DNA of 64,000 nt. Source: a virus. Under the pieces are notes generated by a model. The model searched no databases. It saw nothing but the letters and a program-made list of their open reading frames with translations, and was not told the DNA's origin. Shown here one piece after another: positions 1 to 64,000 of the stretch; positions within the stretch are counted from its first letter, which is position 1; the number at the start of each line of letters is the position of its first letter. The stretch is from the IMG/VR virus record IMGVR_UViG_3300008259_004660, positions 64,001 to 128,000 of that record; one strand, 5' to 3'. The position numbers were made by a program, and so were the translations under genes.

Positions 1-1
1 C

Positions 2-1084
2 GCGGACAAAGTGAGAAACCCAACATTCATACATCAACACTTCCAAATCATAGCAAAGAACGCATATATAACTGCACCATCTCTAACCAAAGAAATATCT
101 CGTTCACCTGCTATGATTCAATACTTGGATCTAAATAGAAGCGACAAAAAAGCTCCAAATGAAAATTTTGCCAGAGAACTTTTTGAACTGTTTGTGCTTG
201 GAGAGGGAAATTACAACGAGAATGATATCAAAGAATCGGCCAAAGCGTTCACTGGATATAGAACAAAAGGTGGAGACTTTTTCATCAACAATCAACAGCG
301 CGACATGGGAATAAAAAGCATTTTTGAAAACACAGGAAGATTCAGCGGTGATGATGTAATAGATATTGCATATAAACAACCATCCGCAGGAAGATTCTTG
401 CCGCAAGAAATGATAAAGTTCTACCTTACGGACACAGAAATTCCAATACAATATTTGGACGAGATAGCTAAGATATGGAGAAGCAAAAATTACAGTCTGA
501 GGACTTTGCTTGGATTGTTTTTTGGAAGCAATATCTTTTACTCCAAGGAATACAAAAGAAACTATATCAAGAGTCCTATTCATTTTTACTGTGGTCTTGT
601 ACAGGATATGGGAATAAAAGTTTCGCCGCTTCAAAGATTGGTTACACAACCATTAAGATCAATGGGTCAAATGCCATTTTATCCACCAAACGTTCGTGGT
701 TGGGTTGGTGGAACCAATTGGATAAATTCATCAACCATACAAGCAAGAAGACAAACCGTTGAAAATCTTTTCGCCACAATAGATGAAAAGACATTAAATG
801 CCGATGAACAAAAACAATTATCATTGGCAAAGGAAAATGGAACATATGAATTTGTGTTCAACGAAAAATCGTTAGCCGAACTATCAAAGCTATCAAACAA
901 GGAAGCATCTTTTGTTTTATGCCATAGATTCATAAACAATCCTTCAAGAGAAATTCTTTATGGGATTGAGAGATTTTTAGGTACCCCCACCCTCAAAGGA
1001 AAAAAAGACAGCGGCACTCCCACCACAAGATTGAAAAGAGCAATTGTTACGATACTACAATCGCCAGAATATCAACTATGTTAA
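2..1084 (+). CDS. DUF1800 family protein (5'-partial; frame open past window start)
   Basis: NENFARELFELFVLG hallmark, PAMIQYLD, PPNVRGW, SPEYQL; directly upstream of DUF1501. Confidence 0.9.
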   Translation, partial: ADKVRNPTFIHQHFQIIAKNAYITAPSLTKEISRSPAMIQYLDLNRSDKKAPNENFARELFELFVLGEGNYNENDIKESAKAFTGYRTKGGDFFINNQQRDMGIKSIFENTGRFSGDDVIDIAYKQPSAGRFLPQEMIKFYLTDTEIPIQYLDEIAKIWRSKNYSLRTLLGLFFGSNIFYSKEYKRNYIKSPIHFYCGLVQDMGIKVSPLQRLVTQPLRSMGQMPFYPPNVRGWVGGTNWINSSTIQARRQTVENLFATIDEKTLNADEQKQLSLAKENGTYEFVFNEKSLAELSKLSNKEASFVLCHRFINNPSREILYGIERFLGTPTLKGKKDSGTPTTRLKRAIVTILQSPEYQLC

Positions 1085-1088
1085 TACC

Positions 1089-2324
1089 ATGAAAAATCTA
1101 CCACACACACGCAGAGAATTTCTAAAAGTATCATCCACGGGAATTGGACTAATATCACTTGGTCAATTTGCACCGGAATTTCTGGTGCAATCGGCAATGG
1201 CGTCAACTCCGTTGCCAGAAAAAGATAAAAGTATACTTGTAATTGTTCAATTGGCAGGTGGAAATGACGGTCTTAATACTCTTATACCATACGAGGACAG
1301 CAATTATTACAAACTACGTCCGAAAATAGGTATCAAGAAAAAAGATGCAATTGTTATCAATAACACACACGCTCTACATCCTTCAATGGCAAAATTCAAT
1401 CAATTGTTCATTGAAGGAAAAGCTGGCATCATTCAAAATGTTGGTTATCCAAATCCAAACCGCAGCCATTTCAGATCGACTGAAATATGGGAAACCGCCG
1501 TTGACAGCGACAGAACATCAACAACTGGTTGGGTTGGAAGATTCATGGACAATCAATGTTCTGGTGTGCCAATAAATTCAACTGATCCATTGGCTGTGCA
1601 TATGACAAACAACACGCCACAATCTTTTGGAGGAAAAAAACCACATTCAACATTTGGATTTGTCAATAGAATAAACCGAAGAGACAACGAAGACACCAGA
1701 AAAGTATTAGAAACAACATATTTAAATACCAATGGTGAAAATGACAATAGTACATTTCTGAAACAAACACTCATGAACACTTTGCTTACTGAAAGAAAAG
1801 TGCAGCAAAAATTGGATGAATATAAACCATCGCACAATTATCCAAACAGTAATCTTGCTACATCATTGAAGAATGTTGCCGCCATGATAAGAGCAGGATT
1901 TCCAACCAGAGTATATTTCGTATCAATTGGTGGGTTCGACACACACAGCAATCAATTGATAAATCATTCAAACCTTTTGACACAGTTGTCTGATGCACTC
2001 CACGCATTTCAAAAAGACCTTGAAGGTCATAAACTAGACAAACAGGTCACCACAATGACATTCAGCGAGTTTGGTCGCCGCCCAAATGAAAATGAAAGTG
2101 CTGGTACAGATCATGGAACAGCCGCTCCCCTCTTCGTAATTGGATCAAATGTAAAAGGTGGAGTTTATGGCACTGCGCCAAATCTTAATCTGAAGAAAAA
2201 TCAAGATGTTGAATTCAGCACAGACTTCAGACAAGTATACAGTACTATGCTTGAGAAATGGATGAATTGTTCGTCTGAAAGTGTTCTTGGAAGAAAATAC
2301 AATGGTTTGGATATTATCGTTTGA
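1089..2324 (+). CDS. DUF1501 family protein with Tat signal
   Basis: TRREFLK twin-arginine leader, QLAGGNDGLN, NRSHF, GGFDTH, SEFGRR, GTDHG, DFRQVY; start moved to ATG 1089. Confidence 0.9.
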   Translation: MKNLPHTRREFLKVSSTGIGLISLGQFAPEFLVQSAMASTPLPEKDKSILVIVQLAGGNDGLNTLIPYEDSNYYKLRPKIGIKKKDAIVINNTHALHPSMAKFNQLFIEGKAGIIQNVGYPNPNRSHFRSTEIWETAVDSDRTSTTGWVGRFMDNQCSGVPINSTDPLAVHMTNNTPQSFGGKKPHSTFGFVNRINRRDNEDTRKVLETTYLNTNGENDNSTFLKQTLMNTLLTERKVQQKLDEYKPSHNYPNSNLATSLKNVAAMIRAGFPTRVYFVSIGGFDTHSNQLINHSNLLTQLSDALHAFQKDLEGHKLDKQVTTMTFSEFGRRPNENESAGTDHGTAAPLFVIGSNVKGGVYGTAPNLNLKKNQDVEFSTDFRQVYSTMLEKWMNCSSESVLGRKYNGLDIIV

Positions 2325-2355
2325 CAATTAAGGTGAGTAGGAATAAATTCATGAT

Positions 2356-2670
2356 ATGATCATAATCAAAACGATATACAGTGCCGGTGGCGCTTGCCCA
2401 TATCAATTGGAAGCAAAAACAAATGATGGCCAATGGTTTTATCTTAGATATAGGAATGGAATGCTAAGATATGCGATTGCTCCTAGTTCAGAATCTTGGA
2501 TGAAGCGAAAAGGTGATAGCGTATATGATTATAGCAAGAAAATCGGAGATGATCTTGACGGATTTGCCAACCACAATACAATATATCCACACCTCAAAGA
2601 ACTTGTTAAGTTTCCAGAGGACTTTAAAATAGACTCCAACGAGATTATTGACCCACTTGAATTAAAGTGA
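2356..2670 (+). CDS. hypothetical phage protein
   Basis: 104-aa ORF with ACPYQLEA..DGQWFYLRYR motif. Confidence 0.7.
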   Translation: MIIIKTIYSAGGACPYQLEAKTNDGQWFYLRYRNGMLRYAIAPSSESWMKRKGDSVYDYSKKIGDDLDGFANHNTIYPHLKELVKFPEDFKIDSNEIIDPLELK

Positions 2671-2856
2671 TCAAGGAAAATCTTTGCTTCCGCTACTAGG
2701 ATTTGTATATCCTTGATACTCATCAACATCATCTGTAGTGGATGGTGTACTTGGAGTAGGTTGAGGTGTAGGAACAGAATTACTGTTCTTTTTCTTTTTC
2801 AAGAAAAATACTGCTGCGCCGCCAACCAAAATTAATAGTATTATTATCAACATCAT
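2671..2856 (-). CDS. small single-pass membrane protein
   Basis: Hydrophobic N-terminus, KKKKK stop-transfer, short PTPQPTP tract. Confidence 0.55.
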   Translation of the reverse strand: MMLIIILLILVGGAAVFFLKKKKNSNSVPTPQPTPSTPSTTDDVDEYQGYTNPSSGSKDFP

Positions 2857-2921
2857 ATTCAATAAGTATGTAGATTTTTCTATAAAAGTATTGACTTTTG
2901 GTATAAAATAAGTCATAGTTT

Positions 2922-3977
2922 ATGACAATGAATACATTGTCCGTAACTGTAAATGTTGACCAAACTCTACTTAATGCTCTTGAGCCATTTGATTACAAAT
3001 TTGATGGCACAAGTACATTTAGTCTACCATCGTTTGATGCTCCTAAACGCGATGGTAGTTGGGCGATTGGATTGATTGTTGGTCCATCTGGCACAGGTAA
3101 GAGTCAACTTCTAAAAAAGCATTATGGTATTACCTCAGAGCCTATATGGGATGCCAGCAAAGCTATTGCTAGTCAGGTTCAATATCAAAAATTAAGTGCC
3201 GTGGGATTGAATAGTGTACCGTCTTGGTGTCGCCCATATCATGTGTTAAGCAATGGTGAACAATTTAGAGCAAGAATGGCTGCAATGCTTGACAGCAATA
3301 CATCATTCGACGAGTTTACTAGTGTGGTTGATCGTACCATAGCAAAAAGCTGTTCTCACGCTCTTCAACGTCAAATTAGAAATGATAAATTGAATGGTGT
3401 TGTATTTGCCACATGTCATTATGATGTCACCGAGTGGCTGCAACCTGATTGGGTTTTTGATACACTTACACAGTCATTGACTGTGGGGAGGTCTCTTTGG
3501 CGACGCCCCGATGTTCATCTTTCCATCGAACGATGCGACAGTAGTTGGTGGCAAGTTTTTAAAGACCATCACTATTTGAGTGAAAACATAAACAAAGCAT
3601 CGCGCTGCTATATTGCAAAGTGGAACGACAACCCAGTTGGATTTGTATCCGTTCTTCCCATGCCAAGTGGAACTCTCAAGAATGCTTGGCGCGAACATCG
3701 TGTTGTAATTCTTCCAGACTATCAAGGAATTGGCTTGGGAGTAAGACTGAGTGATGCAATTGGACAGATGTATGTTGACGACGGCAAACGCTATTATAGC
3801 AAAACCGCACACCCTCGCATGGGAGAATACAGAAATAAATCCAAAAATTGGAAACCTACCAGCAAAAATATGAAAAACAGACAAGATTATAAAGCTGGTC
3901 ATGATAGGAAATACAGCAGTCAAAAACATGCGGACAGAACTTGCTACAGTCACGAATATATCAACAAAAGTTGTTGA
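2922..3977 (+). CDS. ABC-type ATPase fused to GNAT acetyltransferase
   Basis: Walker A GPSGTGKS, signature LSNGEQ, Walker B FDEF, H-loop ATCH; GNAT motif A RVVILPDYQGIGLG. Confidence 0.85.
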   Translation: MTMNTLSVTVNVDQTLLNALEPFDYKFDGTSTFSLPSFDAPKRDGSWAIGLIVGPSGTGKSQLLKKHYGITSEPIWDASKAIASQVQYQKLSAVGLNSVPSWCRPYHVLSNGEQFRARMAAMLDSNTSFDEFTSVVDRTIAKSCSHALQRQIRNDKLNGVVFATCHYDVTEWLQPDWVFDTLTQSLTVGRSLWRRPDVHLSIERCDSSWWQVFKDHHYLSENINKASRCYIAKWNDNPVGFVSVLPMPSGTLKNAWREHRVVILPDYQGIGLGVRLSDAIGQMYVDDGKRYYSKTAHPRMGEYRNKSKNWKPTSKNMKNRQDYKAGHDRKYSSQKHADRTCYSHEYINKSC

Positions 3978-4035
3978 CAACCGTGAAAAAATCTGCATTA
4001 TGCGGCGAATAATTAAGTAATTTAAAATCTTCGCC

Positions 4036-5028
4036 ATGTCTGAACCAATTGATTTCATCAAAACAAACTTCGAATACAACAATCAATCATTGTATAATCG
4101 ACTTTCAACATGCAGTTTCAGAACATTACTCCTTAATGGAATATGGAGAACGATGAAATCAAACGGCGAACCAGAATATGTCTTGATTGAAGATATGGCA
4201 CCAGATCATATAGCTCGTTCTATCAAAAAAGCAAAAGCAGACAACAACTCTCTTATCATTGATATTCTTGCAAGTGAAGTTGAAAGAAGAAGCAAAAGAG
4301 GAGAAATGGCACTTTCCAAGTTAAACAATAGCAATAACAAAAACACAGAAAAAAACACAATGAGTACAAGCACAAGTAACAACATAGAAACAAACCAACA
4401 CGTTTTCAGATATGCCCTGAATGATGTTTTGCGAGTGGCGGGTAAAGACAACAAAGTACGCGATGTAATCGTTACATTTAGACAGGAAGCCTTGGCTGAA
4501 AATGGATATCGCGCTGCATATAGATACAAGGTAAAGGGAAGCAATGGAGATAACAGTGCATTGTACTCTCAGCGAGATATGATTGAAATGGAAAATCGTG
4601 CTGTTAAATTGGAAAAACGCCGTAGCAAAAAGGCGAGCAAAACAAAGACACAGCGTGATGTATCACAGAAGTTTGAAGTAAATAAGACGTATGGTAGATA
4701 TACCATTGTAAATCACGATGCTGTTATGCGATTTGGAAAGAGAAAAGACGGAACCCTCACGGTTTCAAACTCTGTCACCGGTCACAGATATGATGTTACT
4801 GTTGATGGAGGAAAGACGGTTGTTACATTCACTCAAACAGAACTATCCAAGGCAATTGAAAGAGAAGCAAAAGCAATTGATACAACAAATGCTATTGTGC
4901 AAAGCGAACTTGATTTCAATTCATCCGAAAATTCGCAACTTCGTGCAGAGAATAATGAATTAAAGAGAATGATTGCTGAAATTCACGAAAAGCTTAATAT
5001 GCGAGCGGCCACAACAACTATTCAATAA
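4036..5028 (+). CDS. hypothetical protein with C-terminal coiled coil (start may be ATG 4360)
   Basis: 330-aa ORF; TTGACA at about 3975 upstream. Confidence 0.65.
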   Translation: MSEPIDFIKTNFEYNNQSLYNRLSTCSFRTLLLNGIWRTMKSNGEPEYVLIEDMAPDHIARSIKKAKADNNSLIIDILASEVERRSKRGEMALSKLNNSNNKNTEKNTMSTSTSNNIETNQHVFRYALNDVLRVAGKDNKVRDVIVTFRQEALAENGYRAAYRYKVKGSNGDNSALYSQRDMIEMENRAVKLEKRRSKKASKTKTQRDVSQKFEVNKTYGRYTIVNHDAVMRFGKRKDGTLTVSNSVTGHRYDVTVDGGKTVVTFTQTELSKAIEREAKAIDTTNAIVQSELDFNSSENSQLRAENNELKRMIAEIHEKLNMRAATTTIQ

Positions 5029-5165
5029 TCCTCATGAGTATACTCGGCATTATTCTATGGACATTGGCAATAGTTTGGATAATTGGAATCGCAGTCTTTG
5101 TTTATGGAATAATGACCGCAGAGGACAATGATGACCCAGATGAATGGGAAGGAAAGTAAGAACAT

Positions 5166-5489
5166 ATGAAAAATATATTGACAAAGCTTTTTGGGAAAGA
5201 AGAGCCAAACAACAAGGAAATAATGCCGCCATCTTATATTCCAGAGGCATTATACAACCTTGGTTGGGAGATAAACATCAGTGGCTCCAAAAGAGTATCA
5301 TCTGAATGGCAAAGAGTGAATGAAAAAGATATCAACGAAGCCAAGGAATCGCTGAAGAATCAAGTAGAAGAAATGCACAAGATTCTTGAAAAGGCACATA
5401 CCCAAAAGAAAGAATTCGTTAATCTTGAAAGTAATGTGTTTAGACTAAATGATGTATCATCAGTTACATCATATTGCTACAAAATTTAG
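5166..5489 (+). CDS. hypothetical protein
   Basis: 107-aa ORF; its stop TAG lies inside a TTTAGGTACCC repeat. Confidence 0.65.
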   Translation: MKNILTKLFGKEEPNNKEIMPPSYIPEALYNLGWEINISGSKRVSSEWQRVNEKDINEAKESLKNQVEEMHKILEKAHTQKKEFVNLESNVFRLNDVSSVTSYCYKI

Positions 5490-5514
5490 GTACCCTACCC
5501 CATTATATTCATAT

Positions 5515-5790
5515 ATGCTGCGCTTATCATTCAAAATTCAAAACATATTCTCCAAAGACATATGGTATGATATGTACACATATACCAAACAGCTATCACG
5601 TAACAAATACTTTGAAAGCCAAGTAATATATTCAGACCACAATATATTTGAATTCGTATTAGATCTATCTTGGAATGGTAGAGATCATGTTGGTCCAAAT
5701 ATTGAATTATCATTATTTGGTTACCATATTATTGTAGGAATATATGACAGCAGACATTGGGATTATAAAGAAGGAAAGTGGGCGAGTTAA
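5515..5790 (+). CDS. hypothetical protein
   Basis: ORF from ATG 5515 (MLRLSFK). Confidence 0.6.
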   Translation: MLRLSFKIQNIFSKDIWYDMYTYTKQLSRNKYFESQVIYSDHNIFEFVLDLSWNGRDHVGPNIELSLFGYHIIVGIYDSRHWDYKEGKWAS

Positions 5791-5892
5791 ATACAAAAAA
5801 TAACACAAAAAATATATATAAAAAATGATATATAGATATATGTAACCGTATATATAATATATATCATAGAACAATCAACGAAAGAATAATAT

Positions 5893-6303
5893 ATGGCAAC
5901 AAAGAAACCCAGTTCAAAGAAGGCTGCAAAGAAAAGCAGCAACACAACTAAAAGATCAACAAAGAAAAACAAAAATAACGCGGCAGAAATTATTAACGCT
6001 ACAGAAAATAAAGAGCTTCAAACGCTCGCCGCTCAAGTTGATATAACACCAGTTGTAGAAAATAATAATACAGCAGAAACAGTAGTAGCAGAAACAGCAC
6101 AAGTTGATACAACAGCATCAACAGAACAAACACCGGATACATCGTCATTAGCATCAAGTGCCGCCGCTATACATAAAGACGAAGTTGTTGTTGAAAACGC
6201 ATCATATAACAATATGGTAGTTCCACAAACAAAAGATAATACATATGCGTTTATTATTGGTGGATTTGTTCTACTTATTACTTTGATGTTGTTTTTCATA
6301 TAA
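5893..6303 (+). CDS. Lys-rich N-terminus, C-terminally anchored membrane protein
   Basis: MATKKPSSKKAAKK start; C-terminal AFIIGGFVLLITLMLFFI. Confidence 0.7.
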   Translation: MATKKPSSKKAAKKSSNTTKRSTKKNKNNAAEIINATENKELQTLAAQVDITPVVENNNTAETVVAETAQVDTTASTEQTPDTSSLASSAAAIHKDEVVVENASYNNMVVPQTKDNTYAFIIGGFVLLITLMLFFI

Positions 6304-6329
6304 GAAATAACAAACATAAAAAGGTTATA

Positions 6330-6548
6330 ATGAGCAGAAAGAAAAAAGAAAACAAGGCATTATCCAAAGAAGATGATGCCTTTTTTACATATGAAGAAGA
6401 GAAAAAAGATTTAGGTACCCTATTGCCTAATAAAAATGATACTTCTAATACCAAAAATACCATATATGTGTTTAAAGATAAAAGTACAACAACTGTGTGC
6501 TATGATGGTAAAAATGTAAATTATATCACCGTACATATGAATTCTTGA
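6330..6548 (+). CDS. hypothetical protein
   Basis: 72-aa ORF in gene-dense + strand run. Confidence 0.5.
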   Translation: MSRKKKENKALSKEDDAFFTYEEEKKDLGTLLPNKNDTSNTKNTIYVFKDKSTTTVCYDGKNVNYITVHMNS

Positions 6549-6553
6549 AATAT

Positions 6554-6721
6554 ATGAGTAACAATACTAATAACAATATATCAAATATCAAGTATGATAG
6601 TCTAGAAGCTATGAAGGTAGAATATAGCTATCTAAGCAAAGAAGAAAAAAAGAAGTATATGAATATGCTTACTGAGTGGTATATGCGAGAAAAAGATATT
6701 CTTAGAAATGTTACAAACTGA
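6554..6721 (+). CDS. hypothetical small protein (55 aa, not in ORF track)
   Basis: Hand translation MSNNTNNNISNIKYDSLEAMKVEY...LRNVTN*. Confidence 0.45.
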   Translation: MSNNTNNNISNIKYDSLEAMKVEYSYLSKEEKKKYMNMLTEWYMREKDILRNVTN

Positions 6722-6779
6722 AATATAAAGTTGGGGAAATATACCCATATATACCATCAAATCGTGTATATACAAAAAG

Positions 6780-6814
6780 GTGGGATAGTGTGGGGTGAAA
6801 TGGGGCAATGTGGT
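6780..6814 (+). promoter_or_regulatory. Four (G/A)TGG(G/T) direct repeats at exact 10-bp period (MraZ-box-like)
   Basis: GTGGG-atagt-GTGGG-gtgaa-ATGGG-gcaat-GTGGT. Confidence 0.6.
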
Positions 6815-7035
6815 AACGTAATGATATAAAAAGGTATACTAGAGTATATACAAGAATAAAAAATATATTATACTATACGGAGTAGATAATAGTAGGTATA
6901 TTAGGAGTAGATAGATACTAATGCACGCCGCCCGCTGTCAAGCATTTTATTTTATGAGAAATTTCATATATATCTTGACAAAAAATTTAGGTACCCCCTA
7001 TAGCTAATTTATTCATATGTTGTCAAGATCAAAAT

Positions 7036-7051
7036 TGTTCCACGTGGAACA
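7036..7051. promoter_or_regulatory. parS: parS centromere-type ParB binding site
   Basis: Perfect 16-bp palindrome TGTTCCACGTGGAACA matching the chromosomal parS consensus. Confidence 0.85.
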
Positions 7052-7119
7052 TCTTTTTTGTTGACCTATACAATATAGTATGCCAAGATATTCAACGTTA
7101 AATAAACAACACACAAAAA

Positions 7120-7470
7120 ATGGCTAAGATTGATAACAATACCAACACTAAGAAGAACAGCAATAATATGCCCAAGGGTACAATGCCCAAGGACAAGCTA
7201 ACACGCTTTAAGCTCAAGGGTAATATTGATGAGCCGGGCGAATATAAGCATCGCACAATTGCTGATGTTAAGACAGTTGCTAAGAGTGCGCGTGCTGTTC
7301 ATACGTATAGAATGTATGTTCATGGTTGCACTGAAAAGCGTCTGCCATCTAGTCTTCGTCGTACTGTTCATTATTTCCTTACTCCTATGAGTAGAATGGA
7401 TAGTGATAATAGTAAAGATCGTAAGCCAGTTATTGAAGTTGATAACACACCTGAAACAAATAACACATAA
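7120..7470 (+). CDS. hypothetical basic protein
   Basis: 116-aa ORF behind TTGACC-17-CAAGAT promoter (7061-7089). Confidence 0.65.
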   Translation: MAKIDNNTNTKKNSNNMPKGTMPKDKLTRFKLKGNIDEPGEYKHRTIADVKTVAKSARAVHTYRMYVHGCTEKRLPSSLRRTVHYFLTPMSRMDSDNSKDRKPVIEVDNTPETNNT

Positions 7471-7475
7471 ATTTT

Positions 7476-7667
7476 ATGATTAGCATTTTGGTTGTAATTT
7501 CTGTACTATTCTTCTTGATTGTTGCTGTTTCAATTATTGAAAGCCGCAAGCAAAAAATTGAAGTAGATAAAAATGAATTTGACAAAGCTAATTTAAATAA
7601 ATGTGGCTGCGGCAAAACAAATGATATTGATGGTAACTGCGATGGCAGTCATATGAGCAATAATTGA
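7476..7667 (+). CDS. Membrane-anchored CDGSH [2Fe-2S] protein
   Basis: N-terminal TM helix; CGCGKTNDIDGNCDGSH. Confidence 0.75.
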   Translation: MISILVVISVLFFLIVAVSIIESRKQKIEVDKNEFDKANLNKCGCGKTNDIDGNCDGSHMSNN

Positions 7668-7700
7668 TAATAGTGTAAATTTAAACTATTATAGATTTTT

Positions 7701-7739
7701 ACCCATTATGGTTTTTCATAATTACCATAGTGGGTTTTT
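7701..7739 (+). terminator. intrinsic terminator
   Basis: ACCCATTATGG/CCATAGTGGGT stem plus T tract. Confidence 0.6.
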
Positions 7740-7783
7740 CATTTATATACAATATTTAAATTTTAGGTACCCACCACATCTAA

Positions 7784-7864
7784 ATGATATTGATATTAAT
7801 GTTTAGCGCCTTGATAATTTTGATCATTGCTATTATGATGTATGAGGATCATAAAAAATTTTAG
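7784..7864 (+). CDS. 26-aa hydrophobic micropeptide
   Basis: MILILMFSALIILIIAIMMYEDHKKF*. Confidence 0.4.
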   Translation: MILILMFSALIILIIAIMMYEDHKKF

Positions 7865-7875
7865 GTACCCCACCT

Positions 7876-7947
7876 ATGATAATATTTACACTATTGTTGA
7901 TTTTATTTTTGTGCTATATAGCATTATTGCATTATACAGAAGATTAA
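7876..7947 (+). CDS. 23-aa hydrophobic micropeptide
   Basis: MIIFTLLLILFLCYIALLHYTED*. Confidence 0.4.
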   Translation: MIIFTLLLILFLCYIALLHYTED

Positions 7948-8087
7948 AAATTTAGGTACCCCCCCCCCCTTCTTATATACAACAAAATATTGACAGCTGG
8001 CTAAAAATGTATATAGTACCAAATATCTTAAGCACATAATGTGTTTAGGTATAACATAACGAAAACAAAAAGTAATACGATAAATAT

Positions 8088-8477
8088 ATGAATAATATAT
8101 CATTGGTAGGTAATGTAGTTAAGGATCCAACAACACGTTCTACACCCTCGGGTAAGAATGTATCAACACTGCGTCTTGCGGTCAACAATCCTCTTAATGA
8201 CAAAGAAGTTCTTTTCATTGATGTTGATAGTTGGGACAAGCAGGCAGAATTTGTTGGTAAACATGTTAAGAAGGGCAGCTTGGTCAGTGTAGCTGGCCGA
8301 CTCAAGATGGATGAATGGGTAAAAGATGGTGCAAAGCAAAGCAAGTATTTTGTTGTTGCTGATCGCATCAACTTTGTTGGTGGAAAAAAGAAGGAAGATG
8401 GTGGTGTTTCAAGTGATTCACAAAGTGATGAATTTGATGATGCTGCTTTTGCTGCTGCCGCAGGAATCAAGCAGTAA
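8088..8477 (+). CDS. ssb: single-stranded DNA-binding protein
   Basis: LVGNVVKDP..TPSGKNV..LAVN, KKGSLVSVAGRL, acidic tail. Confidence 0.92.
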   Translation: MNNISLVGNVVKDPTTRSTPSGKNVSTLRLAVNNPLNDKEVLFIDVDSWDKQAEFVGKHVKKGSLVSVAGRLKMDEWVKDGAKQSKYFVVADRINFVGGKKKEDGGVSSDSQSDEFDDAAFAAAAGIKQ

Positions 8478-8489
8478 AATAAAATAAAA

Positions 8490-8511
8490 AATTGGGGAAA
8501 TTTCCCCAATT
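8490..8511. terminator. hairpin terminator after ssb
   Basis: AATTGGGGA/TCCCCAATT stem. Confidence 0.55.
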
Positions 8512-8520
8512 CATAAGTTC

Positions 8521-8565
8521 TTGAGTATCAATGAGTTACAAAGCACATAACTTGTTGATACTCAA
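8521..8565. repeat. Inverted repeat TTGAGTATCAA...TTGATACTCAA
   Basis: 11-bp perfect arms with inner AGTTA/TAACT pairing. Confidence 0.75.
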
Positions 8566-8856
8566 TTACTTACAATAAATTTATTTTTCCTAGCACCATT
8601 TTTTGTCTCGACTTTTTTTATTTTTTGTGCTATACTATTTGAGTCAGGGGGAGTCATTTTTTTTGACACAACCTTGGAATTTGGGTAGCCTTCGGTCCCC
8701 TACCCTTGGGTCACCCTCTCGGGATTCGCCCTGTCTCGGCTTTTCGGAATCTATCTCCTACTTCCACCGTGATACCATTATCGCAGAAATTAAAAAAAAT
8801 GGAAGCCCAACGAATTTTGTAACTCGTTGAGCTGTAACAACCGAACAAAAACCCCC

Positions 8857-9387
8857 TTAGTAGGGATTGTTGCTCTTGATCCATTCCTCAAGGTCAGCCT
8901 CGCTTGGAGGCGTTACGCCGAGCTTCATCACGTTATCCATTGAGGTATAGACCCTTGTGCCGTCCAATAGGCGCAACCCGATGCGATATGAGTTTGGGCG
9001 AAAGCTGTCCCTACCTTTCCAAACCACTTCACCCTTCGTTCCCTTGGCTACCTTGCGGCCCTTGACTACCTCAACCTCGCAGCCAACGTCGATAAACGCA
9101 CGGCGACCCATCAGCACGCTGTACGCCATCTTGGGGCCAACCTCACGGTTCCACCAAGCACGCGCCTTGGCTACCACTTCCTCCGTAGCGTCAGCGCGGT
9201 GATACTTGCTTGGGGCGTATGCGCGAGTGGTGCCGTCATCAATGGTGCGCACGCAACCCTGCTCTTCGTCCCAAACCGTCGCGTAGAAATCCGAGTCGTG
9301 ATAGCCGTTGCGCTCGCTGGTTCCAAGCACGCAACCCGTGAAATCACGGTCATAGTCACAAACCTTGGCTTCAATGATGGTACTCAT
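8857..9387 (-). CDS. hypothetical phage protein with KOW-like segment
   Basis: GYHDSDFYA and VEVVKGRKVAKGTKG; same promoter/GCACTATG cassette on the - strand. Confidence 0.75.
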   Translation of the reverse strand: MSTIIEAKVCDYDRDFTGCVLGTSERNGYHDSDFYATVWDEEQGCVRTIDDGTTRAYAPSKYHRADATEEVVAKARAWWNREVGPKMAYSVLMGRRAFIDVGCEVEVVKGRKVAKGTKGEVVWKGRDSFRPNSYRIGLRLLDGTRVYTSMDNVMKLGVTPPSEADLEEWIKSNNPY

Positions 9388-9665
9388 AGTGCAGCCAGTT
9401 TGATCAAATATTTTTAAAAGGTAAAGAAAAAAATGATGTACATTGAATTTTTCGCATCAACAAAATTTGTGTAGGAGTTGGTGCCCTACTCTTGGAGTTT
9501 CATCTCCTCATCTAGTCTCTTCGGGATCTTGCCCTACTCTCGACTACCAAAACAGTCTAGCAGAGTTTTTAAAAAATACCATCAAATAAACTTTTGTAAG
9601 TCGTTGATGAATTTTCTCAACTTTGTTCTTTACTTTTTTATTTTTTCCATCAAGATGTATGCACA

Positions 9666-9929
9666 ATGAAGACCACATACGGTTCAGCGGTTCCGATCTA
9701 CTGCTCCACCAGTTTTGATTGGAAGGGCAATGTTGGATGGGCGGACGAAAGCAAACTCATCAAACTTGACACATATCATTCTTCTCTTAATTACAATGGA
9801 GTTGGTATCAAAAGCATCAAAACTGGTGAAGTTAAATATTTCGAGCCCATCTATGATGAAGATGGTTATGATGGCGAGTATATGATGTTTGGCTGCGACA
9901 ATATAAGTGTGCAGATTTGGAACTATTAA
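9666..9929 (+). CDS. hypothetical protein
   Basis: 87-aa ORF preceded by promoter cassette. Confidence 0.65.
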   Translation: MKTTYGSAVPIYCSTSFDWKGNVGWADESKLIKLDTYHSSLNYNGVGIKSIKTGEVKYFEPIYDEDGYDGEYMMFGCDNISVQIWNY

Positions 9930-9932
9930 AAA

Positions 9933-10115
9933 ATGAAACATTCTTTGGAACTTAATAAGAACCAACTAGTAGCTACATTGTGTGCGCTAGAATTGTTCTT
10001 GGAGGATTGTGAACGTGAAGAGCATCATGGCAGCAATCCTATTGACCCATCATTCAAGAAGGGTGTAGAACAGACCATCAAGAAGTTGAACAAAGAATAC
10101 AAGAAACTTTCTTGA
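9933..10115 (+). CDS. hypothetical protein
   Basis: 60-aa ORF; stop TGA inside the next -35 box. Confidence 0.6.
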   Translation: MKHSLELNKNQLVATLCALELFLEDCEREEHHGSNPIDPSFKKGVEQTIKKLNKEYKKLS

Positions 10116-10147
10116 CTTTTCATAAATCCTAGATCAACATCTGGACA

Positions 10148-11539
10148 ATGCAAATCGATACCACAGGTTTGCTTGAACCTCAATTCAAGCACGTGCAGAA
10201 GCTCGTAGACTCACTGTATCTTAATGGTCATGCCGTGGATATGAGTGAGACGGGCACCGGAAAGACTTATGCGGCAGCGGCGGTCATTCGCGAAATGAAT
10301 CGTCCATTCGCCGTGATTTGTCCCAAGAGTGTTATTCACCAATGGGAAAAGATTCTGGCCAGCTTCAAACTTAAAGCCACTACACTGATCAACTATGAAA
10401 AGCTTGGTCGTGGAAACACCAAGTATATGAAGTGGAAGAAGTTGCCGGATCCCGTGCGTCCTTATCAGGAGAATGCCACTGCCGAACTTCCTCAGTTCAA
10501 TTTCGATCCCAACACATTAATTGTGGTTGATGAGGGTCACAAGTGCAAAGGTAATAACACCAGCAACAGTTGGATGATGATTGCACTAAAGCTTCAAGGA
10601 TATCGTGTACTGGTATCTTCCGCCACTGTTGCAACGTCTCCTCTTGAGATGCGTGCGTTTGGGTTTTTGACCAATCTCCATGCTCTCTACAACTTCAGAG
10701 ATTTTTGCCGAGTGCATGGTGCGGAATTGCTTCCACAGTATGGCGCGATGAGTTTCAATCTTGCGAGCCAAGCTGCACGCGAGTCTATGCTGAGACTTAA
10801 TGAGTATCTTTTCGATACCAGCAAGTGCGCAAGTCGCATGAAGGTAGAGGATTTTGGCAAGCAGTTTCCAGAGTCCCATATTGTGGCGGAAGCATATGAC
10901 CTTGGGTCCAATGAAGCCAAGATTCAATCCGTTTACGATGATATGGACGCCGAGTTGGCCAAGCTTGAAGAGAAGGCTCAGAACTACAGCGAACACGTGT
11001 TTGCCGTGATGATGGAGGCTCGTCGCAAGGCAGAACTTTGCAAGGTGCCGCTATTCGTTGAAATGGCGGAAGATCTCTACGACGAAGGTAAGAGCGTTGC
11101 GTTGTTTCTCAACTTCACTGATACTGTGGATGCCGTCGTCAAGCGTCTTGAGAAGATGCCGAAATTCAAGGACCAAATTGGCTACATTGTCGGCGGACAA
11201 ACTGACAAGCAGCGCATTTCTGACATTGAGGCATTTCAATCCGACAAGAAGCGAGTGATGGTGATCAATATCGCTGCTGGCGGAACGGGTGTTTCATTGC
11301 ACGACCTCAATGGCAAATTTCCACGCGCCAGCATCATCAGCCCCAATTGGAGCGCATACAATATGCGCCAAGCATTGGGTCGAATCTGGCGCTTGGAAGG
11401 CAAGACCAAGAGTTATCAGCGCATTGTTTACGCTGCCAAGTGCATCGAGGAAAATATCTGCCATCGCGTTCAAGCCAAGTTGCAGTGCCTCGACACGCTC
11501 AACGACGGTGACCTCGCTGAGAGTTTGACTTTGGTGTAA
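10148..11539 (+). CDS. Superfamily II (SNF2/DEAD-like) helicase
   Basis: Walker A ETGTGKT, motif II VVDEGH, motif III SAT, motif VI QALGRIWR. Confidence 0.9.
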   Translation: MQIDTTGLLEPQFKHVQKLVDSLYLNGHAVDMSETGTGKTYAAAAVIREMNRPFAVICPKSVIHQWEKILASFKLKATTLINYEKLGRGNTKYMKWKKLPDPVRPYQENATAELPQFNFDPNTLIVVDEGHKCKGNNTSNSWMMIALKLQGYRVLVSSATVATSPLEMRAFGFLTNLHALYNFRDFCRVHGAELLPQYGAMSFNLASQAARESMLRLNEYLFDTSKCASRMKVEDFGKQFPESHIVAEAYDLGSNEAKIQSVYDDMDAELAKLEEKAQNYSEHVFAVMMEARRKAELCKVPLFVEMAEDLYDEGKSVALFLNFTDTVDAVVKRLEKMPKFKDQIGYIVGGQTDKQRISDIEAFQSDKKRVMVINIAAGGTGVSLHDLNGKFPRASIISPNWSAYNMRQALGRIWRLEGKTKSYQRIVYAAKCIEENICHRVQAKLQCLDTLNDGDLAESLTLV

Positions 11540-11547
11540 ACCATTGG

Positions 11548-11588
11548 AGTGGCGGGGGATGTGAGTGGTATCCATCCCTCGCCACTTT
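11548..11588 (+). terminator. GC-rich intrinsic terminator
   Basis: AGTGGCGGGGGATG/CATCCCTCGCCACT stem plus T's. Confidence 0.7.
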
Positions 11589-11630
11589 ATTCTCGACTTT
11601 TTATAAAACATCAACCATACTGCTTGCACG

Positions 11631-11900
11631 ATGAACAACACCCTCACGTTTCACTCTGACGCTGGTCACGGTTGGCTGGAAGTCTCTGATCGCGATCTGG
11701 CTGATCTTCACGCCACTCCGAAGTACTTCTCTGGTTACAGCTATCGCAAGGGCAACCGCTACTTTCTTGAGGAAGACTGCGATGCGCCGAAGTTCATTGC
11801 CTTGTTCAAAGCTAAGTATGGTGAAAAGCCCACCATTGAAGAGCAGTATCACGATGGTGACTTTGTTGAGGACAACAATCTGAACAGCATCCGATTCTAA
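11631..11900 (+). CDS. hypothetical phage protein (DxGHGWL motif)
   Basis: HSDAGHGWLEV, YFLEEDCDA. Confidence 0.75.
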   Translation: MNNTLTFHSDAGHGWLEVSDRDLADLHATPKYFSGYSYRKGNRYFLEEDCDAPKFIALFKAKYGEKPTIEEQYHDGDFVEDNNLNSIRF

Positions 11901-11901
11901 A

Positions 11902-12183
11902 ATGAAAACATCCACACTTCCTGTAAATTATGTGAACTGCCGATGCGTTACTATGAGCGCATTGGCAGGAATAAGTCGGGATGCTTCTGAAGCAATCAGC
12001 AGCCTGTATATTTCAGACATTGATCTGCATCTTGGACATAATGGAACTGGCACACTTATTTCCAATCGTGCTTTCATTGATCTGTTGGCAAAGGTTGTGC
12101 CAAACAAGCATCTTGGCTACGAGCAAATCATTCAAGCCATCAATGATCTTGACGACGACATTCACATCGACCTTGAGAATTAA
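11902..12183 (+). CDS. hypothetical protein (IDLEN family)
   Basis: Ends HIDLEN, like 17786..18103. Confidence 0.65.
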   Translation: MKTSTLPVNYVNCRCVTMSALAGISRDASEAISSLYISDIDLHLGHNGTGTLISNRAFIDLLAKVVPNKHLGYEQIIQAINDLDDDIHIDLEN

Positions 12184-12223
12184 TCCTTGACTTTTTATAA
12201 ATTATCCCTAGACTGATTGGACG

Positions 12224-12424
12224 ATGAAAACCTACCGCATCTACACTCCTTGGGACAACATCACCATTGAAGCGAAGAACGCCAAGCAGGCTCGCATTGA
12301 AGCTGTGAAGCAACTGCTTTACGAGATTGAGACAGATTGCGGAGCTTCCCTCGACATTGAGGAAGTTGAAGAAGAGACGAATGGATTTGATGGCGTCGGT
12401 GCTGTTGACCAAACTGGCATTTAA
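12224..12424 (+). CDS. hypothetical protein
   Basis: Own promoter; MKTYRI..TIEAKNAKQA. Confidence 0.65.
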   Translation: MKTYRIYTPWDNITIEAKNAKQARIEAVKQLLYEIETDCGASLDIEEVEEETNGFDGVGAVDQTGI

Positions 12425-12464
12425 TCCTTGACTTTTTATAATTCTCTGTTAGAGTATTACCACG

Positions 12465-12701
12465 ATGAAAAACGAACTCGCAATCAAGCTCGTCGCTGCT
12501 GCCGACAAGTATCGTGCAGTTGAGCGTAACTATGAGGGTGCTGCTGAAGTGGTCCAATCAGATTACGAAGACCTCATCAGCATTGCTGGTATGATTGAAA
12601 ACAACGAGAGTAAGAAATCCATATCCAATGCTATGTGGAATCTTGACACTCTTGTGCGCGATGTTATTCCTGATAAAGTTTATAACGCTTACAACCGATG
12701 A
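12465..12701 (+). CDS. hypothetical protein
   Basis: Own promoter; 78 aa. Confidence 0.65.
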   Translation: MKNELAIKLVAAADKYRAVERNYEGAAEVVQSDYEDLISIAGMIENNESKKSISNAMWNLDTLVRDVIPDKVYNAYNR

Positions 12702-12862
12702 AAACATACACGGCTGAAGTTACTGTTCGTCTCAAGATCAACGCGAACAGTGAAGACGATGCGCGTTATGCGCTTCAAGAAATGGATTATTCGTTTGACT
12801 TTATTCAAGACCGCGCCGAAATTACTAGCTCCGAAATCACCGATCAACTCATCAAGGACTAA
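12698..12862 (+). CDS. hypothetical small protein (54 aa, not in track)
   Basis: ATGA overlap; MKTYTAEVTVRLKINANSEDDARY. Confidence 0.6.
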   Translation: MKTYTAEVTVRLKINANSEDDARYALQEMDYSFDFIQDRAEITSSEITDQLIKD

Positions 12863-12864
12863 CA

Positions 12865-13269
12865 ATGGCTAACTATTACGAACAGGCTCGCACCAATTAT
12901 TTCAACGTCAAGGACGCTGCTGCATTCCAAAAGTTTATTGAGACATTCAGAGGTATTGATCTTGTTGTTCAAGAGCAGACTGGACAGTATGCTCTGCTTT
13001 TTGACGAGACTGGCATTCCTTGTTCTATCTACGACGAGGAGACTGATGACCACATTGATGTTGATTTTCCTTACGAAGTTTCACAACATCTGACCGATGA
13101 CAGCATTGCTGTTTTCGAAGCGATTGGTAGTGAAAAGATGCGCTATCTTTGCGGCTATGCCATTGCGGTCAATAGCAAGGGAGAGCGTGAGGACATTAAC
13201 ATCTCTGAAATCTATGCACGCGCCAAGGAAAAGTTTGGCGTGAAAGAAATTGGCGAGGCGAGTTATTGA
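12865..13269 (+). CDS. hypothetical phage protein
   Basis: MANYYEQARTNYFNVKD; EKMRYLCGYA. Confidence 0.7.
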   Translation: MANYYEQARTNYFNVKDAAAFQKFIETFRGIDLVVQEQTGQYALLFDETGIPCSIYDEETDDHIDVDFPYEVSQHLTDDSIAVFEAIGSEKMRYLCGYAIAVNSKGEREDINISEIYARAKEKFGVKEIGEASY

Positions 13270-13309
13270 TCTTGACTTTTTATAAAATCTAACCAAACTA
13301 ACTAATACT

Positions 13310-13843
13310 ATGGGATACACAACTGACTTCAATGGTGACTTTGGTCTTGATAAGGTGCTCGCCCCCGAGCACAAAGCCTACTTGCAAAAGTTTGCTCAAA
13401 CGCGCAGAATGAAGCGCAAGGAAGAGCTTACGCTTGAACGCGAAGACCCTATCCGCGATGCTGCGGAACTTCCCGTCGGCTATGACGGTGCATATTTTGT
13501 CGGTGAATTGGGAGACTTTGGTCAAGGAATCGGACACAATCAAAAAGGCATTCCCGACCTTGTTGACTATAACAATCCTCCGTCTGGTCAGCCAAGTCTG
13601 TGGTGTCAATGGACTCCGAGCGATGATGGTTATTCAATCAAATGGGACGGTGGTGAGAAGTTCTATCATTATGTGGAGTGGATTGAGTATCTCATCGAAC
13701 ACTTCCTTAAGCCGTGGGGTTACACTCTTAACGGCGAGGTGGAGTGGTATGGCGAGGACGCCAATGATCGCGGCATGATTGTTATTGACAACAACGTTGT
13801 TAAGACCAAGATTGCTCGTATTGTTTACGAAGACGCCGAATAA
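13310..13843 (+). CDS. hypothetical phage protein
   Basis: MGYTTDFNG, WCQW, DGGEKFYHYVEW, LNGEVEW. Confidence 0.75.
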   Translation: MGYTTDFNGDFGLDKVLAPEHKAYLQKFAQTRRMKRKEELTLEREDPIRDAAELPVGYDGAYFVGELGDFGQGIGHNQKGIPDLVDYNNPPSGQPSLWCQWTPSDDGYSIKWDGGEKFYHYVEWIEYLIEHFLKPWGYTLNGEVEWYGEDANDRGMIVIDNNVVKTKIARIVYEDAE

Positions 13844-13844
13844 A

Positions 13845-14036
13845 ATGAGCAACAAGCAATACTATACAGACAACAAAGGTAGATGGATTGGTTCTGTCAC
13901 CACCGAAAGCAATGGTCGCAAGACCATTTTGGATAACAAAGGTGCTCTACTCGGTCGAGTGCACGATGGTAAGACACTTGACAACAAAGGAGCATTTTTT
14001 GGACGCGGAGATCAATCACAAAGACTGTTCAAGTAA
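13845..14036 (+). CDS. small beta-repeat protein
   Basis: Three DNKG-x-x-x-G repeats in 63 aa. Confidence 0.6.
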   Translation: MSNKQYYTDNKGRWIGSVTTESNGRKTILDNKGALLGRVHDGKTLDNKGAFFGRGDQSQRLFK

Positions 14037-14039
14037 AAT

Positions 14040-14315
14040 TTGATGACAAACAACGACACCGTAAAAATTCTTATCATTGATAGCGCCAAGACGCCGATTC
14101 ATACAGAGAAGTATGAATTCAATGCCACTGACGCTGATAAAATCAAAGAGACAATTCTTTCATCTCTTAATCGACTTGGCAAAGCAACACATGCATTAAT
14201 CAAGTACAAGAACGAGTATTTTATTGCAGATCATACTGCACAAGGTAAGAATATGTCTGAAACATATTATCGCCACAAGATCAAGTATCATCCGTTTATG
14301 AAGTATTTAGCATGA
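14040..14315 (+). CDS. hypothetical protein
   Basis: 91-aa ORF. Confidence 0.6.
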   Translation: MMTNNDTVKILIIDSAKTPIHTEKYEFNATDADKIKETILSSLNRLGKATHALIKYKNEYFIADHTAQGKNMSETYYRHKIKYHPFMKYLA

Positions 14316-14542
14316 ACATCTATCATCTAGACATCAAAGATAAAGAAGATCATCAGTTTGACATTGATTATCATTTTTCTCATCCTACAAAAGGTGCATC
14401 AAATCTGTATGATGATTTCTACACAGCATATGACAAGGTAAGTGAAAGTGAGAATGATTGGAACATTGTTGACATTTTAAATGAACTTGGTAATATGGGA
14501 TGGACAAAAGTAGATGTTCTAACGGTAGATGTCTTTTATTAA
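14312..14542 (+). CDS. hypothetical protein
   Basis: ATGA overlap; 76 aa. Confidence 0.6.
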   Translation: MNIYHLDIKDKEDHQFDIDYHFSHPTKGASNLYDDFYTAYDKVSESENDWNIVDILNELGNMGWTKVDVLTVDVFY

Positions 14543-14600
14543 AAAATTAAAAAACCATCACTTTTTTCTCGACAAATAGAATATATATGCTAAAGTAGAA

Positions 14601-14617
14601 TTGTTCTTTAAATAACA
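14601..14617 (+). promoter_or_regulatory. boxA-like antitermination element
   Basis: TTGTTCTTTAAATAACA after TG-extended -10; resembles rrn boxA TGCTCTTTAACA. Confidence 0.55.
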
Positions 14618-14619
14618 TA

Positions 14620-14810
14620 GATAGGTAAGCATCCCTTTGATGAACCTACGGTGCGCATATCGCGCCGCCAGAATAATACAAGCTACAGACAGAGATGAAA
14701 GAAGCAAGTAGAGATAATGGTGGAGAGAAAGCGACAAACAAACATAGACAAAGATCATTGCTTGGTTAAATCGTAGGCTGTGGATGGATGGAGAATCAGT
14801 CGGTTTGAAA
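14620..14810 (+). ncRNA. candidate ncRNA leading the fMet-like tRNA
   Basis: Nested CATCC/GGATG and CCTACG/CGTAGG pairings around a purine-rich interior. Confidence 0.35.
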
Positions 14811-14821
14811 AATAATTTTGT

Positions 14822-14896
14822 GGCAGGGTAGAGTATGCGGTAACTCGTCACGCTCATAATGTGAAGCAACGGATTCAAACGCCGTCCCTGCTCCCA
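14822..14896 (+). tRNA. degenerate initiator-like tRNA (CAT)
   Basis: Acceptor GGCAGGG/CCCTGCT, D stem GAGT/ACTC, loop CTCATAA, T loop TTCAAAC, encoded CCA; A.G mismatch in T stem. Confidence 0.7.
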
Positions 14897-14938
14897 ATTT
14901 TGTATGTGTCCTGCGACGGGGCATACAAGAAAAAAAGA

Positions 14939-14971
14939 AAAGACCACGCTCCCGAAGGCGTGGTCTTTTTT
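14939..14971 (+). terminator. intrinsic terminator
   Basis: AAAGACCACGC/GCGTGGTCTTT stem plus T tract. Confidence 0.85.
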
Positions 14972-15010
14972 CTTGACTTTTTTAAAAAAAGTCTCCAAGA
15001 TGTTCGCACG

Positions 15011-15157
15011 ATGAAACCCTGCGTCAAGGTTGGAAACAAACTCATTCCACGCAAAAACGTGGAGTTTATTGATATTGAAGAGTGTCCTCTTACTGGCAGA
15101 GATATCATCACGTTTGAATACAAAGGCAATATTCACAAGTCTTATCTCTTTATCTAA
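15011..15157 (+). CDS. hypothetical small protein
   Basis: Leaderless cassette ATG 15011; MKPCVKVGNKLIPRKNV. Confidence 0.6.
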   Translation: MKPCVKVGNKLIPRKNVEFIDIEECPLTGRDIITFEYKGNIHKSYLFI

Positions 15158-15158
15158 A

Positions 15159-15497
15159 ATGAACATCGACTCTATTAGCATCAATGAGTATGATCTGCCC
15201 ATGATCATTCGCAACAATGTGCGAATTGATTGGGTCAATCTTGGTGAAGGAAATGATGGGGATTATGACCCAACTGACAAGTATGATGAAAACCTTCTTC
15301 GTTTTGATGTTTATCGCTTCGACGGCAAGGAGTGGGAAGCTATTGAAGATGGTAGCTATTGCACTCAAGTAGCTGCTGGTACAGACCAAAAGATTTTGAT
15401 TGAACATCTTCGTCACTTTATGGACACCATCTATGACGATGTTTCCACACACGGCAAAGCAAAGCGACTCTGCGAACAGCTTTCTTGGATTGAATAA
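15159..15497 (+). CDS. hypothetical phage protein
   Basis: GEGNDGDYDP..LLRFDVY..SYCT motif. Confidence 0.7.
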   Translation: MNIDSISINEYDLPMIIRNNVRIDWVNLGEGNDGDYDPTDKYDENLLRFDVYRFDGKEWEAIEDGSYCTQVAAGTDQKILIEHLRHFMDTIYDDVSTHGKAKRLCEQLSWIE

Positions 15498-15537
15498 TTC
15501 TTGACTTTTTATAAAATTAATGTAGGATGGTCGCACG

Positions 15538-16257
15538 ATGAACGAACTACTCCTCGCCAAACTCAAGAAGCTCCTCAATCTCAGCAAGTCCGCCAACATT
15601 CACGAGGCGGAGCTTGCTCTCCAAAAGGCTACGGCAATGGCGGCAGAAGCTGGTATCGACCTTGCGATGGTAACTGCCAAGGCTGACAGCGAGGCTGAGA
15701 AGCTGGAAATGGTGCAGGAGACTGCCTTCAATGGCAAGCGTCTGCCTAGCCTTCAGAAGTATGCCTCTTGGCTCCTAAACAAGCATTTCAATGTCCACGT
15801 GATTTATTCTGGCGGGCGCTACTTTGGTCGCAGCGTCAACATTCTCGGAGACAAGCGTGATGTCGAGTTTGCCAAGTTCGTCAACGAGTTTGTGCAGGAT
15901 GATATGCAGCGCCGTTGGGAGTATTACAAGAAGAGCAACGGTTTGAGCGTGCGCATGAAAGACACTTTCATGTACAACCTTTGGCGTGGGTTGGACAGCA
16001 AGCTGACCGAAGCCAAGGCGGCGGCGGAAACTGCCAAGTTCAACGCTATGCCGCAGGAGCAGGTGGCGGACACCAAAGCTCGTTATGGCATCGTGATTTC
16101 GGACAAGAAGGCGGCGGTGCAGCAGTTCGTCAGCAAGACTTATCCCCGCTTGTCAAGCACAAGAATTTCGGTTCGCAACTTTTCTAACTCGACAGTTGCG
16201 ACGGATGGGTATTCAGTTGGGCGTTCAATGAACATCAGCCGCCCAATCGCATGCTAA
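15538..16257 (+). CDS. DUF2786-domain protein
   Basis: KLKKLLNLSKSANIHEAELALQKA N-terminus. Confidence 0.75.
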   Translation: MNELLLAKLKKLLNLSKSANIHEAELALQKATAMAAEAGIDLAMVTAKADSEAEKLEMVQETAFNGKRLPSLQKYASWLLNKHFNVHVIYSGGRYFGRSVNILGDKRDVEFAKFVNEFVQDDMQRRWEYYKKSNGLSVRMKDTFMYNLWRGLDSKLTEAKAAAETAKFNAMPQEQVADTKARYGIVISDKKAAVQQFVSKTYPRLSSTRISVRNFSNSTVATDGYSVGRSMNISRPIAC

Positions 16258-16736
16258 CCTATCGCCAAAATATCACCCACTACCCACAGTTGGGAGCATA
16301 CAACTGTGGGCCTGTGGCCCTTTCCTGCCTCTTTGACACCTCGTTGGAGCAACTGGAGAAAATGGTGGAATGCGACAAAGACAAGGGCACGTACACCACC
16401 AAGGTGGTTGACGCAATGAAGCGTGAGAAAATTGAGTGCAGCCATATCTCCCTTAATGGTGACGGTGAAAACCATCTGTGGTGGTTGGAGCTTAACTCCT
16501 ACCGTTGGCCCATCTACCTTGGTTGTCACTTCATCGTGCAGGGCAAGCGTGGTCGCCCCAGCAACCACCATCACGCTGTGCTGCTCGCGAATGGTATGAT
16601 CTATGATGGCAACAGCCATCGTGAGGAGCCAATCGGTGCTGTCGCAGAGAAGTTCAACAAGAAGTTTGTTGTGAAAGATGCAATCATCTTCCATCATGAA
16701 TTGAAGGGTTGGAAACAAAATTTGGAAGCCGCATAA
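16251..16736 (+). CDS. papain-fold (C39-like) cysteine peptidase
   Basis: Q..YNCGPVAL, HHAVLL, IYD give a Cys-His-Asp triad. Confidence 0.65.
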   Translation: MLTYRQNITHYPQLGAYNCGPVALSCLFDTSLEQLEKMVECDKDKGTYTTKVVDAMKREKIECSHISLNGDGENHLWWLELNSYRWPIYLGCHFIVQGKRGRPSNHHHAVLLANGMIYDGNSHREEPIGAVAEKFNKKFVVKDAIIFHHELKGWKQNLEAA

Positions 16737-16813
16737 CTTTTTTCACGAAAAATTAAATTTTTTGTTGACTTTGTTTGGAAATAAAATATTTATCGGTGAT
16801 CCCTTTTTCTCCG

Positions 16814-16936
16814 ATGAAGCTCATAATTTCCAGTGGTAAAATTTTAAAGGTCAATCACCCAAATCTTCCTATACCAGCCCCCACGCAATTACCCGCGCCA
16901 AGATTGGTCACAGAAAAAAAAGTGAAAAAGCCTTGA
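16814..16936 (+). CDS. 40-aa Pro/Lys-rich peptide behind a TATTTAT motif
   Basis: MKLIISSGKILKVNHPNLPIPAPTQLPAPRLVTEKKVKKP*; stop lies in the next -35 box. Confidence 0.35.
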   Translation: MKLIISSGKILKVNHPNLPIPAPTQLPAPRLVTEKKVKKP

Positions 16937-16968
16937 CATTTTTTATTTTTTAATCATCCTAATTAGCA

Positions 16969-17142
16969 ATGAACACTTACAAAGTACCTGTTACTTGGAG
17001 AGAGTATGGTCATGTCTTTGTCAAGGCAGACAGTATTGAAGAAGCTATTCAAAAAGCCCACGATGAAGATTTGCCCCACGACAACAGCGAATATCTTGAA
17101 GGTAGTTTTGAAATTGATTACGAGGGCGTTCGCGCAATCTAA
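16969..17142 (+). CDS. hypothetical small protein (57 aa, not in track)
   Basis: MNTYKVPVTWREYGHVFVKADSIEEAIQKA. Confidence 0.65.
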   Translation: MNTYKVPVTWREYGHVFVKADSIEEAIQKAHDEDLPHDNSEYLEGSFEIDYEGVRAI

Positions 17143-17148
17143 CCATAC

Positions 17149-17225
17149 GCGACCGTAGCTCAGTTGGATAGAGCAACAGATTTCTAATCTGTGGGTCGTG
17201 GGTTCGAATCCCACCGGTCGCGCCA
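17149..17225 (+). tRNA. tRNA-Arg(TCT)
   Basis: GCGACCG/CGGTCGC acceptor, loop TTTCTAA, GTTCGAATC, CCA. Confidence 0.97.
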
Positions 17226-17278
17226 TTCTAAAAATAATTCTTGACTTTTTATAAAAATCTGTCAACCTAATCAGCACT

Positions 17279-17746
17279 ATGGGACTAGATATGTATCTCA
17301 GCGCCGAGAAGTATATCTCGGGTTATGACCACGACAAGAATGAGAACTTCGGCAAAGTTCTTGATCTTTTTAATCTAAACGAGGATGATGTTCACAATTC
17401 TATCACGGTCAACATCACCGTTGGTTATTGGCGCAAGGCCAATGCCATTCATAATTGGTTCGTTCAAAATATACAGGATGGTAGGGATGATTGCCAACGC
17501 AGCTATGTTCGCCGCGAAAAACTACTTGAGTTGAAGAGTGAGTGTGAAGCTGCTCTTGCTGCCTACAACAATGGTGACAAGGATACGGCGGAAAACCTAA
17601 TTCCTCCTACTAGTGGATTTTTCTTTGGAAGCACCGAAGTTGATGATTGGTACAAGGCCGATTTGGTTGAAACCATCAAAATCATTAACACGTGTTTGAG
17701 TGATAAGTTAAATGGATTTGGATTTTACTACCAATCCAGTTGGTAA
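17279..17746 (+). CDS. hypothetical phage protein
   Basis: MGLDMYL, YWRKANAIHNWF, GFFFGST, YQSSW. Confidence 0.8.
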   Translation: MGLDMYLSAEKYISGYDHDKNENFGKVLDLFNLNEDDVHNSITVNITVGYWRKANAIHNWFVQNIQDGRDDCQRSYVRREKLLELKSECEAALAAYNNGDKDTAENLIPPTSGFFFGSTEVDDWYKADLVETIKIINTCLSDKLNGFGFYYQSSW

Positions 17747-17785
17747 TACTTGACTTTTCTTAAAAAGTATCCACACTTCTACTCA

Positions 17786-18103
17786 ATGAACGCTACGAAC
17801 ATCGAACCTCAAACCTGCCACTACATCACTGCCAACACGTTGGCAAAGATGAGCAAGAATGCTGCCGAGGCTATTGATGCCTTGTTCAACTCTGATTTGG
17901 ATGTTAGCTTTGGCGATGCTAATCGCACTCTGATCGACATCCCTCATTTCCTACGCCTATTGGAGGATGGTATGGAGCAGCAGGGTATTTTTTGGGTTCC
18001 TCTTGGCCCCGATGATGACGAGACGCACCACGCTGGTTACGAGGAAATCAAGAACGCGCTTGACGAATACACTAACGAAGTTTACATTGATCTCGAAAAC
18101 TGA
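17786..18103 (+). CDS. hypothetical protein (IDLEN family)
   Basis: SFGDANRTLI..EVYIDLEN. Confidence 0.7.
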   Translation: MNATNIEPQTCHYITANTLAKMSKNAAEAIDALFNSDLDVSFGDANRTLIDIPHFLRLLEDGMEQQGIFWVPLGPDDDETHHAGYEEIKNALDEYTNEVYIDLEN

Positions 18104-18115
18104 AATAACACCACG

Positions 18116-18307
18116 ATGAAACTGACGCAATACATCCGCCAACTCCAAGAAATCGCCAAGAAGCAGCCTGACGCAGAAGTGATTTATGCGGCAGACGAAG
18201 AAGGTAATAGTTATTCTCCTGTTTTTTACGAGCCGTCTCTTGGTTATTTTGATGGAGACAGTTTTGACACCACGGCGAAGCCTGTCAACGCCATCTGTAT
18301 CAACTAA
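18116..18307 (+). CDS. hypothetical phage protein
   Basis: EVIYAADEEGNSYSPV, NAICIN. Confidence 0.7.
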   Translation: MKLTQYIRQLQEIAKKQPDAEVIYAADEEGNSYSPVFYEPSLGYFDGDSFDTTAKPVNAICIN

Positions 18308-18316
18308 TTTTAGCTC

Positions 18317-18392
18317 GGGCTGGTAGCTCAACGGTCAGAGCAGAGGACTCATAATCCTTTGGTTAGGGGTTCGAATCCCTTCCGGCCCACCA
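18317..18392 (+). tRNA. tRNA with CAT anticodon (Ile2-like or elongator Met)
   Basis: GGGCTGG/CCGGCCC acceptor with C4-G69, loop CTCATAA, CCA. Confidence 0.93.
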
Positions 18393-18402
18393 CTTTTATC
18401 AT

Positions 18403-18588
18403 ATGAAAACAATAATCAACAAAATAAAGGAGAACTCCACACAACTTATTCAAGGACTGTTTCTTGGTCTTTTTCTAACAATGGGTATTTTCAACATCGT
18501 TGATGGCATTTTCTTTTCAAAGATTATGTGGCAGACGAACTGCGGAGTTAATCAGATCATCATCGGTGCAATCATGTCCAAGATTTAG
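18403..18588 (+). CDS. small two-TM membrane protein
   Basis: Two hydrophobic segments in 61 aa. Confidence 0.55.
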   Translation: MKTIINKIKENSTQLIQGLFLGLFLTMGIFNIVDGIFFSKIMWQTNCGVNQIIIGAIMSKI

Positions 18589-18638
18589 TTCTTGACTTTT
18601 TATAAAGAACAAGTACTCTGTGTCTTGTTCTTTTCAAT

Positions 18639-18713
18639 GGTCTTGTAGCTCAATGGTAGAGCCGTTGACTTTTAATCAATTGGTTGTGGGTTCGAATCCC
18701 ACCGGGACCACCA
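18639..18713 (+). tRNA. tRNA-Lys(TTT)
   Basis: GGTCTTG/CGGGACC, GTTGA-CTTTTAA-TCAAT, CCA. Confidence 0.97.
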
Positions 18714-18718
18714 ATTTC

Positions 18719-18793
18719 GCGATGAACCCAAAGACAAGGAGGGGGTGGGCTCGGTTCCCACAATAGTGCGTGAAAGCTCGCACCATCGCACAA
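18719..18793 (+). ncRNA. tRNA-like cloverleaf RNA with non-canonical loops
   Basis: GCGATG/CATCGC acceptor, GTGGG/CCCAC and GTGCG/CGCAC arms, ACAA end. Confidence 0.55.
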
Positions 18794-18846
18794 TTTTTAT
18801 TGACAATTTAGGTAGGTAAGTCATAGTTATCTTTGTTCTTTTTAAT

Positions 18847-18921
18847 GCCGAGTTAGCACAATGGCGGTGCAACTGTTTTGTAAACAGTAGGTTGTCGGTT
18901 CGAATCCGACACTCGGCTCCA
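18847..18921 (+). tRNA. tRNA-Thr(TGT)
   Basis: GCCGAGT/ACTCGGC, ACTGT-TTTGTAA-ACAGT, CCA. Confidence 0.96.
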
Positions 18922-18930
18922 TTTTTCAGA

Positions 18931-19019
18931 CAGAGGTGCAAGTAAGTCGTCTACATCCTCTGGAGTACTGCATAAGGTGCTTGACAGCAGTAAATAACAG
19001 GGCTCATGATCCTGCCTCT
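18931..19019 (+). ncRNA. three-hairpin structured spacer RNA
   Basis: CAGAGG/CCTCTG, TACTGC/GCAGTA, CAGG/CCTG. Confidence 0.4.
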
Positions 19020-19038
19020 TTATCTGAACATTTTTTAC

Positions 19039-19113
19039 GCCGCTATCGTCTAACGGTTAGGACGCCGGATTTTCATTCCGATAATCGGGGTTCGATTCCC
19101 CGTAGCGGTACCA
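19039..19113 (+). tRNA. tRNA-Glu(TTC)
   Basis: GCCGCTA/TAGCGGT, loop TTTTCAT, GTTCGATTC, CCA. Confidence 0.95.
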
Positions 19114-19118
19114 ATTTT

Positions 19119-19313
19119 ATGAACGATTCTCATTTACTTCCTCCTCAAGCAGACATTGACGCTGCACTTCAGATTGAAAAGAGTGTGAAGCCAAGTGAGC
19201 GTGAGCGTTATTTGGAGTACATGAACAATGTTCCTATGTCTGACCGCAAGACCGCAAGAGAATTGCGTGATGGATGTATCTTGAGCCAACTTTTCAATCG
19301 TTTTCGCAGTTAA
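19119..19313 (+). CDS. hypothetical protein
   Basis: ATG 19119, MNDSHLLPPQ; 64 aa. Confidence 0.55.
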   Translation: MNDSHLLPPQADIDAALQIEKSVKPSERERYLEYMNNVPMSDRKTARELRDGCILSQLFNRFRS

Positions 19314-19357
19314 AGTTCTTGACTTTTTTTAAAATCTGTTCATTCTATCTCTTGTCA

Positions 19358-19539
19358 ATGAGGTTTGGAAGCCGTCAACTGCCTCATCATTAAATTCAGG
19401 TATTGCTGAATGGCGCGGCCCAATTTTTGTTCTTTGTGGCCACAAAAACCGGTGTCAGGGAGCCCACAGGGTTATCCCTTATTGTGGGGAACGCTAGTCC
19501 CACGGCTCCACGGGGAGTCTCCGGAAATCTAGCGCGCCA
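19358..19539 (+). ncRNA. candidate structured ncRNA ending in GCCA
   Basis: Own promoter at 19317; TGGCGCG/CGCGCCA, GGAGC/GCTCC, CCCACA/TGTGGG. Confidence 0.55.
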
Positions 19540-19589
19540 ATTTTCTCTTGACTTTTTTTAAAATCTGTTCATTCTCTTCTTTGTTCTTT

Positions 19590-19814
19590 GGTAGTATCAA
19601 GACAGATAAAAGTCGCCTTGCGCGATGGAATCAAAGTTGAACAGTGATGTGTTCAATGAAAGGGTTTGGATTTATCACCAAATACCTGAGATTTAACCGA
19701 CCAGCGCCACCATTAAAAGCAAAGCCACACGGCATTGATTCGTCGGAAAGAGCAGCTTGAAAGTGTGAAACTCTTGCGGAACAGCAGAATTCCGCTATCT
19801 GTCTTGATATTATC
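19590..19814 (+). ncRNA. candidate ~225-nt multibranch ncRNA
   Basis: 14-bp perfect (19 with G-U) terminal helix; several internal hairpins; own promoter and boxA. Confidence 0.7.
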
Positions 19815-19853
19815 ATTGACTTTCTTTAATTTTTGTTCATTCTCTTCTTTGTT

Positions 19854-19981
19854 CTAGGGTGCATTGCCAATAGGAAGTACTCACGGAACTACAGTAAGCA
19901 ACAGTTAGTGCGGAACTCGTGACGAAGATTCTGATCAAATCCTAGTTAGCGTGATTATGGATCGGCTCCATCGCTGTTGCT
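19854..19981 (+). ncRNA. candidate pseudoknotted ncRNA
   Basis: CTAGG/CCTAG, TCACG/CGTGA, and crossing AGCAACAG/CTGTTGCT. Confidence 0.55.
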
Positions 19982-20005
19982 GAAATCTTTTTTGTTCTTT
20001 TGATT

Positions 20006-20167
20006 TTCTCTCATTATTCCGCAACATTGTAAAAGGTGAAGCGCGTGTATCGAAAAATGTAATGGGAGAATATTTTTTGGCAGGTCGCTCTGCCGGAACT
20101 CTAAAATCTATGCCAAGCGCTAGTGACCCTTGCCGGTATCACACAGGTTGACCTCTGGATTTTAGAG
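20006..20167 (+). ncRNA. two tandem long-stem, large-loop hairpin RNAs
   Basis: 11-bp and 12-bp stems, each ending in GAGAATATTTT. Confidence 0.45.
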
Positions 20168-20178
20168 AATATTTTTAC

Positions 20179-20260
20179 GCAGTGTTGGTGTAGCTGTGCA
20201 ATAAACATAGTTGGCAATCCTGCCAAAAGTCGGGCAGCGCGTCCTGCTCACACTGCTCCA
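20179..20260 (+). ncRNA. anticodon-less tRNA mimic with encoded CCA
   Basis: GCAGTGT/ACACTGC-T-CCA acceptor plus three arms. Confidence 0.7.
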
Positions 20261-20305
20261 ATTTATCTTGACTTTTTTTAATTCTTCAACGACACTATCA
20301 GCAAG

Positions 20306-20470
20306 ATGAAACTTGAATGCTGCGATGTTGAGTTAGATTATGAGAGTGCTGGACGGCGTGACACCGAGACGATTGGTGGATACAGCGTCGAGTATTTTAT
20401 CTGTTCTGAATGCAAGCAGCGTTATGAACTTATCGGAAATAGTTTGTGTATGACTGAAGAAGAGCCTTGA
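20306..20470 (+). CDS. 54-aa Cys-rich (Zn-ribbon-like) protein, not in track
   Basis: MKLECCD...FICSECKQRY; promoter 38 nt upstream. Confidence 0.6.
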   Translation: MKLECCDVELDYESAGRRDTETIGGYSVEYFICSECKQRYELIGNSLCMTEEEP

Positions 20471-20503
20471 CTTTCTTTAAATTTAGTTCAAACTGACTTC
20501 ACG

Positions 20504-20704
20504 ATGAAGCCCGAATATCGCATTCAGATTTACGACAAGCAGTACCTTGAATGGAATACTTTTCCTGATGGATGTTTTGATAGTAAAGAAAAGGCTATTG
20601 CTGAAGCGGTTAAGGTTCTTAAGGGGTGGGGTAAACGCAATCACAAGATTCGTTTGATTGAAGTGTGTGAGAAAGTTATTCGGCTTCCAAGCATCAAGAA
20701 ATAA
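20504..20704 (+). CDS. hypothetical protein
   Basis: Promoter cassette; 66 aa. Confidence 0.65.
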   Translation: MKPEYRIQIYDKQYLEWNTFPDGCFDSKEKAIAEAVKVLKGWGKRNHKIRLIEVCEKVIRLPSIKK

Positions 20705-20709
20705 ATCAT

Positions 20710-20916
20710 ATGGAACACCCTCTATATTATGCCATTGATTATGATCTTAATGTGATCAAGTTGGGTTATTTTGACAACGATCATCTTGCTTGGCTTTATA
20801 CTGAAAAAAAGGAGATTGAGTTTATGAAAATTCTTAATCACGCTGAACTGATTACTCTTTACAACAACATTGATGCTGCCACATCAGATTCATTGGCTGG
20901 ACAACCTTTTGCTTGA
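20710..20916 (+). CDS. hypothetical protein
   Basis: 68 aa; stop in the next -35 box. Confidence 0.6.
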   Translation: MEHPLYYAIDYDLNVIKLGYFDNDHLAWLYTEKKEIEFMKILNHAELITLYNNIDAATSDSLAGQPFA

Positions 20917-20950
20917 CTTTTTTTATTTAGGTCTCCATACTACTCCCATA

Positions 20951-21244
20951 ATGAAAATCAAACTGCAAGAAGCTCTTGACCTTATTCAAGCTGCTGATGT
21001 TGTTCGTGTAACTGATATGGATGGATTTATTGAGCCTATCATCTCATTCAGTGATATTGAAGGCAAGCCAGACAATGAGTTTATGTATATGAGTTGGGAT
21101 GATGAACATGATGAGTTTGGTGCCAGATTTCTTGAAGAAGGCAATGAAGAAGTAGAGCGTGATGGCAACAAGATTGCTATCACCGACAGCGAAGGCAGCG
21201 AGTTTGAGTTTAATCTGTTTCGCCTAGTGCCGATTCTAGCTTGA
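20951..21244 (+). CDS. hypothetical acidic protein
   Basis: ATG 20951 at cassette distance. Confidence 0.65.
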   Translation: MKIKLQEALDLIQAADVVRVTDMDGFIEPIISFSDIEGKPDNEFMYMSWDDEHDEFGARFLEEGNEEVERDGNKIAITDSEGSEFEFNLFRLVPILA

Positions 21245-21328
21245 CTTTTAATACATAGGCGCGTAACCTGACTGCCTATCAACGTGGAGCCAACCAAGCA
21301 CAACTCCACCAATCATTTTAAAAATCAA

Positions 21329-21691
21329 ATGCCTCGTCCAAAGAAGATCAAAGTTGAAGTTCCCAAAGGACCGCCCAAGAAACGTGGGCGCAAACCCAAG
21401 CCAAAGGTTTTGAGCATCAAAACTGAAGAAGGTTACACAGAAATTCCTTTGGATGGTTTGAAATTTCCTTGGACTGGTAATCCAGATTATTTCAAGAGCG
21501 AATCAACTCCATTAAGCATCAGCGAGATGACCAAGGAATCTTGTGCTTATCCCAATCGCTACCTTGATGATCAATGCTTTGGATGTTCCATCTATGATTC
21601 TTGTAGATGTTCTTTGAAGTACAACAAAGAAGATATGAAAAAGCCAGTTGAAAAGGTGAAGATTAAGAAGTTAAGTTCATTCGATTCATAA
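21329..21691 (+). CDS. basic AT-hook-like, Cys-cluster protein
   Basis: KKRGRKPK; CAYP...CFGC...CRC. Confidence 0.65.
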   Translation: MPRPKKIKVEVPKGPPKKRGRKPKPKVLSIKTEEGYTEIPLDGLKFPWTGNPDYFKSESTPLSISEMTKESCAYPNRYLDDQCFGCSIYDSCRCSLKYNKEDMKKPVEKVKIKKLSSFDS

Positions 21692-21787
21692 CTTATTTGA
21701 AATTAAAGTGTTAGAGGACGGGAGAAAAGGGTAAAAAGTTACAATTTTTCTTGATTTTTTTTAAAAATATGTCAGAGTATGGCCAAG

Positions 21788-22117
21788 ATGAACGCCACCA
21801 AGAAAGACACCGTCCAGTACGTCAAGAATCAACTCGCCACCAACAAGGTGTGGGCGCTGAAGGCTCTGATCCGCATCTATCAGGAGAACCAAACTGCCGA
21901 TGAGCAGGCGGCGAAGGTCACCAGTCACGACAACGGCATTGGTTTCAGCGGCTGTGATGCCGAGTTCCTTTCTAGTCTCGCGGAGCAGTATCTGCGCCGT
22001 GGTAACCTGAGCGACAAGCAAATGAGTTTCGTCCACCGCAAGATGCCGAAGTATGCTCGGCAGGTCATCGCGATGAGCGATGCATCCAAGTTGGACGCTA
22101 TGGTCGTAGCGGGGTAA
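21788..22117 (+). CDS. hypothetical phage protein
   Basis: QTADEQ, NGIGFSGCDAEFLSSLA, LSDKQ, KYARQ. Confidence 0.75.
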   Translation: MNATKKDTVQYVKNQLATNKVWALKALIRIYQENQTADEQAAKVTSHDNGIGFSGCDAEFLSSLAEQYLRRGNLSDKQMSFVHRKMPKYARQVIAMSDASKLDAMVVAG

Positions 22118-22197
22118 CCCCTGCTGTGGGGTGCGCACACAAATCACGCACAATAATTCTTGACTTTCTTTAATTTAAAATCCAAGATACTTGCACG

Positions 22198-22422
22198 ATG
22201 AAATACGGAAACATCAGCAACGTGATGGTATTCAAGACCGAGGAAACTTTCAACAAGGCGTTGGCCCTTCTCACGAAGAACGGTCACGGTTTCGAGATGA
22301 GTGGCTATCCTCTTGCTCTCAATTTCTATCCTGAACACCGCCACAGCTATGTTTATGCTCAGATCGATCTGGCGTTGGCTGGCATCAATGACGGAGAAGA
22401 TTATGGAATCAAGTATCGTTAA
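22198..22422 (+). CDS. hypothetical protein
   Basis: Promoter cassette. Confidence 0.65.
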   Translation: MKYGNISNVMVFKTEETFNKALALLTKNGHGFEMSGYPLALNFYPEHRHSYVYAQIDLALAGINDGEDYGIKYR

Positions 22423-22464
22423 TTACTTGACTTGTTTTAAATTTAACACCAACATATCAGCACT

Positions 22465-22650
22465 ATGAACTACGCTTACTTGTCTGGATACCTTCAAAGC
22501 GCATTGGAAAATCTCGCTTATGATGACAAATTTCTTAAGATGAAAAGTGATGATCGTCGTAGGGATTATCTTCGAGAAATGGTTCGTGAGGCTCAACTCA
22601 AGGCAATTGAATTCGAGTCCGAAGTTAATTCCAAGATGATCAAGATCTGA
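22465..22650 (+). CDS. hypothetical protein
   Basis: MNYAYLSGYLQS; promoter cassette. Confidence 0.65.
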   Translation: MNYAYLSGYLQSALENLAYDDKFLKMKSDDRRRDYLREMVREAQLKAIEFESEVNSKMIKI

Positions 22651-22656
22651 AAATTT

Positions 22657-22950
22657 ATGTCGAACAAAACCAAACGCATCAAGTACAACACGCCGCTGAC
22701 ATTTCCTCAGACATTTACTCTGAGGGAACTGCGAAAGGCAAACGCGAACAAGATGAAGCTGATTACCATCTACTCACGTGTGCAGAATGGAATTGAAAAT
22801 GGTACCATTGAAGAGGTTGGTATTCAACAGCCGTCTGTGTCTCGTCGTGGACGCAAGGAGATTGTCTACAAGATTGTGGAGGTGGTAGGTGCCCCTGCAT
22901 GCAACATTGCACCCATCACTGATGGCAACAGTTCAGACAATCCTTTTTGA
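22657..22950 (+). CDS. possible winged-helix-like DNA-binding protein
   Basis: FTLRELRKAN, RRGRKEIVY. Confidence 0.55.
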   Translation: MSNKTKRIKYNTPLTFPQTFTLRELRKANANKMKLITIYSRVQNGIENGTIEEVGIQQPSVSRRGRKEIVYKIVEVVGAPACNIAPITDGNSSDNPF

Positions 22951-22952
22951 AA

Positions 22953-23327
22953 ATGAAGTTAACTAATTTCCAAAAGTGGTATTACACTACACTTCCCAAG
23001 ATCTTTGAATCTGGTGACAATGTCGATGGATGGATCCGATTCGAAAGCAAATATCGAAAAATGGATGCATTTTACAATAAAAGATATGGCACAGTTGTGA
23101 AGCGTCCAAAGTTTATTATGGATAAGCGCACTCCGCTTTATTTGCGCGTACCCACAATCAATTTAGGTGATGGATGGGTTCTTCAGCCAATTGTGAAGAA
23201 AACCAATTTAAAGAAAGCTGTCAATGAAATCAAATCTGCACTCAAGAAGCACTCCGCTATTAATCCAGACATTCACGTTGGAAATGTTGGATGGTATGAA
23301 GGTAAACCATTGATGTTTGATTGGTGA
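22953..23327 (+). CDS. minimal protein-kinase-like fold protein
   Basis: VVKRP, WVLQPIV, DIHVGNVG, LMFDW. Confidence 0.55.
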   Translation: MKLTNFQKWYYTTLPKIFESGDNVDGWIRFESKYRKMDAFYNKRYGTVVKRPKFIMDKRTPLYLRVPTINLGDGWVLQPIVKKTNLKKAVNEIKSALKKHSAINPDIHVGNVGWYEGKPLMFDW

Positions 23328-23371
23328 AATTTTCTTGACTTTAAATAAAAATGAGGTCTTAATAACCCACG

Positions 23372-23596
23372 ATGAAATACGAATACGTTGCTGAAAAAAT
23401 TGCAGTGTTCATTACTGCATTGTGCGTTATTTTTTTGGGATCTTTGGTTCTTGCGCTTCCTTTGCTTTGGCTTTGGAACGCAACAATGCCTGAGTTATTT
23501 GGTCTAAAAGAAATTAGTTGGTGGATGGCTTGGAAGCTTATGCTACTCTCATCCATTCTGTTCAAGAATTTCTTCAGCACATCAAAAAGTTCTTGA
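23372..23596 (+). CDS. small membrane protein
   Basis: Two TMs; LWLWNATMPELFGLKEISWW. Confidence 0.7.
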   Translation: MKYEYVAEKIAVFITALCVIFLGSLVLALPLLWLWNATMPELFGLKEISWWMAWKLMLLSSILFKNFFSTSKSS

Positions 23597-23630
23597 TTTT
23601 TATAAAAATTCTGCGATACTATTCAACATC

Positions 23631-23999
23631 ATGAGCAACACCACCATCGTTGAGAAGCTGAATCTGGATATGCCGCTCACGGATTTCATTCGTGGCGTGA
23701 ACAAGATCATCAATGATCATTGGACCAGTTCTGGGTTTGTCCACAACGATGCTCCGCTTGTGATGGTGGACAGTGTTGGACCCAAATATGCCAAGTTGGC
23801 GGTCTATGAGAAGCGTCCAGCTAAAACTGGTCCGCTTGTGGCGGAGCGGGTGTATTGCTTCTACAATCACACCAACGGCGACCTTCTCAAGGGAAGTTGG
23901 AAGGCTCCTGTGGCCAAGGGTGTGCGTGGCAATGTGAAGGAAACCAATGTGCTGGACAAGTTTGATTGGCACGGCCCCAAGTATCTGCGGGGTCTGTGA
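23631..23999 (+). CDS. hypothetical phage protein
   Basis: GPKYAKL, GDLLKGSWKAPVAKGVRGNV. Confidence 0.75.
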   Translation: MSNTTIVEKLNLDMPLTDFIRGVNKIINDHWTSSGFVHNDAPLVMVDSVGPKYAKLAVYEKRPAKTGPLVAERVYCFYNHTNGDLLKGSWKAPVAKGVRGNVKETNVLDKFDWHGPKYLRGL

Positions 24000-24044
24000 T
24001 TTTCTTCTTTACTTTTTATAAATCTGTGCTAGAGTATACGCACG

Positions 24045-24263
24045 ATGAACAACGAAACTTGGACCGAGTGCTTCAGTCAGTATCGCCTTCTTGGTGGTCT
24101 CACCCAAGCTATGCTGCGCAAGTGGGCGGCGGATTTCTTGGTAGAGCGTGGGTTTGACGAGATTGGATCCTCTGACATCAACCACAGCCTCTTTGATATG
24201 TGGGAGGCGGCGGGCGGCGATTGGCAGAAGGCGATCCTTAACGAGGTAGATGCTCGCAGTTAA
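24045..24263 (+). CDS. hypothetical protein
   Basis: Promoter cassette; GFDEIGSSDINH. Confidence 0.65.
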   Translation: MNNETWTECFSQYRLLGGLTQAMLRKWAADFLVERGFDEIGSSDINHSLFDMWEAAGGDWQKAILNEVDARS

Positions 24264-24310
24264 AATAATTCTTGACTTTACTTAAAACATAAACCAACAT
24301 AAACACCGTT

Positions 24311-24607
24311 ATGATTAATCCTCCCAACACTGTTATCTTCCAATATGTCCGCAATCGGCGGCGGCAGAAGGTCGGCGTCGTTGCCGCTTTGAAGCGAAGC
24401 GACAACACGGTCGGTCTCGGTTATAGTCTTTGCGCTACCAATCGGGGCGACACTTTCAATCCTACCACCGCGCTAAACATCGCGCTTGGTCGGGCTGATA
24501 CCTTCCCCCATTTTGAGTGCAAGGAGATTCCGCAGAGCGTGGAGAAGGACTGGAGCGAGATCTATGATCGCGCCGTCCGCTACTTCAAGGGCTGCGAGAT
24601 CGGTTAA
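24311..24607 (+). CDS. hypothetical phage protein
   Basis: GYSLC..DTFN..ALNIALGRA. Confidence 0.7.
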   Translation: MINPPNTVIFQYVRNRRRQKVGVVAALKRSDNTVGLGYSLCATNRGDTFNPTTALNIALGRADTFPHFECKEIPQSVEKDWSEIYDRAVRYFKGCEIG

Positions 24608-24688
24608 AGTTTCCACGGTGGGGAGCGCATACCAGTTCACGCTCACTTTTTTCTTTACTTTTAATAAAAATCTGTCAGTGTTTGCACC

Positions 24689-24913
24689 ATGAACTCTGCC
24701 ACCATCTCCAACAACGAAGTTGCTGCTGTCTACTCTGCTCGCGATGGACGCGAGTATCTGACCATCGACATTCCCAATGGTTGGGATGATGTCAAGAAGC
24801 TGACCAAGAAGGTGCTGACCTACAACGGCAGCAAGTTCGTGTTCACGGGTTGGAACAGCGACACGCTCAAGTGCTACTTTGTTGGCACAAAGAATGTGGC
24901 GACGATTTCTTAA
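24689..24913 (+). CDS. hypothetical protein
   Basis: Promoter cassette; GWDDVKKL, FTGWNSD. Confidence 0.7.
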   Translation: MNSATISNNEVAAVYSARDGREYLTIDIPNGWDDVKKLTKKVLTYNGSKFVFTGWNSDTLKCYFVGTKNVATIS

Positions 24914-24956
24914 CTTTTTTCTTTACTTTTAATAAAAACCTGTCACTGTATTCACC

Positions 24957-25262
24957 ATGAACTCCACCATTACCTTCGCTGACGCTGGGCTGTTTGCTAT
25001 CGCCGTGACCGCCCTTGAGATGGATGCAACTCCTCCCTACACCGTGGACGAGGACACTCTCACCATCAACGCCGAGGACATTGATGGTGTGGTGGACATT
25101 CTCCACGACAACGGTATCTTCAACTTCATCTGCTATCGCGCCGATGGCGACACGGAGCACGATCAGTTCCGCAGTGATGCGGAGGCTGATGCCGATGCCC
25201 TCGCCTCTGCTGGATTCGGCACTGATGAGGACTATGGCTACTACGGTGGCGACGATGAGTAA
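24957..25262 (+). CDS. hypothetical acidic protein
   Basis: DADALASAGFGTDEDYG. Confidence 0.7.
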   Translation: MNSTITFADAGLFAIAVTALEMDATPPYTVDEDTLTINAEDIDGVVDILHDNGIFNFICYRADGDTEHDQFRSDAEADADALASAGFGTDEDYGYYGGDDE

Positions 25263-25263
25263 G

Positions 25264-25458
25264 ATGGTTGGCCCCGCCAGCTTGGACGACATCCTTAATG
25301 GGCCTCGTCCAAGACTGGTGGGTCGGTTGGTGTTTGACCACAAGACCGCGCCGAGCTTGATGCTCCTCACAGAAGATCAAGCAAAAGCACATGACAAGGC
25401 AACACGCCGAGCAGGTTATGGCACTTGTTTAAAAAGAGTTTCGCCACACCGTTCTTGA
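25264..25458 (+). CDS. hypothetical protein (start uncertain)
   Basis: Stop TGA in the next -35 box. Confidence 0.4.
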   Translation: MVGPASLDDILNGPRPRLVGRLVFDHKTAPSLMLLTEDQAKAHDKATRRAGYGTCLKRVSPHRS

Positions 25459-25491
25459 CTTTAATTAAAAAATAATCATCATTTCATCACA

Positions 25492-25788
25492 ATGAGCTAC
25501 AACATCTCTAGTTGCTTGATCAAGTCGTCTGCGATTACCAGCCATCCTAATGGTGAACTGACCACACGAGCTTTTGTTAATTATTTTGACAATCAGTTTG
25601 TTGGAAAGTTCAGTCCTGTCAAAGTGGAAAAGCTTGATATTACCAATTCAAATGGTGTAAGTTTTTTTAAGCGTGATGCTGATATCAGCGTTTCTGCTCT
25701 TCGCGCCATTGCTGCTGGTTTAATTGAAATTGCCGATAGTGCTGAACAGGCGCATGCTCGTATGGCTGAATTGAACAAGAAGGCTTGA
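25492..25788 (+). CDS. hypothetical protein
   Basis: Promoter cassette; 98 aa. Confidence 0.6.
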   Translation: MSYNISSCLIKSSAITSHPNGELTTRAFVNYFDNQFVGKFSPVKVEKLDITNSNGVSFFKRDADISVSALRAIAAGLIEIADSAEQAHARMAELNKKA

Positions 25789-25821
25789 CATTGGTTAAAA
25801 CAACATTCAATCTATCTACCT

Positions 25822-26511
25822 ATGCCTAATTGGTGCTCAAACACAATCGTTGTTAGTGGTGAAGCTGCTGATGTTGTCGAATTCAATGAGTGGCTTGGCG
25901 ATGGCAAGGCTCTGCTGTCCAAGATCAATCCTACGCCAACACAGTTGACTGAAACTACCGCTGGGTTTCACGGTGATCCTGAAAAGCAAAAAGAGCTTGA
26001 AAAGCAAGAGCAATCTAATCTTGAACAGTTTGGTCACAAGAACTGGTATGATTGGAACATTGCCAATTGGGGAACCAAGTGGGATGTTGATGCTGAAGTG
26101 GATGATGTCAGCAGCATTAATGAACAGATTATTTTTAGTTTTGAAAGTGCTTGGGCTCCACCGCAGCGTGCCATCTCTGCTATTGCTGAAAAGTTCAACA
26201 AGTTGACCATTCGTCATTCTTATCTTGAAGAGGGTGTTGGTTTCGTTGGATATGATTTGTATGAGAAGGGCGAGTTAGCCAACGAAGAATACAATGAGGA
26301 CTCTGATAGTGATGCTTGGAAGCAGCTTGCGCAGGATGAATTTGGTTGGGAGCCTTGGCCCGACGATGATACTGAACTGGAGCAGGTTGAAGTCACGGAA
26401 GTTCCAAAGCCTGCTGAAAAGCCTGCCAAGAAAAAGGTGAAGAAGACTGCTGTCAAAAAGACTTCCAAGAAAACGACAAAGAAAGTCGCAAAGAAGAAAA
26501 AGAAGAAGTAA
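25822..26511 (+). CDS. YubB/DUF1281-like ferredoxin-fold protein with Lys-rich tail
   Basis: MPNWC, WYDWNIANWGTKWD, FESAWAPP; PAKKKVKK tail. Confidence 0.75.
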   Translation: MPNWCSNTIVVSGEAADVVEFNEWLGDGKALLSKINPTPTQLTETTAGFHGDPEKQKELEKQEQSNLEQFGHKNWYDWNIANWGTKWDVDAEVDDVSSINEQIIFSFESAWAPPQRAISAIAEKFNKLTIRHSYLEEGVGFVGYDLYEKGELANEEYNEDSDSDAWKQLAQDEFGWEPWPDDDTELEQVEVTEVPKPAEKPAKKKVKKTAVKKTSKKTTKKVAKKKKKK

Positions 26512-26537
26512 AATTTGGTGAGGTAGGTGTTCATAGT

Positions 26538-26571
26538 GGCGGGGGAGCGTAGTGGCTCCCCCGCCTTTTTT
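26538..26571 (+). terminator. intrinsic terminator (copy 1 of duplicated cassette)
   Basis: GGCGGGGGAGC/GCTCCCCCGCC plus T6. Confidence 0.9.
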
Positions 26572-26610
26572 CTTGACTAACTTTAATTTTTAATCTTTAA
26601 TAAGAGCAAC

Positions 26611-26844
26611 ATGGACACCAAAGAATTTAATCGCGATCAATTGAAAAAATGCTTTCTTGATCTTTCAATACGAGCAAAAGAACTGAATGAACCCTACATC
26701 CAAAGTGTAGCAATGGTTCTTGCCGCATCAATTGCAGAAGAAAGTGATGCTGCTCTTGCTATTTGGGTAGGTGAGTTTGCCAAGATGAGAATTGATGACA
26801 TTGAAGATCAGATATTTGGTGAAGAAGATGAAAATGCGCCTTGA
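26611..26844 (+). CDS. hypothetical protein
   Basis: Promoter cassette; 77 aa. Confidence 0.65.
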   Translation: MDTKEFNRDQLKKCFLDLSIRAKELNEPYIQSVAMVLAASIAEESDAALAIWVGEFAKMRIDDIEDQIFGEEDENAP

Positions 26845-26878
26845 CTTTTGATAAAAAAGAATCATAGTTATCAGCACT

Positions 26879-27013
26879 ATGAAGATGAACACCACTATCA
26901 AGATTCGCAGCCAATTCACCTCTGGTCTTAATTTGGGTGGCTGCACCCACAAGACCAAGAAGGGCAAAGGCAGTTATTCTCGCAAAGCCAAGTATGGCAA
27001 TCGTTGGGAGTAA
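26879..27013 (+). CDS. arfA: ArfA-like ribosome rescue peptide (44 aa, not in track)
   Basis: HKTKKGKGSYSRKAKYGNRWE versus E. coli ArfA [22 protein letters not shown]. Confidence 0.7.
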   Translation: MKMNTTIKIRSQFTSGLNLGGCTHKTKKGKGSYSRKAKYGNRWE

Positions 27014-27033
27014 AATAAATTATTTCAAAGATT

Positions 27034-27309
27034 ATGAAACTGTACATCGCCAAATGGCCCAATGGAACCATCAGCATTCTTAATGCTTCAAGCAAAAAGG
27101 ATCTGTTCTTCAAATTGGACGAAGAAGGTGATCCTAATGAAGCTGAAATCACTTGTTTGAATTTTGAAGATAGCATTCATATCATCACAGAATTCAAAAA
27201 GAATGAAAATGGTATTGTTGAAATCGTGGATGATGTTCACCCAGAATTGAATTGGGATCTTGGTGAAACTAGTATTGATGCCGACGCAAAAATGATTTCA
27301 TTTGCTTGA
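27034..27309 (+). CDS. hypothetical protein
   Basis: WPNGTISI..LFFKLDEEGDP. Confidence 0.65.
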   Translation: MKLYIAKWPNGTISILNASSKKDLFFKLDEEGDPNEAEITCLNFEDSIHIITEFKKNENGIVEIVDDVHPELNWDLGETSIDADAKMISFA

Positions 27310-27343
27310 CTTTCATAAAAATTAGTTCAACCTTACCCAAGTT

Positions 27344-27631
27344 ATGAAAAACACCATCAAGTTCACCACGCCTGTTATATTTGGTTTGTCTACTGTTTTG
27401 GCCGACATCAACTCACTTGAATGTGCCATTGATGTTCAGAACAAGATCATCTACACTAATGATGTGGATGGATTCAAAACTGCATTTGATAATGGCGGTA
27501 TTGACCCCGAGGAATTTATTGTTGAGTCTGCCAACAAAGCAGATTACAACAAATTGATCAAGAAGCTTGAAGCTGAAAAGATCAAGGAAGAACAAGCTAA
27601 TGTAGCGTCTGATCTTGACATTTCAGAATAA
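27344..27631 (+). CDS. hypothetical protein
   Basis: Promoter cassette; 95 aa. Confidence 0.6.
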   Translation: MKNTIKFTTPVIFGLSTVLADINSLECAIDVQNKIIYTNDVDGFKTAFDNGGIDPEEFIVESANKADYNKLIKKLEAEKIKEEQANVASDLDISE

Positions 27632-27650
27632 AATATCATAGTTCAACAAT

Positions 27651-27995
27651 ATGAACATACTAGCACCCTCATTAATCAACAAGAATGCCGTGGTCAATGG
27701 ACCCAAGGTGGGTGATATTCTTTGCAGCACATATGGCTACGATGCTTGCATCGCCCATTTTGCCAAGGTAGTTGAAGTAACCAAGGCTAGTGTGAAGTTG
27801 GAACTGCTTGGTACCATTGATAATTACACAAGCCCAATGACTTGGGACAGCAAGCCAGACATTAATTCGTCTGGCGGCACTGTGGTAACGAAGCGATTCA
27901 AGGCCAATGGTGACAGCTATAAGGTCAAGGATACCAGCTGTGCCACGTTTTATCCTTGGTGCGGCAAGCCCATCAACTGCTACAACTATCATTAA
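27651..27995 (+). CDS. hypothetical phage protein
   Basis: KVGDILCSTYGYD..F.KVVEVT. Confidence 0.7.
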   Translation: MNILAPSLINKNAVVNGPKVGDILCSTYGYDACIAHFAKVVEVTKASVKLELLGTIDNYTSPMTWDSKPDINSSGGTVVTKRFKANGDSYKVKDTSCATFYPWCGKPINCYNYH

Positions 27996-28021
27996 AACAA
28001 TTGGTTAGGGTGTTCATGGAT

Positions 28022-28056
28022 GGCGGGGGAGCGTGGTGGCTCCCCCGCCTTTTTTT
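28022..28056 (+). terminator. intrinsic terminator (copy 2)
   Basis: Same 11-bp stem as 26538. Confidence 0.9.
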
Positions 28057-28102
28057 CAACTTTGTGCTTGAATTATTAAATTAATTTGGTCATAGTATTC
28101 TC

Positions 28103-28351
28103 ATGATGAACACCACCCTCACCGCCGATCAAGTCGCCCTCAATGCCTATCTCGCCGCCAAGAACGCGGAGTTTGAGGCTAAGTGCATTGCCGAGGGTGC
28201 AACGTTTTGGTGCGTCAGCGCCGTCACCGCCGCTGACCTTGCGGAGTATGGGGTATACACCGTTGAGCAATACAAGGTGTGGCGTGAGGAGCAGGATGCT
28301 CTGATTGACGCCAAGGAAGCTCGCAAAGCGAGCTATGGGTGGGGCGAGTAA
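28103..28351 (+). CDS. hypothetical protein
   Basis: Last early-cassette gene; AEYGVYTVEQY. Confidence 0.7.
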   Translation: MMNTTLTADQVALNAYLAAKNAEFEAKCIAEGATFWCVSAVTAADLAEYGVYTVEQYKVWREEQDALIDAKEARKASYGWGE

Positions 28352-28480
28352 GGTAACCCCCATACGGTAGGGGTGGGGGAGTGGGGGTCAAACGCGGCTT
28401 TACCCCCCACCCACCCCCCCGTTAGGTGGGGGTTTAGGTGTCTTCTAGGTGGGGTAAACCCCCCACCCCCCTACCGGGGC
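28352..28480. repeat. G/C-tract imperfect palindrome at the early/late junction
   Basis: Alternating GGGG and CCCC runs; GGTAGGGGTGGGGG mirrored by CCCCCACCCCC(C)TACC. Confidence 0.7.
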
Positions 28481-28854
28481 ATATACGTTTTATTGTCGTG
28501 GTCAATTTTTCATATCCATTTTTCATATATACGTTTTATAGTTTTTTCGTATATTACTTTTTCGCCATATATCCTCTTTTTTCAAATTTTAAAATTTTTG
28601 AATTTTTTGTTGATGGATTTTTGTATATACCATAATTTGTATTATGTGCATATAATTGAACAATTGTTGTATATGTGTTTAATTGTTTGTTCAATTGTTG
28701 TTCTTTGATTTGGTTTTTATTGAATATGTCAAATAAGGTTTTACCTTTTTAAACTTTTTCAATCAGTATGTAAAAATTCAGAATTTGCACAGGCTAAAAA
28801 TTTAGTTAATGAATTTTTGTATATACTATAGAGGATTTATATTTATTATGATAT

Positions 28855-30882
28855 ATGCCTAGTATAGTAACCAGTAGTCTGCAATTATATCTTATAGCTT
28901 CAAATACTGGAAGCTATCCTACTTCTGGTTCTGTATGGACTGATTTAAGTCCTAATGGGTATAGTACAGATATTATTGGTGGCCCATCTTTTAATACTAC
29001 ACATTTTAGTTTTGATGGTAGCGTTGAATATGTTGATACCAATCAAAGTTTAAGTTCTGAAACATTCTCTGTTGGCGCGTGGTTTAGATCATCTGCGGGT
29101 GGTGTAAAGATGATATTGTCCAAAGAGACCACAGGTGGTTGGCCTTGGAATTATCGCATATGGTTGAATGGTGGAACGATTATTGGTGATATTGCTCTTT
29201 CTGGTGGTCAAAGTCAAACTATAAGCAGTACACTTACCAATTACAACAATGGGTCTTGGTATTATGTGATGTTTACCCGAGATGATTCCAATTTATATTT
29301 GTATGTAAATGGCGTCCAAATAAAGACACAAGCGGATACAATGGTGGGTAGCATAACAAATGCTCAAGAATTATGGATTGGTCGCAGCGCATTTACAGCC
29401 GGTGGTGTTAATCCAAATGGAAGTTATCAATATGTTGGTGATATTGCTGAAGTATTCATATATGATTCTATTTTGACATCGGGTGAAGTGTTGCAGAATT
29501 TTGACGCGACTAAACACACATATTATCCGCCAACTCCAACGCCCACACCAACTCCCACGGAAACGCCCACGCCATCACCCACAGCAACCGCCACGCCGCT
29601 TCCAACCGACACACCAACTCCAACACCAACGCCCACGCCATCACCCACAGCAACCGCCACGCCGCTTCCAACCGACACACCAACTCCAACACCAACGTTG
29701 ACAGAAACACCAACGCCCACGCCATCGGCAACTCCGACACCATTACCAACCGACACACCCACTCCCACTCCCACAAATACGGCAACTCCTACTCCTACAC
29801 CAACTCTTACCGCAACACCAACACCTACTCCTACGCCATACATACAACCAACTCCGGGGTGTCCACAAGTAACAAACAGTGGTAGCATATATTTCAATGG
29901 AACTTCATATGCTGAATTTCAATCCAGTAGTATATGGGCAGTAGGAAGAGGAGATTTTACCTTTGAGTGGTATATGAAAATCACAGGATCAGTTGCATCA
30001 CATCCTACTCAAAGTATATTTTACATGGGAGGACCGGGAGATACACTAGGACATCTTAGTGCAAGAATATATGATGGTGACACAATAAGATTTTCAATGA
30101 ATAATAGATATGTGGCAGAGGGGCATCCATTAAACATATATGATAAATGGACACATATGGCAATTTCTCATCGAAATGACAAATTGTATATTTTTCAAGA
30201 TGGTGTTCTGATTAGTGATTATACTTTGAATATAAATGCAAATGTTACCTCATCATTTCATCCGTTTAGTATTGGCGGCGCTTCAAATTTTGCATCAGTA
30301 TTGTATTATCAGGGATTGTTGACAAATTTTCATTACGTAAAAGGAGTTGGATTGTATGAAGGCGCTGGATACAGTATGGGTGACAAGGTTTTTCAAAAAC
30401 CAATGACGCCAATTCAGCCAGTAGAAGGAACAAAATTATTGTTGCTTGCTGATTATAGTTGCGTTCATCTATATAATTCTGCACCAGATACGCATATCAG
30501 TTCATCAAATCATGGCACGGCATATAACACAGCGCATCCTAATTTGAAAAAGTTCAACGTTCCAATCGGAGAATATTTCTTGGAGGGCGTGCCTAAAATG
30601 AATGATCAGAATTATTATTTGTTTGGGCTTGGAAAAGAAAAAGTGTATCCGCTTGAAGGTGGATTTGAATATGGTGAAAATATCGTGATGAACGCCACGG
30701 AAAAGAAATATAGTTTTGATTATTTTGAAATTCACTCTCCTATTACTGTTGTGAGTAGTGATATGTTCTATATTACAGCTTATGGATTTACCGCTTCGTA
30801 TGATCCAAGAACAGAAGTAAAAATGACTATAGATACTGATGTAAGTGGTAGCAACTCACCAATAATTGCCAGATATAGATAA
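28855..30882 (+). CDS. Probable virion protein: two LamG/ConA-like domains joined by a Pro-Thr linker
   Basis: [16 protein letters not shown]; [15 protein letters not shown]; about 100-aa (PT)n. Confidence 0.8.
29562..29697 (+). repeat. 66-bp tandem duplication in the PT linker
   Basis: Units at 29562 and 29628 are identical. Confidence 0.85.
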
Positions 30883-30892
30883 TTATGTATAT

Positions 30893-31069
30893 ATGAATCC
30901 AAATATCAAAGAAATCGGACATGTTATCAAACAGATGCAAGTTTTGGGAGGGTCATCAAAAGCTCCCACTTTTAATCAAGCGGCAGCAAATATTGTGAAG
31001 CAGGGAATTGATCAAAAACGAGAAGAGCAAAAGCAAAATGTTCCACAGAATCATAAACCCCTAAACTGA
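30893..31069 (+). CDS. hypothetical small protein
   Basis: ATG 30893, MNPNIKEIG. Confidence 0.5.
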   Translation: MNPNIKEIGHVIKQMQVLGGSSKAPTFNQAAANIVKQGIDQKREEQKQNVPQNHKPLN

Positions 31070-31112
31070 TTATATTGATGGGGCGTCGTATATTTATATA
31101 TGCGACATTTTT

Positions 31113-32174
31113 ATGGTAAGAACAATTCCACTCAACGGCAATCCAAATGGCCAAGTTTTTGGCACAATTGGTTCATTGATTGAAATGTCGGATGGATTGA
31201 AGTATGTAAAAGTGTCTGACGACTCATTGAATATTGGTTGGGAATCATATAACGCAACTCCGACGCCAACACCAACACCAACTGTTACACCAACACCAAC
31301 TGTTACACCAACACCAACTCCAACTGTTACTCCGGTTTCAACCGCAACACCAACACCAACTCCAACAGGTGCTCCAACATCAACACCAACACCAACTCCA
31401 ACAGTGGGTGGCGGATCAAGAGTTTTGTCATCACTGACTCCTATACAATACGGAAAAAGTTCATGGGATCTTGACGTAGATGGTCCTCTTTATGTTTACA
31501 ACCCAACTCTTATTTTTAGCTCAAGTTTTTGCTATGCAAATTTTGAAATAAATGCGGCATATGGAGGAAATGGTGGAGATGATGATTTCCAAGGAGGACA
31601 AGGAAGCTTTGGAAACAGAATGATATTTGGTGTGATAATGAGTAATTCGGTAGTTTATTCAATATCAAATGGACAAGCTGGTGAAAGTGGCACAACGGGT
31701 ACGGCTAACACCGGCGGAGGGGGTGGAACTACTGGAGCGACTGGTAAAAACGGAGGAGATGGTGGAGATGCTGGACCAGATGGATTTTCGGGTGGAGGTG
31801 GAGGAGGTGGTGGAGCGACTATACTTTTTGGGAATGGGTCTCCGATTGCAATTGTAGGTGGAGGTGGAGGTGGAGGTGGAGGTGGGCAGTATTCACAGGG
31901 ACAAGATGCAAATTGGGGCGTACCATCTTGGAATCCATCTGGGATGGGAGGAACATATTATACTGGAAGTGATGGTGCAGATGCTACCGGAGACGGGGGT
32001 GGTGGTGGAGGCGGTGGCGGATTTGCTGGATCGGGAGGAGCCGGTGGGGGCGACAATGATTTCGGGGGAGAAGCTGGAACAAATGGATATATGTGGACAG
32101 GATCAATAGCGGCACTTGTATCATGGCAAACACCAAGTAGTTCAAGTGGAAATGGGTTTGTTAAAATTTACTAA
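31113..32174 (+). CDS. Probable virion protein: anchor module, PT stalk, glycine-rich domain
   Basis: (PT)n then GGGGG-rich C-terminus ending GNGFVKIY. Confidence 0.75.
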   Translation: MVRTIPLNGNPNGQVFGTIGSLIEMSDGLKYVKVSDDSLNIGWESYNATPTPTPTPTVTPTPTVTPTPTPTVTPVSTATPTPTPTGAPTSTPTPTPTVGGGSRVLSSLTPIQYGKSSWDLDVDGPLYVYNPTLIFSSSFCYANFEINAAYGGNGGDDDFQGGQGSFGNRMIFGVIMSNSVVYSISNGQAGESGTTGTANTGGGGGTTGATGKNGGDGGDAGPDGFSGGGGGGGGATILFGNGSPIAIVGGGGGGGGGGQYSQGQDANWGVPSWNPSGMGGTYYTGSDGADATGDGGGGGGGGGFAGSGGAGGGDNDFGGEAGTNGYMWTGSIAALVSWQTPSSSSGNGFVKIY

Positions 32175-32177
32175 TAT

Positions 32178-33617
32178 ATGTCTAATACAATTGCATCACA
32201 TGGTTATCCAACAGGAAGTGTTTTTGGAAACATTGGAGAAATAATTGGAACAGACGTAGGTCAAGCGTATTATAAACAATTGTTTGATACACAAAATGTG
32301 GGATGGGTCAATCCAAGAACTCCAACGCCAACACCAAGTCCTACACCAACACCAACACCAGTTCCTGCTACTATAAGTAATTTTTTGTGTGAGACACTAC
32401 ACGCGACAGCATCTACAAAATGTAACAACGAATTTAAATTACAATGGTCAACAACAGACGTTTCTGATTTGGTATATTCAGTTGAATGGGGAAGAGCGGC
32501 AACAGCGGCAGACCCAGTTTATATTCTTGGATCATCAGCGACCACAATAACAAGTAGTACATTATTTTCTCCTACACCATTCTTATCGATTCCAAAAGGA
32601 AATTTTGAACTCGGATTCACCAGACCATCTGGTGTTCAGGATACCGCAAAAATATTTGTTTCAACAATTGGTTCAAGAAAAATAGATTCTGCCAGATTAT
32701 ATTCATACAACTCTGGGTCAAACACAGTATATATGGCTGTTGAGAATATATCTGGAAAATATATCTATCATATCAGAAACTCTGACGGAAAGGTTAGCGG
32801 AAGTACTGGAGGATTTATCAGCAGTATTATAAGTGGATCTTCAAGACAAGTAATGTCAGTTACAAATTCTGGTAGAGATACCACTGAATTATTTGAAATA
32901 ATTGAACCGATTGATACATTGTCTTTTGATCCAAGAGAAGTGAAGCCATGTTTTTCAATAGCACCCACGGCAACACCAACACCTACACCAACACCCGCTC
33001 CGACTACCACGCCAACGCCAACCACGACACCAACACCGACGCCGTCACTTACACCGACGCCTACGCCAACGGAAACTGGTGCGCCTACATTTACACCAAC
33101 CCCAACAGGTGCTCCAACTGCAACACCAACGCCAACACCGTCGTTGACCGCAACACCAACGCCAACAACAACGCCAACTCCTACACCAACGGCAGCACCT
33201 TCTCAATTTTTCACTCACTCATTTTGGTTAGACTTTGATAATCTAGGTAGAGCTTCAGCGTCATGGTTGGATGGAAATAATGTGGTGCAAACAAATGCAA
33301 TAACATCAGGTACTCCATTTACAACATGTATAAATGGATCATGCGCAAGACAAGACTCTATTTCAGTAATACATGGAACAAATTACAGAATAGCAAGTAC
33401 TTGTGGTGGGTTAGATCCTCGTTCTGCTTCATTTCAAATTGACGTTCTTACAAATTTGAACGGAGAATATAATTTTACATATAAAGATCCTTATGGAGTA
33501 ACCAGAATTGCATCTGGAGTGGCTTCACCGAGTACAAACACATATTCAGTTGCATGTGGATTCCAAATAGTTTCACAAACACTTGGTGTCGCATCATTGT
33601 CATCTCGTCGCTGCTAA
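32178..33617 (+). CDS. Probable virion protein with PT stalks
   Basis: N-terminus similar to 31113; two PT tracts. Confidence 0.7.
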
Positions 33618-33828
33618 TATTTAAAACAGAAAAATGTTCTGAAAAATCCCTTGATGTAAAACCACGGATTTTTTCTTTGTTGAAGACACCTTCCTATACA
33701 GCGCAGATGTATATAAGCATGCCTAGCTCTATCTGACACTGTAAATCTCATATCGTAATAAATAAATAGTTATTTTTTTATTAAAAAGACATTGACTTTA
33801 CATAAAATGGTGTCATTGTATTTCGCGT

Positions 33829-34020
33829 ATGAGTAATACAACAAACAACAATATTAAACGTGGTCGCGGTCGTCCTCGCAAGGAGTCCACAATTAAAGCC
33901 GCCAATAAAAATGAAAATATTGATACTGGTATTCCTGCGCTCTTGGAACCAAACAGTCACGACATTCACGACGAACTGGCTCGTATGGATAGTTACATTT
34001 ATTCTCAGTACAACGAATAA
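33829..34020 (+). CDS. AT-hook small protein
   Basis: KRGRGRPRK. Confidence 0.6.
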   Translation: MSNTTNNNIKRGRGRPRKESTIKAANKNENIDTGIPALLEPNSHDIHDELARMDSYIYSQYNE

Positions 34021-34028
34021 AAACAAGC

Positions 34029-34220
34029 ATGAATAATAACACTGCTGAAAAAACAGAAACCGCAATGTATGCCGTTTTCCGAAATGGCTTCCGCGTTAGC
34101 GACTCGGAGTATGACTCCAAGCTAGACGCCCAACGAGAGTTGGATTATTGGGGAGGAATTATCAAGCGCCATCCTGATGGTAGTAAGCTTGAGATTCGTC
34201 AACTTAACTATCGTCGATAA
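34029..34220 (+). CDS. hypothetical protein
   Basis: YAVFRNGFRVSDSEY. Confidence 0.6.
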   Translation: MNNNTAEKTETAMYAVFRNGFRVSDSEYDSKLDAQRELDYWGGIIKRHPDGSKLEIRQLNYRR

Positions 34221-34226
34221 AATATT

Positions 34227-34430
34227 ATGACAGGACTAAGACAAAAAATTCTACTAGCTACTTCCGAGGAAGAAGTAAAGAAGCTTGTAGCCGAAGGTAA
34301 AACATACGAATTTGCAAGTGTAAAGACTCGCAATTCGTGGGGAAATGCCGCTCGCAGAAAGTCTGCTGGTGAGAAGTATATTCCCACCAAGGCAGAAAAG
34401 CCCAAGAAGAAAGCTCGACGCAGTCGATAA
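34227..34430 (+). CDS. hypothetical basic protein
   Basis: 67-aa ORF followed by a terminator. Confidence 0.6.
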   Translation: MTGLRQKILLATSEEEVKKLVAEGKTYEFASVKTRNSWGNAARRKSAGEKYIPTKAEKPKKKARRSR

Positions 34431-34436
34431 AAATAT

Positions 34437-34459
34437 GGGGAGCGAAAGCTCCCCTTTTT
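34437..34459 (+). terminator. intrinsic terminator
   Basis: GGGGAGC-GAAA-GCTCCCC-TTTTT. Confidence 0.9.
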
Positions 34460-34463
34460 ATTC

Positions 34464-34922
34464 ATGAAAAAAATTTCCAAGAAAGAAAATGCGGCGATAC
34501 ATTGTGATTTACTTGAAGTGAATCCATTGTTTGGTGCAATGTGGCAAAGCTTTGAGCCGATGATATTTGAAGAAGAAGCGGAGAGTGTTGAATTGGAAAT
34601 ATGCAACAATAATTTCAGAATCGTTGCCAATGAAAACTTTTGGAAAAAGTGTAAGAATAAAAGAAAAATTTTTGTTATTTGTCACGAAATGTGTCATGTG
34701 ATTTTTGGACATTGGCTCATCAATTCAAATTTTGATAGAGAATGGGCAAATATAGCACAAGACATTGTGGTAAATGAATATCTTTCAAAATATTTTGATG
34801 AAAAGATAATTGGAAAAGATGTAGCCAACATTAAAACAGTATTTAAACATAAATCCGATATAGTAGAACGTAGGCTTGATTATGTATATTATTATGATCT
34901 TTTGATGCAATGTAGATCATAG
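34464..34922 (+). CDS. putative HExxH metallopeptidase (DUF2201 N-terminal-like)
   Basis: VICHEMCHV; NIAQDIVVNE. Confidence 0.65.
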   Translation: MKKISKKENAAIHCDLLEVNPLFGAMWQSFEPMIFEEEAESVELEICNNNFRIVANENFWKKCKNKRKIFVICHEMCHVIFGHWLINSNFDREWANIAQDIVVNEYLSKYFDEKIIGKDVANIKTVFKHKSDIVERRLDYVYYYDLLMQCRS

Positions 34923-34931
34923 TTATTTGAT

Positions 34932-35153
34932 ATGATGGTAGAGATCAAAGAGGACGAGCTTAAAACCAGAAAATTAAATGCTGGTGTGTTTATTTGCAAG
35001 TCGTGCAAAGACAACAAAGGAAAAATCGTTATGGTACAATATAAAACCAACGCGGAACCCGGAGTTTATTATCAATTTTGCGACGATTGTATGAAACTTA
35101 TGGGTACATGTGTACCATGTAAATCCAAATTGCCACCTAAGCCCCAACGCTGA
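34932..35153 (+). CDS. Cys-rich hypothetical protein
   Basis: CKSC, CDDC, CVPC. Confidence 0.6.
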   Translation: MMVEIKEDELKTRKLNAGVFICKSCKDNKGKIVMVQYKTNAEPGVYYQFCDDCMKLMGTCVPCKSKLPPKPQR

Positions 35154-35415
35154 TTGGACCCCATCTTGGTGGCTTATCTGGACACTGTGAATGTGGCATA
35201 TATAGTTTCATAGTACTGCATCCACACAACATGCATTTACCTATGTTGTTGTATCCTGTTTTATCCCAATTAGGACAAGCCAAGCATATATCTTTTCTTT
35301 GTTGAAATTGTTCGTCTGAAACTTTCTGGAATCCATCTTTTGTTGCCCAATTAACTGCGGCAGTTCCTAGACTTTTTGCTTTGTCTATCAAATTTGGTTC
35401 TTTGCTTATATCCAT
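35137..35415 (-). CDS. Cys-rich hypothetical protein (DUF6171-like)
   Basis: RKDICLACP, CMLCGC, KLYM..SQCP..W. Confidence 0.65.
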   Translation of the reverse strand: MDISKEPNLIDKAKSLGTAAVNWATKDGFQKVSDEQFQQRKDICLACPNWDKTGYNNIGKCMLCGCSTMKLYMPHSQCPDKPPRWGPISVGA

Positions 35416-35429
35416 AATACTTATATGTA

Positions 35430-35822
35430 GTGTTTGACCAAAATAAAAAATTAAACATACCTAAAAATTTTATCCTATTCGGACATAAGTATACTGTTGT
35501 TATAAAAAAAGATCTGTTTGAAACAGAAGGATGTTATGGAAATGCGGACGAAGATTTGAAATTAATCCAGCTACAGGGCGAAGGTGTGGTAAAAAGAAAA
35601 TACGAGGAAAATGGAAACACCTTTGAATCTGACATGACTATAACAAATGAAATGGTTATAGAAACATTCTTCCACGAGGTTATGCATATTGTGTTTGATG
35701 CAATGGGTGAAGAAGAACTGTCCGAGAATGAAAAGTTGGTGAATATATTAGGGAAAGCGTGGTTGGAGATATATTTATCTTCAGTATATGATCAAAAAGA
35801 CTCCGAAAAAAAAGAAGTCTAA
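35430..35822 (+). CDS. small HExxH protein
   Basis: ETFFHEVMH; GTG start. Confidence 0.65.
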   Translation: MFDQNKKLNIPKNFILFGHKYTVVIKKDLFETEGCYGNADEDLKLIQLQGEGVVKRKYEENGNTFESDMTITNEMVIETFFHEVMHIVFDAMGEEELSENEKLVNILGKAWLEIYLSSVYDQKDSEKKEV

Positions 35823-36159
35823 TTCAAAGGTCACAGTAAAACACGAAGTTGTTGAACTTCCTTCCAACAACAAGGAGATGGAAGATTATGTTCTCTCCAA
35901 TCGGTTAGAAATAAATGAAAAAATATTAGATAACATAGAGTTTGCATTAAAAAATAAACTCGGTGGCGTTGAAATGTTTTGTTTCAAAAATTCAAATTTT
36001 GTTGTGGTATTGAATCGTAGAGACTTCAAGGAAAGTCTGCAAAACATATACGAATTTAGTATGAGTAACGAAAAATTTGAGGTCTGTATAAGAGTTAAAA
36101 ATCTTATCGACCTTGCTGATAAGTTCGGGTTCATCTATAACTACAAAACCAAAAAATAA
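35788..36159 (+). CDS. hypothetical protein
   Basis: 123-aa ORF; EKFEVC motif. Confidence 0.65.
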   Translation: MIKKTPKKKKSNSKVTVKHEVVELPSNNKEMEDYVLSNRLEINEKILDNIEFALKNKLGGVEMFCFKNSNFVVVLNRRDFKESLQNIYEFSMSNEKFEVCIRVKNLIDLADKFGFIYNYKTKK

Positions 36160-36161
36160 AT

Positions 36162-36932
36162 ATGTCAAAAAAGAAAAGACTACAAAATAGGAAGATAAAA
36201 CAAGAAGAACAAATCAAATCTCAAATACCACCAAAAGACAAAAGTCCAGTAGTCCATCAACGAAACAAAATAGAACATTATTTGACAATATTACACAGAG
36301 AACTTACAGAGAAACAAAAAAAATTTATTGAATTAGCGTTAGACAAAAAAGTAAAATTGCTATTAGTATCGGGACCAGCGGGATCAACAAAAACATATCT
36401 TTCAGTTCTTGCAGCGTTGCTGTTAATGAATGAAAAGAAGATCAGCGACATTGTTTATGTTCGTAGTATCGTTGAAAGTGCCGACGTTAAAATGGGAACA
36501 TTACCCGGAGAAGCTGACGACAAATTATCTCCATATAAACGTCCACTTATCGATAAACTTGACGAACTTCTTCCAAAAGAAGACATTCAATATTTGATCA
36601 AAGATAACCGCATAGAAGGATTGCCAATTGGATATTTGCGCGGTCTTAACTGGAATGCAAAGGCAATCGTGGCAGATGAAATGCAAAATTGTACAAAGAA
36701 AGAGTTGGTTACGCTTATGACAAGAACGGGCGAATTTAGTAAAGTATTTGTGTGCGGCGACCCACAACAATCAGACATCAACGGAAGAAGTGGATTTCAA
36801 AGCATTTTCAATTTGTTCAATGACGATGAAAGTAAAGAGCATGGCATATATACATTTGAATTTACAGAGGACGACATATTAAGAAGTGCGCTAGTGAAAT
36901 TCATAGTGCAAAAAATCAAAAATCTAGGATAA
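36162..36932 (+). CDS. phoH: PhoH-family ATPase
   Basis: GPAGSTKTY, GTLPG, YLRG, DEMQN, GDPQQSD. Confidence 0.9.
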   Translation: MSKKKRLQNRKIKQEEQIKSQIPPKDKSPVVHQRNKIEHYLTILHRELTEKQKKFIELALDKKVKLLLVSGPAGSTKTYLSVLAALLLMNEKKISDIVYVRSIVESADVKMGTLPGEADDKLSPYKRPLIDKLDELLPKEDIQYLIKDNRIEGLPIGYLRGLNWNAKAIVADEMQNCTKKELVTLMTRTGEFSKVFVCGDPQQSDINGRSGFQSIFNLFNDDESKEHGIYTFEFTEDDILRSALVKFIVQKIKNLG

Positions 36933-37017
36933 TACATATAATAACTGCTTTTTTATAAAAGCCATCCAAATGGTATATATTTTTCTATTTGGGTGATATT
37001 TATAATGAAAAGATACT

Positions 37018-39525
37018 ATGTCCAATCAGAAAACAACCCAACTTCGTAGAGTCAGTGGCAGTCAACTTGTTTTTGGCGACTTGATTCCGTTGGTTGATAT
37101 TTCTGAAAATACATCTCCTACCGGAGAAACAAAAGCAATTTATGCTGGCGAGTTGGCCCAGTATATCATTTCTGGTGGACTTTTGAATGTTGCACTACCA
37201 AGACAGCCATACCAAACAACAAATGGTTTGGCTTTTAGTCAATCATCCAGCTACACTCCGGGATCAGGAACATCAAGTTATAATCTTCGTTGTTATGGAA
37301 ATTTTCCACAAGTGGGATCAAATTTCAGTTTGATGGTTCGCGGATTTATACCATCAACAATTTTGACAGAAGCAAATCCAAGAGTTTTGTTTGGTGTTGG
37401 AAATTCTCCTGACAATATAACATCGGGTGGACAGTCTGCATATATTGGCATTGAAGATTATGACTTGATTGGATATACAGACGATGGTGTTGCAACTAAG
37501 AAAATCATATTCAGCGATTTCATTGACAATTATTCTGACAGAGTATTTGAAGCTGTATTGACCAGAGATTCTTCAAGCTTGTTGAATTTGTATGTAAACA
37601 ATTCAAAGATTGGAGTTGGACTCAGTGGATCTGCCAGCACTATTACAAGTTCATATATCACATTAGGAAATGGTGACCAAACATTGCCAAACATTGAATG
37701 TACAATTTATGAGGCACATGTTTTTAATAAAGCACTTACTCAAGCTGAAGTAAATACATTGTTTTATGGTGGAGTAAGAAATTCTGATCCATATTTAGTA
37801 TCTTCATATACTCCAGTGAATTTGAATCCGGGTCCAACACAATGGTTGGATTCAAAAAGTTCAAATCACCTTCTACTTCCTACCAGCGGAGCAAAAGCAA
37901 CAAATCCAGATAAAGAATTCAGTTTAAGATTTGCAAATGATGGTACATCCAGTTTTCTTGGAAATGGAACCGAGCGAGCAATTCTTCCAGAAGGTTATGT
38001 TTTAACGGATGCGTTTGTATATTCTTCTGGCTCTCCACTTTTATCCATTGGGTCTACATCATCAGCCGCGCCGGTTGGAGCAAGTGGAATATATTCTTGG
38101 AACAACAACAGAGTTGCTTTGACAGAAGCAAAATACAGCAGAAATAATTTGCAACTTCTAGAATTGGGCGTCGCGCATAAAGACAGAAGTATATTCGTAT
38201 ATTACAGCGCAAGTGCGGCACCATGCACATTTAGTTTTGAAGGATATGTCGCAGAATATGGAGAGATTGTTTATTATCCACCAACACCTACACCAACGCC
38301 TACTCCAACTTTAACCGCAACACCAACGCCTACTCCAACTTTAACCGCAACACCAACGCCTACTCTAACTCTTACACCAACACCAACACCAACGGTTGGA
38401 CCTACACCAACACCAACACCAACGGGTGCGCCTACTTCAACGCCAACACCAACACCAACAACTGCTCCTACGGCAACTCCAACTCCGACACCAACATCAA
38501 CACCGCCCGGAGCACCAACTGCGACACCAACTCCAACTCCTACTCTGGGAATTCCATCAGTAGATGTTGCTCCTCAAGGAAGTGTTCCTGCTTACATAAA
38601 TATTCCATTTAATATAACAAGTACCGGAGCTTCAAATAATCTTAACAACATAACTTCTCACACAATATATGAGAGAAGTGGACCAACAGATCCTCCGACC
38701 GGAGGATGGGTGTCTTCTACGCTTACTAATCAGAGCCAAACTTCTTTACCATCAACAACATCAACCCGAGTTGATAGATACGACAACCCAGCACCAAGCA
38801 TAGCGGGTTATTATCAATTCAAAGCCGAGATTGTTGTCAACTCGGTTACATACACATCTATTTTATCGTCTGTATATTACATAGCAGCTGCACCAACGGC
38901 GACACCAACACCAACGGCAACTGTAGCAACGGCGACACCAACACCAACGCCGACCGCAACTGGAAACCCAACAAACACACCAACACCAACACCAACTGCT
39001 ACAATAGCACAAACAAACACACCAACACCAACACCAACTGCTACAATAGCACAAACAGACACGCCAACACCAACACCGACTGCTACAATAGCACAAACAG
39101 ACACGCCAACACCAACACCGACTGCTACAATAGCGCCGGACTGTGCATGCTATGATCTTGTCTGTAATTCAAACGGTGACTTTTCTGGAACCCACTACGA
39201 TTGCAGTACAGGAAATGCAGTAAGTGTAACTGATACAGGAAACGCGCCGGGACAAGTTATCCAATCGGTGTGTGCAAGATCTTCAAATCCAGCTGCACCT
39301 AATGCGTCGGTAGGATCTTATACACAAGTTTGGCCGGCATGCCCATGCCCGGGTGCAACAAGTACACCAACGCCAACGCCAACAATTGGAGCAACCAATA
39401 CCCCAACACCTACACCAACAGAAGCGCCGACGCCAACGCCGACCCCGACAACATACGGTGGGTTTGCACCTCCACCCGAAGGGGAGGACATAGGAGCAAA
39501 CTCACAAAACGTACCTTTCCCATAA
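37018..39525 (+). CDS. Large probable virion protein: LamG-like domain, long PT tracts, Cys-containing tip
   Basis: [19 protein letters not shown]; three (PT)n tracts. Confidence 0.75.
38975..39135 (+). repeat. 42-bp tandem units encoding [13 protein letters not shown](N/D)
   Basis: About four copies containing ACTGCTACAATAGC. Confidence 0.75.
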
Positions 39526-39532
39526 TATTTAA

Positions 39533-39751
39533 ATGAAAGAATATATAAACAGAAGTTTTAGTATAGTTACTGAAAATTTACTCAAGTGTAAAGCTGAGAA
39601 TTTCAAGGTGTTTTATGAGAACGAATTAAATCAATCATTCGAAATTGGTGGATATATGATAAATGGAGATTATACTTTTGTAAAAATGAAAGAAGCTGGA
39701 AACTTTTTCAGAATAAAAGACAACGAAAAGATATACATTCTTCGCAATTAA
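39533..39751 (+). CDS. hypothetical protein
   Basis: 72-aa ORF. Confidence 0.5.
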   Translation: MKEYINRSFSIVTENLLKCKAENFKVFYENELNQSFEIGGYMINGDYTFVKMKEAGNFFRIKDNEKIYILRN

Positions 39752-39897
39752 TTTTTCGTTGTTTATAATGGTTTTAAAAATAATAGTATAGACAAGCATT
39801 ACTAAAAATGTAGATATAATATCTACTATGCAAAATAATACGATTTAATTTATTATTGCTTGCATATATATGATAAAAGTCTATAATACAAAGTTAT

Positions 39898-41157
39898 ATG
39901 AAAAAAAATAATGATCTAATATTCGTGCAGATAGCATCATATCGTGATCCAGAATTGGTTCCTACCATCAAGGACATGATTGCCAAAGCGAAACATCCAG
40001 AAAAATTAACATTTGGTATTTGTTGGCAAAAAGATGAAACGGAAAATCTTGATGAATTCATCGACAATCCAAATTTCAGAATTGAAACATATCATTATTC
40101 AGAAAGCCAAGGACTGGGTTGGGCTAGAAACATAACAAACAAGTTGTATCGTGGGGAAAAATACACCTTGCAGATTGATAGTCACCATCGTTTTGTTCAA
40201 GATTGGGATGCAATGATTCTTGAAGATTATGATCAGGCTTTGTCGGTTGCAAAAAAACCAATCATAAGCACATATTGTACACCATTTGACACTGCGTTGC
40301 CGATTGAAAAAGCAAGCCCAGTACCATGCTTGATGTCACAATATGAATTTAGCAATGACAAACTTTTGATGAGCATGCCTCATTACATTGGAGATTATGA
40401 GAAGCGAACCAAAATTATTCGCGCTCGCACGTTGAGTGGACATTTCTTTTTTGTTGCTGGAAAATTTATTGAAGAAGTACCATATGATCCAGACATTTAT
40501 TTTGGTGGATACACTGAAGAAACAACTATGAGTGTTCGTGCATATACACATGGATATGATTTCTTCAGCCCATACAGAATGATTATGTGGCATGAATATA
40601 CTCGCAAATATCGTCCAAAGCATTGGGATGATCACGGCAAGGAAAGTGCCACAAAGAAGACAAGTGGTGAGAGAGATATTTATGCAAGAAAGAAAACTCG
40701 CCAATTGTTCGGACAAGAAGAACATGGAATTGATATGGGAATTTATGGATTAGGAAAGGTTCGCTCTTTGCATGATTATGAAGTATACGGAGGTTTTAAT
40801 TTCAAAGCATGTAAAATACAAGATTATACTCTATTGGTAAAAGAACCACCGAATCCACCTGATTGGGAGGCGCAATTCAAAAAAGAAAGACTCAAAATGA
40901 ATGTTGCATGGGATGTAGGACATTTCATGGAAGAAGACACTGGAGATTTTGAATTCATCACATTTGGCGTCGTTGACAAATATGACACAAATTTGTTCAG
41001 AGTTGATTTCAAACCATCAACTCATCCTGAAATATTCACATACAAGAAAAGTTCAATTGATGTAGAGATAATTTCAGATAACAAGCCAGACAGAGTAATA
41101 ATGTATTCTTTTAGCAAATCAAAACAGTGGGGTAAGCGTTACGAGAAAAAACTATGA
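39898..41157 (+). CDS. GT60-type polypeptide/Skp1 alpha-GlcNAc transferase (GlcNAc family)
   Basis: IFVQIASYRDPEL, LQIDSHHRF, GHFFF, YDP..YFGG..EE, RAYTHGYD. Confidence 0.8.
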   Translation: MKKNNDLIFVQIASYRDPELVPTIKDMIAKAKHPEKLTFGICWQKDETENLDEFIDNPNFRIETYHYSESQGLGWARNITNKLYRGEKYTLQIDSHHRFVQDWDAMILEDYDQALSVAKKPIISTYCTPFDTALPIEKASPVPCLMSQYEFSNDKLLMSMPHYIGDYEKRTKIIRARTLSGHFFFVAGKFIEEVPYDPDIYFGGYTEETTMSVRAYTHGYDFFSPYRMIMWHEYTRKYRPKHWDDHGKESATKKTSGERDIYARKKTRQLFGQEEHGIDMGIYGLGKVRSLHDYEVYGGFNFKACKIQDYTLLVKEPPNPPDWEAQFKKERLKMNVAWDVGHFMEEDTGDFEFITFGVVDKYDTNLFRVDFKPSTHPEIFTYKKSSIDVEIISDNKPDRVIMYSFSKSKQWGKRYEKKL

Positions 41158-42332
41158 GAATATTGTTCACTGTTTTAGGAAACAGTCGTCGTAGTAATTA
41201 TCTTGACGGAGAAACATTAAGATATGGAAACGGCGGTGGATCTGGGACTGATACCAGTTCAATAATAGTTGCTGAACAACTCGCCGCACAAGGCCACGAT
41301 GTGGTGTTTTGTTCAGACAAACTAGAACCACTGTTGGAAGAGTCTTATGCCAAAAAAGGAATTGTATTTAATGCAGGAAAGAAAGTTCGTGGTGTAATAT
41401 ACACGAACTTTCAGTTGGATAATGTTGAAAACAAAACATTTGATGTGTTGGTAAACAGTCTATGGTTCAGTAAGTACAAAGAGTTACCAGTCAAAATCAC
41501 AAAGGCTGTAATCTATTGGTGTCATATGCAATGGATTTATGGAATTGGCGAGATGATTGAGTATGTCAAGGAAAACAACCTAACCCTCGGATTTGTTCAT
41601 ATTTCAGAATGGGAAAAGAGCATGACAAATCCAGTTGTACAGGATGCTTGTAACAAATTGCCAAATACAAAGGTTGTTACGATACCAAATCCTATAATGG
41701 ATGACATGATTGAAGAAGTGTTGAGTGAGAAGATAGAAAAGAAAAGCGGGTCATTTATTTTTCATCCACTTTGGGCAAGAGGAGGAAATGTGGCAGTACA
41801 AGCGGTACGTGAACTTGATTTTCCAGAAAAAGAATTCAACGCATTTGATTATCTCATGTGCATTCATGGTCACACTGATCCATTCTTTAGAAATCATAAT
41901 GGTGTGGACAAGAAAACCTTGTTCAGATGTTTGGCAAAGAGTGACTATTTCATTTATCCACTGTATACTCCATACAAGGATGTTCACAAAGATACATTTT
42001 CGTGTGTTGTTGCAGAGGCAATTGCTATGGGCGTAACTGTAGTAACATACCCATTAGGTGCATTACATGATAACTTTGATGGATATTGCGCATGGTTAGA
42101 TTTTCCACCAGATACTGATCCTATAAAGATGCAAAAGGAACAATTGTCAAAGGACGAAGAAGGCAAGTTCAATTACACAAAGAACATAGTTGAAAAGGTC
42201 AAATATTTGGAAGCCAATACTGAATTTAAAAACAAAGTAAGAACCCAAGGCAAAGATTTCATATTTGAGAAATTTAATTCCAACAAAGTAGGACTGATGT
42301 GGCGCGATTTTATTTCACAGTTAACATCATAA
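41154..42332 (+). CDS. GT-B (GT4-like) glycosyltransferase, paralog A
   Basis: GGSGTDTS..AEQLAAQGHDV; DTFSCVVAEAIAMG. Confidence 0.75.
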   Translation: MRILFTVLGNSRRSNYLDGETLRYGNGGGSGTDTSSIIVAEQLAAQGHDVVFCSDKLEPLLEESYAKKGIVFNAGKKVRGVIYTNFQLDNVENKTFDVLVNSLWFSKYKELPVKITKAVIYWCHMQWIYGIGEMIEYVKENNLTLGFVHISEWEKSMTNPVVQDACNKLPNTKVVTIPNPIMDDMIEEVLSEKIEKKSGSFIFHPLWARGGNVAVQAVRELDFPEKEFNAFDYLMCIHGHTDPFFRNHNGVDKKTLFRCLAKSDYFIYPLYTPYKDVHKDTFSCVVAEAIAMGVTVVTYPLGALHDNFDGYCAWLDFPPDTDPIKMQKEQLSKDEEGKFNYTKNIVEKVKYLEANTEFKNKVRTQGKDFIFEKFNSNKVGLMWRDFISQLTS

Positions 42333-42336
42333 TATC

Positions 42337-43515
42337 ATGAGAATAGCAATCATAGTAATAGGAAACAGCAGACGAAACAATTATCTGAACGGTCATAATC
42401 TCAGATATGATGGTGGAGGGGCATCTGGCACAGACACTAGTTCAATGCTTGTTGCTGAATATTTGGCAAGCAAAGGACATGAGGTTGTAATGACTGTGGA
42501 TGAATTGGAGCCATTACTTGAAGAGAAACTACAAAAGCAGGGAAAGAAGTTTGTGCCCGGAGCAAAAAGTTATGGTGTTTCATACACAAATAAAAACTTC
42601 GACGGTATTGAGAATAAAACTTTTGATGTATTGATAAACATGCTTTGGTTTCAAGACTATGACAAGCTTCCTATTACAGTAACCAAGAGTTTGATTTATT
42701 GGTGTCATATGCAATGGGTATATGGGATAGATGCACATATGGCATATGCAAGAAAACACAATCTTACTCTCGGAATGGTTAATGTTTCGACTTGGCAAGC
42801 TAGTGTGTCACAGAATGTTATAAATCATGTCAAAGCCAATTACGAAAAAACAAAGCAATTCCTAATTTCAAATCCAATTTTTGATGAAATGATCAGAGAG
42901 GTTGAGCAGGAACCAATTCAAAAGAAGAAAGGTAAGTTTATATTTCACGCCACATGGCCAACGGGTGGAGATGTTGCAATGCAGGCAGTCAGAGAGTTGG
43001 ATATGCCAGAAAAACAGTTTCATGCATTTGATTATTTCATAACGGTGCATGGTCATACTGAGTCATATTTCCACAACCATCAAGCGGTGGATAGAAAAAC
43101 ACTTTACAAACACTTGGCTGAAAGTGAATATTTCATATATCCATTGTATACCATACACAAGGTTTTGAGAAAAGATACATTTGCATGCACTGTTGCAGAG
43201 GCTCTTGCTTTTAACACAATTGTATTAACATATCCACTTGGTGCATTGCCAACTGTGTTTGGTGACAAGTGTGTTTGGTTGGATGCCCCTCCGGGCACTA
43301 ACCTCGATGAGCTTCAACGTGCTGATTTGGCAAGAGACGAAGAAGGAAAGTTCAAATATACAAAAAATATCGTGGATAAGATAAACTATCTTGAAGCTAA
43401 CCCAGAGATAAAGGAAAAATATAGAACTGGTGGAAGACAATATGTGCTTGAAAATTTTAATATTAACAAGATTGGAAAAATGTGGGAGGATTGCTTGGAG
43501 GAATTGACAAAATGA
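42337..43515 (+). CDS. GT-B (GT4-like) glycosyltransferase, paralog B
   Basis: GASGTDTS..AEYLASKGHEV; DTFACTVAEALAF. Confidence 0.75.
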   Translation: MRIAIIVIGNSRRNNYLNGHNLRYDGGGASGTDTSSMLVAEYLASKGHEVVMTVDELEPLLEEKLQKQGKKFVPGAKSYGVSYTNKNFDGIENKTFDVLINMLWFQDYDKLPITVTKSLIYWCHMQWVYGIDAHMAYARKHNLTLGMVNVSTWQASVSQNVINHVKANYEKTKQFLISNPIFDEMIREVEQEPIQKKKGKFIFHATWPTGGDVAMQAVRELDMPEKQFHAFDYFITVHGHTESYFHNHQAVDRKTLYKHLAESEYFIYPLYTIHKVLRKDTFACTVAEALAFNTIVLTYPLGALPTVFGDKCVWLDAPPGTNLDELQRADLARDEEGKFKYTKNIVDKINYLEANPEIKEKYRTGGRQYVLENFNINKIGKMWEDCLEELTK

Positions 43516-44210
43516 AAATAGAAAATTTCTTTGAAAAAGGATACTATATAAATCTGGACAGAAGAACAGACAGAAACGAGCTTTTTCGTAAAGAAATGGA
43601 TAGAGTTGGGTTGCTATCTTTTTTTGAAAGAGTTTCCGCTGAAGATGGTATAAATGAACCAGATCCAATGAAGAGGCATGCGTACTGTGCATATACTTAT
43701 CACAAATTATTCAAGAAAATATACGATCTCGGATATGAAAGAGTGCTGATTTTTGAAGATGATGCATTTTTCTATGACAGACCAGAAATATCAGGAAGAG
43801 ATTTGGCGGAAAAAGCATTGGACGATCTAAAATATTTTCCAAATTGGGACATGGTTTTGTTTGGAGGAAGACCCGTGGATACAGTTGGACCTCTGCAAAT
43901 AATGACAGACAATCTTTTCAGATCACAAATGGTTCTAGGAACTCACGCCGTTGGATACAGAAGAAAAGTTATCAAGAAGGTACTTGATGAATATGTTCCA
44001 TTTCAAGATGGTACGATTGATGGTTGGTATGGTAATGTTCCTGTCATAGAAAAATATCTGGTAAACCCCCTCGCATGTGGAGCTATGCCCGTTAAAAGTG
44101 ATTTGGACGGCAATGGCTATATATCAAACGTTAAAGATGATATCATTTGCTATGATAGAGTGCCAAAAATAGACAAACGCCATGAAACACAAAGTAATAA
44201 GCCTGTATAA
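43512..44210 (+). CDS. GT25 family glycosyltransferase
   Basis: YYINLDRRTDR, VLIFEDDA, GTHAVG. Confidence 0.8.
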   Translation: MKIENFFEKGYYINLDRRTDRNELFRKEMDRVGLLSFFERVSAEDGINEPDPMKRHAYCAYTYHKLFKKIYDLGYERVLIFEDDAFFYDRPEISGRDLAEKALDDLKYFPNWDMVLFGGRPVDTVGPLQIMTDNLFRSQMVLGTHAVGYRRKVIKKVLDEYVPFQDGTIDGWYGNVPVIEKYLVNPLACGAMPVKSDLDGNGYISNVKDDIICYDRVPKIDKRHETQSNKPV

Positions 44211-44871
44211 ATCGGATATTGACTATACGATAGTTGAATTGCAAAAGAAAGTTTTTGATTATTTTTCAATTCCTCTTGAGCAAATTTCATTCGATGGCAT
44301 GCATTCTACTGCCATTGAAAAATATGTGAAAAATAACAATGATTGGGACAGTATAACCATATTTGATGTTGATTGCATTCCCATCACACATGATTGTGTA
44401 TCAAGAGCAATCAAGGAAATATCAGACAATAATACCATCTATGGGAATGGACAGGCTTCCAACTCAATATTTCCAACAACACCAAGAACTCCTCCTTTTA
44501 TAGCACCAAGTTTTCTAAGCTTCAGCAGAGATTTATGGGAAAGATCTCCATTCAAGAATTTTGATTTTCAAAGATATCCAAATCCAGAAGGAATTTCTAT
44601 GGAAGCTGATGTGGCGGAGGTATTCACCAGAGAAAATGAAAAAGCTGGAAGAAGAATAGCTATGAATTATCCAACCAGATGTTTAACTGGTATAGCATGG
44701 AATTATTTCGGCGGATATGGCTATAAGGAATTTGGTTTTGGAATTGCAACGGAGTTTGAAAGCGGAACATATCATAATTTTCAAATCAGATTGCCAGAGA
44801 AACAAAAATACTTCTTTGATTATTGCGACAAATTGATGCGCGGAGAAAAAATTGAAAGTTTTGTATCATGA
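44182..44871 (+). CDS. putative GT-A glycosyltransferase
   Basis: DxD motif FDVDCIP; position within the GT operon. Confidence 0.55.
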   Translation: MKHKVISLYKSDIDYTIVELQKKVFDYFSIPLEQISFDGMHSTAIEKYVKNNNDWDSITIFDVDCIPITHDCVSRAIKEISDNNTIYGNGQASNSIFPTTPRTPPFIAPSFLSFSRDLWERSPFKNFDFQRYPNPEGISMEADVAEVFTRENEKAGRRIAMNYPTRCLTGIAWNYFGGYGYKEFGFGIATEFESGTYHNFQIRLPEKQKYFFDYCDKLMRGEKIESFVS

Positions 44872-45692
44872 AGGAAATGACCAGCAATTATATCACTTGC
44901 AGACTGCAAGGCAGAACAGGAAACATAATGTTTCAGATAGCAAACGGCTACGCTCAGTCGTTAAAACATAATAGACAGTTTGTTGTTCCGTCAAAAGAAT
45001 CAACAACCAGTCATTTGGAAAAAGGATTGTTCAGAAAATTTGACTTTAGAATAAACACTATCCCGTCAAACAATATTGCACATCATATTTGGGCACCTTT
45101 TACATACAAAGAATTTGCTCCAGCAGAAGACAGACCCACGGCTTTCTGTGGATGGTATCAATCTGAAAAATACTTTGGAAACTATAAAGAAGTAATAAGA
45201 GATGCATTTAGTCCAACTACGGAATTTGTAATAAAAGCAACAAAAGAATTTCCGTTTTTAAATTCAGCCAGAGTTGCCGCCATAAATGTAAGAAGAGGAG
45301 ATTATCTCACCCAACCAAGACATCATCCAGTTGTGACATTGGATTATATAGAAGAAGCAAGAAAACTTCTGCCACAACATGATTATCTAATGGTTCTTAG
45401 TGATGATTTTGAATGGTGTAAGAACAACATCAAAGGAAATAACATCATATTTCCAAGCAACTATGTTGATCAGGATGCTATGTGGCTATTATCAATGTGT
45501 GATGATTTTATTATTTCAAACTCTACATTCAGTTGGTGGGGTGCATTCTTATCAAGAACAAAAAACAAGGTGGTTATATCTCCATCCACGTGGTTTGGAC
45601 CAGACATACATGAAGATCCTTCTGATGTTTGGTGTGAAGGTTGGATAAAAGTTCCAACAAAATGGAAAGACGGTTTTATTGTAATGGAATAA
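44868..45692 (+). CDS. GT11 alpha-1,2-fucosyltransferase
   Basis: GRTGNIMFQ, GWYQSEKYF, NVRRGDY, SNSTFSWWGA. Confidence 0.85.
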   Translation: MKEMTSNYITCRLQGRTGNIMFQIANGYAQSLKHNRQFVVPSKESTTSHLEKGLFRKFDFRINTIPSNNIAHHIWAPFTYKEFAPAEDRPTAFCGWYQSEKYFGNYKEVIRDAFSPTTEFVIKATKEFPFLNSARVAAINVRRGDYLTQPRHHPVVTLDYIEEARKLLPQHDYLMVLSDDFEWCKNNIKGNNIIFPSNYVDQDAMWLLSMCDDFIISNSTFSWWGAFLSRTKNKVVISPSTWFGPDIHEDPSDVWCEGWIKVPTKWKDGFIVME

Positions 45693-45693
45693 T

Positions 45694-46803
45694 ATGTACG
45701 ACTATCTAATAGTAGGAGCAGGATTTTTTGGAAGCATATGCGCTTATGAACTAAACAAGATTGGAAAGAAAGTCTTGGTGATTGATGTGCGCAATCATAT
45801 TGGTGGAAATTGCTATAGCGAAAATAGGGATAATATCAACCTACATGTTTATGGTCCACATATATTTCATACTTCAGACGAAGAGGTTTGGAAGTGGATC
45901 AATCAGTTTACATCGTTTAATAACTTCATATACACCCCCGTGGCTAATTATGATGGAGAGTTGTATTCTTTACCATTTAACATGTGGACGTTTTATCAGC
46001 TATGGGGAGTGCAAAGTGAAGAAGAAGTAAAAGCAATAATAGCCAAACAATCGGCCCATATTGGTGAGCCAAAAAATCTTGAAGAACAAGCAATCAAGTT
46101 GGTTGGTAGAGATGTGTATGAAACATTGATCAAAGGGTACACGGAAAAACAGTGGCGCAAAAAGGCGACAGAGTTGCCAAAAGAGATTATCAAGAGACTG
46201 CCAGTAAGATACACTTTTAACAACAACTATTTCAATGATAAGTATCAAGGTATTCCAATTGGTGGATACACTCAGATATTTGAAAAGCTTTTAAAAGGAA
46301 TAGATGTCAAAACTGGTGTTGATTATTTCAAGGACGAATTGCCGCCTCATGACAGAGTGATATACACAGGTCCGATTGATAAATTCTATGGATACAAATA
46401 TGGACATCTCGAATACAAGACTGTTTCGTTAGATCATATGAGAATGGAAACTCCAAATTATCAGGGAGTCGCCGCTATAAATTACACAAGTGAAAAAGTT
46501 CCATTCACTCGCACCATAGAACATAAACATTTCGAAAATTCACAGAGTGATGTGACTTGGGTAAGTTGGGAAACGCCAATCCAATATGTTCCAGAAAAAA
46601 CAGAGCCATATTATCCTGTAAATGATGCTGCCAATATGGAAATATTGAAAAAGTACAAGGAAGAATCATCAAAGCAAGACAAAGTGATATTCGGTGGTAG
46701 ACTTGGTGAATACAAATATTATGACATGCACCAAGTTATACGCAGTGCGTTGGATTGTGCAAATCATCTCAAATATTTGGAAGTTTGGCATCCAAAAGTG
46801 TGA
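45694..46803 (+). CDS. glf: UDP-galactopyranose mutase
   Basis: IVGAGFFG, HIGGNC, YGPHIFHT, EPYYP, GRLGEYKYYDM. Confidence 0.95.
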   Translation: MYDYLIVGAGFFGSICAYELNKIGKKVLVIDVRNHIGGNCYSENRDNINLHVYGPHIFHTSDEEVWKWINQFTSFNNFIYTPVANYDGELYSLPFNMWTFYQLWGVQSEEEVKAIIAKQSAHIGEPKNLEEQAIKLVGRDVYETLIKGYTEKQWRKKATELPKEIIKRLPVRYTFNNNYFNDKYQGIPIGGYTQIFEKLLKGIDVKTGVDYFKDELPPHDRVIYTGPIDKFYGYKYGHLEYKTVSLDHMRMETPNYQGVAAINYTSEKVPFTRTIEHKHFENSQSDVTWVSWETPIQYVPEKTEPYYPVNDAANMEILKKYKEESSKQDKVIFGGRLGEYKYYDMHQVIRSALDCANHLKYLEVWHPKV

Positions 46804-46888
46804 CATATGGCACATATACTGTGTCACAATATCACAAATTGATTTTTGATTCTTAACACTGTCAGAGGTAAACTCTGGAAAATCTGAT

Positions 46889-46904
46889 TGGCACAATTAT
46901 TGAT
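46889..46904 (+). promoter_or_regulatory. sigma54-like -24/-12 element
   Basis: TGGCAC-AATTA-TTGAT upstream of hsp20. Confidence 0.45.
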
Positions 46905-46959
46905 ATAGTGTATCTGTCGGTGTCCATAATGGAGCCGATATAAACAAAGGATACAAAAC

Positions 46960-47406
46960 ATGAGTACACTAAGTAGATATACACGGGATGAGTTTCTCAC
47001 CCCATTTGATCGTCTATTTGACGATGTCTTCAATAACTTCGGCGTAACACCTTACGCTGGGTCTTATACCAAGAACAGCTATCCAAAAGTAGATGTTGTT
47101 GAGTATGATGACAGGTATGTGCTTGAAGCGGATGTTGCTGGATTGAACAAGGAAGAAGTTTCCGTGGATCTTGAAGGCGATACACTAGTAATCAAAGGAG
47201 GCAAAAGAACAAACCATGAAAATACAAATAAAGGAAAATATCTGTATAAAGAAATTAAGCGTTCTAGTTTCACACGCTCGTTTAGTGTGGGAGAAGGTAT
47301 TGACAAAAATAAAATCAAAGCCGACTTCGCAAACGGAACAATAAAAGTTGATCTTCCTAAACTGAAGATTGAAGAACAAAAGCCAAAAACATTGAGGCTC
47401 CTATAA
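46960..47406 (+). CDS. Hsp20/alpha-crystallin small heat shock protein
   Basis: YPKVDV, DVAGL, SFTRSF, ANGTIKVDLPK. Confidence 0.92.
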   Translation: MSTLSRYTRDEFLTPFDRLFDDVFNNFGVTPYAGSYTKNSYPKVDVVEYDDRYVLEADVAGLNKEEVSVDLEGDTLVIKGGKRTNHENTNKGKYLYKEIKRSSFTRSFSVGEGIDKNKIKADFANGTIKVDLPKLKIEEQKPKTLRLL

Positions 47407-47411
47407 AATAG

Positions 47412-47452
47412 TTGACAATGTTTGGGGCTAGGTTTATTCTTAGCCCCAAACA
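47412..47452 (+). promoter_or_regulatory. sigma70 promoter overlapped by a 12-bp inverted repeat
   Basis: TTGACA-17-TATTCT; TGTTTGGGGCTA/TAGCCCCAAACA. Confidence 0.65.
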
Positions 47453-47464
47453 TATTATAAATTT

Positions 47465-49324
47465 ATGACTAAATCAAATGACATTGTTATTGGTATTGAC
47501 CTTGGCACGACGAATTCGTGCGTGGCTGTATGGCAAGCGGGTGAAGCTACAGTAATTACCAACTCGGAAGGTGCTCGTACTACCCCTTCGGTTGTTGCTT
47601 TTACAAAAAGCGGGGAAAGACTTGTTGGTCAAGCTGCTAAGAGACAGGCGGTGACCAATCCAAAGAATACAATTTTTTCGGCCAAGAGACTTATTGGTCG
47701 CAAGTTCAACGAAGTGCAGGAAGAAATCAAGAATCTTCCATACAAGGTCGTTGAAGGTCCAAATGGAGATGCTTGGATCGAAGTAACAGAGAACGGAGAA
47801 GCTAAGAAATATTCTCCTCAACAGATTGGCGCATTTGTTCTTGGAAAGATCAAAACCGATGCCGAATCATATTTGGGACAATCTGTGAAGAAGGCGGTTA
47901 TCACAGTACCTGCGTATTTTAATGATTCTCAACGTCAAGCTACCAAGGATGCTGGCACTATTGCCGGTTTGGAAGTTCTGCGTATTATCAACGAACCTAC
48001 CGCAGCATCCTTAGCCTATGGTCTAGACAAGAAGAAAGACGAGAAAATTGCCGTCTTTGACCTTGGCGGTGGTACGTTTGACGTTACCGTTCTCGAAATT
48101 GGGGACGGTGTATTTGAAGTTAAAGCCACCAATGGTGATACGCATCTTGGTGGTGATGATTGGGACAGAGCAATCATGGACCACATGGTTGCGGAATTCA
48201 AAAAAGAAAATGGTATTGACTTGTCCAAAGATAATATGGCTTTACAGCGTCTACGCGAAGAAGCCGAAAAAACCAAGATTGCTTTGTCTTCTGCAACATC
48301 ATATGATGTAAATCTCCCGTTTATCACGGCGGATGCATCTGGCCCAAAGCATTTGAATATGACAATTTCTCGTTCAAAAATGGAACAAATCTGCGAGAAG
48401 TTGTTTGAAAGAATGGATGCTCCATATAAGAACTGTTTGAAGGATGCTGGTGTATCAAATAGTGAACTCAATGAGCTTGTGCTTGTTGGTGGCATGACAA
48501 GAATGCCAAAGGTTGTTGATTATGCCAAGAAGTTCGGTGGTAAAGTTCCAAATCAAGGTGTAAATCCAGATGAAGTTGTGGCAGTCGGTGCCGCTGTACA
48601 AGGTGGTGTATTGAAGGGTGAGGTCAACGACGTATTGTTGCTTGACGTTACTCCGCTGACCCTTGCGATTGAAACCGCAGGAAATGTTGCGACGGCAATG
48701 ATTCCTCGTAACACAACAATTCCTGCTAAGAAGTCACAAGTGTTCTCCACATACAGCGACAATCAGCCTTCCGTTGATATTGTTGTATTACAGGGTGAGC
48801 GCCCAATGAGCAAAGACAATAAGCGTCTTGGAAACTTCAAACTGGACGGCATTCCGCCAGCACCAAGAGGCACTCCTCAAATTGAAGTGACGTTTGACAT
48901 TGACGTAAACGGCATTCTTCATGTCTCTGCAAAAGATCTTGGAACGGGCAAAGCTCAAGATATCACCATTCAAGGTTCATCTGGTCTTTCAAAGGAAGAA
49001 GTTGAAAGAATGAAGCAAGAAGCTGAAGCAAATGCTGATAAAGACAAAGAACTCAAGGAAAATCTTGAGACCAAGAATTCTCTTGACAATATTATCTATG
49101 GTTGGGAAAAACAACTAAAGGATGGTAACTTTGAAGATTCTGTCAAAACCGAAATTCAAAAAGGTATTGACAAAGGCAAAGAAGTGTTACAGAGTGGTGA
49201 TGTTGGAAAAATGAAAGATACTATCTCTGAACTTAGCAAACTCGGAGAACTTGTTTATAAGAACAAGTCTAATGGTGGGAAAGGAACTCCAGAAGATCCA
49301 ATCGAACCAGAAGTAGTAAGCTAA
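47465..49324 (+). CDS. dnaK: Hsp70 chaperone DnaK
   Basis: [39 protein letters not shown]. Confidence 0.98.
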
Positions 49325-49388
49325 AAAGGTTATGGTTGTCAGTTGTCCCATAAACTGACTGGTGGAGGATGGTGAATTCATCATCCCT

Positions 49389-49421
49389 AACAACCCCCAA
49401 GAAATTGGGGGTTGTTTTTTG
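49389..49421 (+). terminator. intrinsic terminator
   Basis: AACAACCCCCA/TGGGGGTTGTT plus T tract. Confidence 0.85.
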
Positions 49422-49442
49422 TATATACGATATTTATAATAC

Positions 49443-50990
49443 ATGACATTTTTCGCATTTCTAGTGCTTTTAAGCGCAATAGCCATTTCTGCTTGTGGTG
49501 CATATTTTAGCATTATTGGTCTTAAAATGTTGTTTATTGGGGGAGGAGTATCAATCATAGTGATGGGAACCGCGCTTGAAATTGGAAAACTTATCACCGC
49601 CACCTTCTTGAAACAAAAATGGAACGAGATTGGATTTCTTCTGAAAACATATCTTGTTATCGCCACAATATTTTTGATGGGTATAACTTCTATAGGAATA
49701 TATGGGTATTTGAGTGCAGGATACACTTCAACAAATATTGCAGTAAAAGGATATGAGCAACAAATAGAATCAAACAATATAAAGATAGTTGATCTTGAGA
49801 AAGAAATAGAAACACTCAAGAAGACAGAATACAATGTGGTGGAAATAGGAGCGGCTGAAGATAATAGGAAAAAAACAATAGAGCAAAAATTACAACTGAT
49901 TGCTCAAAGAAATCAACGTATAGAAGCTATAAGAAAATCATCAAACACAAATCAAGACGCATCTGGTGATATTTTAGCAGCCAAGCAAGCATTGGAATTA
50001 TCAAAGTCTTCAACAGATAACGATATCTCAAGAGAACTTGAGCAAATAAAGCTGTATAATTCAAGATTAGAAATTTTAGATAAGGAAGTACAGAAATGGA
50101 TAGATCAAGGAACAGGAAATTTATTCAGAAAAAGCGGGTTGGACCAAGCAAGAATTGTAAAGGAAGGACAGGAAAAGGAACGCTCCGATATAGATGCACA
50201 AATTAAATCTTCACAGGACAGAATATCAAAATTAAGAGATCAATATTCATCCCAAGTAAAAGAATACAACAGTCGTGTAGCTGAAATAGAAGGTAGAAGT
50301 AAATCACAAAGAGGAGAAATAGAATCCAATGTAAAAAATCTTGAAAAAGAAATAACGGAAATAGAAGCATCTATAGTATCATACAATAAGGAAGTGGATG
50401 AAAAGATTTCATTGCTTAACAAGAACAAAGAAGAATCCGCCGAAAAAGGAAAAAATAAAATTTCAGAATATCAAGAAAACATAAAAGTTCTTAGAGTTCA
50501 AAACACCGAGATACAGGAAAAAATTATTGGGACTGACGTTGGTACATTTAAATTCATCGCAAATAGTCTTGGAATACCATTGGAAAAGGCTGTAAATTAT
50601 TTCATATGGTCTATTATGGCCGTGTTTGATCCATTGGCTATATGTTTAATCCTAGCATTTAATTCGTTGATGATAGATAGTAAAAACAAAAAATCAAAAA
50701 ATAATGATAAAGAACTTAACGTAGTTGAAATTTTACCTACGTTGGAACACACGCCCACACCAACTCCTACACCAACTCCTACACCAACTCCAACGCCAAC
50801 TCCAACGCCAACTTATATACCTTCTCCAACGCCGACATATGTTCCATCTAACACTCCAACACCAACGCCAACCGAAATACCAATTCAAGTCGAGTCTACA
50901 AATGAAGATATAAATGTTGCCGCGCCACTTCCCCCACCAATTGCTATACCTCACGCAATATCAAATGGAAAATTGCATCCAAGACAATAA
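49443..50990 (+). CDS. membrane protein with long coiled coil and C-terminal PT tract
   Basis: Three N-terminal TMs, about 300-aa coiled coil, VFDPLAI TM, (PT)n. Confidence 0.75.
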   Translation: MTFFAFLVLLSAIAISACGAYFSIIGLKMLFIGGGVSIIVMGTALEIGKLITATFLKQKWNEIGFLLKTYLVIATIFLMGITSIGIYGYLSAGYTSTNIAVKGYEQQIESNNIKIVDLEKEIETLKKTEYNVVEIGAAEDNRKKTIEQKLQLIAQRNQRIEAIRKSSNTNQDASGDILAAKQALELSKSSTDNDISRELEQIKLYNSRLEILDKEVQKWIDQGTGNLFRKSGLDQARIVKEGQEKERSDIDAQIKSSQDRISKLRDQYSSQVKEYNSRVAEIEGRSKSQRGEIESNVKNLEKEITEIEASIVSYNKEVDEKISLLNKNKEESAEKGKNKISEYQENIKVLRVQNTEIQEKIIGTDVGTFKFIANSLGIPLEKAVNYFIWSIMAVFDPLAICLILAFNSLMIDSKNKKSKNNDKELNVVEILPTLEHTPTPTPTPTPTPTPTPTPTPTYIPSPTPTYVPSNTPTPTPTEIPIQVESTNEDINVAAPLPPPIAIPHAISNGKLHPRQ

Positions 50991-51053
50991 ATTATTTATT
51001 ATACATTGACAAAAATAAATTTATGCATATATATGTAAGCCTCAATCATATAT

Positions 51054-51668
51054 ATGAGTTACAAAATTGTCAAAAACAAGGATTATCTACACAAGAAGAC
51101 TGAACCAGTAGCGTCGATTGAAGAAGGCGAAGCAATTGCGAAGCAACTAATAGAAGCACTGGACCAGCTATCAAACGGACTTGGTTTATCCGCCAATCAA
51201 ATTGGAATATCAAAGTCGGTTTCTGTCATAAGAGTTAAGAAGGACAAAGATCCATTGATTCTTATGAATCCAACAATAACGGAATATAGTAAAGAAAAGC
51301 TTGTATTCACCGAAGGCTGTTTGAGTTTGCCCGGAAAACTTACAAACACGGTTCGTTCAACAAAAGTTACAGTATCAACATTAAATCATGCCAATCCAAT
51401 TCCATTCGGACCAGAGGTCGAGCCAATCACACAAGAATCTGTGAGAAGTGACTATGGGATATTAGAAGCGGTGTGTGTACAGCACGAGATAGATCATCTA
51501 AATGGTGTTCTTATGACCGACGACGGTGTAAGATACAGCCCTCCACCAGAAAAAAAAGTAAAATATGGAAGAAATGACAAGGTGATGGTAGAAAAAAATG
51601 GAGAAACTCAATATATAAAATACAAGAAAGCCGAAGAGCTTTTAGCCGATGGATGGAAAATACTATAA
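51054..51668 (+). CDS. def: peptide deformylase
   Basis: GLGLSANQIG, EGCLS, QHEIDHLNG. Confidence 0.93.
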   Translation: MSYKIVKNKDYLHKKTEPVASIEEGEAIAKQLIEALDQLSNGLGLSANQIGISKSVSVIRVKKDKDPLILMNPTITEYSKEKLVFTEGCLSLPGKLTNTVRSTKVTVSTLNHANPIPFGPEVEPITQESVRSDYGILEAVCVQHEIDHLNGVLMTDDGVRYSPPPEKKVKYGRNDKVMVEKNGETQYIKYKKAEELLADGWKIL

Positions 51669-51676
51669 AACAAAAC

Positions 51677-51841
51677 ATGAATATCAATACTGATAATCTT
51701 GAGGAAATAAAGCAATTACTAGAATATGCTCTTGAATACCGTAGTTGGCCCAGTGTTGAAGATGCACTGGCCATTCTCAATGAAGAATTGGGATACGAAA
51801 ACGAAGAGGATACAGATGAGGAAGAAATAGACGAGGAATAA
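51677..51841 (+). CDS. acidic small protein
   Basis: ATG 51677; acidic tail. Confidence 0.55.
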   Translation: MNINTDNLEEIKQLLEYALEYRSWPSVEDALAILNEELGYENEEDTDEEEIDEE

Positions 51842-51845
51842 AATT

Positions 51846-52100
51846 ATGTGGATACTATGGACGTTGTTGGTTATATTTTTCATCGCCGCTTGTGCGTTCG
51901 GCTATGCGTGTTACAACATGGTTAAGAAAATAGAAACCTATGAAGAATGGTTAGAATTCTTCAGAGGCGAAGTAGACGATGTGTACAACAGAATGAAGGC
52001 TGTGGACGATAGAAATTTATTTGAAAAAGACGACGACGTTGGGTTTGTATTCACAGAACTAGTAAGAATATCAAAAGAGTTCAACGAACGCATCAAATAA
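51846..52100 (+). CDS. single-pass membrane protein
   Basis: N-terminal TM; FEKDDDVGFVF. Confidence 0.65.
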   Translation: MWILWTLLVIFFIAACAFGYACYNMVKKIETYEEWLEFFRGEVDDVYNRMKAVDDRNLFEKDDDVGFVFTELVRISKEFNERIK

Positions 52101-52103
52101 CAT

Positions 52104-52994
52104 ATGAAGAAACGCAAAAAAATTGTTAGATCGACTAAAAAGTCGATCAAAAAGATAAAATTGATCAAAAAGATAAAAAAGATACAGAAGAAAAAAGTTG
52201 TTAAAATACATACACTTCCTACTGAATTTTCTCAAGTACAAGATCCGCTCACAAGACGACGCGGTAGACCAAAAGGAAGAAAAAACAAGAATACACTCGA
52301 CGGTGCTCCCAAAAAAACTTCAAATGTATACTTCACAAAAGACACCGAGGATGCTATTGTGGCGTACAACGAAACTGAAGACCCTAGGGAAAAAGATCGC
52401 ATCTACAATGACAAGATACAAGCTGCTTTTTCAAAGATTGCAGAAAACGTTTATAACACGTTCAAATTCAGTTACGCTGATGTAAGCCCACTTGAAATTC
52501 AAAAGCAGGCTATATCGCATATGGTGGCTAATATAGCCAAGTATGAGAAAGGAAAAGGAAAAGCATTCAGCTATTTTAGTATCGTGGCAAAGCATTGGTT
52601 TATTTTGGATAATAACACCACATATCGTCGTTTTAAAAAGCATGTTGAAATATGTGAGCAAGTGGGCGAGTCTGGTGAGTTTGTTATTGAACCAGAACAT
52701 GAGAAGCAAGAAAGTGAGACTCGTGAATTTATAAAGCTCATGGTTGAATATTGGGATAAAAATGTAGGTAAGCATTTTACCAAAGAACGTGATCTAAAAA
52801 TAGCTAATGCTGTGATTGAGATTTTTAGAAACTCAGATCGAATTGATGTATTCAATAAAAAAGCACTATATTTGTATATACGTGAAATAGCAGATTGCCA
52901 AACTCAACATATTACGAAAGTAATTAATCGCATGGCAAAGCCACAGTCAGATATAAAAAGTGAATATTTGAACCGTGGTACCATTGTTATCTAA
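52104..52994 (+). CDS. gp55-like (late) RNA polymerase sigma factor
   Basis: YFTKDTEDAI and region-2-like KYEKGKGKAFSYFSIVAK; upstream of structural genes. Confidence 0.7.
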   Translation: MKKRKKIVRSTKKSIKKIKLIKKIKKIQKKKVVKIHTLPTEFSQVQDPLTRRRGRPKGRKNKNTLDGAPKKTSNVYFTKDTEDAIVAYNETEDPREKDRIYNDKIQAAFSKIAENVYNTFKFSYADVSPLEIQKQAISHMVANIAKYEKGKGKAFSYFSIVAKHWFILDNNTTYRRFKKHVEICEQVGESGEFVIEPEHEKQESETREFIKLMVEYWDKNVGKHFTKERDLKIANAVIEIFRNSDRIDVFNKKALYLYIREIADCQTQHITKVINRMAKPQSDIKSEYLNRGTIVI

Positions 52995-53023
52995 AACATA
53001 TATATTCAGACTATTTATAGTGT

Positions 53024-53404
53024 ATGGAAACTTCCGAGTATGAATTGTATAAGGGAAAAAGCTTTGCTTCACTGTGCAAAGATATTGTCAGCAATTCTGA
53101 AGAAAAGAAGCAGCAATTAGATGTTTTGATTACAGATCTTCGTGAAATGATTAAAACAGTAAACGATGCTGTTACAATTGTACCACTATTAAAGGAATAT
53201 TTTGACGCTGGTATAAGAAACGACGAACAATTAATTAAACTGGCTGCAATTGTTCAAAGACTCATGGCAGATAGAGCAGGTGCAGAATCAGATTCCAACA
53301 GTGGTATATTGACGGACGACGAAAAGAAACAGTTGATGAGTGTTATAGAAGAGGCGGCAAAGCCTGTTCAAAAAATTAAACAACCAACCGACGAAAGATC
53401 ATAA
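53024..53404 (+). CDS. hypothetical protein
   Basis: NDEQLIKLAAIVQR; precedes baseplate genes. Confidence 0.7.
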   Translation: METSEYELYKGKSFASLCKDIVSNSEEKKQQLDVLITDLREMIKTVNDAVTIVPLLKEYFDAGIRNDEQLIKLAAIVQRLMADRAGAESDSNSGILTDDEKKQLMSVIEEAAKPVQKIKQPTDERS

Positions 53405-54861
53405 TGGCATATGTAAATGCAGAACGTCGCAGTGATCTTAATGTAAAACAAGACGATTTGCTTGCGTCGAAACGTTTTGTGTTGGAAAGAAAACCGGATA
53501 GTTCATTTTTTTACGAGTTGGAAGAAGCTGTAGTATTGGATGTGGTGATGGACGAAAACCATCCATTGGTAAAAAATAATGCAGTTTTGGTTGGGGCCAT
53601 GCCACCTAACATAGATGGTAGTGAAGTACAAGAAGGAACAGAAGATTACGGTAGAATTGGATGCATCAAGTTCAGATTCTTGAATTCGGAAAGAAACAAG
53701 AAAAAAGAACAACTTAATTGGGCATATCCAATAGAATGTACAGGAATAACAGAATGGCCGCTCATGAATGAAACGGTTATTGTTGGTGTATATTTGGGCA
53801 AGTTCTATTACAGTAGGAAATTGAATTTCAATTCCATCATAAATTCAAATGCTTCTTTCATAACAGAGAGAGTTGTTGGAAAAGTTGACGAAAACATAAA
53901 TGAATATACGGAAAAACCATATGAGGGTCCAAGATCACAGTTGAATTATTACGGAGGACCAAATTATACGGGAGTTCTTGGTCAATATTTCAAGTTTAAT
54001 CCTAAAATCAGAGGATTGAAACGATATGAAGGAGACACTATTTTAGAATCAAGATTTGGTTCATCGGTGCGATTTGGCGCATATGATGATAATCGTACAA
54101 ATGACAGCGGGCTGAATGATTATTCTGATGGTGGTGGAAATCCGATGATATTGATCAGAAATAGACAAGCGCCGATAAAAAATCCAGAAGGACAAACCGC
54201 AAGAGGGTACACGCGAGAAGACATAAACAAAGATGGATCTTCAATTCATATTACATCTGGGAAAACAATTTCAAAATTTGCCCCAGAGACAAAAAATGCA
54301 ATAATAAGTGGAAATAAGCCTGTACAGCTTCCTAAATTTGACGGAGATCAAATTGTAATCAACAGTGATAGATTGGTATTTTCTTCTAAGTCAAATGAAA
54401 TGTTTTTCTTTTCCAAGAAAAAAATTGGAATGACAAGTGATGACACTATTTCCATTTCATGCCCAAACACGTTGACTTTGACTTCATTAAAGGTTGCTAC
54501 AATAAATTCTCCACAAATATTTTTGGGAGATCATGCAAAAATATATGAGCCTGCATTACTGGGACGTTCTACAGTGGCTTGGATGTATGCGATGTGCGAT
54601 TGGATGCTTTTGAATGTAAACACGCAAATACAAATATTGACCACATTGATTTCATTTGCCACACCGGGAACGGGCCATAGTCACATCGGAAACATGGGAA
54701 AACCTACTCCAATATTTCCACCATCTGTTGTGGCTCCTCTTGCTCTTTGGGCAGAGCAATTACAATCTTTACAAGCATCTCAAATTAGTTTGTTGGCACT
54801 TCGTTCGCAGTTAAGTGAGCTTATGAGTAGTAGAGTGTTTGTATCAGGAGGATCGGATTAA
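53404..54861 (+). CDS. probable baseplate hub/gp5-like protein
   Basis: EGDTILESRFGSSVRF, GSSIHITS, QIVINSDRL; context. Confidence 0.55.
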   Translation: MAYVNAERRSDLNVKQDDLLASKRFVLERKPDSSFFYELEEAVVLDVVMDENHPLVKNNAVLVGAMPPNIDGSEVQEGTEDYGRIGCIKFRFLNSERNKKKEQLNWAYPIECTGITEWPLMNETVIVGVYLGKFYYSRKLNFNSIINSNASFITERVVGKVDENINEYTEKPYEGPRSQLNYYGGPNYTGVLGQYFKFNPKIRGLKRYEGDTILESRFGSSVRFGAYDDNRTNDSGLNDYSDGGGNPMILIRNRQAPIKNPEGQTARGYTREDINKDGSSIHITSGKTISKFAPETKNAIISGNKPVQLPKFDGDQIVINSDRLVFSSKSNEMFFFSKKKIGMTSDDTISISCPNTLTLTSLKVATINSPQIFLGDHAKIYEPALLGRSTVAWMYAMCDWMLLNVNTQIQILTTLISFATPGTGHSHIGNMGKPTPIFPPSVVAPLALWAEQLQSLQASQISLLALRSQLSELMSSRVFVSGGSD

Positions 54862-54867
54862 TAGCCT

Positions 54868-55734
54868 ATGGAATTTCCAAAATTTACAGCACCAACAATA
54901 TCAATCAGTTCACAAACATCACTGAGTAGTATTGCAAAATCGTCTATACCTTCCATTAGTTCTCCAACAGGGCCGATCAACATAAGTGGTGTATCTAGTC
55001 AATTGTCTTTGTCTTCTATAGCTTCAAATGCCAAGGTACCGACTTCATTATCAGGGGCGGCAAGTTCTTTGGGAGTACCAACGACCGTCGGTGGTATATC
55101 CTCCGCATTGGGAGGACCAACTTCGCTATCGGCGGGATTGAGTTCCGCTGGCATTCCTACTACTTTACCAAATATATCGGCAGCAATACCTAATTTTTCA
55201 GCCACTTTACCGACACTCCCTACATTAAAATTGACACCAATTTCAAATTTTCCGGGACTAGATCAAGCTGGGATTTTACTTGGGGCTGGACCAAAATTTG
55301 CTGCTGAAAAAATTGCTAAACTAAAATCGATTGTTCCTCCATTTGCGCCGGGACTAAAGTTGAATATGGGAATGGTTGCCGGTGCATTATCGGTTATCAA
55401 AGCAATATCTTCGGCAAATCCATCAGAATTATTGAAGCAAATAACTTCAAGTATTGCCGAAGACATAAAAGGTCAAGTTGGAGATGTTGCAAAGAGTGCA
55501 TTAGATAGTACAGGAATTTCTAATATTCAAGGCCAAATACAAGGATTACAGAGTAGCGTAGAATCCACAGTATCTGGTGTTACGGGTGCAGTACAGGAAA
55601 ACATATCCACTGTTACAGGGGCTGCACAGGATGCGGCTGCTTCTGTAACAAACCCTATACAAGAAACCGTATCTAATACAACATCGACGGTTAATGACAA
55701 AATAAGTGCTCTCAGCTTCCCACCATCGGGATAA
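54868..55734 (+). CDS. Ser/Ala-rich hypothetical structural protein
   Basis: Low-complexity 288-aa ORF in the baseplate operon. Confidence 0.6.
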   Translation: MEFPKFTAPTISISSQTSLSSIAKSSIPSISSPTGPINISGVSSQLSLSSIASNAKVPTSLSGAASSLGVPTTVGGISSALGGPTSLSAGLSSAGIPTTLPNISAAIPNFSATLPTLPTLKLTPISNFPGLDQAGILLGAGPKFAAEKIAKLKSIVPPFAPGLKLNMGMVAGALSVIKAISSANPSELLKQITSSIAEDIKGQVGDVAKSALDSTGISNIQGQIQGLQSSVESTVSGVTGAVQENISTVTGAAQDAAASVTNPIQETVSNTTSTVNDKISALSFPPSG

Positions 55735-55774
55735 TTATCAAAAATACATTATATTTATATAAGGAACCATATAT

Positions 55775-56221
55775 ATGAAAAAGCAGGAACTTGTAGAAAT
55801 TATAAGAACTCTAGTAAAAGAAGAAGTTAATAATGCACTTCCACATCTTCTTATGGAAGTTTTGGCAGAAAAAATGGTGCAAAATTCAAACTCTTTGTTG
55901 GAAACAAAAAAGCCAACAGAGCAGCTTCCAAAAAGAACACCAAATGTTTCTTTTGAAGCAACTCCAAAACAGTCACCAGTTCAAGCGCCAAAAACGTTCA
56001 CAACAAACCCAATTTTGAATCAAGTGCTCAATGAAACTGTTGGAGGGATTCCACAAGAAGAATCTTCTGGTACACCATCCGCAATAGATGCACTTCAAAG
56101 TCTTCCAAAACAAGTATTGGCGGAAAACAAAGAAGTTGCAGCGGTCGCATCTGCAATGACAAGAGACTATTCTCAACTATTGAAAGCAATTGACACGAAA
56201 GCAAAAGCTAAAAGACCATAA
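55775..56221 (+). CDS. hypothetical protein
   Basis: ILNQVLNET, AMTRDYS; TATTTAT upstream. Confidence 0.7.
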   Translation: MKKQELVEIIRTLVKEEVNNALPHLLMEVLAEKMVQNSNSLLETKKPTEQLPKRTPNVSFEATPKQSPVQAPKTFTTNPILNQVLNETVGGIPQEESSGTPSAIDALQSLPKQVLAENKEVAAVASAMTRDYSQLLKAIDTKAKAKRP

Positions 56222-56628
56222 TGGCAACACAAAACGCACAACCTTATGGAATAACTCTACCCATAACACATGGGCCAAGTGGATATTTTAATCAAAGTTA
56301 TAGCGTGGGAGAACAAATTAAAAGTAATCTAAACTTATTGCTGAGAACAAAAAAGGGAGAAAGAAGAATGAATCCTGATTTTGGTTCTGGATTATGGAGC
56401 GTGTTGTTCGAGAATAATGTGGAGGAAATTGGTCAAATTGTTGAATCCACTATCAGAAAAGATATATCAAGATGGATGAATTATGTGAATGTCGAATCTG
56501 TTGATGTTGATAGAACAAGTGATAGTTCGCAACACAGAATAAATGTTTCCGTAGTATACACTGTCCCAGTTGTTGGAATAACAAACGAGCAAGTATTACA
56601 AGTTGACATGAACACAACCAACGTATGA
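56221..56628 (+). CDS. baseplate wedge protein, gp25/GPW family
   Basis: QIKSNLNLLLRTKKGERRMNPDFGSGL. Confidence 0.9.
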   Translation: MATQNAQPYGITLPITHGPSGYFNQSYSVGEQIKSNLNLLLRTKKGERRMNPDFGSGLWSVLFENNVEEIGQIVESTIRKDISRWMNYVNVESVDVDRTSDSSQHRINVSVVYTVPVVGITNEQVLQVDMNTTNV

Positions 56629-58580
56629 TATTAGACACACCAAAATCATTTCTACCGGGCAAAAAAGATGTCAAATATCTTAACAAGGATTTTTCCCAAC
56701 TAAAATCCAGCTTGATTGAATTTGCCAAAACATATTATCCAAATACATATAAGGATTTCAGTGATGCATCAACAGGAATGATGTACATAGAAATGGCGGC
56801 GTATGTTGGAGATGTGCTTTCATACTATATTGATTATCAGTTCAAGGAATCGATGTTAGTAAATGCAGAAGAGCGCCAAAACATTATTGATGCGGCAAGA
56901 TCTGTTGGTTACAAAACAAAGCCAAGCACACCAAGTTTCACAAAATTGGATGTATATCAACTTATTCCTTCAAAAATAAATGAAGATGGCAGTATATCTC
57001 CAGACATGAAATATGCTCAGATTATAAAGCCGGGCATGGCGTGCAGCAGCGACTCTGGCATACCGTTTCTTACTAGTGTTCCCGTTGATTTTACTGTTGA
57101 TACCAAGAATGATCCGTTGGAAATTTCCGTTTATCAAAGAAACGCTGCTGGTCAACCTGAATTTTATGTATTGAAAAAGACAGTAAGTGCATTTTCTGGT
57201 CAAATATCCACTGCCACAATTTCGGTTTCTTCTCCTGTTCCATTTTTCAAAGTTACTCTTTCAGATACAAATGTTATTGAAGTTATGGATGTATATGACT
57301 CCGATGGCAACAGATGGTATGAGACAGATTATCTTGCACAAGATCTTGTTCCTATTGAAAGTGAAAACATATTCAAGAATGATTCTGCATTATCAACATA
57401 TCGTGATACTGTTCCTTTCCTATTAAGATATCTGAGAACACCGAAAAGATTTGTCACGGGGGTTGGTGCCGACAACACAACATTTTTGGAATTTGGATCT
57501 GGAACCAATGTTTCAGACGACGAAGTTATTATTCCAAATGTGTATACAGTGAACAGAGTTTCAACTTTTAGAAATGAAACTGCCACATATGATCCATCAA
57601 ATTTCTTGTCATCAAGAGCATTTGGTCAAGCACCTTCAAATACTTCATTGACAGTTCGTTATGTTGTTGGTGGCGGAATAACCAGCAATGTTAACGCAAA
57701 TTCAATAAAGAACGTAACAGCGGTTGATTTCTTCGGTGATATAACAGAACTTCCTGTTTTTGAACAGAATTTGACCACATTGGTAAGAAAGTCCATAAAA
57801 GTCAATAATCCATCTCCAGCGACAGGTGGTCGTAACGCCGAAACAAATGATGAAATACGAAATAATGCTCTTGCTAGTGTAGCAGCACAAGGTAGAGCAG
57901 TAACACAAAAAGATTATGTTATACGAGCATATGCGATGCCTTCAAAATTTGGATCGGTTGCAAAAGCATGGGCAGTGTCGGATGCACAATTGAATCCACA
58001 AAATATCCAAGCACAGCCGCAGTCAGATGTAACAAGTTCACTTTCTCCATCAGCAACAAATAACAAAACATTGCAGGCTGCAAACTCATTTGCGATAAAT
58101 CTTTATTTGCTTGGTTATAACACAAATCAGAACTTGATTGCAACAAACGAGGCAATTCGTCAAAATCTCAAAAACTATTTGAATCAGTATCGTATGTTGA
58201 CCGACAGTGTTAATCTTCTTGATGGATATATCATCAACATTGGTGTCGATTTTACGATCATTGCATACAAGAATTACAACAAGAGAGAAGTGTTGGCAAA
58301 CTGCATATCACTTGTTCAGAAATTCTTTGATATCAATAATATTCAATTCTGCCAACCAATCAATTTAAGCAGACTTGAATTGGAAATTGCAAAGGTGGAC
58401 GGAGTTCAGTCTGTATCATCATTGAAGATAAAGAATCTTACACTGCGTGATGGCGATTATTCTCCATATGAGTATGATATTGAAAAAGCGACTATGGACA
58501 AAGTGGTATATCCTTCCATAGATCCTAGCGTGTTTGAGGTTAAATTCCCATCAAAGGATATAGTAGGCCGCGTAAGTTGA
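56625..58580 (+). CDS. baseplate wedge protein, gp6/baseplate-J-like
   Basis: YLNKDFSQLK, AYVGDVLSYY, GGRNAET, RAVTQKDY. Confidence 0.88.
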   Translation: MILDTPKSFLPGKKDVKYLNKDFSQLKSSLIEFAKTYYPNTYKDFSDASTGMMYIEMAAYVGDVLSYYIDYQFKESMLVNAEERQNIIDAARSVGYKTKPSTPSFTKLDVYQLIPSKINEDGSISPDMKYAQIIKPGMACSSDSGIPFLTSVPVDFTVDTKNDPLEISVYQRNAAGQPEFYVLKKTVSAFSGQISTATISVSSPVPFFKVTLSDTNVIEVMDVYDSDGNRWYETDYLAQDLVPIESENIFKNDSALSTYRDTVPFLLRYLRTPKRFVTGVGADNTTFLEFGSGTNVSDDEVIIPNVYTVNRVSTFRNETATYDPSNFLSSRAFGQAPSNTSLTVRYVVGGGITSNVNANSIKNVTAVDFFGDITELPVFEQNLTTLVRKSIKVNNPSPATGGRNAETNDEIRNNALASVAAQGRAVTQKDYVIRAYAMPSKFGSVAKAWAVSDAQLNPQNIQAQPQSDVTSSLSPSATNNKTLQAANSFAINLYLLGYNTNQNLIATNEAIRQNLKNYLNQYRMLTDSVNLLDGYIINIGVDFTIIAYKNYNKREVLANCISLVQKFFDINNIQFCQPINLSRLELEIAKVDGVQSVSSLKIKNLTLRDGDYSPYEYDIEKATMDKVVYPSIDPSVFEVKFPSKDIVGRVS

Positions 58581-58591
58581 TTTATAACACC

Positions 58592-59917
58592 ATGCACTAT
58601 TTCTTATATCCAACCAAAGACGCATACATAAGCAACGACCCAGCATATATCACCAAGAATACTGGGCTGGATGAAATCTTGGAAGTTGAAAAGAGAATTT
58701 CATTCACAAGTTGTGCCAGTTTAGGTTCATATATCATAGAAGTTGGATATACCAGTTCAAGTATTGAACTTTTAAGTGGATCAATGTCATCTTCATATGA
58801 CTCTGGATCAACAGATCCAAGAGTAGTATCAAGTTCATATGTGTACAAAAATTCTCCATCGGCTGGTGCAGTTTTGTCAAGAGCACTTCTTCATTTCGAT
58901 CTATCAACCATTTCGGCATCACTGGCATCAAGTGATGCAAATAAGCCAGTAAATCCAAGATTTTATCTTAATCTCAAGATTTGTGAAAGTACGGAAGTAC
59001 CTACCAAGTATTCATTGGCGGCATATCCAATATCTCAATCATGGTTGATGGGAACTGGTTACAAGTATGATGGAACAACAGCACCAGACGGTGTAACATG
59101 GAAATTTTCAGATGGATATATTGAAAAGTGGGTAAGTGGATCTTTGATTGATTGTACAGGCGGCGGAAATTGGTGGATATCATCAAGTCTAGTCAGCGGT
59201 TCTGCGGTTGGAATTGTTGGTAGTGGATCTGGCTATGTTCAACCATCATATGAAAATTGGTATTTTACATCAAGCACGGTTCCTACCACTGGATCATATG
59301 GATCGGGCCAAACCTTTGATTATGAAAGTGGAGATGTCAGAATGGATGTCTCCAATATGGTATATGCTTGGCTAAGTGGATCATTGGTTAATAACGGATT
59401 GATTCTTATGCATGGCGATGAATCAAGTTCTATTGACTATGGATCACTGAAATTCTTCAGTAAGGAAACCAATACTGTATATTCTCCATATTTGGATATG
59501 TGTTGGCATGATTCTGTATTCATTACGGGAAGTACGGACCCGATTCAGATCAGAGATTCTGTAGTGAATATGAAAAATATGGCATCTGAATATAAGTTTG
59601 GATCTATTGTACGAATGGATGTTACCGCAAGAAAGCGTTATCCAGTAAAAACATTCACCAACAAAGCATCGGATTATTTGTTCCCATATTACTTACCATC
59701 ATCAAGCTATTATCAGATCAAGGACGCAGAAAGCGAAGAAACAATAATTCCATATGATGATTACACCAGACTAAGCTTTGACGGTAGTGGAAATTATTTT
59801 ATGTTGGACACCAGCGGTCTTCCAATGGAAAGATATTTCAAAGTAGAAATTCGCACGGAACAAAGCGGTTCTGTTTTGACCTTTCCAGTTCCAACCGCAT
59901 TCAAAGTTTCTAGATGA
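58592..59917 (+). CDS. putative virion structural protein
   Basis: YFLYPTKDAYI, SRALLHFD, KFFSKET; in baseplate operon. Confidence 0.65.
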   Translation: MHYFLYPTKDAYISNDPAYITKNTGLDEILEVEKRISFTSCASLGSYIIEVGYTSSSIELLSGSMSSSYDSGSTDPRVVSSSYVYKNSPSAGAVLSRALLHFDLSTISASLASSDANKPVNPRFYLNLKICESTEVPTKYSLAAYPISQSWLMGTGYKYDGTTAPDGVTWKFSDGYIEKWVSGSLIDCTGGGNWWISSSLVSGSAVGIVGSGSGYVQPSYENWYFTSSTVPTTGSYGSGQTFDYESGDVRMDVSNMVYAWLSGSLVNNGLILMHGDESSSIDYGSLKFFSKETNTVYSPYLDMCWHDSVFITGSTDPIQIRDSVVNMKNMASEYKFGSIVRMDVTARKRYPVKTFTNKASDYLFPYYLPSSSYYQIKDAESEETIIPYDDYTRLSFDGSGNYFMLDTSGLPMERYFKVEIRTEQSGSVLTFPVPTAFKVSR

Positions 59918-60135
59918 ACGCCAATCCATATCTATCAGGATATAATCAAGATGACATACAAAAGCTATATCAGAGTGGTTCAATCATTCCGAATATAGAC
60001 GAGTATGGTAATTTGATCATTCAAAACGTAAAAGGCCAGCTTTATTCTTCTTCCATAACAATTCCTTTGGAAAACGTAGTATATAATCCAGTAAAAGTGG
60101 AAACAAAGTATACAGTAACATTCAGCGAACTATGA
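59914..60135 (+). CDS. hypothetical protein
   Basis: Overlapping start/stop in operon. Confidence 0.6.
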   Translation: MNANPYLSGYNQDDIQKLYQSGSIIPNIDEYGNLIIQNVKGQLYSSSITIPLENVVYNPVKVETKYTVTFSEL

Positions 60136-63100
60136 ACCTTGAAGACATGAAGTATATTTCGGCATCTTCCTCGTCACTCGGGGTTGGTTCCGACATGACT
60201 AAAGAAGATTTGATGTTTTTCACGGACGGACTAAAGTCTCAAAATTTTCCATTTGGCAAAACCGAGGATGACTTTATAAAGTTCAGCGTATATAACTTTG
60301 ATAATACCTTGGTAACAGAGTCGATGATATATCCGAGCGGATCATATCGTAATTACACACAGTCATATTACGATCCTACAAACAGATATATTACATATTC
60401 GTATTCAAAATTTGATGGAACGGCTCCTATATTAGTTGGTGAAACAAGCTCTTTGTTTATTGATGTTTCATCGGAAATGAGAAATCTCAATGTACCGGAT
60501 GGAAATTATAGAATAACGGTAGAATTAATGAGAAACATCGTTGGATCCAATTCTTCATCTGAAGATAAGTTGATGATATACCAGATATCAACCAACAGAG
60601 ATGAAGTGGCATTGATTCCAAAAAATTTGGCAGGATCAACCGAAAAAATAAACACGCAAGTTGATGTGTTTGGAACAAACAAGGTTTTTGTAAGTGATAT
60701 TGCAGATAGTATAATAGAATCAATAGCATCTCCTGAGATTTATAATGTATACTACACTGCAAAGAATGAAAATCCTTCTGGTGCGGAGTTGTTGAAATTC
60801 TATTATGGATTTACCAACAGAGAAAACGAAACCAATAATGATATAGATGTAATTTCATTCGTCACCGATTTGTATTATGGTGTAAGGAAAGGTGGAACCA
60901 GAAACAATGGTCAAATTGCAGTAAATGACATCTTGGGAATATATGATCAATTTAAGAATTGGTTGTATAGCAATTATGATTCAGGGTCAACTTTTAGGGA
61001 TATTCAGGATTATTACTACAGCTTGTTCAGATTTGTGATTGATCAGGAGTTGAACAGAATCACAAACAAAAAGCCAGCGGAGTATGATCAAATAGTTGCA
61101 TTCTTGCAAAAAATTTATTACGATCTTACCTTTTATCCGCAATTCTATTTTCTTCAACTGAAATACAACATCGATTTGTCTGGGTATTTCAAGAATATTT
61201 TGAATCATTCGGGTGGATACGTTTCAATTACAAATAAGAAATTGGTATTGTCCGAGGATCCTAGATACCAAAATAAGTTGGTCTTGAAACTTTCTGAGCC
61301 ACTTCCACAGTCTGTTCAAAACGGAGATGATGTTTGGATAACAAACAATTTTGGATTTTTACCAATTGTTCAAAATGTATATTACTTTACTTCAAATGTA
61401 ATACAGACCATACCTTTGCGTGGTCCTAATTTCTTGGTTAGAATTGAAAGTCAGGGAAATTCCACAGAAGCACTATCAATGGAGCAATTAATTGCTCAAA
61501 CTGGAAGTGCATATAATGAAGTTCTTTCCAAGATTCTCACACCTTCTCAAACCGTAGTAGATAATACCAACTACAGAAGTTTTGAAAACTTCATAAACTT
61601 TTCTTCCGCTAAATTGAGAGTTGACGCATTCACTGTAAAGAAAACAAAAATAGATGACTTGTATCAGACCATTGCAGAGTTGCAGCAGAAAATTGATGCC
61701 AATCCAAATGATCAGTTCTATATCAAGGAAAAAACAGACGCCAATACTGAAATAGATAATTTGGAAAATTCAATGGATGGTTATGAAAAATTCCTATACA
61801 ACAATCCTTCTTGGTATACTGATCATAACGCATCATCCTCATTATTTGACAGAGATAATGGTAACTCGCTGATCAACAATCTTCCACAGTTCATATTGGA
61901 GGATATGGAACAAAATCAGGACTATATCCTATTCGTTGGAATGATAGGACACTTCTTCGATAACATATCGTTGTTGATCAGGCAGATCACAGAAAAGAAC
62001 AATTATTCAAGTAGTCCAAACTATGGAATATCTGTTGATATTGTGGAAGATATGTTGGCTTCACTTGGTTGGGATGCGGAAATATCAAAGGAAAATCTTC
62101 CATTGCTTCTTTCCAATTTTTCTCAAAATGATTTCGACACAAACAGCAACCTTTATGATCTTTCCAGAACAATTTCTGAAAAGCAAAGAAATCAGATAAT
62201 ATGGAAGAGAATACTAAACACTCTTCCTTACATATACAAGACCAAGGGTACAGAAGCATCACTGTCTTCACTATTAAGTTGTTTTGGCGTTCCAAAGAAT
62301 ATTATCAAGCTCAAGGAATATGGTGGAATACAAGACGTTCATAATCTTCAGGACACAACATTGTATGTTTTGGATGAAGTAAAATACGAACCATATTTCA
62401 GTGGAAGCGGAGAATATTTCAAGTTCAATTGGACAGGAAGCGCACAAACACTGGAACTCAATTTCTCATTCGATCCAAACAAGACAAGCACAGTTGGAAA
62501 TGTGTTCAGACTTGTAAACTGCCCAAATAGTTGGGTGGTTGGAGTGTACAGAGACAAAGGCAAGGATTGGGGAAGATTATTCTTTAGCATTGATAACGGA
62601 AGTGGTAGTGTAAAAACGATAATGACGGACAAAGCTCCGTTCTTTGATGGTAATTCATACCACGCAATGCTTCGTAGAAATGATGCCACGGTAAATTATT
62701 CAATGTATGGATTCACCGAAAGTCAAATTGACGAGTATCCTATAAAGTATGATATAATTGCACAACGTGCAGAGGATGCTAGAATCACATTTGAAGCAAC
62801 CTCCAGCCAGTATTTAAGTGGAAGCTACAATACTCAATTCAGATCTGGTTCGTATGTTTATGTAGGAAATTACAATCAAAATACCGCATCATTGAATATT
62901 GACCCAGAGGCATTTTTTGGAAACATTGACGAAATAAAGTTGTGGGAACTTCCGTTGGACGATGGTAGATTTGAAAGTCATACATTATATCAAAATGCAT
63001 ATGACGGAAATTCGCCAGAAAAAATGATAGCGGAAAATCTGGTTAGAATTTCATTTGAAAGACCAACCGATTTGCATGATTCAAGTACAAGTGCATCATT

Positions 63101-64000
63101 GAATAATCTTGCATTTAGAAAAGACTTCCCAACATTCACAGCAGTTAATTTCCCAGAGAGTCTTGTAGCTACAGTACAAAATTCAGAATGCGACCCTTCA
63201 ATGGTGGCCGGATTCCCATATCAGTTTAGTAGAAAAGACACTCGGCAAACTGTAAAACTTCCTGATTATGGATCCAGCAAGTTCAGAAGCAACAAAATCA
63301 ATTATGTTGATCAGGAACTTGCCGCGCCATTATCTTCAACTGAAAGATCTTCGCTTCAATCGAGTGAACTTGTTTCCGTCGATTCAAATAGATTGGGTTT
63401 ATTCTTCTCGCCGTCCGATATTCAAAACACAGAAATCATAAAGTTCTTTGGAGAATATCCACTAAGTGAACTGATTGGGGATCCTTCAACAGTGTATGAA
63501 TCATCATATGCAAGATTTGAAAAGTTCAGACAGATATTCTACGATCAAGGTTTTGGAAACATAGATTATCAGTTCTTCATGAACGTTGTTCGATTCTATT
63601 TTGACAAGGCGATGTTCAAATATATTCGTTCAATTGTACCAGCAAGAGCAACACTTGTTGATGGTATACTTGTTGAGCCTTCCATACTCGAACGTCCGAA
63701 GATTGCACTTAAACCATTGGTAAGAGAAAATATTCCACAGAAGGAAGCACCAATCGATGCCAACAGAAATATTGTGGCAACCCAATCTCCAAAATTGGAA
63801 GATTCATTGGATGTAAGAACATCGGGTAGATCAATATTGAACGATGTTAATCAAGTATTCTTCCCAACCGATGAAGACCAATATGGATTCGCCGTGTATT
63901 CAGATAATGGAATAACATACTACAACGGAGATTATTATCGCGCCGATGTATTGACCATCAAGAAGCAATATCAAATACACAACAAATATAATCTTCCCAC
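60132..64000 (+). CDS. Large baseplate wedge (gp7-like) protein, 3'-partial, absent from ORF track
   Basis: ATGA overlap; same frame open where spot-checked at 60.1, 62.0, 62.2 and 63.95 kb; EDMLASLGW, IWKRILNTLPYIYKTKGT, KEYGG. Confidence 0.75.
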   Translation, partial: MNLEDMKYISASSSSLGVGSDMTKEDLMFFTDGLKSQNFPFGKTEDDFIKFSVYNFDNTLVTESMIYPSGSYRNYTQSYYDPTNRYITYSYSKFDGTAPILVGETSSLFIDVSSEMRNLNVPDGNYRITVELMRNIVGSNSSSEDKLMIYQISTNRDEVALIPKNLAGSTEKINTQVDVFGTNKVFVSDIADSIIESIASPEIYNVYYTAKNENPSGAELLKFYYGFTNRENETNNDIDVISFVTDLYYGVRKGGTRNNGQIAVNDILGIYDQFKNWLYSNYDSGSTFRDIQDYYYSLFRFVIDQELNRITNKKPAEYDQIVAFLQKIYYDLTFYPQFYFLQLKYNIDLSGYFKNILNHSGGYVSITNKKLVLSEDPRYQNKLVLKLSEPLPQSVQNGDDVWITNNFGFLPIVQNVYYFTSNVIQTIPLRGPNFLVRIESQGNSTEALSMEQLIAQTGSAYNEVLSKILTPSQTVVDNTNYRSFENFINFSSAKLRVDAFTVKKTKIDDLYQTIAELQQKIDANPNDQFYIKEKTDANTEIDNLENSMDGYEKFLYNNPSWYTDHNASSSLFDRDNGNSLINNLPQFILEDMEQNQDYILFVGMIGHFFDNISLLIRQITEKNNYSSSPNYGISVDIVEDMLASLGWDAEISKENLPLLLSNFSQNDFDTNSNLYDLSRTISEKQRNQIIWKRILNTLPYIYKTKGTEASLSSLLSCFGVPKNIIKLKEYGGIQDVHNLQDTTLYVLDEVKYEPYFSGSGEYFKFNWTGSAQTLELNFSFDPNKTSTVGNVFRLVNCPNSWVVGVYRDKGKDWGRLFFSIDNGSGSVKTIMTDKAPFFDGNSYHAMLRRNDATVNYSMYGFTESQIDEYPIKYDIIAQRAEDARITFEATSSQYLSGSYNTQFRSGSYVYVGNYNQNTASLNIDPEAFFGNIDEIKLWELPLDDGRFESHTLYQNAYDGNSPEKMIAENLVRISFERPTDLHDSSTSASLNNLAFRKDFPTFTAVNFPESLVATVQNSECDPSMVAGFPYQFSRKDTRQTVKLPDYGSSKFRSNKINYVDQELAAPLSSTERSSLQSSELVSVDSNRLGLFFSPSDIQNTEIIKFFGEYPLSELIGDPSTVYESSYARFEKFRQIFYDQGFGNIDYQFFMNVVRFYFDKAMFKYIRSIVPARATLVDGILVEPSILERPKIALKPLVRENIPQKEAPIDANRNIVATQSPKLEDSLDVRTSGRSILNDVNQVFFPTDEDQYGFAVYSDNGITYYNGDYYRADVLTIKKQYQIHNKYNLP

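Follow-up and report, generated by a model that had tools for sequence, protein, structure and literature searches.

What does a phage do with a compact operon of sugar-handling enzymes that sits directly behind a gene for a protein with long Pro-Thr (PT) tracts, and which molecule do these enzymes modify? The question is raised by an uncultured freshwater phage known from a 185-kb record that is 78% complete, and specifically by a 64-kb stretch of that record (the window), in which a cassette of seven genes at positions 39898-46803, overlapping or no more than 4 nt apart, follows the PT protein gene that starts at 37018. The window genes described below all lie on the plus strand and are named by their start positions.

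Proteins with Pro-Thr tracts

Perfect (PT)4-coding runs occur 15 times in the window, every one on the plus strand, as compared to none in 100 dinucleotide-preserving shuffles of the same sequence. The first-pass annotation had named five window proteins with long (PT)n tracts (28855, 31113, 32178, 37018 and 49443), and each ORF was present where it had been placed, with its tract. Five further PT proteins are encoded outside the window, at genome positions 4425, 42113 (with 325 PT residues), 43503, 44222 and 46561. The neighbours of the second PT cluster, at genome 42-47 kb, are helicase, HNH and hydrolase genes, and this cluster does not lie in a structural module.

Four of the window proteins are candidate substrates encoded upstream of the cassette, and hydropathy indicates neither a signal peptide nor a transmembrane segment in any of them. 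The first (28855-30882, 675 aa), described from Pfam, PHROG, its PT tract and hydropathy, consists of a LamG domain, a PT stalk (aa 219-334, nt about 29509-29856), a second concanavalin-like domain and a C-terminal domain, such that the stalk has LamG domains on both flanks. It matches Laminin_G_3 in Pfam (E 1.6e-28) and PHROG 8510 'virion structural protein' (E 6e-23), and its LamG sequence is 27-31% identical to structural proteins of S-PM2 and Flavobacterium phages. The second (31113-32174, 353 aa) has a 43-aa N-terminal module with a GW end, a PT stalk (aa 45-99, nt about 31245-31409) and a Gly-rich C-terminal domain, with a match to PHROG 29022 'virion structural protein' (E 4e-7) and an 80% identical ortholog in the related viral locus L003. 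In the third (32178-33617, 479 aa), the N-terminal module of which is 44% identical to that of 31113, PT sequence occurs twice, as a short tract (aa 43-68) ahead of the middle domain and as a long stalk (aa 260-344, nt about 32955-33209) between the middle and C-terminal domains; no family match is found in Pfam or PHROG. The fourth (37018-39525, 835 aa), directly upstream of the cassette, begins with a part of about 415 aa that includes a weak LamG-like stretch and has no match among cultured phages. Three PT tracts follow (about aa 418-510, 624-708 and 783-823; nt about 38269-38547, 38887-39141 and 39364-39486), the second and third separated by a small Cys-containing module, and orthologs lie upstream of GT60 in loci L003, L004 and L022.

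As to the earlier view that all four are putative virion proteins, domain-level matches to phage structural proteins make 28855 and 31113 candidates, while 32178 has no family and the N-terminal part of 37018 is unmatched. Likewise, the description of the stalks as tipped with LamG is only partly right, because LamG, while present, flanks the stalk in 28855 and precedes it in 37018, where it is weak and N-terminal. The fifth protein (49443-50990, 515 aa) is a predicted membrane protein with a long coiled-coil region and transmembrane segments at either end of it, and its PT tract (aa 431-478, nt about 50733-50876) lies towards the C-terminus, after several of these segments; orthologs of 65-71% identity occur in L003 and L004, and its membership in a glycosylation system is uncertain.

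In lake metagenomes (four studies, 2019-2025) the cassette is nearly invariant, and contigs break at the PT tracts, with a length change there in some. In natural populations, 37018 shows a 6-base deletion (one PT unit) at 38394, and its sequence varies across 38664-38823.

The enzymes of the cassette

Enzyme labels were assigned from Pfam profiles with family cut-offs, supplemented for the weak cases by look-alikes in the Atlas. The labels previously given to the operon are clear for GT60, GT11 and the mutase, borderline for GT25, below cut-off for the two GT4-like proteins, and without a Pfam match for the GT-A protein. No transmembrane segment or signal peptide is apparent from hydropathy in any cassette enzyme, the GT60 protein included.

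The first gene (39898-41157) encodes a GT60-type GT-A glycosyltransferase that is the candidate initiating polypeptide transferase, matching PF11397 at E 1.7e-59 (202.5 bits against a cut-off of 21). The motifs DSH (aa 94-96) and WHEYTR (aa 231-236) are invariant across 12 relatives, the former retaining the DxH that, in place of DxD, is a hallmark common to GT27 and GT60 (PMC7185993). For the AlphaFold model (pLDDT 74.5), the best PDB folds are the GT27 enzymes ppGalNAc-T2, T3, T1, T4, T7 and T10 (E 7.5e-9). Polypeptide GalNAc-transferases are the starters of mucin-type sugar chains. A C-terminal beta-rich domain (aa about 330-419) is missing from many bacterial GT60 homologs.

Two GT-B (GT4-like) paralogs follow. 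For the first (41154-42332), Pfam matches to GT1/GT4 are weak and below cut-off, the look-alikes in the Atlas are GT4-type clusters, mostly viral, and a homolog comes after GT60 in nearly all viral-clade relatives; the second (42337-43515) is also below the Pfam cut-off. The GT25 label of the next protein (43482-44210, with its true start likely the ATG at 43512) is borderline because PF01755 scores 24.6 bits against a cut-off of 24, and the only PDB match is a non-significant one to procollagen galactosyltransferase 1 (E 0.09). GT25 is a family of beta-galactosyltransferases, and GT60 and GT25 are paired also in a Verrucomicrobium locus (L272). The 229-aa protein of 44182-44871 belongs to a phage-specific family with homologs in the related viral loci L005, L006 and L018, and has no Pfam match. 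Its Atlas clusters are named GT-A, with a TM of 0.82 to one whose members are 26% GT2 carriers, and these names, together with a DVD motif, provide a lead towards a GT-A glycosyltransferase.

The last two genes encode a GT11 alpha-1,2-fucosyltransferase family protein (44868-45692; PF01531, E 5e-26, aligned over positions 30-296 of the 298 in the profile) and a UDP-galactopyranose mutase (GLF), the maker of UDP-Galf (45694-46803; PF03275 at E 1.1e-70, plus an NAD_binding_8 domain). A GLF gene is found in 14 of 26 related viral loci, among which cassette composition differs.

Pairing of GT60 with PT proteins and the likely acceptor

The initiator and PT proteins are tied to one another well beyond this phage. 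In 17 of the 26 related viral loci an ORF with a PT tract is no further than 1.5 kb from GT60, and in most of these it immediately precedes GT60 on the same strand; 0 of 80 control viral loci have a PT ORF. A (PT)5 run is found in 14/24 GT60 records but 0/47 random records (p 8e-9), and PF11397 in 6/46 records picked solely for a (PT)5 run versus 0/47 random ones (p 0.012), although these Fisher p-values overstate independence because the compared loci are related to each other. For the newly found records, a PT tract lies within about 5 kb of GT60 in four of five. Adjacency is found in at least seven clades of the GT60 tree. The upstream PT neighbours are otherwise varied, and include Gly-rich proteins (L006, L011, L014), collagen-like fibres (L016-L020) and proteins with the small Cys module (L016-L021). 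By eye, the C-terminus of the collagen-like fibres looks like an S74-type fibre chaperone.

The pairing extends to bacteria, where a PT ORF lies within 1.5 kb of GT60 in 11 of 80 loci and within 8 kb in 24 of 80. For instance, all 49 (PT)4 runs of a 12.8-Mb Saprospiraceae genome are directly upstream of GT60. The bacterial PT neighbours (VgrG spikes, PqqD/RRE-like proteins and phage-muzzle-like proteins) are polypeptides of cytoplasmic synthesis, and the adjacency recurs in unrelated contexts without the remaining cassette genes. Co-occurrence across phages had been suggested as a check on the glycosylation idea, and GT60 and PT proteins are indeed adjacent and co-occurring far above background, so that in both phages and bacteria the pairing is not random. 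The association is not universal, as a PT ORF is absent within the examined flank at 67 of 108 GT60 loci, and one GT60 phage record (G019, 63% complete) is essentially without a PT tract. No paper linking GT60 with PT proteins was found in the literature.

Because the same pairing is seen again in further phages and among bacteria, this phage probably sugar-coats its own proteins, and the most plausible role of the cassette is cytoplasmic, stepwise, lipid-carrier-independent O-glycosylation of the phage's PT-tract proteins. The tie between GT60 and PT proteins favours the earlier proposal of glycosylated PT stalks, whereas the non-structural setting of one PT cluster and the membrane location of one PT protein count against the view that the PT proteins are virion parts. 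Here, the extended (Pro-Thr)n tracts recognised by the soluble GT60 would be those of 37018, with 28855, 31113, 32178 and the PT cluster of genome 42-47 kb as probable further targets, and the enzyme would put a first HexNAc onto Thr, by family precedent alpha-GlcNAc from UDP-GlcNAc. Residue-by-residue extension would be carried out by the soluble GT4-like pair, GT25, GT-A-like and GT11 transferases, with UDP-Galf supplied by GLF and GDP-Fuc by the host; the Fuc and Galf are predicted solely from the GT11 and GLF genes. A plausible core is Fuc-alpha1,2-Gal-beta-GlcNAc-alpha-O-Thr, and the outcome would be stiff, hydrophilic, protease-resistant glycan-coated stalks on modular proteins, probably virion appendages. 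Neither a PF02397 lipid-carrier priming transferase, a ThyA-like DNA hydroxymethylase, nor a P4H-type oxygenase or prolyl hydroxylase was found in the 185-kb record, absences that are provisional because the record is only 78% complete.

It is unlikely, if the best of the alternatives, that the cassette glycosylates phage or host proteins away from the PT tracts, with the tracts acting as plain flexible linkers in fibre-like proteins and another domain of the neighbour being recognised, such as its Cys module, Gly-rich domain or collagen-like repeat. The Cys modules, Gly-rich domains and collagen-like fibres are other features common among upstream neighbours, the GT25 family (weakly matched here) includes collagen hydroxylysine galactosyltransferases, and complete prophage records carry PT tracts but no GT60, so that PT linkers do not need GT60. 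However, the PT tract is the sole feature common to all GT60-adjacent proteins of phages and bacteria, which are as diverse as VgrG, PqqD-like, fn3/PPC, GH-like and LamG proteins, and Thr/Pro-rich extended peptides are known targets of GT60 and GT27 enzymes (PMC7185993, PMC9472816).

Slightly less probable again is that the cassette alters the glycans of the host envelope during infection, be they LPS/LOS, capsule or S-layer glycan, perhaps as a barrier to superinfection or a help in release, in which case PT adjacency would be a by-product of accessory-gene clustering. Pfam descriptions place GT25, GT11 and GLF among the classic enzymes of LPS/LOS and O-antigen, membrane-bound lipid intermediates can be substrates of soluble transferases, the make-up of the cassette varies among relatives as in O-antigen loci, and four GT2 genes are present elsewhere in the phage genome. 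Yet the record is without a priming phosphoglycosyl transferase and the cassette enzymes are without transmembrane segments, the modelled initiator fold points to a polypeptide transferase, and the envelope explanation must also contend with GT60-PT adjacency in unrelated bacterial contexts without the other cassette genes.

A free or peptide-linked small glycoconjugate, such as a glycosylated RiPP-like peptide or an oligosaccharide made apart from the PT proteins, seems quite improbable. In Gemmatimonadaceae, GT60 comes after a gene for a PqqD/RRE-like protein, of the kind that marks RiPP pathways, but these PqqD-like proteins bear PT tracts themselves, which fits a role as substrates, and no precursor peptide or RRE gene is seen near the phage cassette. 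Hypermodification of phage DNA with sugars against restriction, as with the glycosylated hydroxymethyl pyrimidines of T4 and other phages, can be largely dismissed: phage glycosyltransferase clusters can build multi-sugar DNA modifications (cited in PMC12619734; PMC13326640), but the hydroxymethylase was not found in the record, GT60, GT11 and GLF are outside known DNA-modifying families, and the GT60-PT link would be left without explanation.

Comparison with known glycosylation systems

The background on GT60, T. cruzi Galf and mycobacteriophages on which the own-protein reading had first been built agrees with the literature (PMC6939170, PMC9472816, PMC12619734). Protist GT60 enzymes include Gnt1, which acts on a Hyp of Skp1 in Dictyostelium and Toxoplasma, and T. 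cruzi TcOGNT1/2, which form GlcNAc-alpha-O-Thr on mucins, to which Galf is then added (PMC6939170, PMC9472816); in Skp1 the core structure is Fuc-alpha1,2-Gal-beta1,3-GlcNAc-alpha (PMC6939170, PMC9472816, PMC7185993). The phage enzyme belongs to the Pfam family of these protist proteins, matching PF11397 well above cut-off, and shares their DxH motif, with a GT-A fold nearest GT27. Because the phage enzyme is soluble like Gnt1, it should act in the cytoplasm. The Galf of T. cruzi and the Fuc/Gal core of Skp1 are echoed by the phage GT11, GT25 and GLF genes, and the plausible phage core parallels that of Skp1, but the elongating families differ, being GT2-GT74 PgtA and GT77 AgtA in the Skp1 pathway and GT25, GT11 and GT4-like here. 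In addition, the Skp1 acceptor is a single Hyp, whereas the putative acceptors here are long (PT)n stalks on many proteins, and the system is phage-encoded, with no prolyl hydroxylase found.

A second parallel is provided by the bacterial serine-rich repeat adhesins (SRRPs), in which GtfA/GtfB and accessory transferases perform cytoplasmic stepwise O-glycosylation with GlcNAc first. Their genes sit beside that of the substrate, and which elongating transferases are present differs from strain to strain. The proposed phage system shares the long low-complexity hydroxy-amino-acid repeat and the location of enzyme genes beside the substrate gene. The SRRP initiator, however, is a GT-B (GT4) pair, the repeats are Ser-rich and export uses the accessory Sec system, in contrast to a GT-A GT60 initiator, Pro-Thr repeats and no signal peptide seen in the phage.

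Among phages, virion glycosylation is described for mycobacteriophages (Freeman et al. 2023, as cited in PMC12619734), where the glycans are reported on the C-termini of capsid and tail-tube subunits (PMC12619734). There, phage-encoded glycosyltransferases modify the phage's own proteins in the host cytoplasm, as proposed here, whereas in the present case a GT60 would initiate and the candidate acceptors are PT stalks on modular proteins of an accessory kind. In the Xanthomonas jumbo phage XacN1, ORF334 is homologous to the GT60 protein (35% identity across 99% of the query), and a PT-bearing 3,313-aa protein adjoins the baseplate genes. Its virions contain at least two Schiff-positive glycoproteins, proposed by the authors to be made by phage-encoded glycosyltransferases, in a paper that names neither the GT family, the glycoproteins nor a PT link (PMC5852040). 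The XacN1 cassette has a carbamoyltransferase and GT9 but none of the GT-B, GT25, GT11 and GLF genes present here, and its GT60 clusters with Burkholderiaceae-type sequences, whereas the window GT60 falls in a separate viral clade. XacN1 is an experimental precedent for a GT60-bearing phage with glycosylated virion proteins.

The GT60 enzyme, its gene cassette and the phage

The product of the gene at 39898 (genes are named by their start in the window) is a true GT60 family member by profile, motif and fold alike. It matches PF11397 at E 1.7e-59 (202.5 bits; cut-off 21) and covers profile positions 2-350 of 352 in two stretches. Among 12 relatives at 39-85% identity, D94-S95-H96 (DxH) and the histidine of WHEYTR are invariant, and the QxDSHHRF and WHEYTR motifs are unchanged; a DxH that replaces the metal-binding DxD is a hallmark common to GT27 and GT60 (PMC7185993). 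The AlphaFold model (pLDDT 74.5) has a predicted GT-A fold nearest to the GT27 mucin-type polypeptide GalNAc-transferases, with GalNAc-T2, T3, T1, T4, T7 and T10 as its top Foldseek matches in the PDB (E 7.5e-9 to 2e-7, TM about 0.45) and GT2 teichoic-acid transferases as the next-ranked folds. An extra C-terminal beta domain in the model (residues about 330-419) is missing from many bacterial homologs. A PDB sequence search with the enzyme found nothing; no GT60 structure has been solved that would allow a direct comparison.

The GT60 gene opens a cassette of seven plus-strand genes (39898-46803) that overlap or lie no more than 4 nt apart, so that a single operon is most likely; a 372-nt gap separates the cassette from the gene at 37018. 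A scan for sigma-70 promoters and terminators gave nothing above shuffled sequence, and adds no evidence on the operon. The genes at 41154 and 42337 encode GT4-like paralogs, recognised by weak Pfam hits and Atlas look-alikes, and are followed by a GT25 at 43482 (24.6 bits, cut-off 24), a phage-specific GT-A-like enzyme with a DVD motif at 44182 (Atlas; no Pfam hit), a GT11 at 44868 (E 5e-26) and a UDP-galactopyranose mutase, GLF, at 45694 (E 1.1e-70). In PDB sequence searches, the GT-B found nothing, and matches to 44182, GT11 and GT25 were not significant. None of the cassette enzymes has a transmembrane segment. Four more GT2-family matches lie outside the window (genome 21272-21661, 29637-31077 and 146348-146755), bringing the phage to about eleven glycosyltransferase-related genes.

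The window covers bases 64001-128000 of an IMG/VR virus record that is 184,824 bp long and estimated to be 78% complete. In addition to six tRNA genes, the window encodes PhoH, Hsp20, DnaK, peptide deformylase and a baseplate-wedge homolog. A megablast search of cultured phages with the region found no DNA-level similarity. The phage is widespread and persistent, because 37018-46803 recurs in lake and freshwater metagenomes of many studies from 2019 to 2025, in which 87-97% of sampled words are present. Contigs from four independent studies show 0-4 differences per 1.8-3.9 kb against the cassette and end at every tract of Pro-Thr repeats (PT tract). Some contigs lack 6 bases at 38394, equal to one PT unit; in one run, substitutions cluster at 38664-38823, within 37018. 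Over 31208-31809, the PT-coding part of 31113, summed contig depth in runs X6, X8, X9 and X14 is 20-50 times that of adjoining bins, which means that similar PT-coding repeats occur in many other contigs of these lake metagenomes.

For the host, a weak hint comes from the phage DnaK (47465-49324), whose closeness to Prosthecobacter and Verrucomicrobium DnaK (65-66% identity, 838-858 bits) suggests a member of the Verrucomicrobiota or PVC group; 151 Bacteroidota sequences reach at most 64% identity and 784 bits, below both Verrucomicrobia. Identification as a 'moraphage' that infects Flavobacteriales (PMC12619734) was set aside on the same scores. A DUF1800/DUF1501 gene pair at 2-2324 was grouped with the DnaK hint.

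Pro-Thr proteins and their pairing with GT60

The five PT-tract genes proposed in the first-pass annotation are all present, at 28855, 31113, 32178, 37018 and 49443, and each encodes a long (Pro-Thr)n tract. Perfect (PT)4-coding runs number 15 in the window, all on the plus strand, as against none in 100 shuffles. Beyond the window, PT proteins are encoded at genome positions 4425, 42113, 43503, 44222 and 46561. The last four belong to a second cluster (genome 42113-47430, L367:8113-13430), a run of four PT-tract proteins, one with 325 PT residues, that is flanked by helicase/HNH genes and a metallo-beta-lactamase-fold hydrolase and lies outside any structural module. The protein at genome 44222 has a protease-like domain that contains GDSG, a PT linker and seven repeats of about 45 residues.

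The PT proteins are modular. A 43-residue N-terminal module is common to 31113 and 32178 (44% identity), and another, of 95 residues, to the proteins at genome 42113, 43503 and 46561 (30-39% identity); both finish in 'GW' right before the stalk, and the C-terminal domains are unlike. A weakly similar Cys-containing module of 55-75 residues occurs between or after PT tracts in ORFs just upstream of GT60 in two phage groups, here at 39142-39363 (residues about 709-782 of 37018) and in the upstream ORFs of related viral loci L016-L021. The four PT proteins encoded upstream of the cassette showed neither signal peptides nor transmembrane segments; the gene at 49443 encodes a membrane protein. By domain-level similarity, the PT proteins may be virion parts, an idea for which the second cluster and the membrane protein are weak points. 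A scan of nine PT-tract proteins against PHROGs gave no capsid or tail-tube family match, and a tblastn search of cultured phages with the N-terminal part of 37018 gave no match.

Co-occurrence of GT60 and PT proteins across phages had been named beforehand as the check on which the proposed glycosylation could fail, and it was found. Comparison of 26 IMG/VR loci with GT60 relatives at 37-85% identity revealed that the order GT60, GT-B, (GT25), (GT11), GLF is kept in most loci while flanking genes vary, and that 17 of the 26 have a PT-tract ORF no farther than 1.5 kb from GT60, mostly as its immediate upstream neighbour in the same orientation. The PT context differs between loci: Gly-rich proteins in L006, L011 and L014, other domains in L012 and L013, and, in L016-L021, collagen-like fibres followed by a PT protein, the fibre C-terminus resembling, as judged by eye, an S74-type fibre chaperone. 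In L025 and L026, PT genes stand on both sides of GT60. A perfect (PT)5-coding run is present in 14/24 GT60 records versus 0/47 control records, sampled by an arbitrary 14-mer and totalling 2.4 Mb (p 8e-9; this and the following p-value are upper bounds on significance, because related loci are not independent).

The reverse comparison agrees. Among the (PT)5 matches listed in IMG/VR, 6 of 46 records chosen only for such a run carry PF11397, as against 0 of 47 controls (p 0.012, full sets); for records of at least 60 kb the fractions are 5/9, again among matches listed, and 0/9. The newly found GT60 records have a PT tract within about 5 kb of GT60 in four of five cases, for instance at 0.7 kb in record G059 and, in G033, about 1.2 kb upstream in the orientation of GT60. 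One GT60 record, G019, estimated to be 63% complete, is practically devoid of PT tracts, and G022 encodes six PT/PS proteins, but about 27 kb or more from GT60. The complete prophage records with PT tracts have no GT60. Thus, GT60 tends to come with PT proteins, and PT proteins do not need GT60, an asymmetry consistent with an enzyme-substrate relation.

GT60 in cultured phages and in bacteria

Four cultured jumbo phages, XacN1, Xoo-sp13, CM1 and RAS14, carry a GT60 enzyme. In the Xanthomonas phage XacN1, the homolog is ORF334 (35% identity), which adjoins a carbamoyltransferase and has a GT9 nearby; ORF325, a protein of 3,313 residues encoded after the baseplate wedge genes, has PT tracts near its C-terminus. 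XacN1 virions contain at least two Schiff-positive glycoproteins, for which the authors suggest phage glycosyltransferases, naming neither the glycoproteins nor a glycosyltransferase family (PMC5852040). A 2025 paper on large freshwater phages lists four core groups of glycosyltransferases and raises virion glycosylation as no more than one possibility (PMC12619734). Our literature search for a functional link of GT60/PF11397 to phages, bacteria or PT tracts returned CAZy tallies only.

PF11397 relatives at 32-42% identity are spread across many bacterial phyla, where they are not accompanied by the other genes of the phage cassette. A PT ORF lies within 8 kb of GT60 in 24 of 80 bacterial loci, and within 1.5 kb in 11, in genomes where PT tracts are scarce (0-4 regions per 4.5-12.8 Mb). 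In the extreme case, a 12.8-Mb Saprospiraceae genome, all 49 (PT)4 runs fall in one 2.3-kb stretch directly upstream of GT60. This locus (L309, contig C33:33500-37371) adjoins a 1,847-residue protein with a crAss-muzzle-like N-terminus, and may be a prophage or phage-derived element. The bacterial PT neighbours include a VgrG type VI spike, a 680-residue PT protein adjoining a crAss-muzzle-like giant protein, 1,220-residue proteins with a glycoside-hydrolase-like domain, an fn3/PPC protein and PqqD/RRE-like proteins. The latter, with a short PT tract directly upstream of GT60 in Gemmatimonadaceae (L338:7143-7937 and L346:7212-7952), recall RiPP recognition elements.

In Burkholderiaceae, GT60 adjoins a VgrG-Rhs pair even where the PT threshold is unmet. 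In the Paraburkholderia/Burkholderia loci L299, L308 and L329, GT60 is convergent to this type VI spike/effector pair, and several of the VgrGs have PT tracts, which raises the idea that type VI spikes might be glycosylated. A Verrucomicrobium locus (L272:9791-11690) encodes GT60 followed by a sulfotransferase and GT25; the GT60-GT25 pairing thus also occurs outside phages, and the sulfotransferase hints at sulfated glycans.

In a tree of 108 sequences, the window's GT60 belongs to a clade of 24 with full support, made up of viral contigs apart from a single short MAG contig; a PT ORF is adjacent in 15 of these 24. GT60-PT adjacency recurs in at least six further clades, and this spread over clades and contexts is a stronger argument than the p-values.

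Proposed pathway and known systems

Our favoured reading, which we consider probable, is that the cassette would O-glycosylate the phage's own PT stalks in the cytoplasm. For a putative polypeptide acceptor of GT60 (Thr or Hyp in an extended Pro-rich peptide), the support is indirect: PT genes are its neighbours and co-occur with it far above background. By family precedent, GT60 would add alpha-GlcNAc to Thr (PMC9472816), in a retaining transfer from UDP-GlcNAc, GT25 would then add beta-Gal and GT11 alpha1,2-Fuc. Further residues, among them the Galf that GLF would provide, would come from the GT4-like and GT-A-like enzymes; which sugars are added, and in what sequence, we infer. No GDP-mannose dehydratase was found in the record (78% complete), and the host would therefore supply GDP-fucose. 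In the related viral locus L015, an apparent GDP-mannose 4,6-dehydratase (735-1754, recognised by eye from its translation) lies just upstream of GT60; if this assignment is right, some relatives produce the precursor of GDP-fucose themselves. GT25, GT11 and GLF are patchily present among related loci, which suggests that glycans differ between strains.

A weak point of this reading is that the enzymes may instead act on the host envelope, since GT25, GT11 and GLF are typical of LPS synthesis as well and four more GT2 genes are present in the genome. Lipid-linked glycan synthesis is, however, argued against by the lack of transmembrane cassette enzymes and of any match to the priming phosphoglycosyl transferase PF02397, in a search of the 185-kb record (78% complete) with that family alone, and Und-P-linked synthesis was set aside on these grounds. 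The same record, at the same completeness, has no match to a ThyA-like hydroxymethylase (PF00303) or a P4H-type oxygenase (PF13640, PF03171); T4-like DNA glycosylation was set aside for want of the former and a hydroxyproline acceptor for want of the latter, making Thr the more likely acceptor. Together, these absences favour direct, stepwise glycosylation of protein in the cytoplasm.

Phage virion glycosylation and polypeptide glycosylation by GT60 are known already; the literature search turned up no earlier report of a link between GT60/PF11397 and phages or PT tracts. To our knowledge, phage-particle protein glycosylation is documented for few mycobacteriophages only, and characterised GT60 enzymes come from protists only. 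If a GT60-led cassette does glycosylate Pro-Thr stalks, phages and bacteria would have a form of mucin-type O-glycosylation that follows a simple sequence code, and a function would emerge for thousands of metagenomic genes that now lack annotation (more than 7,000 proteins match at E <= 1e-5). PT 'linkers', so frequent in phage proteins and in secreted proteins of bacteria, might then be glycosylation sites; virion stability, host recognition, antigenicity and adhesion to surfaces or mucus could all depend on a glycan coat; and the type VI spike link would raise new questions. A bolder proposal, possible if doubtful, is that PF11397/GT60 represents an as yet undescribed system for mucin-type O-glycosylation in the cytoplasm, widespread in prokaryotes and phages, that reads (Pro-Thr)n as its signal and coats extracellular nanomachines assembled in the cytoplasm (phage fibres or appendages, VgrG spikes), here with an H-antigen-like chain that bears Galf and varies between strains, and with the GT60 pathways of protists (Skp1, T. 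cruzi mucins) as offshoots of the prokaryotic system. The GT60-PT idea is testable now in the cultured jumbo phages that carry the enzyme, XacN1 virions already staining as glycoproteins.

Several known systems offer comparisons. In the mycobacteriophages, as cited in PMC12619734, virion glycans are placed on the C-termini of major capsid and tail-tube subunits. Und-P-dependent O-antigen synthesis and O-glycosylation use a priming transferase, a membrane flippase and an oligosaccharyltransferase, whereas the phage record (78% complete) has neither a PF02397 match nor membrane-spanning cassette enzymes. The serine-rich repeat glycoprotein (SRRP) system relies on a GT-B initiator (GtfA/B), Ser-rich repeats and accessory Sec export, in contrast to the GT-A candidate initiator, Pro-Thr repeats and absence of signal peptides seen here. 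A further parallel is Skp1, whose glycan, Fuc-alpha1,2-Gal-beta1,3-GlcNAc-alpha (PMC6939170), the proposed phage core would resemble. In that pathway (PhyA, Gnt1, PgtA, AgtA), a prolyl 4-hydroxylase makes the Hyp acceptor, whereas the phage record has no P4H match, and elongation is by the bifunctional GT2/GT74 enzyme PgtA, for which the GT25-like and GT11 enzymes of the phage cassette, from other families, possibly serve an analogous function.
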